IMG/VR virus record: IMGVR_UViG_2811995040_000001
Location: 13,275-77,274 of that record
From: a virus
Taxonomy: Duplodnaviria > Caudoviricetes
Reading direction: 5' to 3' (one strand)
Length of the DNA stretch: 64,000 bases
How positions within the stretch are numbered: the stretch's first letter is position 1; each line of letters begins with the position of its first letter. Positions 1 through 64,000 of this stretch are shown piece after piece. Both the position numbers and the translations under genes were made by a program. The notes under the pieces were generated by a model. That model had not been told where the DNA came from. It made no database searches and worked only from the letters and a program-made list of their open reading frames with translations.

Positions 1-567
1 TTTAACCGGCTCCCCCGGCGAATAAAAGTCAGGATTAATCAGGATGTCCAGTGGTTCCTGCAAAATGAAGGTAACCATGATGCGCGCATGAATGACATGA
101 TGACCGTGTCGATTCCTCTTGATGACAGCGACGGCTACCGGGGGCGCACCGTTTACGCGCGTACTGACCTTCCCGCCTTCACCGTACTGGGACCCTACTC
201 CGGCCGCCTGCTGGAAAGCGAAACGGTACGGTGTGAATATGAAAAAGAATACGGCAGGGAAGCGAGTAATTATTACTTTGCCACACGAAGCCAGGAGCGA
301 ATCGTTTCTGCCTGGCCGCAGGGAAATCTCCTCAGCCTGATTAACAACCCGGTATTTGGCCGCCGGACCGCGGAGGCAGAAGCAAGACAGAACGTCAGCG
401 CGGTCCTTGTCGGAAAGAACATTACCTTTTACCTCACCACACGCAACATCAGCGCCGGGGAAGAACTGTGGTTTGACTACGGGCCGGACTACCAGCATTT
501 TGAACCGGGCATGGCATTACGATTAGTGCAGATTAAGGAGGAACCACTTTCACCGGAGGAGGAATAG
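1..567 (+). CDS. SET-domain protein, C-terminal part (frame open from base 1); putative effector
   Basis: SET motifs GRTVYARTDLP..LGPYSG, LSLINN and TTRNISAGEELWFDYG; the frame has no stop back to position 1. Confidence 0.75.
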   Translation, partial: FNRLPRRIKVRINQDVQWFLQNEGNHDARMNDMMTVSIPLDDSDGYRGRTVYARTDLPAFTVLGPYSGRLLESETVRCEYEKEYGREASNYYFATRSQERIVSAWPQGNLLSLINNPVFGRRTAEAEARQNVSAVLVGKNITFYLTTRNISAGEELWFDYGPDYQHFEPGMALRLVQIKEEPLSPEEE

Positions 568-1053
568 AAATACATCATTCTGATCTGGAGTCAATTCTAT
601 ATATGTTGATTTTTCAATATATATGCCCGGAAGTGCTATCTGCCCTTACAGTCTGCTACCGGGTTCCAGCGATGCTGGGTTTACGCCATTTCCGACCTGG
701 CATCTGGTGTCATCAACAAATGATCAATAAAGGTCATGGGATTATGATAGGCAGGGAGCAATGGTACATACCTTTCTCTATAAATCTACCAATGACAAAT
801 TTGATTGTTCATTCATTGAACAATTCAGAAACAAGGACAGATGGCTAAGTGGTCTAATGAATAAGTCTATCCTTTCATGTCTCATTGGTTATGTGCTTGA
901 TAAAAAGATTGTTAATAGTGAAATGAATAATGACAGAGTGAAGTCGGCAAATGAAAACCAGTCTCATTTAGAGATACAGGGTAAAAAATAAATCTCTCAG
1001 TTTTTAAAAGCCCGGCGTAATCTACATGCCTGGCTTTTTATAAATTAACACAT

Positions 1054-1908
1054 TCATTTGTATAGACATAATATTCTCATCTTGCGAAAAAAAGTACGAA
1101 TCGTTCGCCTTCCCTTGCATCTGAATAAATCAAACCACTTGTTTTTACCCAAGTAGTTTAACTTTATCATGTCAGGTCTATAATAATAACACATCAGAAA
1201 TATCCCCTGATCATCATCCACAATATTTTCTCTCAACACCTTTTTTTGGCAATGCCACACCAATCTGTAAAATTCTTGCCACTTTTCCAGCGTTCCGACC
1301 AGAACGCCACCGATGATATACACATGGTTACCTGACATACAGTTGTATACTGATTCCAGTGTTTCAAGTTTAAGACCCCTTCTAATCGTAAAAAAATGCA
1401 TTTTTTCCTTATTGAAGGACCAGGACCACGTTTTTATTCCATTCGTGGTATTTGAATCTCTACAATATCCAAAATCAATCCAGGCAACCATGTCGTCTTT
1501 GATCAACCCCTGCCTGATAGCTTTATTTACAAAGTATGTTTTCAGATTGCAGAGTAAAACGTAATCAGCCGACAGGAACTCTGGATTCCCACGCTGCTCG
1601 ACAGGTGTTCTAAGCCTGAACGTTACATCTGACTGTATAGAGGCAATCCGGTTCCTGATATGATGAAATTCTTTATTGAAATCTAATGTAACAATCGTTG
1701 TTGGTTTTCCTCTCCGGATTTCCTCAATCCTGGGTTTGAGGTCAGGTGAGGTAAAAATAACCATATCATTTTCAAGTTGTGCAAGATTAGAAAACCAGGC
1801 CATATATTCATCAGTATCTCGTTCAATGCATGGAGCAAATCCATTTTGAGATGTCCATTGGCTTCTGCCTATATCAAAATAAGCAGTAACAATTGCTATA
1901 GTGGTCAT
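1054..1908 (-). CDS. HtrL/YibB-family protein (LPS-associated)
   Basis: IVTAYFDIGR, AWIDFGYC, NHVYIIGG and IVDDDQGIF match recalled YibB/HtrL; likely start is MTTIAIV at 1908. Confidence 0.8.
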   Translation of the reverse strand: MTTIAIVTAYFDIGRSQWTSQNGFAPCIERDTDEYMAWFSNLAQLENDMVIFTSPDLKPRIEEIRRGKPTTIVTLDFNKEFHHIRNRIASIQSDVTFRLRTPVEQRGNPEFLSADYVLLCNLKTYFVNKAIRQGLIKDDMVAWIDFGYCRDSNTTNGIKTWSWSFNKEKMHFFTIRRGLKLETLESVYNCMSGNHVYIIGGVLVGTLEKWQEFYRLVWHCQKKVLRENIVDDDQGIFLMCYYYRPDMIKLNYLGKNKWFDLFRCKGRRTIRTFFRKMRILCLYK

Positions 1909-2057
1909 ACCTCTTAAAAAATCCTGTGAATTTAAACCAATATGGAATGCTAACATGCAAAACAATTTATATAAATTGTTTATAAGAATGATAAGAATAT
2001 TTTAAGTGTGAATATGAGTACAACAGTGTACCGGAAATCCAGCCCGTACAAAACGCA

Positions 2058-2620
2058 TCATGTTGGTATTTCCGACCTGGTGGGGCTTGAGGTATCAACA
2101 CAGTCTACCAGTCTCCCTATGGTATCCTGCGTCCAGGCGCTATGACTGTGCGATTCGTTACCGCTCATTTCCTGTGACAACATTGCGCGGCTGCTTGCGG
2201 GTTTACCTTTGATTGCCCAGCCGCACATGCCCGGAATAACGCCGGCTGGATAGGCTATCGCTAGTGGCGGGTAAACAGATTTATCGAAGGACTGCCCGTA
2301 CATCAGGGCGTAACCTGCTGGAGTGGCATCAGACAGCCATACAATCGCCTCCCCTACTGGATACGAACCAGTGGCGGATTTAGTAAGGTGTAGAGCATTG
2401 CCCATTCGGACCACTCAGCGTCAGCGGCATCACGATGGCCACAGAGATAGGCGGGGGCTGGCGCACCGTTACCCCACTCCATCCGATTAATATCTCCCCA
2501 TCACCAGTTCCGGCCAGACGCAAAATATTTTCGTATTGCGTAGAATAGCCATTGTTGTAAACCTCGTCCGTTATCAGGCCTCCATCGCAGCCTCTTGTCG
2601 TGCCAGTATTTCCCGAACAT
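2058..2620 (-). pseudogene. Degraded phage tail-fibre (collar domain) fragments
   Basis: [56 protein letters not shown] is a tail-collar signature; broken and truncated. Confidence 0.75.
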
Positions 2621-2621
2621 T

Positions 2622-2756
2622 AAAAAACCTGCCGTAGCGGGTTGAATGTGGGTGCGTTGAGGATTCCTGACATATCGAAGGTGACGGAGATTTCTGGCTG
2701 CCGGGCCTCTTACTCCTCAGACTCGTAAGCCGTGAAGACAGCCGCCTCCGCCAGTC
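2622..2756 (-). pseudogene. hok/gef toxin 3' remnant plus 3' UTR (copy 1)
   Basis: Minus strand reads ..EAAVFTAYESEE* like the HokD C-terminus; no 5' half; repeated at ~10085 and ~53040. Confidence 0.7.
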
Positions 2757-2797
2757 CGTACAAAGTTCATATTCATCTGATAATGTTTAATCAGCGT

Positions 2798-3367
2798 CTA
2801 TCTTAAGGTAAAATTCTCACGTTCGGTATTAAAATAACATTCGCTCTTTCTAACTATCATATCACTACGGATAGGCTCCTGACTCAAAGGGTGATTGAAT
2901 TCCAGAGACAGCAGGTTGAGAAATGCCTCTTTATCAAATAAGTAACAAACATCTGACCGTGATGATACTTTAACAAAAACGCCGTTTGTTGGAATATCCT
3001 TCGTTATCGGACATGTTAAATGTCCTTCAGAGCATGTAAAACTTCCTGCTTCTACCTGAAAACTACATAAATCAATCTTCCATGTAATATTTAATTCGCG
3101 TGCCAGCTTTTTTGCATTGTCCCACCTTGCTGTATCATTACTATAAACCTGCCCTGGCTCACGCCATGGAACCACGTAAAATGTACCTTCGTCGGGCTGA
3201 TGACGCACCTGGTATAGCGCATCACATAGTTGCACCTGAATTTCAGTCGGCCCAGGCGCGCCATCAGGAGGTCTGGCTGCATTACGTATACTGTCGAGCA
3301 TATCTGAAGGATATGTCTCTATTGTCAACCCGTGAAGTAAATTTAAATTTGGGAAACTTAATGGCGT
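2798..3367 (-). CDS. NleG-like U-box E3 ligase effector, copy 1 (start codon mutated to ACG; possible pseudogene)
   Basis: CPIT..P.NGVFVK...SDVC.LFD..AF..HPLSQEPI motif (DUF1076/NleG); ACG at 3365-3367 is in frame where the paralogues have ATG. Confidence 0.75.
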   Translation of the reverse strand, partial: TPLSFPNLNLLHGLTIETYPSDMLDSIRNAARPPDGAPGPTEIQVQLCDALYQVRHQPDEGTFYVVPWREPGQVYSNDTARWDNAKKLARELNITWKIDLCSFQVEAGSFTCSEGHLTCPITKDIPTNGVFVKVSSRSDVCYLFDKEAFLNLLSLEFNHPLSQEPIRSDMIVRKSECYFNTERENFTLR

Positions 3368-3759
3368 ATTCCATTTCCTTTTATATTATTAAAGCCAAAA
3401 ACACAGCAGCTATTAATTTCTTTTGAAGAATATAACTCACATCATCTCACTATCATCCACCCAGCACTAATACTTAAATATCCTCAAGGTTTTAATATGT
3501 TTAATGCAACGTTTTCAATCAAATTTAGGACATATTCCATTTAGTCTGCTCATTATTGACCCGTGTTCACAGATGGAGCTCCTGATCTCCTTCCTGGTAT
3601 TCCATTTTCATGCAGATTTCGCCCCCCCGGTAATATCCCCGATAAAATGCCAGTACCGAGCCAGCACCACGAACTCAAAAAGAGTATCACCAGCCCCAGA
3701 GTAATCTGCTGGCTGTTTTTGGGAAAATGCGTGCAGACACGGTAAAAACAGAACACATC

Positions 3760-4431
3760 AGAATTTTTATGGGCAAGAGAAGGCTGAAAAGTAAGACACA
3801 GCTCGCGAGCCTTAGCCGTGTTTACGGATGGGGATTTGCACGTGGATATGTGAAGGGGAACCCCTGAAAAAGGGGACGTAAATTTATCTCGAAACCACGT
3901 ACCGTCTACATCAGTGATGAGCATTATGCGGCGATTTACGCTGAGGCAATCCCGGCACTTCGCGTGGCGATGGAGGTTTCGTATCTTTGCGCCGCCCGTC
4001 AGGGCGACGTTCTGGATATGGTCTGGAGCGATGTAATGGATGCAGGGCTGTTCATAGAGCAGAACAAAACCGGGACGAAGCAAATTAAAGAGTGGTCTCC
4101 TCGCCTTCGTTCTGCTTTTCAACTCGCGAGGAATACTATGGGCGAAAATGGAAAATATGTTATCACCAACGCTAACGGCGAAAAGGTGACGGGCAGGACA
4201 CTTAATAAGTGGTGGGACAAAGCAAAAAAAGCCGCAGAGCAAAAAGCCGGAACACCGTTCGGATGTACATTCCACGACATCAAAGCAAAGGCGATTTCTG
4301 ACTATAAAGGATCGAGTCGCGATAAGCAGCTATTCTCCGGCCACAAAACCGAGAGCCAGGTACTGGTTTACGATCGTAAGGTTAAAGTAACCCCTTCCCT
4401 TGATATCCCGGCTATCAGCCAGTTCGCATAG
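3760..4431 (+). pseudogene. Truncated tyrosine integrase related to the integrase at 62981
   Basis: AMEVSYLCAARQGDVL and TFHDIKAKAISD..GSSRDKQLFSGHKTESQV; upstream part has an in-frame stop (KGNP*). Confidence 0.85.
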
Positions 4432-4511
4432 TTGTCAAAGGCCTAAATATGGTCTATATTTAGGCCGAATCAACAATCCTGAGGATTTTATTTAAAGCGA
4501 GGTTACGCCTA

Positions 4512-4742
4512 ATGCGAGTAGAAACGATCAGCTTCGTCAAGAAGAATGCTGCTTCTCTCGAATTGTCAGAGCCAATACTGGTAACTCAAAATGGTGTACC
4601 CGCGTATGTTATTGAGTCATATGCTCAGCAACAGGAGCGGGAAAACGCCATTGCTCTTCTGAAACTTCTTACCCTGTCAGAGCAGGACAAAACCAATGGC
4701 AACGTATATTCAAAGGAGCAGTTACTGGACGGGCTTATATGA
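4512..4742 (+). CDS. Phd/YefM-family antitoxin
   Basis: ETISFVKKNAA..EPILVTQNGVPAYVIESY motif; lies upstream of a RelE/ParE-like gene. Confidence 0.8.
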   Translation: MRVETISFVKKNAASLELSEPILVTQNGVPAYVIESYAQQQERENAIALLKLLTLSEQDKTNGNVYSKEQLLDGLI

Positions 4743-4767
4743 GAGAAATTGATATAAGGATCCAGTA

Positions 4768-5097
4768 ATGGAAAAAGTCAAAATCGAATACACACACACC
4801 GTCAAAACCTGCGTCGACGATATCGCAAGTTTTCTCCACCGGCATGAGGTAGAAGCTAAACCTGTGGTTTCAGAAATTCTCGAACAATTTGAGAAACAGG
4901 TAGGCCAGTTTCCGCTCGGTTGTCAGATTTGCCCGGAACTGATGAAACTCGGGGTGGCAAAATACCGGGAATGCAATACCGCAGGCGGGTATCGTGTTTT
5001 GTATTCGGTGGATGGCTCGACAGTAACAGCACATGCGATTTTGTCGCACCGTCAGGACAACAAACAGTTGCTGTTTAAGCGTCTCATCCAGGCCTGA
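4768..5097 (+). CDS. RelE/ParE-family toxin
   Basis: 109 aa with YRECNTAGGYRVLY; paired with the Phd-like gene. Confidence 0.7.
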   Translation: MEKVKIEYTHTVKTCVDDIASFLHRHEVEAKPVVSEILEQFEKQVGQFPLGCQICPELMKLGVAKYRECNTAGGYRVLYSVDGSTVTAHAILSHRQDNKQLLFKRLIQA

Positions 5098-5098
5098 A

Positions 5099-5127
5099 AT
5101 TCTCCCGCTTCGGCGGGATTTTTTTTG
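5099..5127 (+). terminator. Rho-independent terminator
   Basis: tcccgc-ttcg-gcggga hairpin followed by a T-run. Confidence 0.85.
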
Positions 5128-5219
5128 TCTGCCGTTAAAGGAACAAGGGAAAATATTCTAAGTGTATTCTAACAGCCCAAAAACAAAGGGGTTACCTTTC
5201 GATAACCCCTTGTTTAATC

Positions 5220-5280
5220 TGGCGGAAGCGCAGAGATTCGAACTCTGGAACCCTTTCGGGTCGCCGGTTTTCAAGACCGG
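5220..5280 (-). tRNA. 3' fragment of tRNA-Ser(TGA), serT-like; prophage att duplication
   Basis: Reverse complement CCGGTCTTGAAAACCGGCGACCCGAAAGGGTTCCAGAGTTCGAATCTCTGCGCTTCCGCCA; the 5' acceptor and D arm are absent. Confidence 0.9.
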
Positions 5281-5640
5281 AAAAAATTTATTTATTATCA
5301 TGTGGTTATAATAAATAGAAAGAATACTACTTTATTTCAAACATTCAGCAAAAACAAAAAGTTAGCTCCTATCAAACAAACAATATTCTTTCCAGTCAGG
5401 CATATCCACTTGACTACACTTACACAACCACCGAATAATTAACTGTACAAAAAAACAGTATCAAATAACCATATGACCAGTACAGATTCCAACGGCCAGT
5501 TTGGTATACAGGCCATGTTGTCTGTAAATGAGGTGGACAGATAGACCTCGTTCGTGAGAAGTGAATAGCTCACTTCAAAATCTGTCAGTTCAGGAATGCT
5601 ACTGACGTTGCAAGAGTTCCTTGACCAGTTTATGTGTATC

Positions 5641-5838
5641 TCACGGACGAAAGCCATTACTTTGATTGAAGAACTCCAAAAGGCAATCGACTATATGGAT
5701 GCAGGGATAAAGCGCCACTCGCCGGGCGTCAGACCAGGCACCAATAATATTGGCGCCTAAAATGGCTTCGCCCGTCACCACACCGCAGTACTCCACAATG
5801 CTTTGTCCTTCCAGCATTGGGGTCGTTGAAAACTGCAT
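5641..5838 (-). pseudogene. 5' fragment of a YbjQ (UPF0145)-family gene
   Basis: [30 protein letters not shown], then similarity is lost. Confidence 0.7.
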
Positions 5839-5968
5839 AGTGAATCTCCGGGTTAGCTAAGCACTCGCTCTCAAACGTATTATCAAGCTGATACGCTTTT
5901 TGAAAGGAGGGAGTGGTATTTTTTCAACATCACGAAAGCTCGTCCCGGAGCAGAGTATTTTCAGTCAT

Positions 5969-7259
5969 CAGAATGCCTCCTTTCCTCCCCGGCCTGAAGG
6001 CCGGGGAGGAAAGGAGGCGGTTTTCCGGCTAACTGTCTTTTGCATAATCACATTTTCCTCTTTAATATGTGAGGCTATGAAACGCGCATATAAATACCGG
6101 TTTTACCCCACGGCTGAGCAGGCTGAGCTTTTAGCTCAGACGTTCGGTTGTGTGCGTTTCGTCTACAACTCCATCCTCCGCTGGCGTACCGATGCATACT
6201 ACGAGCGAAAGGAAAAGATCGGTTACCTACAGGCCAACGCTCGCCTTACGGCGCTGAAAAAGGAGCCGGAATTTGCCTGGCTTAACGACGTTTCCTGCGT
6301 TCCCCTCCAGCAGTCTTTGCGCCACCAACAAACCGCCTTTGCTAACTTCTTCGCCGGACGGGCTGCATATCCGACATTCAAAAGCAAACGGCACAGGCAG
6401 GCGGCTGAGTTCACTGCGAGCGCGTTTAAATACCGCGACGGCAAGCTGTACATGGCAAAGAACAAAATCCCCTTAGACGTGCGCTGGAGTCGTCCGCTGC
6501 CGTCCGTGCCGTCTACCGTCACCATTTCTAAAGATGCCGCAGGGCGGTACTTTGTTTCGTGCCTTTGCGAATTTGAACCCGCATCACTGCCGATCACCTC
6601 TTCAATGGTCGGCATTGATGTTGGTTTAAAAGATTTGTTCGTCACCGATACCGGATTCAGGTCCGGCAATCCCCGCCATACCGCTAAATACGCGGCTCGC
6701 CTGGCACTACTCCAGCGCCGGTTAAGCAAAAAGGCCAAAGGCTCAAAGAACCGCGCCAAAGCCCGCTTAAAGGTGGCCCGACTCCACGCGAAAACTGCTG
6801 ATTGCCGACTGGATGCCCTGCACAAGGCATCCCGCAAACTGATTAACGATAACCAAGTTGTTTGCGTCGAATCCCTGAAAGTGAAGAACATGCTCCGCAA
6901 CCCGTCGCTATCCAAAGCGATAGCAGACGCGAGCTGGGGCGAACTTGTGCGCCAGCTCCAGTACAAAGGCGAATGGGCCGGGCGGTCAGTAGTCGCCATT
7001 GACCAGTTTTTCCCGTCCTCAAAACGCTGTAGCTGTTGCGGTTTCACCATGAAAAAAATGCCTCTTGATGTTCGTAAATGGCAGTGCCCTGAGTGCGGAA
7101 CTGACCACGACAGAGACGTTAACGCGGCACGTAATATCAAAGCTGCCGGGCTGGCAGTGTTAGCCCACGGAGAGCCTGTAAATCCTGAATCGCTCAAAGC
7201 GGCTTAGGTTCGGCTCGTTGAAGTGGGAATCCCCGTCCTTCAGGGCGGGGAGCTGTCAA
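5969..7259 (+). mobile_element. IS200/IS605-family element, tnpB only (IS1341-like)
   Basis: TCAT|CAGAATGCCTCC left end with a 20-bp hairpin (5975-6018); right-end hairpin CCCCGTCCTTCAGGGCGGGG ending in TCAA at 7256-7259; no tnpA. Confidence 0.85.
6077..7207 (+). CDS. tnpB: TnpB RNA-guided nuclease
   Basis: MKRAYKYRFYPT start; RuvC D/E/D motifs GIDVG, VESL, DRDVNAA; CxxC..CxxC zinc ribbon. Confidence 0.92.
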   Translation: MKRAYKYRFYPTAEQAELLAQTFGCVRFVYNSILRWRTDAYYERKEKIGYLQANARLTALKKEPEFAWLNDVSCVPLQQSLRHQQTAFANFFAGRAAYPTFKSKRHRQAAEFTASAFKYRDGKLYMAKNKIPLDVRWSRPLPSVPSTVTISKDAAGRYFVSCLCEFEPASLPITSSMVGIDVGLKDLFVTDTGFRSGNPRHTAKYAARLALLQRRLSKKAKGSKNRAKARLKVARLHAKTADCRLDALHKASRKLINDNQVVCVESLKVKNMLRNPSLSKAIADASWGELVRQLQYKGEWAGRSVVAIDQFFPSSKRCSCCGFTMKKMPLDVRKWQCPECGTDHDRDVNAARNIKAAGLAVLAHGEPVNPESLKAA

Positions 7260-7561
7260 TCAGGCGCCAGCGGATTGGCCTGGCAACGGTTGGGCATCGA
7301 AGCGGGTTCACTTTTGCGCATCCATGGGCTTCGGTACCCGACCCGCTCCCTTATACCTGTATTTTTCCGCAGATACGTCAGCCCCCACCACACGGTGGGT
7401 TATTTCAAAACATAATGACAGAATGGACACTTTCTGAAAGAAACATGCCAGATAATATGATGAATTGTGATCGCTATTGCAATAGCAACATATGGAACTT
7501 ACTTTTAAGGCGTTAAAAAGCCAGAGCGTTTTTCCATAACAGATGTTGATAAAGGATTTTA

Positions 7562-9910
7562 ATGAATATATCATCAAGCAGAATTAATTTTTCCACCATT
7601 CCCTTCCAGGTTAAAAAATTAGTTAAAACTATCCATGAGCGTACGAAAAACCGGTTCTCCTCAGAAATAACCAGCGTTAAAAACACACCTATATCTTTAA
7701 ATGAAAAATTTAAAATAGGAAAGGACTCACCGATTGAATTCGCGTTACCACAAAAAATAAAAAAATTCTTTCATCCGAAAGATAAAAACACCTTAAACAA
7801 AACATTGATTACTGTTAAAAATATTACTGACACAAATAACACCTGTAAGAAAAATATTTCAGCGGAAGATGCCTCAAAAATTACTACAGCATTCATGCAT
7901 AAGAATATTGCAAATCAATCACGTGATTATAATTACAGAGTGACAGGTGCGGCCCCACTCCCCGGTGGAGTCTCTGTATCAGCCAATAACAGGCCAACGG
8001 TTTCTGAAGCCAGAACACCACCAGTATCACCCTCCCTCTCACTTCAGGCTACGTCTTCCCCGTCATCACCTGCCGAATGGGCTAAGAAACTCACGGATGC
8101 AGTTTTACGACAGAAAGCCGGAGAAACTCTCTCGACCACAGAACTTGATTTTTCAGGCGCAGATTTCCGTTACATTTTATTCAGTGAAATATTGCCTTCC
8201 AGCTTCATGGAGCGAGACGGCGATATCCTTAAGGGGTTCAACTTTTCAAATTCAAATTTCGCTCATTCTGATATATCTGATTTACATTTTGACGAATGCC
8301 GGTTCACTTATTCGACACTGCGTGGTGCAATCTGCAGCAATACGAAATTTAGTCATTCAGATATGAATAATGCGTTTTTACAGTATTCAGTTTTTACACA
8401 ACAACAGCCCTCTTTTATTAATACAACATTAAAAAATACGTGTATGCATCACAAAGCAAACCTCTCTGGCGTTATTTTAAATGAACCGGATAATTCATCA
8501 CCTCCGTCAAAATCAGGGGGCGGAGATTTTATTCGTTTAGGTGATATCTGGATACAAATGCCACTCCTTTGGACTGAGAACGCTGTGGATGGATTTTTAA
8601 ATCATGAACACAATGATGGTAAAAGTATTCTGATGACCATTGACAGCCTGCCCGATAAATACAGTCAGGAAAAAGTCCGGGCAATGGAAGACCTGGTTAA
8701 GTCATTGAGGAGTGGCTGCTTATCAGAGGCACATATCCGGCCAGTTGAAAGTTCGCTGGTAAGCGTGCTGGCCCACCCCCCCTATACGCAAAGTGTACTT
8801 ATCAGCGAGTGGCTCAGGCCTGTTAAGGAAAGTTTTTTTGCCCATCAGTGCCAGACCTATAATGACGTTCCCCTGCCAGCTCCTGACACATATCATCAGC
8901 AGCGCATACTGCCTGTGCTGCTGGATTCGTTTGACAGGAACAGCGCCGCCATGACCACTCACAGCGGATTCTTTAATCAGGTGATTGTACACTGTATGAC
9001 AGGCGTGGACTGCACTGATGACATCCGCCAGAAAGCCGCGGCTCTTTATGAGCGGTATCTTGCTCACCCGTTGGTGTCTCCACACATCAATAATGGGCTG
9101 TTCGGCGATTATGACGGCAGCCCGGACTGGACAACCAGCGCTGCAGATAATTTCCTGCTGCTCTCCTCCCGAGCTTCTGACACGGCGATGATGCTCTCCG
9201 CTGACACACTGTCAACGATGTTAAACCCCAAACCTGACACTGCATGGGACCGCTTTTACCTGCTGAGAGGGGGAGAGAACGTCTCCACCGCGCAAATCTC
9301 TCCGGAAGAATTATTCCGTCATGACTTTCCGGTGTTTCACACCGCATTTAATCAGCAGGCCCAACAGCGACGCTTTGGGCAACTGATTGATACCATCCTA
9401 AGCTCTGAAGAACACAGGGAGCTTAACCGGCAGTTTATTGCCGCCACGAAACAGAAATATTCCGACGTGAAGTTTGTTGATGCCCCTTCACAGTCACGTC
9501 TGAACGCTGTTTTTGAATCCCTGCTTCCTGAAGGTAAACTCAGCCCGCCACACTACCAGCATATCCTCAATGCTTATCACCTGACTGATGCCACCCCACA
9601 GAAACAGGCGGAAACCCTGTTCTGTCTCAGTACCGCATTCGCACGCTATTCCTCCAGCGCTATTTTCGGCACTGAACACGATTCTCCGACTATCCTGAGA
9701 GGCTATGCGGAGGCGCTGATGCAGAAAGCGTATGAACTGTCTCCGGAAATATTCCCGTCCGTAGACAAGCTTACCGACTGGTCCAACCGTTTTCACGGCC
9801 TCCATAATGCCTTTACCTGTACCAGCGTTGTGGCGTATGATATGCAACGTCATGCCAGAGAACACTTCCCGGGTGTTCTGTCATCCATCCTGCCACTGGC
9901 CTGGGCGTAA
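7562..9910 (+). CDS. sopA: SopA HECT-like E3 ubiquitin ligase T3SS effector (prophage-borne)
   Basis: 782 aa, pentapeptide-repeat region, catalytic AFTCTS and C-terminal SSILPLAWA as in recalled SopA. Confidence 0.9.
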
Positions 9911-9911
9911 T

Positions 9912-10016
9912 TTGACACTCCCCTCCCTAAAGGAAGGGGATTCTTGGTTAGTTAGAAGATCAAGGGCACGCCTTATATCCCCGACCCAAAAGGACGGGGT
10001 TTTACGGCGCTCTCGG
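9912..10016 (-). mobile_element. Miniature IS605-type element, second family, 105 bp
   Basis: Minus strand TTAT|CCGAGAGCGCCGTAAAACCCCGTCCTT hairpin left end, then GAATCCCCTTCCTTTAGGGAGGGGAGTGTCAA right end. Confidence 0.7.
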
Positions 10017-10084
10017 ATAAGCCTTGCTAAAAAGCCCATCTGGGTGGGCTTTAGTTATAATCTACCCTCCCGCCAACACGCCCA

Positions 10085-10205
10085 GCGGGTTAAGTACGGG
10101 TGTATTGAAGTACCTGTTACATCAGAGGTGGCGGGGATTTCTCGCTGCCGGGTCTCTTACTCCTCAGACTCGTAAGCCGTGAAGACAGCAGCCTCCGCCT
10201 GTCCG
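10085..10205 (-). pseudogene. hok/gef 3' remnant plus UTR (copy 2)
   Basis: ..AAVFTAYESEE* with stop at 10157-10159. Confidence 0.7.
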
Positions 10206-10244
10206 TACAAAGTTCATATTCATCTGTTAATGTTTAATCAGATT

Positions 10245-10817
10245 CTATCTTAAGGTAAAACAATCACGTTCGGTATTAAAAAAACATTCGCTCTTTCTAA
10301 CTATCATATCACCACGGATAGGCTCCTGACTCAAAGGGTGTTTTAACTCCAGGGACAGTACGTCGAAGAATGCCTCTTTATCAAATAAGTGACAAACATC
10401 TGACCGTGATGATGCTTTAACAAAAATACCGTTTTTTGGAATAGCCATCGTTATCGGACATATTAAATATTTTTCAGAACATGCAAAACTTCCTGATTCA
10501 ACCTGAAAATTACATAAATCAATCTTCCATGAAATTTTTAATTCGTTTGCCAGCTTTTTTGCATTGCCCTCCCTTGCTTGATAAGTAAGAGGATGCAACC
10601 CCGGTTCATACAACGGAACCACGTCAAATAAGCCTTTATCGGGCCGATGACATACCTGGTATAGCGCATCACATAGTTGCACCTGAATTTCAGTCGGCCC
10701 AGTCCCGCCATCAGGAGGTCTGGCTGCATTACGTATACTGTCGAGCATATCCAAAGGATATGTTTCTATGTACCCATCAAAGGTATGTAAACGTACATTT
10801 GGAAAACTTAATGGCAT
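10245..10817 (-). CDS. NleG-like U-box E3 ligase effector, copy 2
   Basis: MPLSF N-terminus; CPITMAIPKNGIFVK..SDVCHLFD..HPLSQEPI. Confidence 0.85.
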   Translation of the reverse strand: MPLSFPNVRLHTFDGYIETYPLDMLDSIRNAARPPDGGTGPTEIQVQLCDALYQVCHRPDKGLFDVVPLYEPGLHPLTYQAREGNAKKLANELKISWKIDLCNFQVESGSFACSEKYLICPITMAIPKNGIFVKASSRSDVCHLFDKEAFFDVLSLELKHPLSQEPIRGDMIVRKSECFFNTERDCFTLR

Positions 10818-11089
10818 ATTTTATTTCCTTTTATATTATTAATATCAAAAATACAGCAGCTATTAATTTCTTTTAAAAAGATACCTCACATCATCTCACT
10901 AGCATCCATCCAGTGCTGATACTTAAATATCCTCAAGGTTTTAATATCTTTAATGCAACGCTTTCAATCATATTTAGGACACATTCCATTTAGTCTGCTG
11001 ATTATTCACACATAGTTTCATACGGGACTCAGCTCCTCCTTCCTGGTATTCCATTTTCATGCAGATTTCACTTCCCGGTAATTTCCCCA

Positions 11090-11136
11090 TTGACTGCTCC
11101 CCGCCCTGAAGGACAGGGATTCCCGGAGGCATTTTG
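11090..11136 (-). mobile_element. 47-bp IS605-derived micro-element (12-nt left end plus right-end hairpin)
   Basis: Minus strand TCAT|CAAAATGCCTCC-GGGAATCCCTGTCCTTCAGGGCGGGGAGCAGTCAA; both parts match the ends of 5969-7259. Confidence 0.8.
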
Positions 11137-11188
11137 ATGATTGCCGGAGCCGGGTTTCACTTCGTGATGCCTGCAGGAAACTTTCTGT

Positions 11189-12301
11189 TTAACGCCCCTC
11201 GCCAGGATTGTTTAACAGGTTCATACTGAACGCCAGATTTTCGGCATTCCATTCTCCACCATCCACAGGGGATGCCATGAACTTACTAAATGTGGTAAAC
11301 CCGGTCACATCCGCCCTTCGCTCGGTGATAGTCTCCACCGGCAGCTGTGTTGTACCTTCGGTTATCTGATAACGCAGCCGGTTTTCCGGCGCTATAGAGT
11401 CACGATAAACTACATTCAGCGCCACGCCCAGTATCGCCTTCCCTGTACTGTCCGGCAGCTCAAACGTCACGCTGGCCGGTTGCGCCACCGGCTTCACCGC
11501 CAGCACCCCCATATCATTATTCGGGTCCAGCGTGTTCAGTGCAGTGACAATATCCTCACCGTGAGTGTTGCTGTGCCGGTCCCCCTCGTAAGAGGCTACT
11601 TTAAATGGCTCCAGCGTAAGATTACCCAGCAGATGCGGCGTTACCGTGTGGTCGCTGTTATAATCCAGTTGAGCAATATAAATATCTCCGACCATAAAGC
11701 TGAAACCATCCTCTTTCACCGGGCTGAATACTGACCCGACCGTCAGTGCAAGAGGGTATTCACCGTGACTGCCAGCCATTGTCAAAGTAAGGTTTTCCAC
11801 AGGCTGGCGGCTGACATACACCTGTACAGTTGCATTTACCCCCTGACTGTCCGTGCTTATTACCAGCTCATAGTACGCGCTGGTTTCCTCCGTTGCTGTT
11901 CTGACACTATTCACCCTTGTGGGCGCAGTCCCATTTCTTGGTATCGATAACATAGTAGTGTTCACCTGCGAGAGTACTACCGGCTTCTGACTCAGGCGGA
12001 AACCTACCTGTATGGCCTGCGCCTTCAGATCCAGCATTCGGGGGAGCAGTTCCAGCGTGCATGTTGCTGCAGACATGTTTTTTTCTGTCTGCGCCTGCAG
12101 GCCATAAAATGTATTGCCCTGCACCATCATACTGCCTGTCCGGATAACCGACTTTCCTGGCACAATGTCCCTGAAAGCAGTAATGCCGCACCGTTTCAGG
12201 GCCTCCACCGGCTCCCCGGTAATCTCACCAGGCGTTATCTGTTTAAATCCGACCAGCGTTCTGATGTCCAGTACTGTCAGGGGATTAACTGTATTCGTCA
12301 A
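11189..12301 (-). CDS. Hypothetical phage protein, probably tail-associated
   Basis: 370-aa ORF co-oriented with the tail operon; no recognised motif. Confidence 0.55.
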   Translation of the reverse strand: MTNTVNPLTVLDIRTLVGFKQITPGEITGEPVEALKRCGITAFRDIVPGKSVIRTGSMMVQGNTFYGLQAQTEKNMSAATCTLELLPRMLDLKAQAIQVGFRLSQKPVVLSQVNTTMLSIPRNGTAPTRVNSVRTATEETSAYYELVISTDSQGVNATVQVYVSRQPVENLTLTMAGSHGEYPLALTVGSVFSPVKEDGFSFMVGDIYIAQLDYNSDHTVTPHLLGNLTLEPFKVASYEGDRHSNTHGEDIVTALNTLDPNNDMGVLAVKPVAQPASVTFELPDSTGKAILGVALNVVYRDSIAPENRLRYQITEGTTQLPVETITERRADVTGFTTFSKFMASPVDGGEWNAENLAFSMNLLNNPGEGR

Positions 12302-12302
12302 C

Positions 12303-12560
12303 TCACACCTCTTTTGTCACTAAAAGAAAACCGTGGAGACTTTTCACCGGTTTAACCAGTGTGTCCCCACCACTCAGGACCACTCCACCGACAGTCCTGA
12401 CGGGCACGTTAAGCATAAGCCCTCTGCTGACGGCCTCTCCCCGCAGAGACCTGACCACCACCGATAATCCTGCGTTCTGCATCACCGAGCCATACACTTG
12501 CCTGACGGAAATGAAGGTATCAGGGGTATACCGGTTACCGCTGAGCAGTAACATAAACAT
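12303..12560 (-). CDS. Hypothetical phage protein
   Basis: 85 aa, strong AAGGAGG RBS, abuts the downstream ORF. Confidence 0.55.
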   Translation of the reverse strand: MFMLLLSGNRYTPDTFISVRQVYGSVMQNAGLSVVVRSLRGEAVSRGLMLNVPVRTVGGVVLSGGDTLVKPVKSLHGFLLVTKEV

Positions 12561-12595
12561 ACTGACCTCCTTATGTGTCCTGCTTGTGATTTAAT

Positions 12596-13728
<1,133 letters not shown>

Positions 13729-13729
13729 T

Positions 13730-13912
13730 ATGAAGACCATCATTTACGATTACAGCTCTGAATTTCCTGACTGTGGCGTACTGGCAGACCTCCCTGACGG
13801 GGAAGGGGTTTTCTTTAATACATTTGATGACTTTATGTCGTTTGTGGATGATGAGTTTTCTGATGTGCAGCTCGTTCCCCTGTTTGAGGAGGGCGAAAAT
13901 GAGTACATCTGA
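13730..13912 (+). CDS. Small acidic hypothetical protein
   Basis: 60 aa, starts 1 bp after the recombinase stop and overlaps the rep start. Confidence 0.5.
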   Translation: MKTIIYDYSSEFPDCGVLADLPDGEGVFFNTFDDFMSFVDDEFSDVQLVPLFEEGENEYI

Positions 13913-15044
13913 CAACATGGTGCGTGTTGATGCGCTGTCTTTCTCTTTCAGCATTTCATATATGCGTGACCTTTCGAAATGGTATGAGTTTAGCAGAGCA
14001 TCAGGCTATAACGGTGTTCTCCCTGAATTTCCGGTTCCGCCCTCACAGACTGATTTCAGAACCGGATTAACCCTGTCATCAGATGTGTATCAGCGTTTAC
14101 TGGATGATTACTATCAGGAGTATTACAACGCGGTTTACTCGCGCATTTTCCTTTTTTTCGACCGAATTTTCGGACTGTCAGTGGGACCGGTGCGTTCCCG
14201 TGGTATGCAGGGCTATACCCATTCCTGCCGTCTGTTTTCATCGGATGGTCAGCATGAATGCGGCTGGCTGATGTTTGGTGGGGCTAATCAGAAAGATACC
14301 GCGCATGTGCAGCTCTCCGGCGTGGGGTGTCGTCATCTGTTTATGAACATCACGCCGTATCTTCTCTGGAATACGCTTAAGGGTCTGGGGGTGACGCGCC
14401 TGTCACGTGTTGACCTGTGTTTTGATGACTTTACCGGAAATTTCGGTACAGCCTATGCACTGACGGCTTACAAGGACAGGGCTTTTCTCACGGGTAAAGG
14501 TGGTCGTGTTCAGGAACTTGATGTTCGCAGGCCTCTGGCGGGTGAGTCACTCAAAGGTGACACGGTATACATTGGAAAACGTAAATCCTGTATTTACTGG
14601 CGAATTTACGATAAGGCTCTTGAACAAAAAATTGAAGGTGTTTCCTGGTATCGCTCAGAAGTGGAATTAAAAAAAGTCACTGTTGATGTACTTTCTGATG
14701 TTGACGCATTTTTTGCGGGTATTTGTGATTATTCTGCCTCTCTGTTGAGTGGTCATATTGAGCATATACGCAAGCTCCCGCGCGATGAACGCCAGAAAAT
14801 GAAAAACCTCCTGCCCTGCCTTGAATTACTGGGAAGGATAAAGCGAGTCCGTCGCCAGTTCGGAAAAATAGCGTCTGAGGTGCTGGATATTTTCGATGGT
14901 GATACTGGTGCAGTCTTCGGTCTGCTTGCCAGTGATGAGGCAATAAATAAATTTAATCTGGGTGAATACCAGCGTTCTCTTAAACAGGGTGGCGTGATAT
15001 TCAGCCATTCCCGACAGAAACAACGTTTATATGGAGTAAATTAA
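13899..15044 (+). CDS. Rolling-circle replication initiator (Rep_trans / RstA-like)
   Basis: LSRVDLCFDD, TVYIGKRKS..WRIYDKALEQ and WYRSEVELK; GAGGAGG RBS upstream of 13899. Confidence 0.88.
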   Translation: MSTSDNMVRVDALSFSFSISYMRDLSKWYEFSRASGYNGVLPEFPVPPSQTDFRTGLTLSSDVYQRLLDDYYQEYYNAVYSRIFLFFDRIFGLSVGPVRSRGMQGYTHSCRLFSSDGQHECGWLMFGGANQKDTAHVQLSGVGCRHLFMNITPYLLWNTLKGLGVTRLSRVDLCFDDFTGNFGTAYALTAYKDRAFLTGKGGRVQELDVRRPLAGESLKGDTVYIGKRKSCIYWRIYDKALEQKIEGVSWYRSEVELKKVTVDVLSDVDAFFAGICDYSASLLSGHIEHIRKLPRDERQKMKNLLPCLELLGRIKRVRRQFGKIASEVLDIFDGDTGAVFGLLASDEAINKFNLGEYQRSLKQGGVIFSHSRQKQRLYGVN

Positions 15045-15046
15045 TT

Positions 15047-15367
15047 ATGCAGACCGGTTATATTTTTCGTGGTATTTGCCTGGCAACCAGGGTGAAAGAA
15101 AGTTCTTTTGACGGAAAAGTCAACACCAGATATTTCCTGGGGGTAATGTCATCCGTTCGCAATGAATATGGTGTTGAAGACCAGAAAACTCAGGAATTCA
15201 GAATTCCAAACAGCAATGATTTCACTCAGGTGCTGAATTATTATAATTCGCTGAAAGGAAAAATGGTGGAGGTTTCCTTTGAGAACCGTGCTTATACGCT
15301 TGATGATGGTCGTAAAGGCTCTAATATCTTTGTGACAGGTGTTATTGAGGTTAAGCCGGAAAAATAA
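15047..15367 (+). CDS. ssDNA-binding protein (pV/RstB-like)
   Basis: 106 aa directly after rep; position and beta-rich composition. Confidence 0.6.
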   Translation: MQTGYIFRGICLATRVKESSFDGKVNTRYFLGVMSSVRNEYGVEDQKTQEFRIPNSNDFTQVLNYYNSLKGKMVEVSFENRAYTLDDGRKGSNIFVTGVIEVKPEK

Positions 15368-15391
15368 CATCTACACAACAGGATATTCTCT

Positions 15392-15616
15392 ATGACCGAA
15401 ATTAATAATGTCACAGGTAATATATGTGATGTAGTAACGGGTGTTTGCCATTCGGTAATCTTATCTATAAATTCAGTGCCTGTTACATTTGCTTCGTCTG
15501 GTACTGATTTTAAAGTATCTGCTGGTTATTTTGCTGCTGCCTTTATTCCTACGCTTAGTTTATGGCTGGTTGCAAAATCATCAGGGATAATACTGGAGTT
15601 TATACGCAGGTTATAA
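15392..15616 (+). CDS. Minor coat protein (pVII/pIX-like)
   Basis: 74 aa with a C-terminal TM helix, between ssb and the major coat gene. Confidence 0.55.
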   Translation: MTEINNVTGNICDVVTGVCHSVILSINSVPVTFASSGTDFKVSAGYFAAAFIPTLSLWLVAKSSGIILEFIRRL

Positions 15617-15651
15617 ACTCTTTCATTAAATATCATTTGAAAGGTTATCAT

Positions 15652-15876
15652 ATGTATAAATCAATATCTTCTCGCGTAATTATTCTATTAGCTTTTATTC
15701 TCTCTGCTATTTCTGTTCCCGCAATGGCTGCAGGACCGGATTTTACGTCACTGACTGATGCCGTAGATTTTTCTACTGTACAGACAGCTATTCTTGCTAT
15801 TGCTGCATTAGTTGCTGGCGTTTATGTCCTGATTTCTGGTGTTAAGAAAGTACTGAGTGCTATCAAATCTGCATAA
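15652..15876 (+). CDS. Major coat protein pVIII
   Basis: Signal peptide ending AMA, acidic N-terminus, TM helix and basic tail VKKVLSAIKSA; terminator follows at 15889-15918. Confidence 0.85.
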   Translation: MYKSISSRVIILLAFILSAISVPAMAAGPDFTSLTDAVDFSTVQTAILAIAALVAGVYVLISGVKKVLSAIKSA

Positions 15877-15918
15877 TTTATTCTGAATAAGGAGGGGGAG
15901 TTCTGCTCCCCTTTATTT

Positions 15919-15999
15919 ATGGCTGAACTGTGGAATATTGTCTTTTTTGCATGGGGTCTGTTATGCGCCTGGATCGTGGTTCGTGGTTTCGACGACTGA
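15919..15999 (+). CDS. 26-aa hydrophobic minor coat-like protein (not in the ORF track)
   Basis: MAELWNIVFFAWGLLCAWIVVRGFDD*. Confidence 0.5.
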   Translation: MAELWNIVFFAWGLLCAWIVVRGFDD

Positions 16000-17645
16000 C
16001 GGTTTATTATCTTTGCTTCTGCGTCGTTTTCGTATCTTTTCCGCGCAGAACTGAAGCTGCGTTTCCCCTTGCTATCCCTATAGTGATGGCGGCTGTACCT
16101 GCCGGAACGACTTCACTTTCTGCCATCAGTGGTGTGACACTGAGTTATATTGCTTATACCCTGGGGATTACTGCTGTGGCCACGACGGCAGCAGGTGTTG
16201 CTCTTGAATATAATGGCAGAACGTCATCCAGCACAGGAGCAAATCTTCGTCAGGATGGTATTCCTGTAGCGGGTTCTACGATGATCTCGATGGGCGTGAC
16301 TAAGCCTTCTGACTGGGATATGCCTTACCATGGTGGGCGTCTGGTTAATGTGACGTCATCTTCTCAAATGGCATCAATTGCGCCGGGTCTTATAAATTCA
16401 CCCTCGTTATATTCTCCACCGTCATTACTTAATCCTGTCCCTGTTTATATTCCACCTAAGCCAGTTATCAGTTATCCGTCTGCGCCGTCAGGGGTTAAGT
16501 TTACGTCCTATCCGGGAGGTGTTTATAATATTAAATCAAACATAATTTCCGATGATATTAATCCGGATAATCTGAATTATATTTCTGCATCAGATATCAG
16601 TGAACTTGCCAGTTTTATTCTTGCCAATAATAAAACAAAAACAGACTATGCCTTTGAACGTATCCGTGGTGGTTATAGTGCATTATATAATGGTGGCAGA
16701 ATAAACGACCACGGTGTTTATCGTGATGGTTATGCCTGCGGTGATTTACTTCCACCTCTTGATTATCCCCAGATAATCAGCACTGTTACATCTTCTTCTC
16801 AGACCGGGCGGTATATGATTGACGGCTCTGTTAAAACACTGCCAGCGTTATCGCATATTCAGATTTATGTACCTGCTGTGAGTTATAGCTGTTTTCTTCC
16901 TCAGTCTGTTGGAGGGTTAACCAGTATCAGTAACTCTGTTGGTTCAACTACTATTGCTGATATTACTGTTTCCCCTAATCCGTCATTCATTGATATTTCC
17001 GGCAGTAATCAGGATGTAGACAATCCCCAGCTTTTACCTCCTCTGGGTCAGGTTGCTGGTATTCAGGAGGATTTTAAATATCGTTATTTAACACCTGCTC
17101 AGATAGCTTCCTTTATCAATACAGCATGGCAGCAGGCATCGGCAAGGGAAGGTTATAAAGGAATTCCTTATTCATCTTCCATTGCTGCCACGCCTCAGCT
17201 TATTAAAGATATTATGGATGCGCGGGGAATGTCTTTGTCTCTGTCCTCACTCTTTGAGCCTGTAGGTAAAGCCGGGTACTGGGATATTCCGGTTTATAAC
17301 ATCACTTTAAATCAGTATGTCAGCATTACTAATATTGAAGCCGATCCGGTTATTGATTTTGGCCCGAACCCGGGGGTTACGGCTCCCGAACTGGCACCTT
17401 CTGCGGGTTTCGAAAAACCTCTGGGACCGATTTTTAATATCATGCCTTTTATGAGGGAACTAAAACTCCCGCATAAAGCGTCTTTCTGTCCGACTTTTAG
17501 CTATGACATTCCGCTAATAAACATCAGCGGGAAATTTGATGCCCACTGCCGCATATTATCTCCCCTGACACCCCTTATCTCGCAGATTTTCGTGATTACC
17601 TGGACGCTGCTGGCGCTGTTTATCGTCCTGAGAAGGAAAGGATAA
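15963..17645 (+). CDS. pIII-like adsorption protein 1
   Basis: Signal peptide, YKGIPY, Pro-rich GPNPG..APEL linker, Cys pair and C-terminal TM; start uncertain. Confidence 0.7.
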   Translation: MRLDRGSWFRRLTVYYLCFCVVFVSFPRRTEAAFPLAIPIVMAAVPAGTTSLSAISGVTLSYIAYTLGITAVATTAAGVALEYNGRTSSSTGANLRQDGIPVAGSTMISMGVTKPSDWDMPYHGGRLVNVTSSSQMASIAPGLINSPSLYSPPSLLNPVPVYIPPKPVISYPSAPSGVKFTSYPGGVYNIKSNIISDDINPDNLNYISASDISELASFILANNKTKTDYAFERIRGGYSALYNGGRINDHGVYRDGYACGDLLPPLDYPQIISTVTSSSQTGRYMIDGSVKTLPALSHIQIYVPAVSYSCFLPQSVGGLTSISNSVGSTTIADITVSPNPSFIDISGSNQDVDNPQLLPPLGQVAGIQEDFKYRYLTPAQIASFINTAWQQASAREGYKGIPYSSSIAATPQLIKDIMDARGMSLSLSSLFEPVGKAGYWDIPVYNITLNQYVSITNIEADPVIDFGPNPGVTAPELAPSAGFEKPLGPIFNIMPFMRELKLPHKASFCPTFSYDIPLINISGKFDAHCRILSPLTPLISQIFVITWTLLALFIVLRRKG

Positions 17646-17708
17646 GATGAATTTTACTGATTCAGATGACTACTCAGAATTACGGTTATTAATGAGATTC
17701 GCCCGTAA

Positions 17709-17763
17709 CGCTCGCCACAGACAAGTGACCGAACGTAGTGAGCGAACGGTCGAGGAAGCGGAA
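17709..17763 (+). promoter_or_regulatory. Primosome assembly site (ssi/pas)-like sequence
   Basis: CGCTCGCC.CAG...GACCGA.CG.AG.GAG......CGAGGAAGCGGAA resembles the recalled ColE1-type pas. Confidence 0.55.
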
Positions 17764-17838
17764 TTTCACCGGAACTGGCAGGGGAACGCCGTACGCCCTT
17801 TTTTTTCATATGGAATAAGAAATAAGTATTGTTGCGCA

Positions 17839-19347
17839 ATGATGATCTGGTCTTTTTTATTCTTTCCGGCGTTCGCCGTCGCATCTCCGGTAAATGGAGG
17901 TGTCCTCGGTGCGTCCGGGAACATACATGAGGTATTGTCTGTGGTCATGTCCGTAAGGGTGAATGATATTATTGCCCGTGAGACTGAGGACGGAAATGAT
18001 GTGCTACCTGATGCTTATCCTGAAACTGTCAGGGGCGTTTCTTTGTCGCTGACGGGTATGGTTAATCTTTCGGAATACAGCAGATATAACGGGAGGTCAT
18101 GGGCTAACATATTTCTCAGCTCTCACAACCTCTCGGCATCATTCTTTGACTCGCCTGATGTTTCTTTCGGCTGGGGAGGTAAAAGTTGTCAGGGGGTGCT
18201 TAATTGGGCAGTAGCAGGTTATCCTCAGTTTAATGCCAGTTTAACTAATCCGGTTCCCGAAATTAATGGTGTATGTAAGCAGTCCCCTTATCATGCCACG
18301 CCGGGCGCTTATTTTTCCTCGCGTGCGGGCAATGTATATTCCATGCGTTATCAGGATGGATATATTAACGGATATACATTTAATGATGTTGTAAATTACT
18401 TTAATGAGGTATATCGCGCTGCTCTTTATCGTCAATATGAGAAAAGCTTTCAGGATTTCATTAATAAATATCCGCTATGTTCATCGTTTAACCTTGACAT
18501 ACAAGATAAGGATGAAATAAAAGAATCGGGGCAAAACTACGCTTATAATATAAACGGTCAGTCTGTTTCCCTGATGAGTTCTTATAAAGTTAAGCTTTCA
18601 AGCCCGTTTACAGAATCCTGTACTTTGAATGACCGTCCTGTTACTGAAAAAGGGGGGGATTTCCCTCTTGTTGATACTTCTGTTTTTGTTAATGCGCCTG
18701 TTTTTGAGAATGGAATGGTTAACAACTTTATTCCTGATATATTTAACGGGAGAGATGCTTTGCTTTTAAATTCATATATGTCATCTATGTCTCGAAAAAT
18801 CATTCCGGCACTGGCTTTTTCAACACTGCTGAATATGGCGTGGTCTGAGGCTTCAGCTTCGCCAAATTATAAAGGTATACCGTATTCAGAAAGTTACCGT
18901 ATTACTGAATCTGATGTTATGTCAGTGATGAATAACCGCAATGTTAATCCTTCAGCGGCTGATGCCTATGCTCAGATACCCGATCAGGGTGTTTATCTGA
19001 TGTACTGGAGCGATACACATAATTCGTATGTCACTCAGGAGGTTTTTGACGCATCTAAAAAGGTTGAGGTTGATTTGGGACCTAATCCGGGAACTGAAGC
19101 GCCTGAACTTGTTCAGGGGGCGCTGTCTGATGCCCTTAATCCACTTTTTAATGTGATGCCATTCCTGAAAAATTTCCGTCTTGATCCTCATGCGTCGTCC
19201 TGTCCGGTGTGGACTTATCAGGTTTTTGGTCAGGCTATTCCAATGACTTCATTCTGTACACTGGCAGAGGATAACAGAGAGATGATTTCTTTATTCTTCA
19301 TTATTCAGTGGACGATTATTTCTCTTGTGATCATTGTGCGTACGTAA
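17839..19347 (+). CDS. pIII-like adsorption protein 2
   Basis: Signal peptide MMIWSFLFFPAFAVA; C-terminal ~200 aa paralogous to protein 1. Confidence 0.7.
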   Translation: MMIWSFLFFPAFAVASPVNGGVLGASGNIHEVLSVVMSVRVNDIIARETEDGNDVLPDAYPETVRGVSLSLTGMVNLSEYSRYNGRSWANIFLSSHNLSASFFDSPDVSFGWGGKSCQGVLNWAVAGYPQFNASLTNPVPEINGVCKQSPYHATPGAYFSSRAGNVYSMRYQDGYINGYTFNDVVNYFNEVYRAALYRQYEKSFQDFINKYPLCSSFNLDIQDKDEIKESGQNYAYNINGQSVSLMSSYKVKLSSPFTESCTLNDRPVTEKGGDFPLVDTSVFVNAPVFENGMVNNFIPDIFNGRDALLLNSYMSSMSRKIIPALAFSTLLNMAWSEASASPNYKGIPYSESYRITESDVMSVMNNRNVNPSAADAYAQIPDQGVYLMYWSDTHNSYVTQEVFDASKKVEVDLGPNPGTEAPELVQGALSDALNPLFNVMPFLKNFRLDPHASSCPVWTYQVFGQAIPMTSFCTLAEDNREMISLFFIIQWTIISLVIIVRT

Positions 19348-19357
19348 GGAGTTTTAT

Positions 19358-19648
19358 ATGCATGCGATTCTGATTTCAGCCTTTAATTCTGTACTCCGTT
19401 TTCTGCTTGGTCAGGCGACGATTAAATCCGTTATATTTATTGTGCTGACCTACCTTATATCAGAGATTATTTCCGTGGTTAATAAGCTCTTGCCGGACTC
19501 CACTAATCTGATTGCATTATTTAATTCACTGCCTTCTGAAGCGTGGTATTTCATTAATCTTGCTGAACTGCCTTACGGTCTGTCACTGATATTTTCATCA
19601 CTGCTGACCCGGTTTATTTTCGGGATGATCCCGGTTGTGGGGCACTGA
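19358..19648 (+). CDS. pVI-like membrane protein
   Basis: ~96-aa hydrophobic ORF between pIII and Zot. Confidence 0.7.
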   Translation: MHAILISAFNSVLRFLLGQATIKSVIFIVLTYLISEIISVVNKLLPDSTNLIALFNSLPSEAWYFINLAELPYGLSLIFSSLLTRFIFGMIPVVGH

Positions 19649-19658
19649 CGGGGGGGTT

Positions 19659-20759
19659 ATGGCTATTTCGGGTTACATTGGTCTTCCCGGTTCAGGGAAG
19701 TCATTTGAATGTGTTTCAAATGTGCTTTTACCTGCGGTTCAGGCAGGGCGACGGGTTATCACGAACATCATCGGCGTTAATCCTGATGTGATTTATGATT
19801 ATTGTGTTGATACCCTGAATCTCGATCGTGCTTCGCTGGGTGTTGTGGTCGTGGTTGACAGCAGGACCATGAAGCAGCGTGATTTTTTTCCTTACAAGAA
19901 TGCTAATGATGAAACGGTGACGGATACGTTCTGCCAGCCTGGTGATTTGATTATGGCAGATGAGGCATGGCGGCTCTGGCCTAAAGACAGCGATGTATGC
20001 ACTGAGCACCGCTCGTTCTTTGCGGAGCATCGCCATTTTACAAATTCTGTCGATGGAACATCCTGTGATTTTGTTTATATGACGCAAAGTCTTGCCACGG
20101 TTGCGCGTTATATTCGCGACCGACAGGATAAAACGTTTCGCATGAAAAAATTAACATCACTGGGGATTTCAACCCGTTACCGTGTCGATGTTTTTGAAGG
20201 GGCTAAAACGACAAAAGCGGCGTTAATTCAGCAGTATCAGTGTTCGTATAAAAAGCAAATATTTCCGTTATATAAATCTCATGATACTGAGAATGGTCAG
20301 GAAAAAGTTGTTGATAAACGCCAGTCTTTTCTTAATGGCCGTTTCTTCTTTCGTCATCTTTTTATTCCTTCTGTATTACTGACAATAGGGGGGTATTTCA
20401 TTTTTAATATTGCTCATAAATATATGTTGTCGCCGGAAGATAAAATGAAAACGGAACAATCATCTTCCGTTGTTCCTGTCCCTACTAATGTACTTCCTGT
20501 AGCCGTAACGGCAGAAAATCACATGGTATCAGCAGCATCAGCGCGTTCTTCGGTGTCATCCACATGGCGTATTGGGGGGCGTATGGTAAAAGATGACCTG
20601 TCATATGTAGTGCTGGTTAATGTAGATGGTCGTGTTCGTATGGAATTGCTGAATGGGTTTTCTTTTAACGGTTTGTATATGAGCGGATTTGTTGATGGTG
20701 AAAAAGTGACGGTATGGTCAGGTTCTTTGTCCGGCTCAGGTGCGGGGTTATTAAAATGA
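19659..20759 (+). CDS. Zot/pI assembly ATPase
   Basis: GLPGSGKS Walker A, ADEAW Walker B, EHRH, TQ and a TM segment. Confidence 0.92.
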   Translation: MAISGYIGLPGSGKSFECVSNVLLPAVQAGRRVITNIIGVNPDVIYDYCVDTLNLDRASLGVVVVVDSRTMKQRDFFPYKNANDETVTDTFCQPGDLIMADEAWRLWPKDSDVCTEHRSFFAEHRHFTNSVDGTSCDFVYMTQSLATVARYIRDRQDKTFRMKKLTSLGISTRYRVDVFEGAKTTKAALIQQYQCSYKKQIFPLYKSHDTENGQEKVVDKRQSFLNGRFFFRHLFIPSVLLTIGGYFIFNIAHKYMLSPEDKMKTEQSSSVVPVPTNVLPVAVTAENHMVSAASARSSVSSTWRIGGRMVKDDLSYVVLVNVDGRVRMELLNGFSFNGLYMSGFVDGEKVTVWSGSLSGSGAGLLK

Positions 20760-21994
20760 ATAAATATATTATGGTGTTATTATTACTGTTTTCAGCCAGG
20801 GTAATGTCTCAGGGTGTGACACTGGAATTAAACCGGGTAACGTTACCGGAAGTGATTCATATGTTGTACAGCGATGTGTTTAATCGCCCTTATATGCTCG
20901 CGCCTGAGCTTGCAGGGGATACGCGGATTCTGTCGTTGCGTATCACACCGGATGTGGATGAAAGGGCGTTTATAGAGCGTTATTTCGGGAATCTGGGAAT
21001 TAAAATATTTACCCGTGACGGGATTGATTATGTTGCACCAGTTATCAAAAAATCTACTGAACCTGCCAGGGAGGTTTTTGTCTACCGACCACGCTTTCGT
21101 TCTGTCGCGTATTTATCTGAACTGCTGAGAACCTTTGTGGAGGGGAATTTTAGCGCAACAGCTAACGGGGTGGGGGATTTTACTGTCACACCGGATAAAA
21201 TTAAACCGGGCACAGCAACGGATAACATTAATCGTACCGGGGATAAACTGGTGTTTTACGGTACACGTGAAAATATCCGGCGTATTGAAAGGATCCTGCC
21301 GGAAATCGATATTGCAGGGGATGAGGTTTTCGTAGGCGGTTATGTTTTTGAGGTACAGACGAAGGAGCAGAACGGCAGCGGGCTTGCACTGGCGGCGAAG
21401 TTGCTAAGCGGAAAAGTGAGTATCGGCATGGGTAATCTGTCGGGAGGTTATGAAAACTTTATCCGTATTGGGGGATCGTCACTCGATGCCATGTATGAGC
21501 TTTTCAGGACAGACAGCCGCTTTAAGGTGGTCAGTTCTCCGCGGCTTCGGGTTAAGAGTGGATATTCCGCGACATTTTCCGTTGGTCAGGAAGTGCCTGT
21601 ATTATCTGGCGTTGAACACAATAATAATTCGTCGTATCAGTCTGTTGAATATCGATCTTCCGGGGTTATCCTCGATGTGCAGCCGGAGGTACACGGCGAT
21701 GTAACGGACGTGAAGATAAAGCAGCAACTGAGTAATTTTGTGCAGACTGAAACGGGCGTCAATAATTCACCGACACTGATTAAGCGTGAAGTGGAAACGT
21801 TTGTTTCGGTTAAGTCCGGTGACATTATCCTGCTCGGTGGACTTGCTGAGACAAAGAACTCTGACAGTAAGACCGGCTTTTCATTTCTGCCGCGTTCGTG
21901 GATGTCTTCATCGGATGAGAACAACAAAACAGACATACTGATACTTTTGCAGGTTCGGTCAGAGTCCCCAGTGAAAAAGATGCTAAAGAAATAA
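20756..21994 (+). CDS. pIV secretin
   Basis: SSPRLRVKSG..A.FSVGQEVP, VEYRSSGVIL.V.P and GDIILLGGL. Confidence 0.9.
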   Translation: MNKYIMVLLLLFSARVMSQGVTLELNRVTLPEVIHMLYSDVFNRPYMLAPELAGDTRILSLRITPDVDERAFIERYFGNLGIKIFTRDGIDYVAPVIKKSTEPAREVFVYRPRFRSVAYLSELLRTFVEGNFSATANGVGDFTVTPDKIKPGTATDNINRTGDKLVFYGTRENIRRIERILPEIDIAGDEVFVGGYVFEVQTKEQNGSGLALAAKLLSGKVSIGMGNLSGGYENFIRIGGSSLDAMYELFRTDSRFKVVSSPRLRVKSGYSATFSVGQEVPVLSGVEHNNNSSYQSVEYRSSGVILDVQPEVHGDVTDVKIKQQLSNFVQTETGVNNSPTLIKREVETFVSVKSGDIILLGGLAETKNSDSKTGFSFLPRSWMSSSDENNKTDILILLQVRSESPVKKMLKK

Positions 21995-22003
21995 GGTAAT
22001 TAG

Positions 22004-22103
22004 TGCAGGATTGAACGAAATCGTCGGGCAGATCCTGCATGTAAAATTGTATCTTTTGTTGTGCGTGGCATTAGTTGACGTTTGTCTGCGTGGCTACGTC
22101 AAC
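22004..22103 (+). other. Two hairpins after gene IV (packaging-signal or terminator-like)
   Basis: TGCAGGAT/ATCCTGCA and GTTGACGT/ACGTCAAC inverted repeats. Confidence 0.4.
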
Positions 22104-22405
22104 AATGATGCGAATGATTATTGATTGTACGTTTTTTTTACAGATCAGTTATTCAAAATATTTCAATTAAATAAGCAATCATTGGGATTGAGCCATGATT
22201 TTGTCAAATTCATTTTAATAAAAAGTATTTTATATTTAGTAAATTATAAATACTTTCATTATAATTTAATCACTTCAAAAAAAACGAATATATTAGCTTT
22301 ATTTTTTTGTTGATCTTTTATATTTGCGGTTTATATAGTAGCTCCAAGGCCTTATCTATACTTAGTCATTTTAATATGTTGGATCGAAGATATTTGAGGT
22401 GTGAA

Positions 22406-22951
22406 ATGATGTGGTTTTTTGGTGTTTTAATTTTATTGTTTTTGTTAGTCGTTATTCCTTTTTTAAAATTGAAAAATTCCAATCGTTATAATGCAGAGAT
22501 AAAAAATAAAGTCAAAGCTACGGATATAATGAAAAATAACAATAAATCCTTCGAGAGAAAACCTTTTTTAACTACAAGGGAACGTGATTTTTTTAAGAAG
22601 TTAATAGAGGATCTTAAAAGTGAATATTATGTTTTATCACAGGTTAGAGTGGTTGACATAATAACCCCAAATAGACAATTCATCGAAAGCAGCAGGGAGT
22701 TCAATGCGTTATTTAGACAAGTTTCTCAGTGGCATTGCGATTTTTTAATCATTAATAGAGATTTTAATGTTGAGCTTGCAATTGAGTTGGATGATTCAAC
22801 TCATAAGCATCCCAAAAGGAAAAGAAGAGATGAAATTTTTAATACAGCATTTAGCCATTCCGGGGTTACTCTAATTAGAGTAGTTGATTACAACCAGTTT
22901 CTTAATCTCCCTCAGAGTGGTTTATTTTTAAAAAATAATGACTCAGTTTAA
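22406..22951 (+). CDS. DUF2726-like membrane-anchored nuclease-fold protein
   Basis: N-terminal TM; LTTRE..F, QVRVVD, HCDFLI, AIELDDSTH and RD. Confidence 0.7.
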   Translation: MMWFFGVLILLFLLVVIPFLKLKNSNRYNAEIKNKVKATDIMKNNNKSFERKPFLTTRERDFFKKLIEDLKSEYYVLSQVRVVDIITPNRQFIESSREFNALFRQVSQWHCDFLIINRDFNVELAIELDDSTHKHPKRKRRDEIFNTAFSHSGVTLIRVVDYNQFLNLPQSGLFLKNNDSV

Positions 22952-22969
22952 ATTTTTATATATGTTTTT

Positions 22970-23270
22970 TTTATGCCTGTTAAGGCATGGTAGCGAAGCG
23001 ATACCCCGCAGCGCATGCGCGAGGACTCAGAAAGCCTCACGATTCATCGTGAGAATTCCCTTATACTGCAAAGCTGCTTTTAAGCTTTTTACCGATTTGA
23101 AGTAGCTTGTGTTACCTACGTCGCCTTTTATTGAGCGTTGACTGAAGTATCCGCCGCCCCCGCAGGTTCGAGGAGGCGGCGGATACAAGGACAATGCGAG
23201 TATCTAAGACAGTCTCTTAGAAAAGCTGATGCTCATCTGTATCCCCGTATCTGTAATACGGGGGTTAACT
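22970..23270 (+). other. Inovirus intergenic origin region with putative nick-site hairpin
   Basis: Several hairpins including TATCCGCCGCC/GGCGGCGGATA and CCCCGTAT-CTGTA-ATACGGGG (23243-23263). Confidence 0.55.
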
Positions 23271-23411
23271 CAGTACTTATATGCGGCTTTCCCTAATTTT
23301 TACCTTTCGGTTTTCCCGCTTTTGATATTTGAATCCAGTCTTGAACTTTGAATTTTCTACTTTTATATGTGATAGAGATCATGTTTAACATAGTTGCTTA
23401 CGTGATTCGCC

Positions 23412-23451
23412 TTGACATCCTCCACGTCCTTTAGGACGTGGAGGATGTTAA
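23412..23451. repeat. 40-bp palindrome of two IS605-type right ends head-to-head
   Basis: TTGACATCCTCCACGTCCT-TT-AGGACGTGGAGGATGTTAA, 19-bp arms with one mismatch. Confidence 0.7.
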
Positions 23452-24473
23452 ACTGCCATTGCCATAGTGCCTGTCAGTGTTTCTCCATCCCAAAGCACTG
23501 TGATGACAGTTCGGGATGCGGACAACTGCGGGGTATCATTCTGCGACCAGTTAATATTCTCCGGCCAGGTGATGGTCCCCCCCTGCCCCCGGAAAACCAG
23601 CGCCAGCACCATCGCCCGCCCTTCAGGTAAACGGGTAAACGTCACCGTGTTATCCTGTGTGCCGTCCAGGATGAATAACTGGTGTGACAGTGCATCGACC
23701 ATGCCGGCTGAGGAGGACACGGCTACATCAAAAGCCCCCTGGCGCACCCACACTTTATTGCGCCGCACATAACATATACTGTCTTCAGGCGCTTCCGTTA
23801 CCGTTATTGAGGCAGCGGCCTCCTGCGCAGCAACTTTGGCTGCATCAGCCTTCGTGGCTGAGTCAACAGCGTCTGCTGCACTTTCTGCCGATGCTTTTTC
23901 TGACATGGCGGCAGCCTGCTCACTTTTCCGCGCGGCAACCGCATTATTCTCAGACCTGCGACTGGCCTGAACTGCGCTCTCTTTTGCGGCTTCAGTCTGC
24001 GTGGCTGTAGCTGCAGCAGCTGCAGCACTTTCCGCTGATACCTTTTCTGACATAGCGGCAGCCTGCTCACTTTTCCGCGCGGCAGTGGCACTGCCTGAAG
24101 CACTGTCTTCTGCCTCTCTGGCTTTATCAGCACTTTGTCTGGCCTGCGATGCCAGCTCCTGAAACAGCTTCATAGCCTCGCTGGTCAGGTCTTCATCCTT
24201 CACCGCACGCAAGTAATCATTCAGTGCCCCGTCCGGTGAGTCAGGCCGGACCTCAATGTTCCCGACCAGAGCTGGTGGAAAGCCTTCCACCGCCAGCGTC
24301 ACGGCATAGTCTCCGGGCTGTGCATCAATACGATATTTTCCGGCTTCCGTGCCAATATCTGCAGTGACAGTCGCAATCACCGCACTGGTTGTGTTCAGCG
24401 CCCGCAAACGGATGGTACAGCCCGGTACAGGCTGACCAGCACCATCAATAAGAGTGCCTGATATAACTGGCAT
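23448..24473 (-). CDS. Side tail fibre (Stf-like N-terminus)
   Basis: MPVISGTLIDGAGQPVPGCTIRL..PDGALNDYL; Ala-rich repeats AARKSEQAAAMSEK x2. Confidence 0.85.
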   Translation of the reverse strand: MPVISGTLIDGAGQPVPGCTIRLRALNTTSAVIATVTADIGTEAGKYRIDAQPGDYAVTLAVEGFPPALVGNIEVRPDSPDGALNDYLRAVKDEDLTSEAMKLFQELASQARQSADKAREAEDSASGSATAARKSEQAAAMSEKVSAESAAAAAATATQTEAAKESAVQASRRSENNAVAARKSEQAAAMSEKASAESAADAVDSATKADAAKVAAQEAAASITVTEAPEDSICYVRRNKVWVRQGAFDVAVSSSAGMVDALSHQLFILDGTQDNTVTFTRLPEGRAMVLALVFRGQGGTITWPENINWSQNDTPQLSASRTVITVLWDGETLTGTMAMAV

Positions 24474-24516
24474 ATCACCTCCATAAAAAAAGCCCGCAGG
24501 CAGGCTTCCCATTTAT

Positions 24517-24541
24517 CAGAATGCCTCCGGGGAGCAGTCAA
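24517..24541 (+). mobile_element. 25-bp IS605 scar (left-end tip fused to right-end tip)
   Basis: TTAT|CAGAATGCCTCC-GGGGAGCAGTCAA. Confidence 0.7.
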
Positions 24542-24578
24542 ATTTGTTCCTGTTAAACGAAAGGGACCGGAAATCCGG

Positions 24579-27500
24579 TCAGTTTGTGAAGTTGCTCCCC
24601 GACCGGGAAACCATCACCAGCGGCCAGACGGAAGCTTCAGTGGTGTACTGCCCACGGACCCTCAGAGAGACGCTGATATCCACGACAGGTGAAGTGGTGT
24701 AGACAGAAAAGACAACGGTCTGATACATAGCCGGAAGCCCTGCGGTATACGGGATAACCTCCCCCGTTTTCACCTGCCCGTTAATATTTATCGTGACGGT
24801 GATGGCACCGGCGCCACCGTTACGCTCACAGTTAGCCATCACCGTGATGGTTTTCCCTATCTGATAGGTGGCGCTGTCGGTATACCGTGTTGAGGTGCTG
24901 CGTTCGTCGTTCGTCGCCCTGATGCTCACGCCCTGCATGACTTTTGAGCCGCAGATATCACCGACAAACTCTCTTGCTTCTATCACGCCAGAAAACTTAC
25001 CGGAGGTGGCATTGATTTCTCCCGTAAACGAGCCAGATACAGCGTTGATATGGCCGCTGATATCCGCATTTTTCGCAGTAAGACGACCGTCCGGCGTCAG
25101 GGAAAACGCAGGAGGATTCCCGCCACTGGTGATGGTCGGCGCGCTCAGATATTTCAGGAACACCTCGTTCATTATTATCTGGTCGCCCTGCATGACGAAT
25201 CCGGGCGTCTGGTTTCCGTTTTGCGGGTTAATGAATGCAATGCGATCCGCCGCCACCAGGAACTGGCTCGCCTTCCCGTCCGGCGTATCCTCCATGCTCA
25301 GGCCCAGACCAGCCACATAATGCCTGCCGTCCTCGGTTTGCTCTATCTTCACGCCCCACATGGCATTCCACTTTCCGTTCGCGTCCTGCCATTCTTTCGA
25401 AAACTCATCCAGCCGGCTGGCGTTGTCTTCCGTCAGCTCCACCTTCTCCAGCAGTTCTTTCCCCAGGTGGCTTTCGGTGATTTTCCCTTTGAAGAAATCC
25501 AGGTAACCCGCCGCATCGTTGCTGGCCTGCCCGGTCGCCTCCACGAATGCGGATTTACCGACCTGATTTACCGCCCGGATATAAAAATAGTAATCCCTGC
25601 CGGGCCTGATATTCACACTGGCCGCTATCCAGTACAGCGCCGTTCCCAGATATCGTGCGGCGTTTTCCACCTGATGGATATCCGTAATCTGCGCGTCTGA
25701 AAACCAGAACTCATACTGCACCGTCGGGTCGTATACCGCCTGACGCGGTGTGGCTGTAATCTGGAAATAGCCAGGGGTGAGTTCGATAAATGATGGTGCC
25801 GCCGGCGCGGAGATGCTGAACTGTGTGCTCGCCGGGTCTCCCTGTTGTCCCTGGTTGTTCACCGCCCTGACGGACAGGGTGTAGCGCCCCGGCGTCAGCC
25901 CCCGGAACCGGTACTGCGTATCCGGCGTTCCTGCGCTGCTTACCAGCCGGTCACTGCCATCTTCCGCCGCCACGTTCAGGCGCAACGAAAAAGAGACGCC
26001 CTTAACGACTCGCGGTGTGTCCCAGCGCGCCAGTACCTGATACTGTCCCTCCTCCGCCAGAATTTCTGTGGTCAGATGCTGTATCGCCGGGGGAACGGTG
26101 CCGTGAATCGTTCCGGGTTGCGGATCGAATGATGCCCCGTTGTCCACGATGGACTCTTTTTCCGGCACATGCTGTACGGCGGTGATGGCATACGTTCCGT
26201 CGTCGTTTTCCCGGACAGCCACACACCGGAAGAGACGCTGGCGCAGCGACGGCAGTTTCAGCCCCCAGACGCTGTATTCCGCCACGCCGTCCGGTATCCG
26301 GCTGACCTGAACCTGCACACCGTCGGTAACAGACTGCACGTCCACGCTGACCGGCAAGCCTTCGCCATCCACCAGGCTTATCAGCGTGGTGCCGGACGAC
26401 GGCAGGGTAATCTCCCTGTCAAGGGTCAGAATGCGGCGGGCGCGGTCAACGGACAGAATCCGCCCGCCCAGGCTGATGCCGGCATAATCCTCGTCGCAAA
26501 CCTCAATCACATCACCGGGAACGTGGCGCAACCCCTCCGCCCCCACACTAAAATCAACCGTCTGGGTTTCCAGCAGCTCCGTTTTTATCAGCCACAGCCC
26601 GGCGCGGTGCGCCTGCCCGCGACTGGTACAGCCAAACGCATCCATTTTTACCAGATTGCGTCCGTAGTGACTGATGGCGACCGTGTCTTCCACCAGTTCC
26701 GTGGATGTCTGCCAGCCATTATCAGGGTCGATCCAGTTCACCTCTACCGCATTATGGCGGTCCTTCCGCGCACTGAAGCTGTAACGGAACGGTGTACCCT
26801 CATCCGGCATTACCACATTGCTGCGGGTATAGGTCCAGACTGTATCCGAGGGCCTGTCCTGCACGAAGGTCAGCCTCTGCCCGTTCCACACCGGCATACA
26901 ACGCATGGCGGAGCAGAAGTCGGTCAGCACATCCCACGCCTTACGCTGCTGTGCCAGATACGCATTAAAGGTCATACGCGGCTCTGTCCCGCCGAATCCG
27001 TCAGGGACCATCTGGTCGCAGTACTGGCCTATTGCATACAGCGCCCACCTGTCCACGTCCGCCGCGCCGATTCGCTGTCCCATGCCATAACGGGGATGTG
27101 TCAGCACATCCCATAAACACCATGCCGGATTATTGCTGTATGCAGGCTTGAACGTGCCGTCCCAGATGCCGCTGTAGGTTCGCGCTACCGGATCGTAATT
27201 CGACGGCACCTGAATAATCCGCCCGAAAAAATGGTAATTTCGCGTCACCTGCTGGCTGCCGAACTGCTCAGACTCCACCTGCAGGCCAATCACGGCGGTG
27301 TTGGGATAGCGCTGCCGGACATCAATAATCTCGGTATACGACGACCAGACCGTGTTGTTCTGTAACTGGTCAGTGGTACTGTCTGCCGTCACACGTACCA
27401 TCCGGATACCAAATGGCCGGGGAGGGAGATTATCCACTATCACCGAGGCCAGATACTGTGTGGTTGTTTTCCCGGTAATCGTAATCTCTTTTTCCACCAC

Positions 27501-27941
27501 CCACTGACCATAGCGCTCAAGATGGATTTGCAGCCTGACGGATGTCGGATTTCGGTCGCCCTTGCTGTTGGCCTCCACCAGTGACTGCACGCCGAACGTA
27601 AAACGCAGGCGGTCAATATTTGCAGCCGTGATGGTCCTGGTCACCGGATTGTCGTGTCTGACCTGTACACCAAGCACCGTCTCGGCGCCGGACGATTCAA
27701 ATCCCTCCAGCGGGGTCTGTTCCTGCTCACCGACGCGGTATACCACCTTCACGCCGTGGATATTCGTGTTACCGTCGCGGTCCACCACCGGCGTCTGGTT
27801 TACCAGAACACTTTGCAGACCGTTCACCGGGCCTTCTATCGGTCCCTCGCTGATGGCATCGATGACACTCAGCAGCTGCGTGGATTTAAGGTTATCCGGT
27901 GCCTCGCGGGGCGTATGCCCTTTTCCTCCGCCCTTTCCCAT
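24579..27941 (-). CDS. Host-specificity tail tip protein J
   Basis: [39 protein letters not shown]; 1120 aa. Confidence 0.95.
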
Positions 27942-28003
27942 TTATTAACCCCGTAAAACGACAAAACCGCCCGGAGGCGGTTCTGTCTGAATCTTTTCTG
28001 TTG

Positions 28004-28651
28004 TCAGCGGCCAATCACCACAACCTGACCACCATCTCCTTCATCAGCGGTACTGACTTCCTGGGAAATCACGCGTGACCCCACCTGCATCTCGCCGTAC
28101 AGCACCGGCAACGTGTTACCATTGGCAACCATATTATCCAGCGACGAGAAATATGTGTTCTGCCTGCCGTTATCGGTCTGCCTCATTTCGGGCATTTTGG
28201 GTTTTGGTGCCAGCATCTGCGCCACACCGCCCAGAATCATCGCACCTCCAGTCATATACATTCCGGTTATCGCTGATGCTCCCAGCCAGCCTGCCGGGTT
28301 CCACCAGGCTACGGCAATCAGCGCCGCACCAAGCACCGCCTGAAACACCCCGCCAGGTTTGGCCCCGGCCAGACGCGGCACAATATGAATCACCGCGCCA
28401 GGCGGCAGCGGGTCATGCAGGCTGGTTGTCAGGGTATCAGCCGTAACATCGTCTCCGGCTATGCGTACCTGATACCAGCCGTCGTTCAGTTTCTGCCGGA
28501 GACCGGGCAACTGTACCGCCAGTGCCTGGACAGCTTCAGCACCACTGGCTACCTGCAGGCTGACGCGGCGGCAAAATCGTTGCAGATCCCCGTAAAGGCA
28601 AATTCGCGCCATGCCCGGTGTCGCCAGATGGAGTGCGTGCGTCGTTGCCAT
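28004..28651 (-). CDS. Tail assembly protein I
   Basis: ICLYGDLQRF; NTYFSSLDNMVA.GN.LPVLYGEM.VGSRVISQ. Confidence 0.92.
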   Translation of the reverse strand: MATTHALHLATPGMARICLYGDLQRFCRRVSLQVASGAEAVQALAVQLPGLRQKLNDGWYQVRIAGDDVTADTLTTSLHDPLPPGAVIHIVPRLAGAKPGGVFQAVLGAALIAVAWWNPAGWLGASAITGMYMTGGAMILGGVAQMLAPKPKMPEMRQTDNGRQNTYFSSLDNMVANGNTLPVLYGEMQVGSRVISQEVSTADEGDGGQVVVIGR

Positions 28652-29286
28652 TTATCGGTATACCTCTCACGTTTACTCAGTTGTTCAGGAATATGGTGCA
28701 GCAGCTCTCCGTCGCCGCAGTAAATCGCTGCGTGGTTCGGAACGGAGGAGCCAAAGCAGCAAATCAGCACGTCGCCGGGCTGCGCACTGGCTGCGCTGAC
28801 ACGGTAAAATCCCGTCGTCTCCAGATTATCCAGATAGAGATTGTCACCATGCCGCCACCAGTCGTCGTCCCGGTGAAAATCCGGCATATCAATCCCCGCC
28901 AGATGATAGGCATCACGGAACAGTGTGTAACAGTCAAAAACCCCATGTTTAAACTGTCGTCCGGTCAGGTGTGGTACACAGCGGAATTTATGTACCTGCC
29001 CGTCGCATACCAGCCACCACGGCAGGTCGCTTTGAACCTGCAGCCTGCGGTCCACATCGCTCAGATACGGCTGGCCACCAGGATGGCTGTGAACCAGCGC
29101 CACAATCTCCCCCTGCGTATCAGCCCTCAGCCAGTCCTCCGGCGCCATACGGAAATAATCCTCCGGCGCGGCAGAAATATTCACACAGGGGAGATACCGT
29201 TCTCCCGCCTGTGTTCTCACCACGAAGCCGCACGACTCCGCAGGCGCACACCGTCGGGCGTGCGCCAGAATGTCATCACTATTCAT
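28549..29286 (-). CDS. Tail assembly protein K (JAB plus NlpC/P60)
   Basis: ILAHARRCAPAESCG, VHSHP, DCYTLFRDAY and NHAAIY. Confidence 0.92.
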   Translation of the reverse strand: MNSDDILAHARRCAPAESCGFVVRTQAGERYLPCVNISAAPEDYFRMAPEDWLRADTQGEIVALVHSHPGGQPYLSDVDRRLQVQSDLPWWLVCDGQVHKFRCVPHLTGRQFKHGVFDCYTLFRDAYHLAGIDMPDFHRDDDWWRHGDNLYLDNLETTGFYRVSAASAQPGDVLICCFGSSVPNHAAIYCGDGELLHHIPEQLSKRERYTDKWQRRTHSIWRHRAWREFAFTGICNDFAAASACR

Positions 29287-29344
29287 ATCTGGCTCCGAGA
29301 AATAAAAAAACCGCCGAAGCGGTTTTTACGTTATATATTTTAAT

Positions 29345-29869
29345 TTACATATTTTGATTTAGTTTTTCTTTATACCCTTCGATATCAAAATAGAATTGTC
29401 TGTTTCCACCCTGATAAAATCCACTCTCAATAATTAATTTTTTATGTGCTCCAACATTCTTAATAAATGATGCGCCATTTCTAATAAAAATAACATCACT
29501 GCTACCATCTGATGATGTTCTTGCTTTATAGCGTAATATTTTACCATCATCAAACTTTACAGAAATACTGCATTCCTCATAGAGAATACAGTTAAACTGA
29601 CCGGGTTTGATTGTTAACAGGACATCAGCTGGTTTAAGAGTGTTAATATCCTGACCCTTTTGTAGTTTTGTCCATTTAGACCTTAGTATAAGCTCCATTT
29701 TTGAGCCACCATCATATGGAGCATCGAAATACACATTATTAGTTGACTCAGTCACCAGCTCTTTTATTACTGTACCTCTCATTCCGTCACTGAAGTATTT
29801 AGCCTTCCATTGACCCGCGTAAGAGTTAAATGACAGAAAAACAAAAACTAAACAAATAATAATCTTCAT
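29345..29869 (-). CDS. AT-rich moron, exported hypothetical protein
   Basis: Signal peptide MKIIICLVFVFLSFNSYA; own terminator at 29305-29327; sits between L and K. Confidence 0.65.
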   Translation of the reverse strand: MKIIICLVFVFLSFNSYAGQWKAKYFSDGMRGTVIKELVTESTNNVYFDAPYDGGSKMELILRSKWTKLQKGQDINTLKPADVLLTIKPGQFNCILYEECSISVKFDDGKILRYKARTSSDGSSDVIFIRNGASFIKNVGAHKKLIIESGFYQGGNRQFYFDIEGYKEKLNQNM

Positions 29870-29953
29870 GACTATGCCCTTTTTATTAAAACAAGGGCAG
29901 ATTATCATATTGATTCATTATGCAGCTATTGATTTCTTTAGGCATATTTTAAT

Positions 29954-30649
29954 TTAACTCAGACGGTTGATAGACAGGAAACCTCCAAAGTTTTCTGTAT
30001 TATTTCGCAATGAACAACCACGTTCACAGCGACTGCAGGCATCCTTTGCGGGATCTGCTGTCGGCTGGTCAAATTCGTCAGCTACTGCTGGGCCAGCATA
30101 ACCACACTCATCAGAACGGTAAATCCATGTACATGTGTTGGCCAGCATGATACGCCCAGGAAAAACGCTGCCATCAGTTTCAGTCGGCGTTGCCAGGACA
30201 AATGTCGCACTAACTGACGTCAGTTCACTACACTGCTCAATCACCCAGCGACTGACAGATTCCTGCTCCGGGTCTGCCTCCTGATTGCCACTGTGGAAAT
30301 TCACGGCATCGAGAAACCTCGCGTATACCTTCCGGCGTATTACCGTCGCCCCGGCCAGGCTTTGCAAATCCTCCACCATACCGGTCACCATACCGTAAAG
30401 ATTAGAGACCTTGAGTGACGGGCGCGCAGCTGCACCTTTGCCGTTCATTTCAAATCCGCTACCCTCTATAGGATAAACATCATACTTCCGTCCCTGCCAG
30501 GTAACTGCCTCTCCCTTTTCATTCGCCTCGTTACAGAAAAAATAACGATCGCCACCAATTCCTGTCAGATCTATTTCCCATAAAACTACCTGTGCAGATT
30601 GTTCTGTCCGGGTAATTTCAGTCAGCGTTGACAATGGAATATCCTGCAT
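29954..30649 (-). CDS. Minor tail protein L
   Basis: LWEIDLT..GG.RYFFCNE; ANTC.W.YRSDECGY. Confidence 0.93.
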   Translation of the reverse strand: MQDIPLSTLTEITRTEQSAQVVLWEIDLTGIGGDRYFFCNEANEKGEAVTWQGRKYDVYPIEGSGFEMNGKGAAARPSLKVSNLYGMVTGMVEDLQSLAGATVIRRKVYARFLDAVNFHSGNQEADPEQESVSRWVIEQCSELTSVSATFVLATPTETDGSVFPGRIMLANTCTWIYRSDECGYAGPAVADEFDQPTADPAKDACSRCERGCSLRNNTENFGGFLSINRLS

Positions 30650-30658
30650 ACTGTGCTC

Positions 30659-30991
30659 CTAAATAACAACCTGCTCAAACGTACAATTAAAATCTGTATA
30701 ACAGGCATAATCCGTAACAGACCATTCCCTGCAGACGATTCTGATTGTCCGATTATGTTTTGGTGGGCGCCATAAAAATGCCTTAACCCCGGAGTGATCA
30801 AAAAGAAAATCTTCCAGCGCCTGACGCTCTTCCTCCGACGTAACTCTGAATACAGGCTTAAAACTTTTTAACCTGAAATTGAGTCCTGCAGGTCTTCGTT
30901 GTTCATAGCCATCCCCGAATTTAACAGTCTGTACCGCTGGCGTAACCGATGACTGCATCCCCTCTCGTGGTATCCAGTAAAATGTTTTCAT
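30659..30991 (-). CDS. Minor tail protein M
   Basis: MKTF.W; VKFGDGYEQRRPAGLN. Confidence 0.92.
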   Translation of the reverse strand: MKTFYWIPREGMQSSVTPAVQTVKFGDGYEQRRPAGLNFRLKSFKPVFRVTSEEERQALEDFLFDHSGVKAFLWRPPKHNRTIRIVCREWSVTDYACYTDFNCTFEQVVI

Positions 30992-30994
30992 TGA

Positions 30995-33900
30995 TCACCT
31001 GCTCAACATTCCGCCATCACGACGCATGGACTGCATCGTTATCTGTACCCGTGAATCGATCATCTGGATAAGGTTTCTGGCAGCCTGTGGACCGATTTCT
31101 CCGTTTTTCCCATCATTCTGGATAGCAATATGATAAACGGGGGAATACACCATTTGACTGGCGCGACCATCACGGCTGCTGGCATCAGCATCTCGCAACG
31201 CTCTGACACCAAGTACACCATCCGCCGTTCTGGATAACGGCATAATTGCCTCCGGGCCAGCCTCCCCAAATACCCCGGCACCTTTCGCAAAAGCAAACAA
31301 CGTAGGGGTATTATAAATACCGTTACTAAACGAACTCAGCGACGGGGAATCGTAAACACCACCATTGGCGTTAAATTCAAAGCTGCTGGCAAAACTACTT
31401 ATAGCCGTTCCGGTACTTTCACCTAAACCGCCTGATATTCCTGATCCAATTCCCATGATGGATTTCAGGATTGTATTAGTCAGCAGGGCCTGCGCGGCCA
31501 TATCTGTCAGGTTTTTAATAACTGACTGCGCCAGTGATGCAAACATACTAACCATGCCATCCCGGAACGACTGCGTATTCATCAGTAACCCGGTTAGCAT
31601 ATTACTGGTTCGTTCCTGCGCAGTCTCAAACAGACCAATACTCAGATTATTGAGATCACCTTGCGAGCGATACAGTTCTACAGCCGTCTGATATTGTGAA
31701 TCAGCAGAATCCTTAGCGGCTTTTTGCTTCAGCATTTCGTATTGCTCTTTGCTGATCGCATCGTTCTGATAATATGCCTGCAGTAGTGCCTGGCGCTGGG
31801 TTAGCTGATTGCGAAGATCTGCCAATGGGTCTACTGTCCCGGCTATATTAAGCAATGGTGCAGATGCCGCATCAGCCTGGGCCTGTAACAGTTCACGGGC
31901 CGTACTTTGTGCCAACGTAATTCGGGCCGTCTGATACTCTTTTTCCGTAAGAAGGCGAGCATCTAAAAGGGATTTTAACTCCTGACTTGCTTCGCGCTCT
32001 TTATTCAGCGACGCTCTGACTGGCGCATACTGCTCCGCCAGTTCGAGACGCTGTTTCTGATAGTTTTCCGCATTCAGTAACAGGGTTTTCTGGAGATCAG
32101 CATCGCTGACGCCATTTTTTTTCGCCGCTTCAGCCAGCTTCCTAGAACTTTCTTGCTCTTGTAGGTTGATACGGCTAAGACTGGTCGCGTGCGCCGCCTC
32201 GATTTCACGCCGCAGTTGTTCATACTGGTTAACCTTTGCCTTTTTCTCCTTATCAGTATCCCCGCCTTCTCCACTCCAAGTGGTATTAGGTTTGTCACGT
32301 CCTGTATCATTTTTCCCGGGTTTATTCGGCTTAGGCGTGGGGCCGGTCTTCCCTGATTTAGCCTGTTCTATCGCCTCTTTGATAACTTTTTTTCGTTCTT
32401 TGAGGAGTTTTAACCCCTGCTCAACGGCATCAAGATCCCCTTTGTAGCGGGTTTTATCGTTCTGTACGCCTTTAAGCTGTCCAAAAGGATCGAAGCCGCT
32501 CAATCCATCAATACGACTGTCCGCATCCTGAATCTGTTTAATCAGTTTATTTCGCTGAATAACCTGATTCTCAAACTGTTCATCAATATCCAGCTGTTTC
32601 ACGTTGAGCTGGTTAAGCGACAGTTTTTTTAGTTCTTCATTGGTTTCAACAACAGCATCTTTCAGGTTTATTGCCGACTGCCGCGCATCTTTGGCCTTTT
32701 GATGAAAATATAACAATGCTGACCCTGCCAGCATGGCTGCTCCAAATGGCCCGCCAACCAATGCCAGCGCTCCTTTGGCCAACCCAATAGCAACTGAAGC
32801 AGCGCGCGCTGATATAGACAACTGTTTATTGGCTATATTTAGCTGATATTTTGCCTGTGTGGCCAGTAATGTCTGCTCAGTTTCCTGCCTGATCAGGCGG
32901 TTAAAATCACTCTGGTAACTGACATTCAAACCATATAATTTGGCCGTTTTTTCCATTTCACGATAATGGCCAAATTCAGCATTATTCTGCGCCAGAATCG
33001 CAGCTGTACTCTCCAGCGTTTTCCTGGCTATATCTGCCTGTGCCTGTGCGGCGGCCTTCACTGCCACCTGATTTTCACGCCAGGCACTAATATTCCCGCG
33101 AACTCCTGCAGTCAATTTTGTAGCTATAACAGGAATCAACGTATACAGCGCTACGTTGGCGACCGTATTAAAATTATCCGCCAGCCCATTCAGCGCTTCT
33201 GTAATGGTCTGAACACCACTTCGCAGCGGGCCATCTCCGCTCTGTCCCACCTTAACAATCAGACCTTCAAAAGCCGAAGTCAGGCTGAGAAGATCACCGT
33301 TCAGGTTATTAACCCTGATGGCAGCCTGCTCATGTGCCGTCTGCGTTCCTGTCAGCGCAGTGGTCAGTTCATCCAGTTTGCTCCGGTTATCAACCAGTAT
33401 CGATGCCGCAGTGATGTTTTCCACACCAAAAAGTTTAACCGCCTGTGCCGTCGACAGGTTTTTCCCTGCAAGATTAGCCAGCGCCTGGCTTAACCCAACG
33501 ACAGATGGTTTCAGGCTTTTGTCCGCCCCTTTTTCAAGGTTGAGGATAACGTTACGTAAAGCTGTCCCTGCTTCACCACCTTTAATTTCTCGCGCAGCAA
33601 GTACCTGAATTGCAGCATTAAGCTGCTCGAACCCTACGCCTGCCTGTGCTGCCGCCACGCCACCATTTTTAATGGCAGCGGCGGTATCCACTATTTCAGA
33701 CGAGCCGTACTTAGCCCCTGCGGCCAGTACGTTAATATAGCGATCGGCCTGTTCCGCACCGGCGCCAAACTGGTTTAATGACAGTGCCAGTGTTCTGGTT
33801 GCATCCGGGAGCGTCGTACCTGCTGCCTGCGCCAGCGTCAGGGCGCTTTTGGTAGCAGCAGAAAGCCCTTCAGAGGTACTCAGAAGCTCTGGTTTAGCCG

Positions 33901-34297
33901 AGGCCATCAGTTTGATAGCCTCAGCCGCCTGCGATGCGCTGTATTCAGTCGTGCGGCCCATTTCCTGTGCCGCCTGATCGTATAACTTCATCTGCGCAGT
34001 ATTGGCGCCAGTAATAGCCTGTAAATCAGATAATGACTGTGCGTACTGACGAGTCGTATTGATGATTGCACCGAGTGATAAACCAGCTCCGGCAAATCCT
34101 GCCAGCCTGCCAGCAAGCCCGGTTACGGACTCAGAAACACGCCGGTATGCATCCTCTGTTTTTTTAGCATCAGCCTGGGCATTGCGGTTAAAACGGCGTG
34201 ACTGGTTGTCGGCATCACCGTAGGCGCTCATCAGCTGTGATTTAAAATTAGCTGCATTGAGATGCAGCCCGACGGCAAGAGAGGCAACGTCACCCAT
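30995..34297 (-). CDS. Tape measure protein
   Basis: ~1100 aa Ala-rich; C-terminal FAKGAGVFGEAGPEAIMPL. Confidence 0.92.
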   Translation of the reverse strand: MGDVASLAVGLHLNAANFKSQLMSAYGDADNQSRRFNRNAQADAKKTEDAYRRVSESVTGLAGRLAGFAGAGLSLGAIINTTRQYAQSLSDLQAITGANTAQMKLYDQAAQEMGRTTEYSASQAAEAIKLMASAKPELLSTSEGLSAATKSALTLAQAAGTTLPDATRTLALSLNQFGAGAEQADRYINVLAAGAKYGSSEIVDTAAAIKNGGVAAAQAGVGFEQLNAAIQVLAAREIKGGEAGTALRNVILNLEKGADKSLKPSVVGLSQALANLAGKNLSTAQAVKLFGVENITAASILVDNRSKLDELTTALTGTQTAHEQAAIRVNNLNGDLLSLTSAFEGLIVKVGQSGDGPLRSGVQTITEALNGLADNFNTVANVALYTLIPVIATKLTAGVRGNISAWRENQVAVKAAAQAQADIARKTLESTAAILAQNNAEFGHYREMEKTAKLYGLNVSYQSDFNRLIRQETEQTLLATQAKYQLNIANKQLSISARAASVAIGLAKGALALVGGPFGAAMLAGSALLYFHQKAKDARQSAINLKDAVVETNEELKKLSLNQLNVKQLDIDEQFENQVIQRNKLIKQIQDADSRIDGLSGFDPFGQLKGVQNDKTRYKGDLDAVEQGLKLLKERKKVIKEAIEQAKSGKTGPTPKPNKPGKNDTGRDKPNTTWSGEGGDTDKEKKAKVNQYEQLRREIEAAHATSLSRINLQEQESSRKLAEAAKKNGVSDADLQKTLLLNAENYQKQRLELAEQYAPVRASLNKEREASQELKSLLDARLLTEKEYQTARITLAQSTARELLQAQADAASAPLLNIAGTVDPLADLRNQLTQRQALLQAYYQNDAISKEQYEMLKQKAAKDSADSQYQTAVELYRSQGDLNNLSIGLFETAQERTSNMLTGLLMNTQSFRDGMVSMFASLAQSVIKNLTDMAAQALLTNTILKSIMGIGSGISGGLGESTGTAISSFASSFEFNANGGVYDSPSLSSFSNGIYNTPTLFAFAKGAGVFGEAGPEAIMPLSRTADGVLGVRALRDADASSRDGRASQMVYSPVYHIAIQNDGKNGEIGPQAARNLIQMIDSRVQITMQSMRRDGGMLSR

Positions 34298-34560
34298 TAC
34301 ATTAATGCCCTCATAACAGCCGCACACTGATCATCAATACTCTGATTAACCGTTGCGGGAGATGATTCAACAGATGGCGTGGATGCGCTTATATTCTCTG
34401 CTTCGGGCCGTTGAAAAATGCCCTGTTTCAGGAAGAAAGCACGCCAGTGGAAAAGTATGTCTGCCGGCAGTGCGGCAATTTTTGACGGGTCAGGCTCGCC
34501 CCAGCGATCGGCCAGCCAGAAAATCAGCTCCAGCCAGGGCGAGTCACTCAGTTTTTTTCG
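34297..34560 (-). CDS. Tail assembly chaperone T segment (-1 frameshift extension)
   Basis: Slippery AAAAAAC before the G stop; the -1 frame KLSDSPWLELIFWLADRWGEPDP.. stays open to TAA at 34297. Confidence 0.7.
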   Translation of the reverse strand, partial: RKKLSDSPWLELIFWLADRWGEPDPSKIAALPADILFHWRAFFLKQGIFQRPEAENISASTPSVESSPATVNQSIDDQCAAVMRALM

Positions 34561-34910
34561 GCGGTTTCCAGCTTACCGATGGAATGTTTTTTGACCTTAT
34601 CGATAGCATCCAGAAGCTCAACGTTATCGTGTGCCGCCAGCAGTTCCTGTGCTGTAGGTTTATCGCTATCTTTAATTGGCTCACCATCTGGTGTTACCAG
34701 ACTGTCGACAACGATTTGCACACTAAGCTCAGACGCCTTACGAGAATTACCTTCTGTCTGGGCCTCAATCAGCGCATCCTCATGATCAATCAATTCAGCT
34801 GCAGTCAGTCGGCGCAAATAAACTTTTGTGCCAAAAATTTCCGTCTCAACTGGCTCAGATTTAGTTTTAAGCAGCGCTGTTTTCAGTTTTGAAAGGTTAA
34901 ATTCAGACAT
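34548..34910 (-). CDS. Tail assembly chaperone G
   Basis: Between major tail and tape measure genes; ends AEKN*. Confidence 0.8.
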   Translation of the reverse strand: MSEFNLSKLKTALLKTKSEPVETEIFGTKVYLRRLTAAELIDHEDALIEAQTEGNSRKASELSVQIVVDSLVTPDGEPIKDSDKPTAQELLAAHDNVELLDAIDKVKKHSIGKLETAEKN

Positions 34911-34979
34911 ATTTCATCCTGTATAACGAAAATAAAAAAGCCGCCATAAACAGGCGGCGATATAGTCAGAGATAAGTAA

Positions 34980-35453
34980 TTAACTACCTGGTGCCGACGG
35001 GGCTGCGGATTTTGTTCCCCACTTAATATTATTTTGCTTACCCTGAACGGTAATCTGAATAACCTCGCTGGCCGGGGCGGTGATTTCGTTAACCTGCCAG
35101 CCAGCCAGCGCCAGAATCATTGATGCTGTCCGGCCATTAGGCAGTTCGATATAAAACTGGACAGTTTTACGCTGCTCTGCTGCATTAAGGAACGCTGCAA
35201 AATCACTGTTCGTCGGATCGTCAATAAATCCCAGCGATTTTTCCGGCCCTTCCGGCAAATCGGAAATGGATTGCTTACTTGTATCAATAAGCGTGGTGCA
35301 ATCGACAAAGCCTCCTGTCTGTCCGGTCGCTCCAAGTGCTTTACAGTTAACAAGAGGTTTCAGTGCTGCTTCAGCGTCACCAACCTCGCCGTACTTGACG
35401 ATCGTTCCGGCAGGCAGCATCGCATATTCTGGCGATGTTTTTTGATCAGCCAT
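34980..35453 (-). CDS. Major tail tube protein
   Basis: SPEYAMLPAGTIVKYG..VDCTTLID; position. Confidence 0.8.
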   Translation of the reverse strand: MADQKTSPEYAMLPAGTIVKYGEVGDAEAALKPLVNCKALGATGQTGGFVDCTTLIDTSKQSISDLPEGPEKSLGFIDDPTNSDFAAFLNAAEQRKTVQFYIELPNGRTASMILALAGWQVNEITAPASEVIQITVQGKQNNIKWGTKSAAPSAPGS

Positions 35454-35485
35454 AATTTTCTCTCTTTGTATATTGGCAGCGGTCG

Positions 35486-35887
35486 CTACCTGTTTTGAAT
35501 GCCGTTTCTGATTTCCACAGCTAACACACGCAGCACAGTCTGGACGTTATAGTCCAGCGCTGGTCTGATAAACGGTTCTGCAACCTGTTTAACCGTTCCG
35601 AACTCCTGCGCTAATGCCTTCATATAATGTTGTTTGCTGGGACCGACCCGCAGTGTTACTACTGTGCTACCACGGCTCTTTCGGTTGGAGTTGCGTATTT
35701 TGATAGAGTCACGCATATGCTGTGCTGTAGATGTTTCATCGTAGCCAGCATGTTGTTTCATATCCTCTTCAACAACTTTTAGCGCTTCCCGACCAGCATC
35801 TCTAAGGACTTTTGTACCGACTTTTTCTCCGAGGGCCATCAGCTGGCGTTCCAGATCATCCAGGCCTGTAACTTCCATTTTGATCAT
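35486..35887 (-). CDS. HK97 gp10-like tail protein
   Basis: EVTGLDDL..QEFGT....PFIRPA. Confidence 0.85.
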   Translation of the reverse strand: MIKMEVTGLDDLERQLMALGEKVGTKVLRDAGREALKVVEEDMKQHAGYDETSTAQHMRDSIKIRNSNRKSRGSTVVTLRVGPSKQHYMKALAQEFGTVKQVAEPFIRPALDYNVQTVLRVLAVEIRNGIQNR

Positions 35888-36273
35888 TCGGCTGATTCCG
35901 GATAAACAAAGGTAAAGTCACGAACCAGTCGGTACTGGTTACGCCCGTTTGTCAGGGTTGTTTTATCCTGATGAATCCCTCCTCGATCAACATATTGAAC
36001 CGGAAAACCGTCAAGCTGGCCGTGTACGATCTGCTTCCATTCGGACCAGATTTTCCTGTCCAGTCGCAACAGGTCTGTATAGGAATCCAGGAGGTAAAGT
36101 GAGATCTGAAAGCGGCCTGCAATCAAACCTGTTCGCAATAGTCCGGCGTAGATTCCCGGATCGGAAATTCGTTGAAATGTCACGCCTTCCTGTACAGTAT
36201 CCGGAAGTAAAAGCGGATAAGCCGCCATCCCTGTAATCCGTTCCAGCGCCGTCTTAATTGCTGACTCGATCAT
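35884..36273 (-). CDS. Tail terminator-like protein
   Basis: TFQRIS..RFQI; position in the head-tail cluster. Confidence 0.65.
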   Translation of the reverse strand: MIESAIKTALERITGMAAYPLLLPDTVQEGVTFQRISDPGIYAGLLRTGLIAGRFQISLYLLDSYTDLLRLDRKIWSEWKQIVHGQLDGFPVQYVDRGGIHQDKTTLTNGRNQYRLVRDFTFVYPESAE

Positions 36274-36598
36274 GACGTGTATCTGCCTCCCCGGTTATAA
36301 TGATGCGATCTGCCAGTCGCTCAACGTTCCTGACCGTATAAATTCGGTTCGTCGTGGCGACTTTCCAGTCAATATCAACTGCACGCGGGTACAACGTAAA
36401 AAGACAGGTTTCAACCACCTGTTGCTGATCCAGCGTTCGAACCTTACGGCCTGAAACCAGCTCCTTTTTAGCCCATGCTTCACCATCCAGAACCTCTCTG
36501 GCAGGAAGCTCCTCACCAAGCGGCCCACGCCCGGTTTCAATATGGCTCAGTTTTATCCGGCAGTTCAGTTCACCGGGGCGAAGTGGTTTATCACTCAT
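36254..36598 (-). CDS. Head closure protein
   Basis: LRPGELNCRI..WA motif. Confidence 0.75.
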   Translation of the reverse strand: MSDKPLRPGELNCRIKLSHIETGRGPLGEELPAREVLDGEAWAKKELVSGRKVRTLDQQQVVETCLFTLYPRAVDIDWKVATTNRIYTVRNVERLADRIIITGEADTRHDRVSN

Positions 36599-36924
36599 AC
36601 GGTATGCTCCATGAGTGGAAACAGCAGATATTCAACGCCCAGATCGGCAGGAGACTCGTCACCAGTTCCTGTTGGATTGAGATACCACTGCGAGACCATC
36701 ATTTTCGCTGCCAGCTTAATATCGTCATCAATAACGTAGCCATTTTCACCATCACCCAGCGCATCGAGCTGTTCCTGACTCTCAACCAGCCTGCAGTAAT
36801 AGGTTCTTTCTATGCTTCGTTGTGCGGCATTAATCAGCGATGACAACATCTCATCGTGAGCGGTAAAATCCAGCTCCAGACGGAGCTGCGTCTTAGCTTC
36901 ATCCAATGTCAGTATCATGATCAC
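36595..36924 (-). CDS. Head-tail connector (gp6-like)
   Basis: LTLDEAKTQLRL..D..IKLA..M.V..WY. Confidence 0.85.
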   Translation of the reverse strand: MIMILTLDEAKTQLRLELDFTAHDEMLSSLINAAQRSIERTYYCRLVESQEQLDALGDGENGYVIDDDIKLAAKMMVSQWYLNPTGTGDESPADLGVEYLLFPLMEHTV

Positions 36925-37189
36925 TGGCTCCCGACTGGGGACTTAATACTTTTTTCGCATCTTCTGGCCAGACGGCAATTCGTCGCTCAACCAATGCTTC
37001 CGCATACTGAACATCGAAACAGGCTACATCACCGCGGGAATAGCGATGATATGGTCCCAGAAATGTTACAGCCTTACGTTCTACGTTAACTTCCGTTGAG
37101 ACCGTGGTCCCATCTACATGGGCATTGGTTTGGTCAGTATCCGCAGTACCTTCATTTTTAACTGCGGTTTTTGGTGTCTTACCTGCCAT
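36899..37189 (-). CDS. Hypothetical head-associated protein
   Basis: 96 aa directly after the capsid gene. Confidence 0.55.
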   Translation of the reverse strand: MAGKTPKTAVKNEGTADTDQTNAHVDGTTVSTEVNVERKAVTFLGPYHRYSRGDVACFDVQYAEALVERRIAVWPEDAKKVLSPQSGASDHDTDIG

Positions 37190-37244
37190 TACTTTTCTCC
37201 TGAAAAAGAAAAAGCCCGCATTTGCGGGCCATATTCGTCAATGG

Positions 37245-38531
37245 TTAGAACAGAACCTTAGTGCCAAGCACCATACCTTCCGGATGACGGAAGCCGATAT
37301 CATGCTCTGTAACGACACGGATCAGAGACTGGTTACGGGAGAACGCTGATACCAGATTCCCGTCTGCATCCTGATATGACGCCTCCTGCGAGAACGCCAC
37401 TTTCATGTTGCCATCTTCACCAATAACGACATCGTTAAAGTCGGCGAAATAAATCTCTGACTCTTTACCACCAGTACCCAGATTTGCAGGAATCGCGCTG
37501 GTTCGCTGGATTGGATACCCCTTCAGCAATCCCTGGGCCATTTCCGGGTAAACCTTATTACCGTTACCATCACGCAGGCCAAATAGCTTCATGTAGGTAC
37601 GGTTGGACATACCCCAGCCACAGCTAATCATGTTGCTGTTACCATCCATTGCCATCAGGATGATGCTGTCGAGATACGTATCAATCGTATTCAGGTTAAT
37701 GTCGGCAGCGGAATCCCATTCCTTCAGACGGTTCCATTCCGTAGCGCGGGCCTTCATCCCGATTGGGGTATCGCCGGTGCCATCATCACGCATAAAGGCC
37801 TTGTCTTCACGGACAGAAATCGCGGTAAGAATATCCTGCAATACCAGTTGCTCTACGTTGAACCCGGCGCGACCAATCAGCTGGTTAGAGATAGGCACCA
37901 TCGCAATCATGGTTTTAGCGGTAAGTTTCACATCGTCGAAGCGTGCTTCTGACGTTTTGGCATCCTTACCTTCGCCGGTATAGCTCGCCGTCGCCCCACC
38001 TGCCAGACGCGGCAACGCCATATTGCCGTTCGGCAGCGGAATAGAGCGGGCGCCCAGCTTACGAACGATGGTGCGATCACGCAGTAGTTCGATCACCTCG
38101 CTGTGGAGGTTTTGCGGGATAAGAACTCCACCAGAATTCGCCGCCGTATTAATAGCCATCGATACAGATGGGTCATTCAGTTCTTCTGCCGCAAATTTTG
38201 CAGCATCCTGAACGTTACCCTGTGCAGCTGCAATCGACATAACAAGACGGGTCATCCCGGCGCCGGTATATTGCTTAGGCTCTGTTTTAACGCTGACAGC
38301 AGGTGCCTGCTGCGTCGCTTTAACTGGTTTTGCCACAACAGCTGCCGCACGTTCAGCCGCTTCCAGACGGTCGATTTTGGCGCTGATATCACCAAACTGC
38401 TGCTGCAGGCTGGCGAACTCCGTCAGTTGCTCTGCCGTCAACGTACCGCCGCCGGCTTCAACTGCTGCCAGTACCTGAACCTGCTGATTAATACCCGCGC
38501 GTTCACGACGTAATTCTTCAATATGATCCAT
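37245..38531 (-). CDS. HK97-family major capsid protein
   Basis: Coiled-coil delta domain, GGVLIPQ..EVIELLR and AF.RDDG. Confidence 0.92.
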   Translation of the reverse strand: MDHIEELRRERAGINQQVQVLAAVEAGGGTLTAEQLTEFASLQQQFGDISAKIDRLEAAERAAAVVAKPVKATQQAPAVSVKTEPKQYTGAGMTRLVMSIAAAQGNVQDAAKFAAEELNDPSVSMAINTAANSGGVLIPQNLHSEVIELLRDRTIVRKLGARSIPLPNGNMALPRLAGGATASYTGEGKDAKTSEARFDDVKLTAKTMIAMVPISNQLIGRAGFNVEQLVLQDILTAISVREDKAFMRDDGTGDTPIGMKARATEWNRLKEWDSAADINLNTIDTYLDSIILMAMDGNSNMISCGWGMSNRTYMKLFGLRDGNGNKVYPEMAQGLLKGYPIQRTSAIPANLGTGGKESEIYFADFNDVVIGEDGNMKVAFSQEASYQDADGNLVSAFSRNQSLIRVVTEHDIGFRHPEGMVLGTKVLF

Positions 38532-38605
38532 GTTTTTTCTCTCTTTTTGGCATAAAAAAAAGCAGCCCGGAGGCTGCTTTCTGATAATGACGCGTTCGCG
38601 TCGGG

Positions 38606-39535
38606 TTACATTTTTGCTTGCTGGTCCATTACTGCGGCCTGAAGCTTAATTGACGTTGCCTGCTGCGGTTTTTTGTATTTATCTGCAATAGCGTTAATAG
38701 CAGACTGCGGATCTGACACCTCATCAGCCAGACCGGCAGTAATAGCATCGGCACCAAAGTAAAGTCCTGCCTGGGTATCAATAACAGCCTGCTGATTCAT
38801 GCCGCGATATTCAGCTACAGATGCCGTAAATATCTCGTACATATCATCGATCATTCCCTGGAACATCAAATGTGCCTGCTCACTCAGCGGCTCATGTGGC
38901 GTACCATTATTTTTATTATCACCACGATAAATAGTGGTGAATTTCAGCCCAACGCTATCTTCCCATTTCGATGCTTCCATATGCTCAAAAATAACGCCGA
39001 TTGAACCCACTCCGCTTGTTTTACTAACGATAATTTTGCTGCAGGCTGAAGCAATAAAATATGCAGCTGAATAAGCGCTGTAATTCACGATCGCTGTAAT
39101 TGGTTTTATATCACGTGACTGAAATATATAATCAGCCAGTTCTTTACACCCTACAGCAGCTCCGCCTCCTGAATTTATATCCAGAACAATTTCGCTAATT
39201 GCAGGGTCATTCAGCGCCATATAAAGCTGGCTGCGGATTCGTTCATAGCTCGTCAGTTCCGTACACATCGCCGTTATCTGCCCACGACGCGGAACCAGAA
39301 TCCCATGAACGGAGATAACAGCGACACCACCTGCTGGCTGTTCCATAGCTGGCTCCAGCTGGTTATCAGGGGTCAGCACCATAGTAATTCCTGCATCGGT
39401 AACAGCACCCTGAATCCGGGGGATAAGCACCGCTTTAACCGAGTCCATTGTCTGGCGCGTAGCATAATGCGGCACGCCAAATACCTGATCTGCCAGATGA
39501 GGCAGGTTAATCAATTTCGTCATGGTTTCCACCAT
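38606..39535 (-). CDS. S49-family prohead protease
   Basis: LDINSGGG, AYSAAYFIAS, GSIGV and A..AGLAD. Confidence 0.9.
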   Translation of the reverse strand: MVETMTKLINLPHLADQVFGVPHYATRQTMDSVKAVLIPRIQGAVTDAGITMVLTPDNQLEPAMEQPAGGVAVISVHGILVPRRGQITAMCTELTSYERIRSQLYMALNDPAISEIVLDINSGGGAAVGCKELADYIFQSRDIKPITAIVNYSAYSAAYFIASACSKIIVSKTSGVGSIGVIFEHMEASKWEDSVGLKFTTIYRGDNKNNGTPHEPLSEQAHLMFQGMIDDMYEIFTASVAEYRGMNQQAVIDTQAGLYFGADAITAGLADEVSDPQSAINAIADKYKKPQQATSIKLQAAVMDQQAKM

Positions 39536-39561
39536 TAAAAAAGCCCGTATTACGGACTGGC

Positions 39562-40821
39562 TTACTCTTCTCCCAGGATGGCTTTAATCTCAAGCATCTG
39601 TTGTGCCGTCGGTTTATTTTTCCCGGAAAGTAAATTAGTACTATCAACCATATTCAACGGCGTCAGATACTTATCACCTCCCTGAATCGGAGGCAGGTTT
39701 TCCATCCGGCGAATATCGTTAACTGATAACCAGCCCCACTGGCGCCCAAGTGCGTATGATTCATAACGTGATTTCTGATCTCCACGCAGCAATCCTGATA
39801 CATTAAATTCGATATACAGCTCACCACGTTCACTGGGGAGCAGCAGATCACGCATCAGCGCGCCTTCATGCCGTTTCAGCCAGGCAAGCAGCGTGTACAT
39901 GACAAACTGCAATCCCTGATGCTCAATATTGTTATTGGTCGCCTTCTCCAGCATTTGCACCATATGTGGCGGGATCTTATATAACCGACAGACCTCCTCA
40001 ACACCCCACTGCCTGGACTGCAACAGCTGCGCTTTCTCATTATCCTGAGATAGCTGTTTGTAGCTCATCCCTTCCTGAAGTAATGCAACAGAGAATGCGT
40101 TTCTTACGCCGGAATATCTGTCCGTCCACTTTGCCAGCAGGCGGTCGATAGCATCCTGATTTTTGATTGTTGGGGCATCTTTTGGACGCTCAATAACGCC
40201 GCTCATCGTTGTGCCCCGGCGAAAGACCTGAGAAGCATGCTCTTCCACGGCCAGGTTTAGCCCAAGAACATCCGCGTTCGTCTGTATTGGGGAACTGCCG
40301 ATATAGCCATCCAGCGAGAAGACCTTCACATGATGCATCATGCGCATTGGCAATGTTTCGCCAATTTCGGGTAGTTCATAATATGGCATCCCGTCCGGTC
40401 CTTTCAGAACTATGATTTTTTTGGGATTAACCGGGATTAATTCGCGGGGATACCCTTTTCCATCCCTGTCGATGATCGAGTAGCAATTTCCCTCCAGCCC
40501 GAGCAGGCCCTGTTGCTGTTCAAAGTATTCAAATGAAGTGTCTTTTTTATTGGGCTGGGAATGAATCAGATCATAAACAGGATGGTCAGTGGCCCGTTCC
40601 CGGCCTCCGTTATCGCGTCGCCGGTACAGTTCACACGGTAGTTGTGCGATTGATTCAGCAAGAAGCGTAACACACGCCCGGACAGCCGATAATGCTATCG
40701 CTGTTTCGGGAGTTATAATTATTCCCGCCTTACTCTGGTTTGAACTGACCCCTCCCAGCATCGCTTCCCAAAAACCGCCACCAGATCGTGATTTACCCCG
40801 GAACATCTGGGGAATGAACAT
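39562..40821 (-). CDS. HK97-family portal protein
   Basis: AV.ACV.LLAESIAQLP, LEGN.Y and IPPHM...LEKAT.NNIE. Confidence 0.93.
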   Translation of the reverse strand: MFIPQMFRGKSRSGGGFWEAMLGGVSSNQSKAGIIITPETAIALSAVRACVTLLAESIAQLPCELYRRRDNGGRERATDHPVYDLIHSQPNKKDTSFEYFEQQQGLLGLEGNCYSIIDRDGKGYPRELIPVNPKKIIVLKGPDGMPYYELPEIGETLPMRMMHHVKVFSLDGYIGSSPIQTNADVLGLNLAVEEHASQVFRRGTTMSGVIERPKDAPTIKNQDAIDRLLAKWTDRYSGVRNAFSVALLQEGMSYKQLSQDNEKAQLLQSRQWGVEEVCRLYKIPPHMVQMLEKATNNNIEHQGLQFVMYTLLAWLKRHEGALMRDLLLPSERGELYIEFNVSGLLRGDQKSRYESYALGRQWGWLSVNDIRRMENLPPIQGGDKYLTPLNMVDSTNLLSGKNKPTAQQMLEIKAILGEE

Positions 40822-40993
40822 TATTCACCCCCTGATTTTTGTATGCCGTCTGACGCTATAAGAGCAATGCAGAATGACCATATCAGACAAATTATTCCCC
40901 CCACGATCAAACCGGCTGCTGGTGAGACCAGCCATGCACCGGCAGACATCAGACAGGCTCCGGCGAGGCCGATAAAAAAGCTTAAAATCGTTA

Positions 40994-42718
40994 TTAACAT
41001 GCCACATCTTCCTCGTCATAAACGGATGAGTTAATCTCCCGGCCATTGAGCATCGCGCGGCCGATCCCCATCATCAGGCCAACCGCACCATCGATTTTGT
41101 TGCCGGCCCCCTCTTTTACCGGACGTACAACATCATCACTACCCGGTAAATACTTGCCGACAACGTTAGAGATGCACCAGGTCATCAGCGGATTACCGTC
41201 ATGATGGAAGCGGCCAGCAGCGATCGCAGCCTCAATCTCTCGCATCGGGTCGCTCATGTTGGTGTAGTTCTGGGTGATGGTGACGGGCTCCAGCCCTTCA
41301 TCCTGCAACATATGGGAAAGGCCGGTGGCGCCATAGGGATCAATCGGGCTGGCCGCTATTTTCACCGTCTCCCGTAAATTCAGGATCGCTTCGTAAATAA
41401 GGCGATAATCCACCTCTGCACCGTCAGACGGAACCAGCACGCCCTGATTAACAAAGGACTGATAGCGATCGGCGGTAGTTTTTAGCGCCGGATCTGTCGA
41501 ATACACGGTATCTTCTGGCACCCAGAACAGAGGCGAAACGCAGTAGTAATGGCTTAATCCGTCGATTTCCCGGCGGAAAACGGGTACAACCGCGTTAAGG
41601 TCAAGCTTTGAAGCCAGGTCGATACCGAGATAACACTCTTCCCCCGCAAAATCGGACAGTCTGAGTGTCTTGTCTGCCGTGGTCATCCACTTCTGCAGGT
41701 TGTAGTAAGCCGCTTTTGAACTCACCCATTTATTGAAATGCTTGGTGAGTATTTTGTTGGTCTGGCTGGGCGTGGATATCGCCAGCTGCTGCTTGGCCTT
41801 AAGGAATCCCTCTTTCACCGAAATGTTGTAATTCGGGTTGGCTTTGATCAGCGCTTCCGGCTGCGTCCAGTCATCGTCATCATCCAGGGTGTAGATGATC
41901 CCGAAAATTGCCTCGTTTTCACCACCTTCCCGGATACGCTCCAGTATCTCGACCACCTGAGCACGTTTTTCATAACAAGGCGAGGCAATATCAAAGCCTG
42001 CCGTCGTGATGATGAGCGTGATGGGTTGTTCCCTCGCCCCCATACCGGTGGTCATAGTGGTATAGAGCGCGTCAGTATCGTGCTCATGATATTCGTCGAT
42101 GATGGCGCAGGAGGGTGAATCACCATCGCCGGGATCGCCGATAACGGGTGCGAACAGGGAACCATCCGGGCGCGTCATTTTCTTCGCCCAGGGTTTAATG
42201 CTGAACTTCTGGCGCAGAGCCGGAAGTTTTTTCACCATTGCCAGAGCAGGGGCAAAGACTTTCCATGCCTGTTTTTCCGTCGTGGCGCCACAGTAAACTT
42301 CCGCAGCGTACTCACCATCGGCGCAGAACATATAATTACCAACGGCCGCCGCGATCGCCGATTTGCCGTTTTTACGTGGCACCTCGATGTAAATCTCAGT
42401 GAAGCGACGAAAACCATTATCCTTCCGCACCCAGCCAAACGGCACGCCCAGCGCAAATTTCTGCCAGGGTTCAAAATCAATACGCAGTTTCCGGCGAGCC
42501 CACTCACCGGATGTATGCGGCATTTTCTGGGAAAAACGAAGGAAACGTTCTGCTTTATTTTTATCGAAGCGGTAAGGCCAGTGTGGATCTCTGGCGCGTT
42601 CCAGGTCGTCCAGATGTCGCTGACAGGCAAGAATGGTTAACCGGCAGGCCAGTATCTTCCCGTTCACGACGTCCCGCGCATACTGGTTCGCCGCATTGAC
42701 GTTCGGATATGTAGCCAT
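40994..42718 (-). CDS. Terminase large subunit
   Basis: VPRKNGKS, IIDEYHEH, GIDLA and KIDGAV. Confidence 0.95.
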   Translation of the reverse strand: MATYPNVNAANQYARDVVNGKILACRLTILACQRHLDDLERARDPHWPYRFDKNKAERFLRFSQKMPHTSGEWARRKLRIDFEPWQKFALGVPFGWVRKDNGFRRFTEIYIEVPRKNGKSAIAAAVGNYMFCADGEYAAEVYCGATTEKQAWKVFAPALAMVKKLPALRQKFSIKPWAKKMTRPDGSLFAPVIGDPGDGDSPSCAIIDEYHEHDTDALYTTMTTGMGAREQPITLIITTAGFDIASPCYEKRAQVVEILERIREGGENEAIFGIIYTLDDDDDWTQPEALIKANPNYNISVKEGFLKAKQQLAISTPSQTNKILTKHFNKWVSSKAAYYNLQKWMTTADKTLRLSDFAGEECYLGIDLASKLDLNAVVPVFRREIDGLSHYYCVSPLFWVPEDTVYSTDPALKTTADRYQSFVNQGVLVPSDGAEVDYRLIYEAILNLRETVKIAASPIDPYGATGLSHMLQDEGLEPVTITQNYTNMSDPMREIEAAIAAGRFHHDGNPLMTWCISNVVGKYLPGSDDVVRPVKEGAGNKIDGAVGLMMGIGRAMLNGREINSSVYDEEDVAC

Positions 42719-43155
42719 CAGTCAAACTCATCAAATTCATTCCCTTCATCGTCCGGATCATTTTTACCGCTGGTCATTCTTATGCGGCTGAGCGGGTCTA
42801 ACCCGAGAAGTGAACCCAGACGGGCCAGCTGCGAAACGGAGTCATTACGGACATTGACTGCAGGATGTTTTTTCTCCCCCCCCATTTCACTTGATACGGT
42901 CAGACCATCCTTCGCGATGACTTTTTCGGCCTCAACCATCAGATGAAACGCATTGCAGTACGCCAGGAGTAACGGCGCGTCTTCAAGATCAAAAACACCG
43001 CGTTCGATTAAAATTTTGCTTTGAGTTTTCCAGATACGGATCGCTATATCGCTCATTAACTCATCTGGCGGTGCAATCCTGGTCAGCTTGCTTTTCTGAC
43101 CCTGAGGCAAATTGCGCTTACGGCCACCACCGGAAGATCGCACAGCAATACCCAT
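42718..43155 (-). CDS. Terminase small subunit (P27 family)
   Basis: KKHPAV..LGLDPLSR. Confidence 0.9.
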   Translation of the reverse strand: MGIAVRSSGGGRKRNLPQGQKSKLTRIAPPDELMSDIAIRIWKTQSKILIERGVFDLEDAPLLLAYCNAFHLMVEAEKVIAKDGLTVSSEMGGEKKHPAVNVRNDSVSQLARLGSLLGLDPLSRIRMTSGKNDPDDEGNEFDEFD

Positions 43156-43296
43156 CAAAACCTCCAATTCAATAGGCTGAGCCTTCCGGAAAAAAGTTTC
43201 TTAATTTGGGCGCGTAAAAATTTGACGGGAGCGGCAGTCCTGAAGCGCGAAAGGGGGCAGGGATTTTACCCCCCTACCCCCTGGCCTGTGTAGGCA

Positions 43297-43497
43297 TCAA
43301 TCAAGGTGGAAGCCATCATTCAGGCTGCGCCGACGACCGCTGCTCACATTGTGTAGACAGGCATTAGAGTTATGCCCTGACTGCTCACAATAGCCGCAGC
43401 GCAGGTTGGCGCGGCGCGATGAACCACCTTATGTTTTTGGGCAGTTAGCGACTGAATGCAGTTTTGAACCACAATATGTGCAGTGGATATACACCAT
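43297..43497 (-). pseudogene. Twin CCHC zinc-knuckle gene with an internal stop
   Basis: CTYCGSKLHSVANC PKT* ... CGYCEQSGHNSNAC. Confidence 0.6.
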
Positions 43498-43847
43498 CAG
43501 TTCAGTCTCTCTCTGGCTGTCTTGGCCCGATGGCATTCCCAGCATAACGATTCCAGATTCGAATCATCATCAGTGCCGCCATGAGCTTTTGGAATGATGT
43601 GATCAACGCTGGTCGCTTTCTTAGCTATCTTCTGCCGTCGATGGTTCTGACACAGGTATTGATCACGCTTCAGGATACGCGCACGGATAATGTCCCACTT
43701 CGAACCGTAGCCGCGCTGATGTCGGGACTGGCCTGGCTTGTATTGCTTCCAGCTTTCACTTTTATGGCTTTCACAATATCCGGATGGATCTGTTGTTGTA
43801 CTGTGACAGCCGCGCTTACGACAGGCTCGAGGAATTAGTGCTGGCAT
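43497..43847 (-). CDS. HNH endonuclease (cos-packaging associated)
   Basis: RGYG..W, VDHIIP..HGG.D..NL..LC..CH. Confidence 0.92.
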   Translation of the reverse strand: MPALIPRACRKRGCHSTTTDPSGYCESHKSESWKQYKPGQSRHQRGYGSKWDIIRARILKRDQYLCQNHRRQKIAKKATSVDHIIPKAHGGTDDDSNLESLCWECHRAKTARERLN

Positions 43848-43949
43848 GGTTCATCCTTACAAAAATCCATGGTGGTGCTCGTGTTCTGCACATAAAAAAG
43901 CCTCGCATATGCGAGGCTATGTAAATAAGTGGTAGTGATAATCTAGCAG

Positions 43950-44255
43950 TTATGTACGGAAAGGTTCTTTAAGAACTACAGGTTTCTCTCCTGCATCCTG
44001 GCACCAGTTGTTAAACTCTGTAACAGCTGACATAAGATCACTATCAGCAATGGCAATTCTCTCCGATAATGTATTAATCAGATTTATATCAAAGATAACT
44101 ATCACTGGTGGAGTAGCATTCGAGTTACCTTTGCTTAATCTAGATACTTCAGCGCGTAACTCTTGGATGTACTTGTTGCGGTCTATATCAAGTCGTCTGA
44201 TACTTTCGCCAAGTACTTTGCAACGCCCAATTGCCTCATAATTTAATTCAGCCAT
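43950..44255 (-). CDS. Hypothetical protein (moron)
   Basis: 101-aa ORF with RBS and downstream terminator. Confidence 0.55.
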   Translation of the reverse strand: MAELNYEAIGRCKVLGESIRRLDIDRNKYIQELRAEVSRLSKGNSNATPPVIVIFDINLINTLSERIAIADSDLMSAVTEFNNWCQDAGEKPVVLKEPFRT

Positions 44256-44343
44256 TTACACCTCGTGTTGCCATAATTCAGAAATTAAGTGTTAAATTAT
44301 GACGGATAGTTAATGTAAATATCACCATGGAATTTAACTAAAT

Positions 44344-44754
44344 TTAAACACTCAAACCAAATTTCTTTTTTGCATATCCTTTCAATAATTCAACACCAAC
44401 ATCTTTTATTACTGAAATAGGTTCATTACTAAGATTCTTCAAGCGCTCAAAAACATCGTCCTTATCTAGAGACAATGCAAATTCCATACCATCAGTCGTT
44501 AATCTAAGCTTTGAATTTGTATAATCAAAGTCTCCACTCCTGGTGACAAACAAACCGATGGACTCAGGGGTTCCAGTTTCATTTTTCAAATTACTTATAT
44601 AGCCCTGTTCTGCAAGCAGCAGTGCATGAAATGCCCCCTCTCCGGTAGTAATGTCATAACCCGATTCAATTAATTCAGATATGGTTAAAAAGTGCTGATT
44701 GGATTCTAAAAAAAGTCCAGTTAGGCCCTTAAGGTAATCAATATTTATTCTCAT
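44344..44754 (-). CDS. DUF2513-like hypothetical protein (AT-rich moron)
   Basis: MRINIDYLK..L; H..LL...G.I; RLT.DG.EF. Confidence 0.55.
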   Translation of the reverse strand: MRINIDYLKGLTGLFLESNQHFLTISELIESGYDITTGEGAFHALLLAEQGYISNLKNETGTPESIGLFVTRSGDFDYTNSKLRLTTDGMEFALSLDKDDVFERLKNLSNEPISVIKDVGVELLKGYAKKKFGLSV

Positions 44755-44828
44755 AATGAAATTCTCGTAGTAATGAATTCTTCATTATATCAATTAACAC
44801 CCTACCAAAATAGTAATGTTAACAAAAA

Positions 44829-45125
44829 TCAATATGACTTTCCCCGACTCAACATATTTTTTTCTTCTCTTAAAGAGCCATGTATCCATTCGCACGTTAT
44901 CCTGGCGGTGTAACGTTCGTCAGCGATTGCAGCATATCGTTTAGCTTCTGCTGCAATATCTCCGAGCATGTCGGCAAGCATTCCGGCGGTGGCGTCGGCT
45001 GTTTTGCTTCTGACGGCAGCGGCAAGATTTGCGGTGTGCTTTGCGGCGTCCAGGCGGGTGGCAAGTTTTTCTGCTTCGGCACGCAGCTGGCTAACAGTGA
45101 CAGACAGGCCAGCAGTACTGTCGTA
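44829..45125 (-). pseudogene. 3' remnant of a second Rz/Rz1 spanin pair
   Basis: MLADMLG..A.EA..YA.IADERY.A..TCE; embedded lipobox LLASC in another frame. Confidence 0.65.
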
Positions 45126-45153
45126 ATGCACAAACTGGATTAACCGGCTGTAA

Positions 45154-45684
45154 TCACACCATGCCGGGTAAATACATTTGCACTTCATTCACTACTCGCT
45201 CACGAGCAACGTGAAGCAATCTTTTCCGCCCACCAACGCCCCACTTAGCCATTTGACTTGCGCACTGGCTTATCGCTTTGGTTTCCGTGTTGATGATGTG
45301 GTCAATTTTGTTCAGGCGAGACATAGCACCAACGCCGAGACGGACAACCGTTTTGAAAACTTCATAAACTTCGATTTCAAATTCCGGCTTAATCCATGCT
45401 GCATATCTGATTGCCAGTAGTTCAACACCCCACACACCAGAATCAACCCCACCCTTTATTACTTTAAGTGGTTGAATCTCTTTCAAAGCTCTTTTTTGAG
45501 CTTTGGCTTTTAGTGCTGAAATGAACCGTTTAATCTGTGCACTCCTCAGAAAATTACTGGGACGTTGAGATTCAGTTGCCTCGCCATTTGCAACTGCTGC
45601 TGCATGGAGATCGTTTAAGTTGTAGCGTCCCCCCTCATCAACACGAACGGACACACCATTGACAATAACTGTTTGATAATTCAT
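45154..45684 (-). CDS. KilA-N domain protein
   Basis: [17 protein letters not shown] and [12 protein letters not shown]. Confidence 0.9.
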
Positions 45685-45892
45685 CAGTGATTACCTTTTA
45701 GTGATGAACCTTGTCACACAGGATTCCGGCCCACAGAAAGGCACCGATTACCAAACCGGCATCCTCAAGGGTCATCCTGAAAGGTTCTGTGTTCAGAAGT
45801 CGCGCGTGTGAAGCGCGTTTACTGCAGACGTAAAAATGCCCCGCTAGTGCGAGGCATTTTCCTGAAAGTCACTTGTCAAAATCTCTATTCAT

Positions 45893-45927
45893 CAGAATGC
45901 CTCCGGGAAACCTCGGCCAGCAGTCAC
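45893..45927 (+). mobile_element. 35-bp IS605 scar
   Basis: TCAT|CAGAATGCCTCC-GGGAAACCTCGGCCAGCAGTCAC. Confidence 0.65.
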
Positions 45928-45933
45928 CAGGTT

Positions 45934-46476
45934 TCACTTCTGCCCGGTCACTTTGTCCCAGGTACGTTCGCATGTGCTTCCGGCGACATAACGCTCATCA
46001 GCCTCTTTTGCGAACTTTCCCGCCAGATCGTCAGCTTCTCCAAGCAACTGGGCGAGCAGTATTCCGGTCTCGGCTTTTGCCTGGCTTGCTGCGGCAAGAA
46101 CGGAAAGCCTGCCGGTTTCACTTCCTGCAAGTTGCCGTTGTACTGCTGCGAGCTGCTGTTGCAGCCCACCGCGAGCACGCTCAGCAGCATCAGCGTTGGC
46201 CTGTATTTTTGCCAGTTCTTCATCGGCTCTTTTCCGTTCTTCATCTGCGGCGTGCTGGCGACGCTGTTCTTTCGCTCGTTCGGTTACTTCACGCTGCAAT
46301 GCAGCGGTCGCATCGGTAAGGTCTCGTTGCGCCCACTGGTATTTCCAGGATGTATCCGCCTTCTGATAACCTCGTGAATAACACCAGTACGCACCAGCAC
46401 ATAACAAAAAAGCCACCAGCAGTATTTCTGCTAATGGCTTCCAGAATTTTTTAAGCAATACAGGTAACAGATTCAT
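45934..46476 (-). CDS. Rz-like i-spanin (DUF2514-like) with embedded Rz1-like o-spanin
   Basis: N-terminal TM, coiled coil, ADERYVAGSTCE; embedded ORF 45948-46244 has lipobox LAVGC. Confidence 0.8.
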   Translation of the reverse strand: MNLLPVLLKKFWKPLAEILLVAFLLCAGAYWCYSRGYQKADTSWKYQWAQRDLTDATAALQREVTERAKEQRRQHAADEERKRADEELAKIQANADAAERARGGLQQQLAAVQRQLAGSETGRLSVLAAASQAKAETGILLAQLLGEADDLAGKFAKEADERYVAGSTCERTWDKVTGQK

Positions 46477-47087
46477 ACCAGCACCGATTTTGCTTTTTCA
46501 AAGCGCTCTCGCCTGTCACCGATGCCGTTCTGCCCTCCGTTAATGATCTGCGTAACGCGTACCAGGTCGCCGGAGTATTTCAGACACCCTCTAGTCACAA
46601 AAAACCACGCTGCGGAACGGGCGGCATGACGATCCAGCTCAAGCTGTCCCGGATTCGCCACCAGATCCAGTTTCAGGGCAACGCCACATCTGGTGTAATT
46701 CTCCAGCCCGGTAATCTGGATAAGCCCACGCCCGCGATACTTCCAGCCATCTCCGGTGTCTTTGTTCCCCATGCGACCACCGTAAACCAGATTGGCTATT
46801 TGTGGCTGGTGGGCAACCTGGCGACCATCAATACGCCCCAGCATTTCGCACTGATAAGGCGTAAGGCGTTTACCAAACGTCTTTTTCAGCGCCTCCACCG
46901 AATAATTGAAGCTTTCCTTCAGAACAGTAAATCCTGCTGATTCATGTCCTGTTTGTGCAATAAACATGGCCTGATCCAGTGGCGCAGTAATACCGAATTC
47001 GCTCATTGCCGCCGTAATATGCGGATACCAGCGCGCAGAAAGCCCGGCGCTGATACCAGCCGCCTGCTGAAATTGTTGTTGATCCAT
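46473..47087 (-). CDS. GH19 endolysin
   Basis: FIAQTGHES, YRGRGLIQITG..NY and INGG.NG. Confidence 0.92.
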   Translation of the reverse strand: MDQQQFQQAAGISAGLSARWYPHITAAMSEFGITAPLDQAMFIAQTGHESAGFTVLKESFNYSVEALKKTFGKRLTPYQCEMLGRIDGRQVAHQPQIANLVYGGRMGNKDTGDGWKYRGRGLIQITGLENYTRCGVALKLDLVANPGQLELDRHAARSAAWFFVTRGCLKYSGDLVRVTQIINGGQNGIGDRRERFEKAKSVLV

Positions 47088-47368
47088 CAGTGCCTCAGTG
47101 CATCGACCAAACGCGCCACATTACCGCGAGCCCACAGCACAGCGGCGCAGATAAGGATATTCACCATCACCACCAGCCAGTGGGATGATTCATATAAACC
47201 AAAAATAAACCGGAAAGGGACGCTGGCATATACCAGCACTATGACATAGGCCAGTAACGAAATCAGGGGGCGGTGTGTCGCATCACCGCGTCGGTAAAAC
47301 ATCAGAACGATGACTATTATCCCACAAATTACGGCATTCAGAACTGCAGAAGGGTCATTTGCTACCAT
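47087..47368 (-). CDS. Holin-family protein
   Basis: Three TM segments; ARGNVARL. Confidence 0.8.
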   Translation of the reverse strand: MVANDPSAVLNAVICGIIVIVLMFYRRGDATHRPLISLLAYVIVLVYASVPFRFIFGLYESSHWLVVMVNILICAAVLWARGNVARLVDALRH

Positions 47369-47744
47369 TTGATCCCCCTCCCCTGATACGAGAAAGAATA
47401 CTGAACAGGCTGTTCAGATCCTGACTGTTAAGAAAAGTGAGAAACTTTATACACATTGCAGAAATAATCACTGCGCCAAGAGCATCCAGTGGTTTTTCAT
47501 AATGCGTTATTGCCGCAAGCTTAGCACCTATCAGCCCGGCGCCAAGTACTCCCACAATAAATGATGTAATAAAATAAGCGACCAGCCTGATGCGTCCAAT
47601 GTTGGTTGCCGTGGCGACATAAAATACCGCGCCGGCAAAAGCGCCGAATACCACACCATAATCGGTTCCGGTTGCCAGGCCGAATACACTGGCCCCCATT
47701 ACTCCACCAGCCAACACTGTCGCACTGGATACAGGTTCGGACAT
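47355..47744 (-). CDS. Putative holin
   Basis: MSEPVS..DYGVVFGAFAGAVFYV; multiple TM segments. Confidence 0.8.
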   Translation of the reverse strand: MSEPVSSATVLAGGVMGASVFGLATGTDYGVVFGAFAGAVFYVATATNIGRIRLVAYFITSFIVGVLGAGLIGAKLAAITHYEKPLDALGAVIISAMCIKFLTFLNSQDLNSLFSILSRIRGGGSNGSK

Positions 47745-47819
47745 TCATCCCCCTCTTAATTGCTGTGAGTCCTCTCAGAATTGAGGGGAAATAGGATCAG
47801 GCTTCACGGGCTGATTTAT

Positions 47820-47865
47820 CCGAGAGCGCCGTAAAACCCCGTCCTTCAGGGCGGGGAGCAGTCAC
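47820..47865 (+). mobile_element. 46-bp chimeric IS605 micro-element (family-2 left end plus family-1 right end)
   Basis: TTAT|CCGAGAGCGCCGTAAAACCCCGTCCTT is identical to 9990-10020 minus strand; continues CAGGGCGGGGAGCAGTCAC. Confidence 0.75.
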
Positions 47866-48608
47866 TTCAATAATTCCGTTAAAACTCCCCGCGCGTCGTA
47901 AAACTCCATTTCATAGTAATTATAATTACTACGTGCCTCATCCCTGCGCACTCCTCTCATTGAAAAACAAGCACTGATTAAAGTACCAAATGCACTAATC
48001 CTTTCCCGGGTACTGACCTGTGGTACTGGTAAGTTGGGTATTACCCCAGGATTTGATTGTGTACTCACTCGTAAATAACGGGAATTTGATGTTCCAGGCC
48101 CGTCTCTTACCTGACTTGTATTTCTGTCGTAAACAAGCTCAACTGCTTCCTGGATATTTTCAATTGGGATAGAATTTACGGCTACATACTCACTTTGCAA
48201 CCGCATCATCACTCGCTCAAAATGATTAAACTGGACACCACGTGACTCAATATAAGCGACAGACGGCGGAAGACTGTAGAAACTATTGTCTGCACGGATT
48301 CTGTATCTGTACAATCTGCCACTAAATGTTGCCCTAGAATAATATACTCGGGCTATATTATAAGTCTCATTAATATCTGAGGTAGTCGCAATATAGTTAC
48401 TGTCCCGACTACCGGCGGCACAGGAGTCACCTCTGATATGTTGCTGAAGATTTCTGTTATTACCGTGAGAACTAAATCCATCCCGAAAAATAACATCCGG
48501 AGGTCTCGAGTCCACACGATAAACAAAATCGACAGCAGATGAAAAAGGGCTATACGCAAACATAAGGTATACCCCCAGCCTTAAGAAACGAGAATAACCT
48601 GTCATCAT
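47862..48608 (-). CDS. artA: Pertussis-like ADP-ribosyltransferase A subunit (ArtA)
   Basis: VDFVYRVDSRPPDVIFRDGF, ATTS and catalytic QSEY; signal peptide. Confidence 0.88.
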   Translation of the reverse strand: MMTGYSRFLRLGVYLMFAYSPFSSAVDFVYRVDSRPPDVIFRDGFSSHGNNRNLQQHIRGDSCAAGSRDSNYIATTSDINETYNIARVYYSRATFSGRLYRYRIRADNSFYSLPPSVAYIESRGVQFNHFERVMMRLQSEYVAVNSIPIENIQEAVELVYDRNTSQVRDGPGTSNSRYLRVSTQSNPGVIPNLPVPQVSTRERISAFGTLISACFSMRGVRRDEARSNYNYYEMEFYDARGVLTELLK

Positions 48609-48633
48609 ATTTCCTTATGGTATATTATAAAAA

Positions 48634-49059
48634 TTATTTAATTATCTCTCCAAAACACCACTGATTACAGGTCCCGATAGCCACGATTTCATTTTGTGAC
48701 ACGCTTGAATCAAAGTGCGAAAATGCATTTATTCTTATATAAACAGATATTTTCTCACCTGTTGTATAAAAATATTTTACAGTATCAAAAATTTCCATGA
48801 AAGGTGATGTCTGTCCTGCATTCTTCTGATAATAGCCATTATCAGCCACCGCGCACCCAGTAACATTTGAACCACCTGATGATGCAGTGAAATATGCACA
48901 AATCCTTGGTGAGTGTAAATAAGGAGCATAAAAAACATTCGTAATTTTAACATTCTCATATTTCGTAGTGTCTTTCAGATACCAGTTATTAACCGTTGCA
49001 TAGACATTACTCGCCCCGGCCAGCATTACCAATGAAAAAGCAAAAAAAATCTTCTTCAT
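48634..49059 (-). CDS. Pertussis-like AB5 toxin B subunit (ArtB/PltB family, divergent)
   Basis: Signal peptide; F....DTVKYFYTTGEKI.VY and C-terminal Cys pair; adjacent to the A subunit. Confidence 0.8.
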   Translation of the reverse strand: MKKIFFAFSLVMLAGASNVYATVNNWYLKDTTKYENVKITNVFYAPYLHSPRICAYFTASSGGSNVTGCAVADNGYYQKNAGQTSPFMEIFDTVKYFYTTGEKISVYIRINAFSHFDSSVSQNEIVAIGTCNQWCFGEIIK

Positions 49060-49137
49060 AATATTCAACCTCGCATTTAAATTAAGCAAAAGAAATAAAA
49101 CGAACATTGCTACATTCTTTTCAATACGTGAGTACTT

Positions 49138-49175
49138 TTGACTGCTCCCCGCCCTGAATGACGGGGAGCAGTCAA
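49138..49175. repeat. 38-bp palindrome of two IS605 right ends
   Basis: TTGACTGCTCCCCG-CCCTGAATGA-CGGGGAGCAGTCAA. Confidence 0.8.
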
Positions 49176-49277
49176 AACCTCTCCTTCGATAGCTCGAATG
49201 GCTCAGTGTGAAGCAGGAAGGCCACCCGGTGGATTAATGACAAAACTCAGTGGAATTATTCCGGACGGCACAAACAG

Positions 49278-49384
49278 AAAAGCCCCGCACGATGGCGAGG
49301 CTTGAATTTTTTGGTCGACGATTGAAGCTATAGCAACAATATCAGATTTACACGAAATATAGCCGTTTTAATCCAGTTTTGCAA
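49278..49384 (-). promoter_or_regulatory. Late promoter pR' with downstream terminator
   Basis: Minus strand TTGCAA-17 bp-TATATT (49384-49356); hairpin plus T-run at 49278-49303; lies downstream of Q. Confidence 0.65.
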
Positions 49385-49424
49385 TCACCATGTCGCGAGC
49401 GTTTCAACCAGCCGGTCACACTTA

Positions 49425-49613
49425 CTAAGCTGGTGATTGCAACGGCCCAGACAGTACTTCTGCTTCGCCGTTATGGCAGATATCATCACCTCTGGTCAGA
49501 TGCCAGACACCGACAATAAGCTGTCCTGATTCCAGATCGTCAACTGTGTCATTCGTATAGTATGCCACCTGCACAACACCGTTATGCTGAATCCAGTAAT
49601 ATCCTTCTTTCAT
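49425..49613 (-). CDS. Small hypothetical phage protein
   Basis: 62 aa, GAGGAGGTG RBS. Confidence 0.65.
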   Translation of the reverse strand: MKEGYYWIQHNGVVQVAYYTNDTVDDLESGQLIVGVWHLTRGDDICHNGEAEVLSGPLQSPA

Positions 49614-49780
49614 TCACACCTCCTCAAGACGAAGTAAAGAGTATAAGGCGAAGCAGAAAATGCCGCGGTGCAAGAAGCCACAATTCAAAGCCTGTTGAAT
49701 AGAAAAGTCCGCGAATGAGAGCCCCCTAAAACGCAAAAGCCCCGCACGTTGGCGAGGCTTGAATTAATCCAGTTTTGCAG

Positions 49781-50344
49781 TCACCATGTCGCGAGCGTTT
49801 CAACCAGCCGGTCACGCTTAATCACTATCCACCCCATCTGGCGAAGATCACTTAATATGCTCGATATTTTGCCGACAAATACGTCGTCAGGCAAAGGTTG
49901 GGTTTCAGCAGTTCCGTCAGGGAACACCGTTACAATGAAACGCCGTTCTTTCGGAAATGGAATCGCGGGATGGGACTGACGTGCTGGAACAGGTTGTTTC
50001 TGGGTGAAATAGCAATCCTCCAGTTTCTCGAACACCTCCCATGCCTGATCGGTTGCGAGCATCTTGGCGTGGCGGGCTGCGCCGCGTCCTGTCCAGAGAA
50101 TGAGGGAGCGGGTTTTGGGTGAAATTTGTAAACCTCTTTGAGAGGTTCGCAAATCATCAAGCTCACTACCACTTACTTTAAAGAAGTGTTTTCCTGCAAT
50201 AAAACGACATTCGTTACGTTTGAAGTTTTGTCGTATATGCTTTTCTTCCGTTTCGTATAGTTTTGCCAATAACTCAATTGTTATTACAGGGATATTAGAG
50301 TAAGTAACAATGACAAGGGATTCTACGGCGAGTTGAATGGTCAT
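49781..50344 (-). CDS. ORF6N-domain (antirepressor-like) protein preceded by an ash-like leader remnant
   Basis: PVIT.ELLA.LY.T....I..NF.RN..RF..GKH.F and LWT.RGAARHAKML.TD.AW.VFE.LED.YF; upstream AGYANPARLTT. Confidence 0.8.
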   Translation of the reverse strand: MTIQLAVESLVIVTYSNIPVITIELLAKLYETEEKHIRQNFKRNECRFIAGKHFFKVSGSELDDLRTSQRGLQISPKTRSLILWTGRGAARHAKMLATDQAWEVFEKLEDCYFTQKQPVPARQSHPAIPFPKERRFIVTVFPDGTAETQPLPDDVFVGKISSILSDLRQMGWIVIKRDRLVETLATW

Positions 50345-50611
50345 GTGATTCACCTTTACAGTTTGGTTAATCACCACCGCCGACGCCAATCGGATTGGGT
50401 GGTGAGACGTGCAGGGTTGGCGTAACCGGCTGTAAAGACCCGGCGCGGATTTCTCCGCCCCCACACGCCCCACCAATATGCGAGTGTGGCCGTGCTTAAC
50501 GCATAAAAAAACCGCTTAACGCGGTCATGCGCTTTACAGAATCCGGGACGCCAATCCCGACGCCAGATTTTGCTGGCGTTCCGGGAATATAGCCCCGAAT
50601 GCCTGTTTGTG

Positions 50612-51283
50612 TCAATTAAGTGCGTATTGATTGAATGCAACCTGCTCCGATCGCGTCTTCGATACACTCAAAAGAGACGCCAGATCAAGACGCAGAAATA
50701 CCGCGCGCATGGTCAGCCAGTGTCTGGTGAAAGTTTCTGACCAGTTCTTTTCGCTAACGCCTACCAGTCCCGCTAACTCTTTATATTGATAAACCTCACG
50801 CCCGGCTAATTCAGATTTGACATCCTGTGCCGCCAGCCAGATTAACGCCCGGAGTCGTTCCTGTGTTTTACCGGCCATCTTCTTTCCGTCGAGTTGCGCC
50901 GCAAACGCACTCCAGCCCCAGCGGGTTATATCAACCTGATGCTCCCAGCAAGTGTTTTCACTGTAGTTCCACAGCAGCCAGGCCTTGTAGTGTTCATCAA
51001 GTGACAAAAGCGCCCGACGCCATGAGGAAGTGGCGTATTCTACCGGCTGCACAAGCGGAATTGCGCTTCCTTTCGCCAGTGATTGCTTACCCGGAATCGG
51101 AGGGTTATTCAGCGTTATTATTTTCCCGGTCACTTCATCACGGATGCGCTGTTTTTTTCGGGGATAGGTTTTCGTGTCAAATTGTGCGTTCTCCAGCCAG
51201 GCCATAAGCTGCCCTTTTGTTGCACCGCTTAGATCTGCCGTCGCCGTGATCAGTTGCTGGCGTATCCAGGATAAATTTTTCAC
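50612..51283 (-). CDS. Late-gene antiterminator Q
   Basis: Upstream of pR' and lysis genes; C-terminal HTH ELAGLVGVSEKNWSET. Confidence 0.8.
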   Translation of the reverse strand: MKNLSWIRQQLITATADLSGATKGQLMAWLENAQFDTKTYPRKKQRIRDEVTGKIITLNNPPIPGKQSLAKGSAIPLVQPVEYATSSWRRALLSLDEHYKAWLLWNYSENTCWEHQVDITRWGWSAFAAQLDGKKMAGKTQERLRALIWLAAQDVKSELAGREVYQYKELAGLVGVSEKNWSETFTRHWLTMRAVFLRLDLASLLSVSKTRSEQVAFNQYALN

Positions 51284-51372
51284 TTATTTTCCCCTGCATT
51301 TTGGTGAATACGAATGTAATTGCGAAGGCATAACCAGTGCTACCGAAGGGACTCAATAACTTCAGGCTTCAT

Positions 51373-51419
51373 CAGAATGCCTCCGGGAAACCCCAGCCTT
51401 CAGGCCGGGGAGCAGTCAA
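51373..51419 (+). mobile_element. 47-bp IS605-derived micro-element
   Basis: TCAT|CAGAATGCCTCC-GGGAAACCCCAGCCTTCAGGCCGGGGAGCAGTCAA. Confidence 0.8.
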
Positions 51420-51466
51420 ACTGGCACCACCAGCAAGCCACTTTTTACTGCGATAAATAGCCATGC

Positions 51467-51676
51467 TCACCCCCAGACCTTTTGGCGGTAAGTTCTCGGC
51501 GTCCGCGCCGGATGTGAGCATTCAGGTAATTTCGCGCTGACAGTCCAGGTAATGAAGTCAGGGTTCAGGCTCTTTTCTGTCCTTACGCCCCGCTTCTGAT
51601 AATCCGATATCAGCGTGTCGGCCTGCTCGGTTGTGCAATCAGAGTGGTGGAACCAGGGGTATTTCATCGCCATCAC
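51467..51676 (-). CDS. nin-region hypothetical protein
   Basis: WFHH.DCTTEQAD.L...YQ.RGV..EKSLN.D. Confidence 0.7.
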   Translation of the reverse strand: MMAMKYPWFHHSDCTTEQADTLISDYQKRGVRTEKSLNPDFITWTVSAKLPECSHPARTPRTYRQKVWG

Positions 51677-52275
51677 CCCATAAAGCTCATTAGCTGGGCG
51701 GCAGCGTTCTCGGCCTCGCGCTGGGTACGGAATGTACGTGATAAAATCCAGCGCCAGAGAACATTAAGCGCGGATTTATACAACTGCTGAAATTCGACCT
51801 CATCCATGCTGGAAAAAGCGATGCTGCGGGGATGTTTGCGAAGGGTGCCGTCCGGTAACTGGATGGCGTCATAGTGACCAGCCTCAACCGTCACCCATGC
51901 GCGGTATGCATCGAAAGATTTACAGAGGCTAATTCCGTTTGTTACCCGGCGGTTTGCAATCTGTTCCAGATACTGTTCAGCCGCATCCAGTAATGCGCTC
52001 TCATTCCCGCCATATGCAGCGAGAAACTTTGCATAACCGTTTACCAGTTTGCGCTCATTGGCAGAAATGGCACCGCCGGTGGGTTCCCAGTATTCAAACC
52101 CAAGATTAAGCAACGCGAAAAAGCGGCGATGGAATGCAGGATTCCTCACCTGACGGAACTCAGCCACCAGCACGGCGCCGAGTTTGATTTTTGATTGCAG
52201 AATGTCACTGGTCTCCGGCGTTGCGGGGATCAGAATTCCAGATGACTGCTTGATGAGTTGTAATTCGTGCGCCAT
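51673..52275 (-). CDS. DUF1367-family protein
   Basis: RNPAFHRRFFALLNLGF.YWEP; SIAF.SMD..EF. Confidence 0.85.
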   Translation of the reverse strand: MAHELQLIKQSSGILIPATPETSDILQSKIKLGAVLVAEFRQVRNPAFHRRFFALLNLGFEYWEPTGGAISANERKLVNGYAKFLAAYGGNESALLDAAEQYLEQIANRRVTNGISLCKSFDAYRAWVTVEAGHYDAIQLPDGTLRKHPRSIAFSSMDEVEFQQLYKSALNVLWRWILSRTFRTQREAENAAAQLMSFMG

Positions 52276-52309
52276 GGTGTTCTCCGTGGCGCAGAAGGTT
52301 AACGGTTGT

Positions 52310-52558
52310 TCAGGCCGTTGATTTCATATTATCAGAAGGTGGTGTTACCCGGTAGCCGAGACGGCGAATAAAATGCACAAAACCGTTGGGAGTAAAAACT
52401 TCTTCTTCATCCAGCAAAGGACGCATAGATACCATGCCATTTACACGATAGATAAGATGCCTGCCTGATGATGGAAAGCTAAACACCACGCAGCCATCAG
52501 ATCTTCTTACAATGTCATACCAGCTATCTTCTGACTTTTGCAAAGCTGAATTGCTCAA
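52310..52558 (-). CDS. Probable Gifsy-type antirepressor
   Basis: Directly downstream of the LexA-controlled dinI homologue, as in Gifsy phages; the repressor has no peptidase domain. Confidence 0.55.
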   Translation of the reverse strand: MSNSALQKSEDSWYDIVRRSDGCVVFSFPSSGRHLIYRVNGMVSMRPLLDEEEVFTPNGFVHFIRRLGYRVTPPSDNMKSTA

Positions 52559-52674
52559 TTTTTGTTCTCCCTTCAGGTGATGTACAGACGCGGTTAAAAA
52601 TTGTCGGCAGCAGCATCAAAGGGATACGCAAATTGCGGTATTCTGAAAAATGCGCGCCAGCATTAAGCGCAATG

Positions 52675-52908
52675 TTAATAAAACCAGTCGTCAGCGCTTT
52701 CCCACGTTTCCTGCAGAATGCTCTGTATACGTTTTTTATCGCCATCAGCGGCGCCGATGATACTCAGACCATCCTGACTGCCTCGACGGATGGTTAAGTT
52801 GCAGTTTTCATACTGATTCTGGAGACGGGTAATTAATTCTTTTTCAAGTGCAGGAACGGCACCTTCCGGAAGCTGTTTTGTCCGGCTGATAACAAGCTCA
52901 ATTCTCAT
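52675..52908 (-). CDS. DinI-family protein
   Basis: MRIEL.I..TKQLP.GAVPALEKEL..RL..ILQETWESADDWF. Confidence 0.92.
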   Translation of the reverse strand: MRIELVISRTKQLPEGAVPALEKELITRLQNQYENCNLTIRRGSQDGLSIIGAADGDKKRIQSILQETWESADDWFY

Positions 52909-52927
52909 AATTCCCTCTACATTTAAC

Positions 52928-52947
52928 TACTGTATATAAACACAGTA
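52928..52947. promoter_or_regulatory. LexA (SOS) box
   Basis: taCTGtatataaacaCAGta, 20 bp upstream of dinI. Confidence 0.9.
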
Positions 52948-53039
52948 TACATGTTAGAAAGAATATTCAAGAGGTGAATAGCACTTTTTGCAAAAGCTAG
53001 CATGTTGTTTCATATCAGATTTTAAGCGGAAAAACCCGC

Positions 53040-53164
53040 CGCAGCGGGTTAAGTACGGGTGCGTTGAAGTACCTGTTACATCTGAGGTGGCGGGGATTTC
53101 TCGCTGCCGGGTCCCTTACTCCTCAGACTCGTAAGCCGTGAAGACAGCAGCCTTCGTCTGTCCG
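53040..53164 (-). pseudogene. hok/gef 3' remnant plus UTR (copy 3)
   Basis: GQTKAAVFTAYESEE*, stop at 53116-53118. Confidence 0.72.
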
Positions 53165-53203
53165 TACAAAGTTCATATTCATCTGATAATGTTTAATGAG
53201 ATA

Positions 53204-53782
53204 CTATTTTAAGGTAAAACAACCACGCTCGGTATTAAAATAACATTCGCTCTTTCTAACTATCATATCTTTACGGATAGGCTCCAGACTCAAAGGGTGT
53301 CTTAACTCCAGGGACAGTACGTCGAAGAATGCCTCTTTATCAAATAAGTGACAAACATCTGACCGTGATGATGCTTTAACAAAAATACCGTTTGTTGGAA
53401 TAGCCATCGTTATCGGACATGTTAAATATTCTTCAGAACATGCAAAACTTCCTGCATCAACCCGAAAATTACATAAATCAATCTTCCATGAAATGTTTAA
53501 TTCGTTTGCCAGCTTTTTTGCATTGCCCTCCCTTACCTGACGAGAAAGATGATCCAGCCCCGGCTCACACAACGGAACCACGTCAAATAAGCCTTTATCG
53601 GGCCGATGGCATACCTGGTATAGCACATCAGATAGTTGCACCTGAATTTCAGTCGGCCCAGTCCCGCCATCAGGAGGTCTGGCTTCATTACGTATACTGT
53701 CGAGTATATCCAAAGTATATTTCTCTATTCTCCCGTTCCCATTAACGGTATTTAAACTTAAACTTGAAAAACTTAATGGCAT
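53204..53782 (-). CDS. NleG-like U-box E3 ligase effector, copy 3
   Basis: CPITMAIPTNGIFVK..SDVCHLFD..HPLSLEPI. Confidence 0.85.
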   Translation of the reverse strand: MPLSFSSLSLNTVNGNGRIEKYTLDILDSIRNEARPPDGGTGPTEIQVQLSDVLYQVCHRPDKGLFDVVPLCEPGLDHLSRQVREGNAKKLANELNISWKIDLCNFRVDAGSFACSEEYLTCPITMAIPTNGIFVKASSRSDVCHLFDKEAFFDVLSLELRHPLSLEPIRKDMIVRKSECYFNTERGCFTLK

Positions 53783-54054
53783 ATTTCATTTCCTTTTATA
53801 TTATTAATGTCAAAAATACAGCAGCTATTAATTTCTTTTGAAAATATACCTCACATCATCTCACTATCATCCATCCAGTACTAATACTTAAATATCCTCA
53901 AGGTTTTAATATCTTTAATGCAACGCTTTCAATCATATTTAGGACACATTCCATTTAGTCTGCTCGTTATTCACACGTAGTTTCAGACGGGACTCAGCTC
54001 CTCCTTCCTGGTATTCCATTTTCATGCAGATTTCACTTCCCGGTAGTTTCCCCA

Positions 54055-54092
54055 TTGACTGCTCCCCGTCCTTCAGGACGGGGAGCAGTCAA
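54055..54092. repeat. Perfect 38-bp palindrome of two IS605 right ends
   Basis: TTGACTGCTCCCCGTCCT-TC-AGGACGGGGAGCAGTCAA. Confidence 0.85.
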
Positions 54093-54793
54093 CATGATCT
54101 GACTCCCTTTAGTCCGAATTTGGCCCGAATTTCTGCAATCTTCGCGAGGTTTTGCGCGCGGTTTAGTGGTCTGCCACCAGGAACAGGAAGCTGCTTAACT
54201 GGCTCCGGGATCACCTCTCCACGGTTTATCCTGGTAACCATGTGGTTGAGTTCTTCGACTGCCTTGCGGCGCAACTCGGTATCACTAAGAGCGTTAGCTC
54301 GCATGTTTGAGTACAGTGTGGTGACAAGCCAGTAATGGGCGTTGGACTCCCATGGATATGATTCTGCATCCGGGTATAAACCACGCGTGCGGCAATACTG
54401 GTAAACCATATCGACCAGCTCATTGGCATCAGGAAGCCCGGCGGCAGTTGCCAGTTCAGCCTTACACCATGCGACGAACTGGCCTGGAGACGGAAGAAAC
54501 GGACGTTCCTGACGGCGGGCGACACGCATTCCGGCCGCAACTTGCTCCATGGTGGTGATGCCGTTCTCACGGAAAGCCAGAACCCACTGGCGCCGGATTT
54601 CGTTCATCTCGGCCTGGCTGCGATTAGCCGTGGTAGCAGGGAACGCGGCCATAAGCTGACTAAACACGTTATTGATGACCTTAGCAACCTGCTCAACTTG
54701 CGGCTTATCGTCATGCTGTTCCGGCATGTTGTTGGCAATACGGCGCATCTGCTCACGGTCAAAATTAACCATCTGCGCAGCAATGTTTTTCAT
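54089..54793 (-). CDS. Replication protein P (lambda-like)
   Basis: MKNIAAQMVNFDREQMRRIANNMPEQ; ERPFLPSPGQFVAWC. Confidence 0.95.
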   Translation of the reverse strand: MKNIAAQMVNFDREQMRRIANNMPEQHDDKPQVEQVAKVINNVFSQLMAAFPATTANRSQAEMNEIRRQWVLAFRENGITTMEQVAAGMRVARRQERPFLPSPGQFVAWCKAELATAAGLPDANELVDMVYQYCRTRGLYPDAESYPWESNAHYWLVTTLYSNMRANALSDTELRRKAVEELNHMVTRINRGEVIPEPVKQLPVPGGRPLNRAQNLAKIAEIRAKFGLKGVRSC

Positions 54794-55695
54794 AGTTCCA
54801 CTCCGTAAATCCAGTCAGTGTTATTCAGGTCAAGTTTTGGCTTAGAGGCAGTTGTGCCAGTCTGTTGCTTGTTGCGGTTGATATCGAGTTGAGTCCACTT
54901 TTCGCGGAGCTTTGCCGGGCTAATGACGTTGCCAGCCCAGAAGCTGTCATGGCACGCCCAGCGAAACAGCACGCACATGTCGCGATGTGTTCGTCCGTCA
55001 CATTCACGCATCAGGCGTATATCGTTAGCCCATCCTGCCAGGTTAGGTTTTCTGGCTGATGGAGAAATGGTTTTTATCAGGTCAAACATCCACTCGGCAG
55101 CAGTTAGGTCTTCAGCAGTTCCCCACTTGTTGCCTCTCTGAATCGCCGCTTCTGGTTTTAGAACATGAGGTTTCTTTCCTGGATTGTCAGAGGATTCGTC
55201 AGAATTCTCGGACGTAGATCTTTTAATATTGTCTTTTGTTAGTTTGTCTTTTGTGGTTAGCAACTTCTGCTTAGGTGCGTTAGCAACTTCCGCTAAGGTT
55301 TTCTTAGCAGGTTTAGCTAATGTTTTGCAGAATCCGTTATTTTTAGTTTGCCACTCGGAAATATGGATATTCATACCAACCCTGCGGCCTTCCTGAATCA
55401 GTACCTTCTTCCTGATCAGACTGTTTTTTGCTGTCGAGCAATGGGTATGATGCTTCTGAATCATCCCCTCTAGCTGCTCGTTGCTGATCCAGTCCATTTT
55501 CTTGTTGTATCCATACGTTTTGCGCCATACGGCCATCAGGATGCACAGCTCAGTCTCCGGCAAACCAGAACACATCACGGCATCCAGAAGTTCATTTGCC
55601 AGGCGCGTATAGCCATCATCGATATCTGCCACGCGCGGCTCCTTAGGTGCCGCGTCAGGCACAGGAAAATTGATTACTTCAGCAGTGTTTGCCAT
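54790..55695 (-). CDS. Replication protein O (lambda-like)
   Basis: VAD.DDGYTRLANELL; RKTYG.NKKMDWIS; SPAKLREKWTQL. Confidence 0.95.
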   Translation of the reverse strand: MANTAEVINFPVPDAAPKEPRVADIDDGYTRLANELLDAVMCSGLPETELCILMAVWRKTYGYNKKMDWISNEQLEGMIQKHHTHCSTAKNSLIRKKVLIQEGRRVGMNIHISEWQTKNNGFCKTLAKPAKKTLAEVANAPKQKLLTTKDKLTKDNIKRSTSENSDESSDNPGKKPHVLKPEAAIQRGNKWGTAEDLTAAEWMFDLIKTISPSARKPNLAGWANDIRLMRECDGRTHRDMCVLFRWACHDSFWAGNVISPAKLREKWTQLDINRNKQQTGTTASKPKLDLNNTDWIYGVEL

Positions 55696-55786
55696 AATTA
55701 CTCCTGTGAATTGATCCAGTTAATTCCACCAGAAAGCCGTTGGTGTTCGCGCACCGCGGCTTTCGCCTTTTTGGTTGCTGCCATTT

Positions 55787-56107
55787 TCAGTCCCACCCCA
55801 GCGCATCCGGCCTGGCTCGTTCAGCCTTTAGCCCGGCATCAGCGAGAATCTCTACAGCTGTGAGATAGTTTCTGGATACCAGTACCACCTCCGGTGGCGC
55901 GGCCTGAATCCCAAGAAAAGCCAGCTCTTTCGCCATGTTGCAGAAATATCCCTCAGCTTTACGTCTGCTGACTGTCGACTCGCTGACGCCCATATGCTCG
56001 GCGTATGATTTCTGACCTACCGATGCAAGCCGGTTGAGCAGGACACTCTCTATCTCAACCGAGTTGATTTCTGGTGGGTCTAACTTTCGTGCAATTGCGT
56101 TCTCCAT
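55787..56107 (-). CDS. CII-like transcription activator
   Basis: IES.LLNRLA..GQ...AE.MG.SEST.SR; lies between cro and O. Confidence 0.85.
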   Translation of the reverse strand: MENAIARKLDPPEINSVEIESVLLNRLASVGQKSYAEHMGVSESTVSRRKAEGYFCNMAKELAFLGIQAAPPEVVLVSRNYLTAVEILADAGLKAERARPDALGWD

Positions 56108-56126
56108 GAGTAAATATCCTCTATGG

Positions 56127-56363
56127 TTATTTGGCTGATGCCTCTTGGCTTGGTAAGCCATCGGTTGGGTTTGGGTAGAGATCAGGGCGCAGTTCGTGAG
56201 GTGTTACGCCAGTCATTTTGAAAATCGGGAAGATATAGCTTGGGGGGACAATCCCGTGGTCACGATTTTTCCAATGACTAACGGACATACTTGTCACACC
56301 AAGCGCGATGCTTAGCTTTCTGGCAGATCCAGCGGCTTTAATTGCTTTATCGAGTGCGGACAT
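56127..56363 (-). CDS. Cro-like (YdaS) regulator
   Basis: HTH plus TGVTPHELRPDLYP. Confidence 0.9.
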   Translation of the reverse strand: MSALDKAIKAAGSARKLSIALGVTSMSVSHWKNRDHGIVPPSYIFPIFKMTGVTPHELRPDLYPNPTDGLPSQEASAK

Positions 56364-56392
56364 GTGCTTCTCCTGCTTATTGACAGCAAAAT

Positions 56393-56455
56393 TAAACCAC
56401 AGATTTATATGTCATGCAAACCTTGAATTTATTGCGTGTGTAAACCAAATATTTA
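56393..56455. promoter_or_regulatory. Three OR operators, consensus (T)AAACC-N5-TTTA
   Basis: 56393-56407, 56417-56431 and 56441-56455 at 24-bp spacing; same motif at 58727 and 58774. Confidence 0.7.
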
Positions 56456-56465
56456 CAATGACGAT

Positions 56466-56849
56466 ATGAGAAAAGAAGAACCCAACCTCGTACTGGTGGA
56501 GCGCCTAACTGAGATCACTGATCGCGGCGTTACCAAAGCAGACATGGCGCGCATAGCCGGAGTGACCCCTCAGGCGGTAAACGGCTGGTTCAAAAAAGGC
56601 GTGATTAGCAAGAAATCAGCGCTGGCCATAGCTGATGCCGTTGGAATTTCTGTCGCATGGCTACTCGGCGAGGATGTTGGAGAGAAAGACGGTCTCAAGC
56701 CGGACGAACAGCGCCTGCTGGAGCTCTACCGCCAGCTGCCGGAAGAAGAGCAACAGAACATGCTTCGCATCTTTGCGATTCGGCTGAAAGAGCTAGACGA
56801 GCTGTATGAGAAATATATGAAGGGGCGAATTCGATCGCAGGGGGATTGA
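56466..56849 (+). CDS. Gifsy-type CI repressor (HTH, no S24 peptidase)
   Basis: KADMARIAGVTPQAVNGWF..SVAWLL; divergent from cro. Confidence 0.88.
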   Translation: MRKEEPNLVLVERLTEITDRGVTKADMARIAGVTPQAVNGWFKKGVISKKSALAIADAVGISVAWLLGEDVGEKDGLKPDEQRLLELYRQLPEEEQQNMLRIFAIRLKELDELYEKYMKGRIRSQGD

Positions 56850-56998
56850 ACCTCTAAAATCGAAATTTTGATGTGCTGAATAAAACCTTGATGCTGATAT
56901 TCAGCATCATTTGGCTTAATGAACCATCAAGCATTGTCCCTAATGGACATGAGGTTAAAAGGCATCGGTTAAGCAAACTCGAAACTCAAGGATTAGTG

Positions 56999-57748
56999 AT
57001 GGAGCGCGAAGCAGTCAACAATGATGCGATTCCCAATGTTGTTGAAGTAATTCGTCGCATTAATGAAGGGTCTACACAACCATTTCTTTGCAAATGCGAT
57101 GATGGTCAATTATATGTTTTAAAATCAAAACCATCTATGCCTTCTAAAAATCTCTTGGCTGAGTTTATTTCAGGTTGCCTAGCTCAGGATATCGGTCTTA
57201 CTTTGCCTGATTTTAAAGTTGTATTTGTGCCGGAAGAACTTGTTGAGTATTCGCCAGAGCTCCAGCGTGACATTTGTACTGGTCATGCCTTTGCGTCAAA
57301 GTACATTGAAGGTGCGGTAGCACTTACCTTCTCTCAGTCAAGAAACGAGGCTATCGTACCTATAGAACAACAGAAACTCATCTATGTGTTTGATCGATGG
57401 GTAATAAATGCAGATAGAACGCTTACCAGTAAAGGTGGGAACGTTAATATCCTGTATGACGTTGGTAACGATAAGTATTATCTAATTGACCATAATCTCT
57501 CCTTTGATGAAAATGTTGGACCAGACGATTTTTTGGTCCATGTTTATGGCCCTGGTAATCGTAATTGGGAGTTTGACCTAGTGGATCGCCTCGAGTATCG
57601 TCAGAAGGTCGTTGATAGCTTAGTTAAGCTTCCTGCTATTATTGAAGAAATACCAGATGATTGGATTGTTGATGATGAGTTTTTACCTTTTGTTTACGAC
57701 ACCTTAAACAAAGGCGATCATGATGAATTTTGGAGCGAAATAGTATGA
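56999..57748 (+). CDS. HipA-like kinase
   Basis: GSTQPFLC.CDDG..YVLK, EFI, FD.W..N.DR, N and LIDH. Confidence 0.8.
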   Translation: MEREAVNNDAIPNVVEVIRRINEGSTQPFLCKCDDGQLYVLKSKPSMPSKNLLAEFISGCLAQDIGLTLPDFKVVFVPEELVEYSPELQRDICTGHAFASKYIEGAVALTFSQSRNEAIVPIEQQKLIYVFDRWVINADRTLTSKGGNVNILYDVGNDKYYLIDHNLSFDENVGPDDFLVHVYGPGNRNWEFDLVDRLEYRQKVVDSLVKLPAIIEEIPDDWIVDDEFLPFVYDTLNKGDHDEFWSEIV

Positions 57749-58572
57749 CCACTCCATGCCTTTACAGCATTGTTAGGTATGCCCCCTATGCGGAAACTGA
57801 AGAATTCGCGAACATAGGCGTGGTCATGTGCGCACCAAAAGAAAATTACTTTGACTTTCAGATCACTAAACGTAACGATTCTCGTGTCAAAAACTTCTTT
57901 CACGATGATTGCATTTTCCCTATAGCCAAAGACACCATTCAGAGAGAGTTGCAATTCGCAAAAGCCCAAGCATCTCAGATTTCAGGGCATCAACAACTTG
58001 CTCAATTCTTTAGATATTTCACGACCAAGAAAGAATCTATTTTTCAGTTCAGTACGACAAGGGTTGTTCTCAGTGCAAACCCAAGAGAAGATTTAGCACG
58101 CATTTATAATAAATATGTAAATCATTCCGATTACACCAAAGAACGCCGAGAAGATGTGCTTGCAAGAGAACTCAAACGGAGTATTGATAGAATTGATGGT
58201 TTAAAAAATGTTTTTAAGCAAGAGTCTATCGACGGGTTTTACTCAAAATTCTCAATGCCTTTGGTTGCAAAAAAGCACAATGAGATACAATGCGCGATAA
58301 AGCCTATAGCATTCACCCAAACCGAGCCTGGTAAAATGATGGAGCACAGCGACACATGGGTAATGCGGATTACTCGAGCTTCAGAAGAAAACTTACTGAA
58401 TATAGAAGACATTCTTTTCACAATTGAAGTGCCTGAATCTCCCACTAAGGGCCAAAGCAAGGTTATTGATACTATCAAGAGAACGATGGATGCTAAGAAG
58501 ATAAATCATATTCCTGCATCAAATCATAAAGATACGATTGAGTTTGCCAAAAAATTACTTTTAGAGACATAA
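57745..58572 (+). CDS. DUF3037-domain protein
   Basis: YSIVRY.P..ETEEF.NIGVV; 4-bp overlap with the kinase gene. Confidence 0.8.
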   Translation: MTTPCLYSIVRYAPYAETEEFANIGVVMCAPKENYFDFQITKRNDSRVKNFFHDDCIFPIAKDTIQRELQFAKAQASQISGHQQLAQFFRYFTTKKESIFQFSTTRVVLSANPREDLARIYNKYVNHSDYTKERREDVLARELKRSIDRIDGLKNVFKQESIDGFYSKFSMPLVAKKHNEIQCAIKPIAFTQTEPGKMMEHSDTWVMRITRASEENLLNIEDILFTIEVPESPTKGQSKVIDTIKRTMDAKKINHIPASNHKDTIEFAKKLLLET

Positions 58573-58726
58573 CACTTATCTCGCAACCCGGCCACCGCGC
58601 TGGGTTTTTTATACCATCACCGACCAGCTCACTTCCAAGCGTCTGACTCTAACTCCCACATCCCGACCTTAGCGTCGGGATTTTTTTACCTGCAATCCGG
58701 TCGAGTCCCAACAAAACCTACACATA

Positions 58727-58790
58727 TAAACCATCAATTTACAACTAATATTAATCTTAAGTTGACACACCAGTAAACCAGTGGTTTAAT
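58727..58790 (+). promoter_or_regulatory. pL promoter with OL operators
   Basis: TTGACA (58762)-17 bp-TTTAAT, overlapped by the TAAACCAGTGGTTTA palindrome. Confidence 0.7.
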
Positions 58791-58942
58791 CATTATCATC
58801 AAGACGCATCACGAACCACCCAGGCAGGACGCCCACGAAGTAGCCGTCCGGGGCATACGAAGACCGGAATGAGGTGGAAAAGTTAACGCGCAGAAGGTGA
58901 TAAACGTTCCGCTGGCCGGCGATAAGGCAAACGAGGGTGAGA

Positions 58943-59059
58943 ATGATTGATTTCGCACGTAAACCAGCTCGACAGCAGGCCGTCCCGCTCAACCGGATTG
59001 AGGTTTTAATCCGCCGCCTCTGCTACCTGCTGGCGCAGAAAGGAGATCCGGATGCATAA
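58943..59059 (+). CDS. Small early protein, 38 aa (not in the ORF track)
   Basis: MIDFARKPARQQAV.LN..EVLIRRLCYLLAQKG, with RBS. Confidence 0.6.
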   Translation: MIDFARKPARQQAVPLNRIEVLIRRLCYLLAQKGDPDA

Positions 59060-59222
59060 CCAAAAGACATGCGCTTACCACCTGTGTGGAAAGACGATTG
59101 AGCAAGGCAAAGAAGTAAAAAACGAGCTGACGCTGATTCGCGGCGCGCAGCTGACACATGAAGAGCGCGATTACTGCTCTGTACGTTGTGCCTCATACGA
59201 CCAGATGGCGCACGAAAGTTAA
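59052..59222 (+). CDS. YdaE-like zinc-binding protein, 56 aa
   Basis: CAYHLCGK.I...YCS.RCA.YDQMAHE. Confidence 0.7.
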   Translation: MHNQKTCAYHLCGKTIEQGKEVKNELTLIRGAQLTHEERDYCSVRCASYDQMAHES

Positions 59223-59362
59223 CGTAAAAGCCGCGCAAGGCGGCCCATACGTCCGGTGACACCGACCAAAGTTCCACCGGAAAACTACACAAAAAACCAA
59301 AGTTCACCCAATGGGCGCTATCTCTGGCCCGGGGATCTTACATCTAAAAAAGAGGATCTCAC

Positions 59363-61807
59363 ATGGAATTTTTCTATGTAGTAAAAGCTACGCAGAAATC
59401 CGGAAAGCAAGATGCGACGGTCTGGTTCACTGCAAAATCAGAAGCGCGCGCCAACCTTATGCTGGATGTCGTTCTGGAAGATGCTGAAATTGAAACCGGC
59501 CGCGGTAAGGATTATGCAAGGCCGATCCGCACCAATTTTCCGGTAGTCAACGAGCTGCCGCCGGAAGGTGAAATAAGTTTTACCTTCAATAATTATTATC
59601 GCCTCGGTGAAGATGGCATGACTTGGGAACAAATCCCCGGCGTCACCCTGCCATCATCTGAAGCCGCCGCCGTGGCCCGCCAGCACATCGTTGACGGTGC
59701 TGATACCGAAACAGGCGAAGTGCTGGAAGACCACACCGAAAATTTTGGTAACGAAAGCAACAGCCCTGCCCAGGCAACAGCCCCAGCCCCCGAGCTGACT
59801 GTTGTCGCAACTATGCCTCTCCGTCACCGCGTTCTTGCTCAGTACATAGGTGAAGGTGAGTATCTTTATCACGTCGACGCCTCCCAGAAAAAAGAAATTC
59901 TGCGTCTCGAAATGGACACCGATAATTCATATGTCCAGAACCTGCTGCTTGCCGCCGAGAATGTTGAAGCGTTCAAGAAATCCATTGAACATGACATTCA
60001 CAAAATAGTGAATGCCGTTAAAAAAGTATTCCCTGTCGATGGAAAAACTCCTGAACTGGCGACTGTTATCCAGTTCCTTAAAACATGGTTCGAGACGGAG
60101 CATATCGATCGCGGTTTGCTCGTTAAGGAGTGGGCGAAAGGCAACCGTGTATCGGCTATTCAACGCACTGAAAGCGGCGCCAACGCTGGCGGTGGCAATA
60201 AGACTGACCGTAACCCTGATTACGAACACACTCTCGATACTCTGGACGTAGAGATTGCAATGGCCACTTTGCCTATGGACTTTAATATCTATGAGCTACC
60301 TGGCAGCGTTTACCGTCGCGCAAAAGAAATCGTAAAGAAAAAGGAAAGTCCGTTCAAAGAATGGTCCGCAGCACTTCGCGCAACGCCCGGTATCCTGGAT
60401 TATTCCCGCGCCGCTATTTTCGCGCTGATCCGAAGCGCACACCCTGAGTTTTATCACTACCCCGGACGCCTTCAGGGGTATATCAACGCCAACTTAACGG
60501 AGACTGATCACGAGACCCCCACCGAGGAAGCACTCACAGCTGCCCGACACACTCCGGAAAAAGACGCGGTAGAAGAAGCCAACCGACAGCTTGCCGCCGC
60601 ACGCGGTGAATACGTCGAGGGCATCAGCGACCCGAACGACCCAAAATGGGTTAAAACCGATACACAACCACAGGTATCAAACCTCGGCAATGGAATGTTC
60701 TCCGTTGATAATCTGATGTCTGAAACCGCCTCAAATGAAGGTGAAAAACAGGAAGTGACCGAACAAGAAACTGTTACAGATGATCAGGCAACACAAGCCC
60801 GTGAAACGTTGAATAGCATGGGTTATGGCGTTTATGCAACGAACATGGACGAAACCGTCCAGCAGGAAGAAAAGCTGAGCGATAAAGTAAAAACTCTCGT
60901 TCAGGATGTGGATCAACTTGTCGAGCGCATTAAACGTGAAAAGCAACTCCCGCAAGCCTCTGAACTGGTTCAGAGCATCAACGAAATGCAGTCTGCTGAA
61001 CGTGACAACCTGGAATTGTGGAAAGACGTATTCAAAACAGATGAGCGTTTTACTACTGCGTTCTCTGTGAACGGAGGCGGAACCTCAATCAATGGCGCCT
61101 ACATGACCATGATCGCTACACGCGAATTTGGTCCAAAAGGTATCGGCTGGGGTGTCGATATTCTGGAAGAGCGCTTTGACAATGGCGCACCAATTACTCG
61201 CACGGTCAAAGGCACTGACGGTAACAACACGTGGGAACTTATCCCCGACGGTGTCGGCGGCATCCTGACAGAAAAACATCACATTATCAAAATCAGACTT
61301 TGGTACATCCGCAATGGTGTACGCGGTGAGGAGATTTCTTTCGGGTGTACCCCATATATTTACGGCAGCAAATATGGCCCTATTTGTGATGGTGAAGCAA
61401 CAAAAAAATCACTGACTGACGCAACCAAAAAAGCGCTGTCTGCGCTTGGTTTCTGCGCTGATATTTTCATGGGCCTGTACGACAACCCGGAGTATCGCCA
61501 GAAAAATAAAGCTGAATTTGCGCTGAAAAATGCCAGTGAAAACGCTGAGGATGCAGCCCGCGTCCGCCAGGAACTGGACGACAAACTAACCCGAGTCGCT
61601 AACACCATTGCATCTGCTGTATCAGAAAACGAGATCAACAAGGTCTATTCATCGATTGCCCGCGAAGCGGAAGTGCATCGCAAGGATGCAGAGGCGAAAG
61701 GTGATAAACAGCACGCGCGTTACTTAGGTGGGCGTCTGCGGCGGCTGACAACCATTAAAGATGAACGTATCGCCGAACTGAATAAAGTGCAGGAGAAAGC
61801 AGAATGA
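59363..61807 (+). CDS. RecE-like N-terminus fused to a Rad52/Sak-like annealing domain
   Basis: RecE-type N-terminal motifs (RTESGANAGGGNKTDR, GILDYSRAAIFALIR); C-terminal FGP.GIGWG..KKSLTDA.KKALS.LGF.ADI. Confidence 0.7.
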   Translation: MEFFYVVKATQKSGKQDATVWFTAKSEARANLMLDVVLEDAEIETGRGKDYARPIRTNFPVVNELPPEGEISFTFNNYYRLGEDGMTWEQIPGVTLPSSEAAAVARQHIVDGADTETGEVLEDHTENFGNESNSPAQATAPAPELTVVATMPLRHRVLAQYIGEGEYLYHVDASQKKEILRLEMDTDNSYVQNLLLAAENVEAFKKSIEHDIHKIVNAVKKVFPVDGKTPELATVIQFLKTWFETEHIDRGLLVKEWAKGNRVSAIQRTESGANAGGGNKTDRNPDYEHTLDTLDVEIAMATLPMDFNIYELPGSVYRRAKEIVKKKESPFKEWSAALRATPGILDYSRAAIFALIRSAHPEFYHYPGRLQGYINANLTETDHETPTEEALTAARHTPEKDAVEEANRQLAAARGEYVEGISDPNDPKWVKTDTQPQVSNLGNGMFSVDNLMSETASNEGEKQEVTEQETVTDDQATQARETLNSMGYGVYATNMDETVQQEEKLSDKVKTLVQDVDQLVERIKREKQLPQASELVQSINEMQSAERDNLELWKDVFKTDERFTTAFSVNGGGTSINGAYMTMIATREFGPKGIGWGVDILEERFDNGAPITRTVKGTDGNNTWELIPDGVGGILTEKHHIIKIRLWYIRNGVRGEEISFGCTPYIYGSKYGPICDGEATKKSLTDATKKALSALGFCADIFMGLYDNPEYRQKNKAEFALKNASENAEDAARVRQELDDKLTRVANTIASAVSENEINKVYSSIAREAEVHRKDAEAKGDKQHARYLGGRLRRLTTIKDERIAELNKVQEKAE

Positions 61808-62358
61808 CTACTGCAATCGCGTTAGCTGCCGACTATACCAGTCTGCTGCAATTGCTGGAAAGCTCTGATGAACTGACTCCGGAAATGATCGCCGATACGC
61901 TGGAAAGCATTGAAGGTGAACTCGCTGATAAGCTGGATGCCATCATGGTAATCGCCCGCAATAATCTCGGTCATGCTAAAACCTGCGATGAAGAAATAAA
62001 GCGCCTGGCGGAACGTAAAAAGCATTTCGAAAATAAAGATAAAGCATTACGTAAATATATTCTGTCGTGCCTGATGACCGCTAATCTGGATAAGCTCAAG
62101 ACGTCTAAAAATACCTTTTCCGCCAGAAAAGGTAGCATCAGTGTTGTCATCGATAACGAGAAGCTACTGCCAGACGAACTGGTTACTGTTCAGACGATTA
62201 TCGCCCCGGACAAAAAAGCCATCAAAGAAGCGATCGAAGCTGCGGAAGCTGCCGCAGCGCAAATCACTGCTGACGGTGGAGAAGTACCTGCCGAACTGTT
62301 AAATCCGGTACCGGGCGCCCATCTTGAGATCGGCGAACGTTCACTGCAGGTACGCTAA
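61804..62358 (+). CDS. Siphovirus Gp157-family protein
   Basis: DTLESIEGEL.DK, EIKRL.ERK, PDKKAIKEA and GAHLE. Confidence 0.85.
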   Translation: MTTAIALAADYTSLLQLLESSDELTPEMIADTLESIEGELADKLDAIMVIARNNLGHAKTCDEEIKRLAERKKHFENKDKALRKYILSCLMTANLDKLKTSKNTFSARKGSISVVIDNEKLLPDELVTVQTIIAPDKKAIKEAIEAAEAAAAQITADGGEVPAELLNPVPGAHLEIGERSLQVR

Positions 62359-62360
62359 CA

Positions 62361-62543
62361 ATGCTGAAACTATCACTTAAACGCGGCGATGCCGTCCACA
62401 TCGTATTCGCGGACGGTAGTAACGGAATTATTGAAGCACGCAGCCGTTGTGAACTGGGTATGCACCTGCCAAAAAACGTAAAGGTTACGCGCGAGAAAAG
62501 CGCATTCCTCCCCGAAAACCTGATTAAGCGTAATCAGAAATAA
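62361..62543 (+). CDS. CsrA-like small protein
   Basis: MLKLSLKRGDAVHI..LG...PKNVKV.RE. Confidence 0.6.
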   Translation: MLKLSLKRGDAVHIVFADGSNGIIEARSRCELGMHLPKNVKVTREKSAFLPENLIKRNQK

Positions 62544-62755
62544 ACCGCCACCACCACTAGCATTGTGGTCTCACTATTTACAGGAGACCGCAATGCTGCG
62601 ATGGCAACCCGGAGCTACCCTACTCACAGATTTCGATATAAAGATTGGCCGGTTATCGGCAAGCGTACGAAAGAAGACACTGACCTAGTCAGACATCGAA
62701 CGCGCCTGCAGTGATGCTGATGATGCCGTGTACCGGATGATGAGGAAAGACCAAC

Positions 62756-62980
62756 ATGACCAGAGAAAACGATCTGCTAACAGACGCAGAACTGATTGAG
62801 TTTACCGGTTATCAGAAGGCATCCAAACAAAGGGAAATCCTTGACCGCGGCGGCGTCTCGTACATACCCGACCGGGAAGGTCGCCCGATGGTTACCTGGA
62901 CGCACATTAACGCTGTATTGAACGGACAGATCACCGTACAGACCAGAACAGAAGAAAAACCCGATTTCGGAGCTATTTAA
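62756..62980 (+). CDS. Excisionase-like protein (DUF4224)
   Basis: LTDAEL.E.TGY...S.Q..L...G..Y.....GRP.V; adjacent to int. Confidence 0.8.
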   Translation: MTRENDLLTDAELIEFTGYQKASKQREILDRGGVSYIPDREGRPMVTWTHINAVLNGQITVQTRTEEKPDFGAI

Positions 62981-64000
62981 ATGGGGCGCAGAAGAAAGGA
63001 TCCTGGAGATAACAAACTGCCGCCGCGCGTATCCAAAACAAAAACGCGTTACTACTACAAACCCACGTCGCGGGAAACTGTGACACTGGGGCCAATCACA
63101 CTCACTATGTCGGCATTATGGAAACGTTACGAGGAAGAACGGCGCAATTACTCAGATGTAATAACGTTCGAAAAGCTCTGGGGAATGTTTATTAAAAGCG
63201 GCTACTACACCGAGCTTGCAATACGAACCCAGCGGGATTATTTACAACATCAGAAAAAATTACTTGCCGTGTTTGGTAAAGTTAAAGCTGATGTAATAAA
63301 GCCAGAAGATGTGCGTCAGTTCATGGATCGTCGTGGACTGCAAAGTAAAAACCAGGCCAACCAGGAGATGAGCAGTATGTCACGTGTTTACCGCTGGGGA
63401 TATGAACGCGGTTACGTTAAGGGAAATCCGTGTGCTGGCGTCAGTAAATTCTCTCTCAAGGCACGCGAGCAATACATCACTGACGAAGACTACCTGGCTA
63501 TTTATAAGCATGCTGATCACGTTGTCAGGGCTGCAATGGAAATTTCTTACCTGTGCGCCGCCCGGCAAGCTGACGTACTCGCTCTGCGCTGGATGCAAGT
63601 TTCTGATAAGGGTATTTTTATCCAGCAAGGAAAGACCGGAAAAAAACAGATTAAGGTCTGGACACCTCGCCTTCAGCAAGCGCTGAAAACAGCACAGACA
63701 GAATGTCCAAAACTGTCACCTGACGCGCTGGTTCTCTACAACAACAACCGTGGTCAGTTCATCCGCAAGACGTTCAATAATCGCTGGTTAAAAGCTGTAC
63801 GCGCCGCACAAAGTGAACTGGGCCGACAGCTGGATTACACATTCCATGATATCAAGGCAAAAGCTATTTCAGATTTTGAGGGTAGTAGCAGGGATAAGCA
63901 GATTTTCAGCGGCCACAAAACAGAAAGCCAGGTGCTTATCTACGACAGGAAGGTACAAATCAGCCCGACACTGGATCGTCCGGTTATTGGGGAAAAGTGA
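62981..64000 (+). CDS. Tyrosine integrase
   Basis: CAARQ.DVL, QGKTG, FHDIKAK, GH and Y. Confidence 0.93.
   Translation: MGRRRKDPGDNKLPPRVSKTKTRYYYKPTSRETVTLGPITLTMSALWKRYEEERRNYSDVITFEKLWGMFIKSGYYTELAIRTQRDYLQHQKKLLAVFGKVKADVIKPEDVRQFMDRRGLQSKNQANQEMSSMSRVYRWGYERGYVKGNPCAGVSKFSLKAREQYITDEDYLAIYKHADHVVRAAMEISYLCAARQADVLALRWMQVSDKGIFIQQGKTGKKQIKVWTPRLQQALKTAQTECPKLSPDALVLYNNNRGQFIRKTFNNRWLKAVRAAQSELGRQLDYTFHDIKAKAISDFEGSSRDKQIFSGHKTESQVLIYDRKVQISPTLDRPVIGEK

Follow-up and report, generated by a model that had tools for sequence, protein, structure and literature searches.

Elements of the IS200/IS605 family that carry tnpB only (the IS1341 type, with ISDra2 and IS608 as models) encode a TnpB protein with HTH, RuvC and zinc-ribbon regions, have subterminal hairpins in place of inverted terminal repeats and insert 3' of a fixed tetranucleotide without duplicating it. 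The right end (RE) of IS608 terminates in TCAA. REP/BIME and REPIN sequences, which belong with RAYT transposases, are short GC-rich intergenic hairpins related to the substrates of Y1 transposases. For lambdoid phages, modular theory proposed short boundary or linker sequences to account for mosaicism, and such common sequences at module borders could guide homologous exchange between phages. Solo LTRs offer an analogy rather than a homology: two similar ends recombine, one hybrid end is left in place, and empty, full and solo alleles coexist. Finally, the parts of PMC10055086 that concern PATEs (palindrome-associated transposable elements) describe them as non-autonomous IS200/IS605 derivatives of Haloquadratum and Geobacillus that can be mobilised in trans; they are gene-less and keep the transposon ends.

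The 64,000-nucleotide stretch analysed here (the window, positions 13,275 to 77,274 of IMG/VR record IMGVR_UViG_2811995040_000001) is a Gifsy-like Salmonella provirus with SopA-like, NleG-like and type-2 ArtB/ArtA-like genes. We think it rather probable that its micro-elements arose by decay and recombination from a tnpB-only element that colonised a Gifsy-like Salmonella prophage repeatedly.

The parent tnpB element and its derivatives

The full element (5969–7259, plus strand, 1291 bp) adjoins with its left end (LE) the target TCAT (5965–5968, plus strand); L071, a relative without the full element, reads ...GTCATATACCAATGTTTCAT|TCAGGCG at this site. The element has an LE hairpin at 5975–6018 (fold −28.5 kcal/mol, z −7.5), an RE hairpin at about 7230–7251 and the end GTCAA, and its LE and RE have in common an imperfect 28-nt direct repeat with the hairpin inside (GGGAAWCCCCGKCCTTCAGGSCGGGGAG). 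Its tnpB (6077–7207, plus strand) is an intact frame of 376 codons with Pfam matches to HTH_OrfB_IS605, OrfB_IS605 and Cas12f1-like_TNB. The product matches the ISDra2 TnpB structures with an E value of 8e-73, and stretches that we take to be the three RuvC motifs are aligned between the two proteins. Of the 24 loci that match this interval, 19 have copies 98% identical to it (97.8–98.9%). The parent is an InsQ/TnpB-type, tnpB-only IS200/IS605-family element close to ISDra2 TnpB, and it shares with the models the regions of TnpB, the subterminal hairpins without inverted terminal repeats and, with IS608, the RE end TCAA. Both it and the pieces derived from it lie 3' of T(C/T)AT, a target by which the family differs from the models, and comparison of empty with filled sites revealed no target duplication.

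The motif GGGGAGCAGTCA, allowing at most one mismatch, has 9 matches in the window against 0.13 expected, a number reached in 0 of 100 shuffles, and CAGAATGCCTCC at the same threshold has 5 against 0.32, again reached in no shuffle. Searched by blastn-short over all its 77,274 bases, the record has copies at the sites listed in the initial annotation and at no others; the 13 kb upstream of the window yielded none. The sequence at every site and the gene neighbours, by Pfam (SopA-like, NleG, pertussis-S1-like toxin, J/tail fibre, Rz/holin, Q, DUF1367 and P), were as it had described. The proposed origin of the pieces from an IS200/IS605-type tnpB element is borne out, as are the T(C/T)AT target and the GTCAA end that they carry, and the observation as a whole is confirmed. 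Unlike REP/BIME and REPIN sequences, this family clearly descends from a tnpB element and is low-copy and prophage-confined: the solo pattern defined below occurs in 4 of 401 Enterobacterales-family genomes in the sampled set, and all six RE motifs of one 4.5-Mb genome (G214) lie within 11 kb.

Four copies had been described as LE/RE fusions. They comprise one 47-bp form and two deletion variants. The 47-bp form, or solo, consists of 12 nt of LE followed by an RE-type hairpin and end. One solo (11090–11136, minus strand) has its RE end against the 5' border of nleG cassette copy 2 and an identical context in L027, L057 and L071; the other (51373–51419, plus strand) follows TCAT between Q and the nin region and has one stem mismatch. 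By sequence and fold, the 25-bp copy after TTAT between the tail fibre gene and J (24517–24541, plus strand) and the 35-bp copy after TCAT at the border of KilA-N and the lysis cassette (45893–45927, plus strand) are relics without a hairpin. The former equals the 47-bp form less the 22 bp between CCGGG repeats and the latter a 12-bp deletion of it; at the latter site L115 has the intact 47-bp form and L002 reads TTAT|CAGGTTTCAG without an element. At the former, Gifsy-2 homology stops at 24516 and restarts at 24536, and Gifsy-2 has a 243-bp ORF instead.

A second family is represented by a 105-bp non-autonomous element (9912–10016, minus strand), which by sequence and fold has LE and RE hairpins, is flanked by TTAT and lies 1 nt after the SopA-like stop codon. 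It fits the PATEs in lacking genes and keeping both ends. The 3' end of a full-length tnpB parent of this family is present in L193, and among loci the mini-element has one left flank and two different right flanks.

Solo formation in place and collinear sites

Relatives show one site in three states: 6 alleles are empty, 7 solo (47 bp) and 8 full (1291 bp), and flanks of 200 bp to either side are at least 98% identical. The 47-bp form has a single hairpin, whereas an LE and an RE together normally supply two. The solo at the L019 site has the CCCCGCCC RE variant in common with the full copy of L070, and at the L002 site the TTTCCT variant of LE found in the local full copy is kept in the solo. 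Since the 47-bp form thus shares the variants peculiar to its site with the full copy there, it is a solo hairpin made in place: LE × RE recombination shrinks the 1291-bp element to a single-hairpin solo, much as solo LTRs form. This sets it apart from the PATEs: its one hairpin is hybrid, at no fewer than two sites it was made in place from a full copy, and its own mobility is putative. In contrast to solo LTRs, the repeat here is only ~28 nt and palindromic, which would make inverted recombination possible as well.

Several copies, as originally proposed, lie exactly at homology breaks or moron borders, but three sites do not bear out the claim that the elements mark module junctions. Element-free relatives are collinear at a head-gene site, at a AAGCCCTTTCAT|ACATTCC site and at ybhB of E. 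coli. The first is an empty TCAT in the window (36595–36598, plus strand), whose reverse complement ATGA is the stop/start overlap of two head genes (head completion protein), and L074, L024 and L048 hold a 47-bp solo there. Such collinear flanks would be expected of inert relics, that is, of insertions into those few intergenic T(C/T)AT sites that tolerate them, which then decayed and never promoted rearrangements; the overlap with module borders would then follow because morons and insertion sequences both survive only between genes. The low copy number fits this account too, as does the modest size of an enrichment of homology ends near elements, which in itself speaks for recombination between copies: against SEN34, Gifsy-1, Gifsy-2 and SPN3UB, 4 of 43 ends fall no more than 10 bp from an element and 7 of 43 no more than 50 bp, a count that rests on these four reference phages only. 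Homology in lambdoid phages breaks at most gene boundaries, so that 4 of 43 carries little weight when set against a null of gene-boundary breaks, and most comparison loci were retrieved with the motif itself and are thus biased towards copies. We nevertheless hold inert relics to be a rather unlikely full explanation, for insertion and simple decay cannot yield several of the structures described next.

Palindromes, chimera and cassette borders

Two copies are RE/RE palindromes. The first (49138–49175; fold −19.2 kcal/mol, z −9.2) adjoins the toxin cassette with its left half and conserved backbone with its right half; SEN34 homology begins at 49175, and the TCAT of the SEN34 holin start falls exactly there. 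The second (54055–54092; −22.1 kcal/mol, z −9.7) lies between nleG cassette copy 3 and P, with SEN34 homology from 54085; SEN34 reads TTAT|CATGATC (the ATGA overlap of the P stop and the next start). The copy at 47820–47865 (plus strand) is, by sequence and by comparison with relatives, a chimera of a family-2 LE with a family-1 RE hairpin and end (GTCAC), equivalent to the loss of 113 bp between a family-2 LE and a family-1 solo that lie next to each other and both persist in relatives. In L101, the site that corresponds to 45893 holds an inverted full element whose LE hairpin is fused to a forward RE end. Insertion and simple decay can give neither this structure nor the palindromes and the chimera.

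The cassettes tell a similar story. The toxin cassette (47862–49107, minus strand; ArtB-like 48634–49107, ArtA-like 47862–48608; Pfam Pertussis_S1) has element ends at both borders, and its order is type 2 by comparison with the gene orders given in the relevant part of PMC9732031. Across loci the same cassette is joined through the element to three different left contexts, which inert relics do not account for, and one left flank meets three right flanks by a 15-nt count, which we read as two distinct contexts. Profile matches and copy comparison define nleG cassette copy 2 (10045–11089, minus strand; leader, NleG 10245–10817, terminator), bracketed by the 11090 solo and the 9912 family-2 element in identical orientation, and copy 3 (53033–54054, minus strand). 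Homology between the two copies enters the hairpin and then splits, into LE beside copy 2 and inverted RE beside copy 3. Three RE-side flanks are ancestral, with TCAT or TTAT exactly at the junction in element-free SEN34 (49175 and 54092) and L002 (45927), while the LE side has been replaced; this, too, argues against inert relics.

Judged from sequence, crossovers between copies within the hairpin seem to have produced the RE/RE palindromes, the chimera and the flank swaps. Because the repeat is short, dispersed and palindromic, copies could cross over in either orientation. Direct crossovers would give normal-looking solos with reassorted flanks, inverted ones RE/RE palindromes and those between families chimeras, and slippage over the hairpin would give the 25- and 35-bp relics. 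Crossovers of this kind may be how the nleG cassettes and the type-2 artB-artA cassette came to lie next to backbone genes, and element ends would coincide with moron borders for that reason. Where lambdoid linkers are conserved phage sequence, the common sequence here is an inserted transposon end. Candidate agents are host or phage recombination, template switching, TnpA and repair of TnpB cuts.

Several results count against crossing over. The reciprocal LE/LE palindromes that it predicts are found in no stretch of viral_contigs, which also favours inert relics, and RE/RE palindromes elsewhere amount to four stretches, all homologues of the 49138 palindrome in close relatives. Beside the 51373 solo, homology to SEN34, Gifsy-1 and Gifsy-2 begins at 51458, 39 bp outside the element (the SPN3UB HSP begins at 51533), and the ninG/ylcG of these phages are missing here. 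No RecT-like annealase was found in the three recombination-region ORFs scanned, and the colonisation of up to nine sites in one prophage, with no cognate TnpA found, counts against it as well.

A further palindrome at 23412–23451, perfect over 40 bp (−18.1 kcal/mol, z −8.3), had been called related. The palindrome is there, but it is of a third sequence type, linked to IS605 only by its hairpin form and GTCAA/GTTAA end. It lies 15 bp from the point where a 10.8-kb inovirus-like insert begins or ends, and its orientation is flipped in L071, as crossovers within hairpins would allow.

Candidate transposase and signals within the ends

On the model of the initial annotation, a Y1 HUH TnpA acting in trans would cut and join the minimal ends and so capture and shuffle morons; this could proceed by aberrant or one-ended peel-and-paste, for example of one copy's LE with another's RE or of RE with RE. 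The ends and targets are of TnpA type (T(C/T)AT, GTCAA), cassette borders match RE ends to the base, and nleG copy 2 lies composite-like on one strand between LE1-RE1 and LE2-RE2 in the same orientation. The section of PMC9732031 on type-2 artA likewise places an IS605-family transposase just downstream of this gene and suggests transposition. We nonetheless consider the proposal unlikely. Unlike the models, the family has no tnpA in the element, and the absence of tnpA that the annotation noted for the window extends further: no Y1 transposase occurs in the whole record or beside any family copy among the loci examined, and a cognate TnpA was found neither there nor in genomes G214 and G303. 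The only Y1 transposases found in these two genomes, which carry the element family, are IS200-type copies with unrelated ends and target. The two relics have no hairpin and the solos one. TnpA-made junctions and still-usable handles, and with them capture in trans, are unsupported. The nleG copies and L101 diverge within the hairpin, away from TnpA cleavage sites. According to the literature, peel-and-paste excises elements seamlessly and would therefore leave no LE-RE scar. Recombination in the hairpin repeat explains the junctions better than TnpA chemistry.

The ends also differ from those of the models in doubling as an opposite-strand stop codon and ribosome-binding site for neighbours. 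The target TCAT is the reverse complement of ATGA, and the reverse-complemented element starts T-TGA and finishes GGAGG-N7 ahead of the target ATG. Inserted at a stop/start overlap or a start codon, it would end the upstream gene with a stop and provide a ribosome-binding site for the downstream one, which would explain its persistence in tightly packed operons. The hairpins might even be selected as mRNA stabilisers, processing sites or insulators on the opposite strand, forming with the built-in stop and Shine-Dalgarno sequence a portable intercistronic cassette on which morons depend for their expression. Strong hairpins speak for this, as do the stop codons inside RE ends and the use of GGAGG-N7-ATG described below, but the palindromes have no following T run and so by sequence are no intrinsic terminators, the hairpin is gone from two copies, and LE-adjacent ATGs in the window open ORFs of only 7–38 aa, so the ribosome-binding-site feature is not visibly used there; we regard such selection as very improbable.

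In 13 of 25 contexts the target ATG is the start of an ORF of 100 aa or more; among control TCAT sites the figure is 312 of 1527 (p 4.5e-4). The enrichment could stem simply from intergenic insertions being the only ones that survive. At six independent sites the RE-end TGA terminates an upstream ORF of 100 aa or more, and the target ATG opens a downstream one. The annotated ybhB start in E. coli LF82 adjoins LE and uses GGAGG-N7-ATG, as do the long ORFs of the 13 contexts. In the window, the stop codon of P lies inside the RE end of the 54055 palindrome, and the ArtA-like gene takes its final codon base and TGA stop from the last 4 nt of the 47820 chimera.

The element family and its insertion rule

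Nine short repeats in this Salmonella prophage trace back to one identifiable transposon family. The initial annotation had described a set of micro-elements around a single full tnpB element, and motif excess, census and the sequences themselves agree with that description. The window spans bases 13275–77274 of an IMG/VR provirus record. Both diagnostic motifs lie far above chance in the window (9 occurrences versus 0.13 expected and 5 versus 0.32), and a blastn-short census of the whole 77,274-base record found the family solely at the full element (5969), a 105-bp element (9912), 47-bp single-hairpin forms, hereafter solos (11090 and 51373), a 25-bp copy (24517), a 35-bp copy (45893), a chimera (47820), two palindromes built from right ends (49138 and 54055) and a 40-bp palindrome of a third type (23412).

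The full element (5969–7259) is 1291 bp long and carries an intact tnpB gene (6077–7207) encoding 376 residues. Its product scores above the Pfam cut-off for the OrfB_IS605, HTH and zinc-ribbon/TNB domains and matches the ISDra2 TnpB structures at E 8e-73; the aligned stretches are presumably the three RuvC motifs of ISDra2 TnpB. The left end (LE) contains a 21-bp hairpin (−28.5 kcal/mol, z −7.5) and the right end (RE) a 9-bp hairpin seen in the centroid structure, while the termini, CAGAATGCC... and ...GCTGTCAA, are not inverted copies of one another, so that the element lacks terminal inverted repeats. The family's ends read TCAT|CAGAATGCCTCC and GCAGTCAA. Copies at 98% identity (97.8–98.9%) are present in 19 of the 24 comparison loci matched over 5969–7259. 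With the IS200/IS605 family the element shares tnpB, subterminal hairpins at both ends and insertion without target-site duplication. Autonomous groups of that family also have a Y1 HUH TnpA, which this element lacks; it is a tnpB-only member of the family, consistent with the IS1341-type group, which relies on TnpA supplied in trans. A MITE of the terminal-inverted-repeat type would show inverted ends and a target-site duplication, whereas here the ends are not inverted and the junctions carry no duplication.

For a guide (omega) RNA encoded by the RE and the 3′ end of tnpB, Rfam gave no more than hints below threshold (RAGATH-18 at 7164–7229, 28.9 bits against a threshold of 44.9; sot0042, 17.1 bits). 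No Rfam family reached threshold at any micro-element, and a permissive threshold over 5900–7400 gave only chance microRNA-like matches for the hairpin.

The insertion rule can be read from occupied and empty sites. At 36598|36599 the window is empty (...CACTCAT|ACGGTATGC...), and in three relatives (L074, L024 and L048) the TCAT is immediately followed by a 47-bp copy, with no duplication. A second site, AAGCCCTTTCAT|ACATTCCTCCCG, is empty in 6 loci, holds the 47-bp form in 7 and the full element in 8, with 200-bp flanks at least 98% identical on each side. CAT precedes the LE in 23 of 25 contexts, 22 times as TCAT, and TTAT does so in one. The target is T(C/T)AT, with insertion 3′ of it and no duplication. 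Similar motifs, TTCAT and TTTAT, appear in passages of a report on Geobacillus elements (PMC10055086). Near the empty site, two adjoining blast segments against the same three relatives overlap by 81 window bases (37090–37170), which suggests a short duplication or repeat in their head region. In another relative, L071 (300–345 against window 5940–5968), the full element is absent and an additional 15 bases (ATACCAATGTTTCAT) lead up to a second TCAT (TTCAT); the window's full copy therefore occupies the upstream TCAT and lacks these 15 bases. Just upstream of the full copy lies an ORF (4768–5097) for the ParE-family toxin of a type II toxin-antitoxin pair.

Collapse and decay of the element

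As full copies bearing the LE variant CAGAATGCCTCCGGGAAACCCCGRCC... reveal, LE and RE have in common an imperfect 28-nt direct repeat that contains the hairpin. The 47-bp form runs from the LE to some point within this repeat and then continues as RE to GTCAA. The point of exchange can be followed through sequence variants: the solo at the L019 site shares its CCCCGCCC variant with the RE of L070, a full copy at that site, and the solo at the L002 site retains the TTTCCT variant of the local LE. Because solos share variants with full copies at the same site, those at the L019 and L002 sites are products of in-place LE × RE recombination, analogous to solo LTRs, which likewise form in place by recombination between the two ends of an element. 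Five further clusters of solo sites (L024, L093, L105, L113 and L142) have no full copy among the comparison loci. There a solo may have moved by itself, as a PATE reaches new sites without a full-length intermediate; in-place collapse after insertion would leave an identical picture and could explain all five.

Shorter forms derive from the solo. The 25-bp copy at 24517 is a solo minus the 22 bp between two CCGGG repeats, and removing 12 bp from the L115 solo gives the 35-bp copy at 45893. The 47-bp form keeps one hairpin; neither shorter copy folds into any. A related family (family 2), whose full tnpB parent is present in L193, includes the 105-bp element at 9912, which retains both hairpins. 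This element is an ordinary PATE-like element: PATEs have no coding capacity and keep both LE and RE hairpins, a combination found at 9912 and not in the 47-, 35- and 25-bp forms. The family shows a clear life history: it inserts at T(C/T)AT, collapses to a solo hairpin and then decays further.

Intrinsic terminators and REP-like repeats are two other sources of short hairpins. A rho-independent terminator has a GC-rich hairpin followed by a T/U run; read from the sequence, the palindromes have no T run after them on either strand, and the solo has just TTT after its stem, on the opposite strand, which sets these hairpins apart from terminators. REP/REPIN-RAYT systems comprise many copies of an extragenic hairpin scattered over the chromosome, together with a cognate RAYT gene. 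Here, only 4 of 401 genomes sampled from the family around Citrobacter have the solo pattern; in one 4.5-Mb genome (G214) all six RE motifs lie within 11 kb, against a control count of 0; and a motif scan of genome_contigs returned 44 stretches, 9 of which were judged family members by context. The element family is low-copy and prophage-centred, set apart from REP systems on both copy number and spread, and we rejected a widespread REP-like repeat.

Cassette borders and exchanged flanks

The Salmonella phages SEN34, Gifsy-1, Gifsy-2 and SPN3UB match the replication, nin, Q and recombination regions of the window at 85–97%. An E. coli origin of the window was rejected, the tnpB element being the only E. 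coli match, at ~86%. Pfam confirmed the gene neighbours that the initial annotation had named: besides TnpB, a SopA-like protein (7562–9910), NleG (10245–10817 and 53204–53782), a pertussis-S1-like, ArtA-like A subunit (47862–48608), and tail fibre, J, KilA-N, an Rz-like protein, holin, Q, DUF1367, P and O. A 157-aa ORF precedes the A-subunit gene, and the two genes show the type 2 artB-artA order of Ojiakor et al., which passages of that study give as typical of S. bongori and the non-enterica subspecies, with an IS605-family transposase downstream of some type-2 artA genes (PMC9732031). Between the toxin cassette and Q, on the minus strand (49279–50592), isrJ, isrI, isrK and a C4 antisense RNA with its a1/b1 target score above the Rfam threshold, and an ORF6N-domain protein is encoded at 49781–50476.

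Element sequences mark the borders of two effector cassettes and one toxin cassette. Three nleG cassettes of ~1 kb align (2626–3640, 10045–11089 and 53033–54054), each made up of a 38-aa leader ORF, nleG and a terminator hairpin. Copies 2 and 3 are alike into the element hairpin and then diverge, copy 2 to LE and copy 3 to an inverted RE, which yields the palindrome at 54055. The first copy ends ...CCCCGAT|AAAATGCCAGTACC, which is not an RE end. A fourth nleG cassette copy is inserted in L071 at window position 10060.

In L101 an inverted full element occupies the site corresponding to 45893; its left border is the inverted RE, and on the other side the LE hairpin leads straight into forward ...AGCAGTCAC|CAGGTTTC, which in the window forms the relic's RE end and right flank. 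L025, L115 and L122 still have a family-2 LE and a family-1 solo side by side, and a 113-bp deletion between these two produces the chimera at 47820. At its left border the toxin cassette has three different left contexts, joined through the element. One left flank occurs with three right flanks in a 15-nt count that, on reading, comprises two distinct contexts, and the family-2 element has one left flank with two right flanks.

Element-free relatives indicate which side of these junctions was exchanged. SEN34 has the holin start TCAT exactly at window 49175 and TTAT|CATGATC, the overlap of the P stop and the next start, exactly at 54092, and L002 has TTAT|CAGGTTTCAG exactly at 45927. Since the target tetranucleotide stands where the RE meets conserved flank in these three copies, the RE sides look original and the LE sides exchanged. 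RE/RE palindromes were found in only four other contigs, all homologues of the 49138 copy, and the reciprocal LE/LE palindromes in no stretch of viral_contigs.

Homology to SEN34 begins at 49175, 51458 and 54085, and that to Gifsy-2 ends at 24516 and resumes at 24536. Overall, of 43 homology ends against SEN34, Gifsy-1, Gifsy-2 and SPN3UB, 4 fall no more than 10 bp from a copy and 7 no more than 50 bp. The comparison loci were reached through motif scans and named phages, most of them by the motif itself. Lambdoid phages break at most gene borders, so this count is weak by itself. At three sites, moreover, relatives lacking the element have collinear flanks. Copies therefore do not generally mark breaks in synteny, and these sites go against the proposal that members of the family mark module junctions.

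Two further observations concern the regions around these copies. SEN34, Gifsy-1 and Gifsy-2 have ninG and ylcG between the nin region and Q, whereas the window has neither gene there; the 174 bp left (51284–51457) hold the solo and a 10-aa ORF (MKPEVIESLR) starting at the target ATG. A 10.8-kb insert (12577–23396), not in L071, starts with an IS110-family DEDD transposase (12748–13728) and also encodes Rep_trans (13773–15044), Zot-like (19635–20759) and secretin (20714–21994) proteins, on account of which it looks like a filamentous (inovirus-like) prophage nested in the lambdoid one. CTTA is present at both its junctions, the right one 15 bp from the 40-bp palindrome (23412–23451). This palindrome has the opposite orientation in L071 (6975–7020), as TTGACATCC...GGATGTTAA versus TTAATATCC...GGATGTCAA, a flip of the whole hairpin, and may be a landmark that the nested element's IS110-type recombinase targets.

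Transposase candidates and ends that fit translation

The remark in the initial annotation that the window holds no tnpA extends to the whole 77-kb record, from which the Y1 transposase domain (PF01797) is absent. By tblastn, a search of low sensitivity for distant TnpA, no IS200 TnpA was found beside any family copy in the loci. The Y1 genes of three genomes (G214, G303 and G002) were rejected as the cognate TnpA, all being IS200 copies; in the two read, G214 and G303, the IS200 ends are TTTTT|GTCTATGG...GGATATTTATT|, unlike the element family. The micro-elements had been interpreted as scars of, or handles for, moron capture by TnpA acting in trans. Of this, the IS200/IS605 tnpB origin and the T(C/T)AT target hold up, and the failure to find a cognate TnpA and the three collinear sites count against the remainder. 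Since TnpB looks intact, it may make guided breaks beside the copies. For RecET, a candidate recombinase, the window encodes an exonuclease VIII domain protein at 59363–61807, with no RecT-like partner in the three ORFs scanned there.

The ends of the element also fit translation. On the opposite strand TCAT reads ATGA, and the element reads TTGA...GGAGGCATTCTG|ATGA. At the window's empty site this ATGA is the stop/start overlap of two head genes; insertion there leaves the upstream frame as NNT TGA and the downstream ATG 7 nt after GGAGG. Six independent sites have both an upstream ORF, at least 100 aa long, that terminates at the RE TGA and a downstream ORF that begins with the target ATG, and in the window P and the ArtA-like gene each have their stop codon within an RE end. 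By an automatic rule, an ORF of at least 100 aa opens at the target ATG in 13 of 25 contexts, two of the 25 being evident chance matches in Latescibacterota genes, compared to 312 of 1527 control TCAT sites from the same loci (p 4.5e-4). Against this, the window's own LE-adjacent ATGs open ORFs of only 7–38 aa, and survival of intergenic insertions alone could be the source of much of the enrichment. By bringing its own stop and ribosome-binding site, a transposon would be able to live inside translationally coupled operons.

It has long been asked how temperate phages gain virulence cargo and reshuffle it precisely at gene borders, and few sequence actors have been identified. We tentatively propose, at low confidence, a tnpB-only transposon with ends shaped for ATGA overlaps, the RE providing the upstream stop and the LE the downstream Shine-Dalgarno sequence, whose collapsed solos might serve as portable, orientation-independent crossover points for the assembly and exchange of virulence morons (nleG, type-2 artB-artA and sopA) in Salmonella prophages. 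TnpB-guided breaks could trigger such exchange, which would be the sequence basis for part of lambdoid mosaicism. If solos do act as crossover sites, they offer a testable, sequence-defined route of moron exchange. The literature searched yielded no description of 47-bp solo hairpins or their formation in place, of RE/RE palindromes bordering morons, or of the stop/ribosome-binding-site ends; the nearest published remark is that on type-2 artA in passages of PMC9732031.

For annotation, the 25–105 bp pieces flag former TnpB element sites overlooked by gene callers, and the built-in signals would also bear on 'intergenic' hairpins and start sites. In E. coli, the element is present in 396 of 5426 complete genomes, with 51 places on plasmids of ~97–100 kb, and in nearly all matches listed it occupies one site next to ybhB. 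In strain LF82 (L191, 759603–762297) it lies between ybhB and bioA, and the annotated ybhB start abuts the LE.

Follow-up and report, generated by a model that had tools for sequence, protein, structure and literature searches.

The window analysed here, a stretch of 64,000 nucleotides included in a 77-kb provirus record, contains one phage inside another: a 10.8-kb insert separates the tail-fibre gene of a lambdoid Salmonella prophage from the next co-oriented gene. An earlier note on this DNA had read the insert as an inovirus with a TGCTT core at both ends, integrated in the manner of IS110-type elements. The question that the locus raises is where exactly the insert begins and ends, what placed it there and how the site was chosen. 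The data make it very probable that a 10,827-bp inovirus integrated at a CT dinucleotide between the two genes by means of its own IS110-family recombinase, the RNA encoded upstream of the recombinase gene being most likely a bridge RNA. This reading is built on the observed empty site, the limits of the element, the catalytic residues of the recombinase, a covarying RNA structure and the covariation of guides with target and donor across relatives. The features of the locus are listed in Table 1.

Table 1. Features of the inovirus and its insertion site (positions in the window; the RNA and its guides are predicted)
Feature	Position	Strand	Details
85-aa ORF of the host lambdoid prophage (left flank)	12303..12560	-	Start codon 12558-12560; AAGGAGG is the complement of 12567-12573
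Left core copy	12570..12573	.	CT at 12570-12571 plus TA common by chance to donor and target; joint 12569 to 23397
Element left end	12574..12599	+	Contains the left TGCTT (12581-12585) and a TG-n-TTTAAT extended -10 box (12587-12595)
Putative bridge RNA	12600..12747	+	5' end guessed from the -10 box
Left target guide	12634..12642	+	ACTCCTCCT against left target plus core TGACCTCCT: 6/9, contiguous at the core side
Right target guide	12658..12664	+	ATGTAAG, reverse complement of CTTACGT (23397-23403): 6 Watson-Crick pairs and 1 G-U
Candidate left donor guide	12704..12710	+	ATTGTTG against ATAGTTG (23390-23396): 6/7; core not covered
Right donor guide	12730..12736	+	ACATAAG, reverse complement of CTTATGT (12570-12576): 7/7; just 5' of the recombinase RBS
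IS110-family (DEDD plus Tnp) recombinase, 326 aa	12748..13728	+	PF01548, PF02371
Rep_trans initiator	13773-15044	+	
G5P-like ssDNA-binding protein	15047-15367	+	
Coat protein	15562-15876	+	phrog_2186, 8e-17; Pfam score below cut-off (21.2 against 27 bits)
Two paralogues of about 570 aa	15930-17645 and 17647-19347	+	
DUF2523 protein	19334-19648	+	
Zot/pI ATPase	19635-20759	+	
Secretin/pIV	20714-21994	+	
DUF2726 protein	22307-22951	+	
Element right end (left donor)	23388..23396	+	ACATAGTTG; identical in all 11 related inovirus prophages
Right core copy	23397..23400	.	CT at 23397-23398 plus TA; overlaps the right TGCTT of the earlier note (23395-23399)
Right flank to tail-fibre stop	23401..23447	.	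15-bp-stem palindrome (23415-23448), outside the element
Tail-fibre gene of the host lambdoid prophage, 354 aa	23448..24512	-	

The ORFs from 12748 to 22951 all lie on the plus strand. We took as an inovirus a co-oriented set, within about 6-12 kb, of a Rep initiator, an ssDNA-binding protein, a small coat protein, a Zot/pI ATPase and a pIV secretin, and all of these are present (PF02486, PF17426, PF05707 and PF00263; phrog_453, 2186, 197 and 1012). The Pfam and PHROG matches bear out the earlier identification of the 10.8-kb insert as an inovirus, one that has its own recombinase at its left end. The two ORFs of about 570 aa both match the C-terminal part of phrog_3942 and phrog_7187, and look like a tandem duplication of a large (perhaps pIII-like) phage protein.

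The flanking DNA is that of a lambdoid prophage: to the right lie gpJ and the tail fibre, and to the left is cargo that includes an NleG-family ORF. The earlier note had the tail-fibre ORF ending at 23448 and the 85-aa ORF starting at 12560 behind an AAGGAGG, and both are there. The block left of the insertion (10245-12560) is made up of a 190-aa ORF belonging to the NleG family of type III effectors (PF06416, 3e-33), a 370-aa ORF (phrog_8291) and the 85-aa ORF. Genome G211 has this left block at 99% identity, in a different context with neither the tail fibre nor the inovirus. The end of the homology to G211, at 12576, was considered as the junction and rejected; it is a mosaic boundary, the left flank lying in another context.

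There was no tail-fibre 3' region beyond the conserved 5' part in any of five Salmonella species genomes, so no empty site could be read from them. Exact-pattern searches of viral contigs with the left flank, the right flank and the conserved RNA stretch gave no match, and a protein scan of viral contigs with the recombinase gave no relative. Megablast with the left flank found nothing in E. coli genomes or phage records, and a distant search of phage records with the tail-fibre flank returned just two 9% matches (Gifsy-1 and Gifsy-2). Because the viral, phage, E. coli and species-genome collections contained no related prophage with an empty site, public sequencing runs were searched.

The query for the run search was window 22400-25500, of which one third is element and two thirds are flank. 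The share of sampled words was 1.00 in three rows (marked as potential sources of the DNA), 0.82 in X4, 0.76 in X5 and 0.66 in eleven rows (X6-X16, from four studies), the last being the value expected if the flank alone is present. Contigs of X6, X13, X16 and X4 were placed on window 11000-25500, with X5 and the eight further 0.66 rows left out. In one contig each of X6, X13 and X16, from three studies, position 12569 is joined straight to 23397: the contigs span 11040 to 12569 and then continue at 23397. The number of bases absent is 10,827, and four letters (CTTA) can be assigned to either side, so the empty allele reads ...CTGACCTC[CTTA]CGTGATTCGCC... in all three. The element is present at the same site in run X4, whose contigs 11051-15618 and 22983-25500 cross both junctions; this run is without cover at 15619-15653, 20402-20411 and 22167-22982, gaps that are uninformative. 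Position 23493 is G in the three empty-site contigs and A in the window and X4, so the inovirus-free allele is marked by at least one nearby SNP. The exact limits are now set for a prophage that is nested within another prophage and adjoins effector cargo genes.

These contigs show that, with the element removed, only a short intergenic region separates the tail-fibre stop from the next co-oriented gene, as the earlier note had supposed; it measures about 60 bp. Its right boundary was correct to one base; its left boundary was 12 nt off, too far to the right. It had also named empty alleles joined at a position other than TGCTT as the outcome that would count against its core, giving the TTAA at 12591/23448 as an example. 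Empty alleles do join elsewhere, at 12569/23397 and not at that TTAA.

The CT is the sole overlap common to the junctions of all 11 related inovirus prophages described below. There is no target-site duplication in the empty-site contigs or in five relatives with empty sites, where insertion is precise at CT. Nor are there terminal inverted repeats: when the first 50 nt of the left end are set against the final 50 nt of the right end in reverse complement, 16 of 50 positions are identical and no 6-mer is in common. An exact match to the right-end sequence ACATAGTTG occurs nowhere else in the window. Two copies of this motif with a single mismatch (ACATAGTTGCA) occur at 3224-3234 and at 10671-10681, the latter within the NleG-like ORF; they are probably due to chance (20 matches at two mismatches or fewer, against 17 expected). 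With the core at 12570-12573 and 23397-23400 and the left TGCTT inside the element, the circle junction would not be catagtTGCTTgtgatt, as had been predicted; we infer instead that ...ACATAGTTG-CT is joined to TATGTGTCC.... No such back-joint was seen in the contigs (as distinct from reads) examined from X6, X13, X16 and X4. The correction to the att prediction matters in practice, as primer or read searches would otherwise target the wrong junction.

The gene at the left end of the element encodes an IS110-family recombinase (PF01548, 2e-20; PF02371, 2e-16), which together with precise insertion and the lack of a target duplication upholds the proposal of IS110-type site-specific integration. 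The protein matches the structures of ISCro4 (9t56, 1.8e-29) and IS621 (8wt6, 3.5e-29) in the PDB, and is 31% identical to the IS621 copy annotated in L079. Using the catalytic residues listed for IS621 in PMC11208158, D18, E62, D104 and D107 align with D11, E60, D102 and D105 of its RuvC-like DEDD domain, and S246-G247 align with S241-G242 of the Tnp domain, which includes the catalytic serine. Bridge RNAs are established for IS110 elements, and the structures of IS621 and ISCro4 have been solved together with bridge RNA (PMC11208158, PMC11208160). The gene of one E. coli relative is already annotated by NCBI as 'IS110 family RNA-guided transposase'.

Ten related inovirus prophages, in Salmonella and E. 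coli, have the same right terminus, ACATAGTTG-CT, as the phage in the window, making 11 in all. Five of the ten were compared with empty sites, and in each the insertion is precise at the CT core and without duplication. The closest recombinase among one-per-species genomes (61% identical) is that of L002, in the S. enterica subsp. diarizonae type strain, where it lies at the left end of an inovirus with a GPA-type Rep and Zot. The L002 site is empty in three of four other Salmonella species genomes, where it reads CCTACCTCCTTA|GCAGACAAG. When occupied, the left end reads ...CCTCCTTA|TATGTTC (in longer form ...CCTCCTTA|TATGTTCTGCATG...) and the right end ...ACATAGTTGCTTA|GCAGAC (in longer form ...TTAACATAGTTGCTTA|GCAGACAAG). 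Comparison of the occupied and empty L002 sites identifies the stretch homologous to window 12574-12585 as inserted DNA, and at the position of the left TGCTT it reads TGCAT.

Of 5,426 complete E. coli genomes, 57 carry DNA that matches the RNA-plus-recombinase region at 66-70%. Four of the loci were examined, and each proved to be an inovirus prophage, 9.5-11.5 kb long, whose recombinase lies at its left end; they are inserted between gntX and bioH, between hcaR and hcaE, inside murP and between ymdA and csgC. Their empty sites in other chromosomes correspond exactly to left flank-CT-right flank, one with a SNP. One E. coli record, W03, has six related inovirus prophages of 11.2-11.6 kb at six sites (L082 and L105-L109). 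Their RNA-plus-recombinase modules are 90-100% identical, and there are five distinct pairs of target guides (L107 and L108 share one), each of which matches the site of its phage. A more distant IS110 element (66% identity) is also present on the W03 chromosome, in five copies.

What the targets have in common is TC-CT, which in at least six of the 11 cases, with the flanks read by eye, is the complement of the ribosome-binding site of a leftward gene. The crossover falls at the 5' edge of the RBS of such a gene in the window (12563-12573) and in the left flanks of L002, L079, L080, L106 and L107, and in four annotated or ORF-called cases it is 10-11 nt before the start codon. The left target guides (CCTCC or CATCC) resemble the anti-Shine-Dalgarno sequence.

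Plain IS relatives of 1.2 kb, with recombinases 46-49% identical, share with the window the conserved 150 nt 5' of the recombinase gene. We aligned 14 sequences (A1), folded the alignment with RNAalifold and counted the pairs. The fold has two modules: in one, a P1 stem surrounds an internal loop and a GGGU...GCCC hairpin; in the other, a CCC/GGG stem surrounds a second internal loop and a hairpin. In the window the P1 stem (12618-12630 with 12671-12682) surrounds the loop for target binding, and the CCC/GGG stem the loop for donor binding. Standard pairs are found in 95.1% of cells, in comparison with 82.6% in shuffles (0 of 500 reach 95.1%) and 22-50% when the partners of the 21 pairs are slid. 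Changes on both sides occur in 9 of the 21 pairs (6.6 in shuffles), and the single-sequence fold of the window RNA agrees with the alignment fold. There was no match to the RNA region in Rfam, which may contain no such family. Taken together, these data suggest that the RNA of about 150 nt most likely acts as a bridge RNA, and it would then be made and be needed for recombination.

Two further points concern the fold. The sequence CAGTCACTC, on the 5' side of the second half of the RNA, was considered as a donor guide and rejected, being the 3' strand of the P1 stem in the alignment fold. In L107 and L108, both outside alignment A1, the hairpin of the target-binding loop is GTG...CAC where it is elsewhere invariably GGG...CCC, a compensatory change.

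By the rule described in PMC11208160, a left guide has the sequence of the top strand of the left arm plus the core, and core plus right arm, in reverse complement, give a right guide. The segment of the RNA that follows GCCCGT changes with the right target of each element, and the segment that precedes the RBS with its right donor. For the right target guide, 52 of 55 non-core positions agree over the 11 inovirus elements, where shuffling of the targets gives 24.5 ± 4.2 (0/20,000); for the left target guide the values are 57 of 77 and 43.1 ± 3.0 (0/20,000). These shuffles ignore relatedness, L107 and L108 sharing one RNA and L079 and L105 a right guide, and similar targets occur. Element by element, the right target guide matches at 5, 6 or 7 of 7 positions and is perfect in nine of the 11. 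When plain IS copies are added, the left target guide has 3.86 cognate matches of 7 as against 3.48 non-cognate, a small excess, since a TCC motif is common to all guides.

The right donor guide matches at 7-8 of 8 positions in all 11 elements, and tracks the left-end states CTTA, CTAG, CTGG and CTTG; among the plain IS elements the rows of L084 and L088 were left out of this comparison as out of register. The left donor guide matches at 5-7 of 7 positions across elements, and in the plain IS relatives ACAGTTG matches the donor ACAGTTG at 7 of 7; it is weakly tested because the donor hardly varies. Additionally, the bases after the right guides fit the 'handshake' rule (PMC11208158) when alignment A1 is read by eye: CA after the right target guide can pair with TG of the donor, and GA or GU after the right donor guide can pair with TC of the target.

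The clearest pair of relatives is L080 and L081, phages that are 97-99% identical and lie at different sites. Their first 200 nt differ at seven positions; the left target guide accounts for six of these and the right target guide for the seventh. The 11-nt site CCTCCTTACGT, which is specified by the two target guides of the window phage, occurs once in the 4.5-Mb genome G211 (L103, G211:C1:2758109-2758119). It is unrelated to the tail-fibre region and is a possible secondary site.

A promoter scan of the integrated form found none. If the phage ends were joined, they would give TTGCTT (-35), 17 nt and TG-n-TTTAAT (-10), as seen by eye on the inferred junction, with the -35 matching at only 3 of 6 positions. 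The same split layout is seen by eye in L002, L079 and L080, and IS621 is described as having a split promoter with the -35 in the right end and the -10 in the left end (PMC11208160). We suggest that the promoter forms only across the circle junction. The integration pathway would then be as follows. The replicative form would join the right end to the left end, and the joined ends would build the promoter for the RNA and the recombinase. One loop of the RNA could pair with the chromosomal target ...CCTC-CT-TACGT... and the other with the joined phage ends ...ATAGTTG-CT-TATGT..., so that the RNA would bridge the phage junction and the chromosomal site while the enzyme exchanges strands at CT. 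The phage genome is in effect the cargo of an IS110-type module, lying between its recombinase gene and its right end. For IS621, excision is reported to be less efficient than insertion (PMC13626964).

Three other explanations were weighed against integration by an RNA-guided recombinase of the phage. The earlier note placed the crossover in TGCTT at 12581-12585 and 23395-23399, giving an element of 10,814 bp and the empty site gtgtccTGCTTacgtgatt. The letters are as it gave them (gtgtcc-TGCTT-gtgattt on the left, catagt-TGCTT-acgtgat on the right), the pentamer does occur at both places, and its right copy overlaps the true core. This model is refuted because it needs a skip of 10,814 bases from 12580-12585, whereas the contigs of three studies skip 10,827 and join 12569, or up to 4 positions beyond it, to 23397. 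The core is thus CT, with CTTA shared, and the left TGCTT lies inside the element, within the stretch (12574-12585) that is homologous to the left end of L002 and is inserted DNA by the evidence of empty sites there. TGCTT is a chance repeat: there are 153 copies in the window (170 expected), and 66% of random pairs of 40-nt windows have a direct 5-mer in common, so that one would be expected by chance in that share of such pairs. We give a TGCTT core practically no chance. The same note had tied the target to a nearby IS605-type palindrome, in the manner of IS621 at REP sequences. The hairpin at 23415-23448, with its 15-bp stem, is real, and it occurs once in the window; at the ten other related insertion sites there was no perfect stem of more than 5 bp within 70 nt on the right-target side, and the link is not supported for these two reasons. 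The comparison with IS621 and the Nf phages is itself apt because the element carries an IS110-family recombinase. It is also very improbable, if slightly less so than a TGCTT core, that host XerCD at a dif-like site or another host pathway integrated the phage, as with CTXphi and Ypfphi, and that the IS110 gene is a passenger insertion sequence. Use of XerCD is common among inoviruses (PMC11209303). Here, however, the left and right ends of the IS110 element are also those of the prophage, 10.8 kb from each other, the surroundings of the recombinase gene yielded no second right-end motif, and a CT core is present at each of the 10 other, unrelated sites that the related phages occupy. Unlike phages of the CTXphi type, this one has a recombinase gene of its own at the prophage end.

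The remaining explanation accepts the recombinase and dispenses with the guide: protein-DNA contacts alone would select sites through a short TCCT motif and the conserved ends, and the upstream region would be a leader or promoter. A constant part in the specificity is indeed suggested by TC-CT, which is common to all targets, and by the right ends, which are identical throughout. However, the upstream segments change with the right target (52 of 55 positions) and the right donor (7-8 of 8) of each element, L080 and L081 differ within their first 200 nt only in guide segments, and the covarying structure places those segments in internal loops. Additionally, the homologues IS621 and ISCro4 were solved with their bridge RNA (PMC11208158, PMC11208160). 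Selection by protein contacts alone is therefore unlikely, though less remote than the other two, and a bridge RNA remains the reading that we prefer.

One of the known systems closest to the module is the IS621/IS110 group as described by Durrant et al. (2024; PMC11208160) and Hiraizumi et al. (2024; PMC11208158). The two have in common DEDD RuvC-like and Tnp domains with five catalytic residues, a CT core, the lack of target duplication and inverted repeats, an RNA region (here putative) upstream of the gene, in which left and right guides in two internal loops correspond to target and donor, 'handshake' dinucleotides that here fit by eye, and a -35 in the right end with a -10 in the left end, which here are candidate boxes read by eye. 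They differ in that the protein is 31% identical to that of IS621, the right target guide in the window has a length of 7 nt, the candidate left donor guide leaves the core unpaired, and targets of the window type are often ribosome-binding sites, judged here from sequence, rather than REP elements. Plain IS110 elements of Enterobacteriaceae (L084-L088 and L095-L098) have the same RNA architecture, CT core and right end ...ACAGTTG-CT; their recombinases are 46-49% identical, and they are about 1.2 kb with no cargo, whereas in the window about 9.7 kb of phage genes lie between the recombinase gene and the right end. The Neisseria Nf (MDA) phages, as described in PMC7058167 citing Kawai et al. 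(2005), are likewise inoviruses with their own IS110-type transposase at one prophage end and a conserved CT at the site. By that description Nf targets the dRS3 repeat, whereas the sites of the phages here are single-copy and vary with the phage. Acinetobacter Af1 (PMC11209303) and Thermus phiOH16/Zuza (PMC11437467) have an IS110-family gene at the prophage end that is thought to mediate integration. They have other hosts, and the accounts of them in these two sources, from which the comparison is made, describe no guide RNA or core.

It is already known that some inoviruses carry IS110 transposases and that IS110 enzymes are RNA-guided. A literature search, with most subscription journals and supplements outside its range, found no description that joins filamentous phages, inoviruses or dRS3 with bridge RNA. 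The present comparison links IS110-bearing inoviruses with the RNA-guided IS110 enzymes, and gives comparative support in that the target guides change with the insertion sites while the rest of the phage is nearly constant. It also offers a natural set of guide-target pairs, as well as evidence for natural cargo of about 10 kb in such a module.

Finally, we lean towards the view that enterobacterial inoviruses use a bridge RNA as a rewritable attachment-site selector, with the whole replicative form as the donor. A few base changes in the target loop would move near-identical phages to new single-copy sites, often the RBS of a gene, and up to six related prophages would in this way share one chromosome. 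This offers an explanation for the coexistence of several related filamentous prophages in one genome. Insertion at an RBS may alter the expression of the adjoining gene, which here belongs to the block downstream of the tail fibre that includes the NleG-like effector gene. If true, this would be natural bridge recombination with a cargo of 10-11 kb, delivered by a secreted ssDNA virus.
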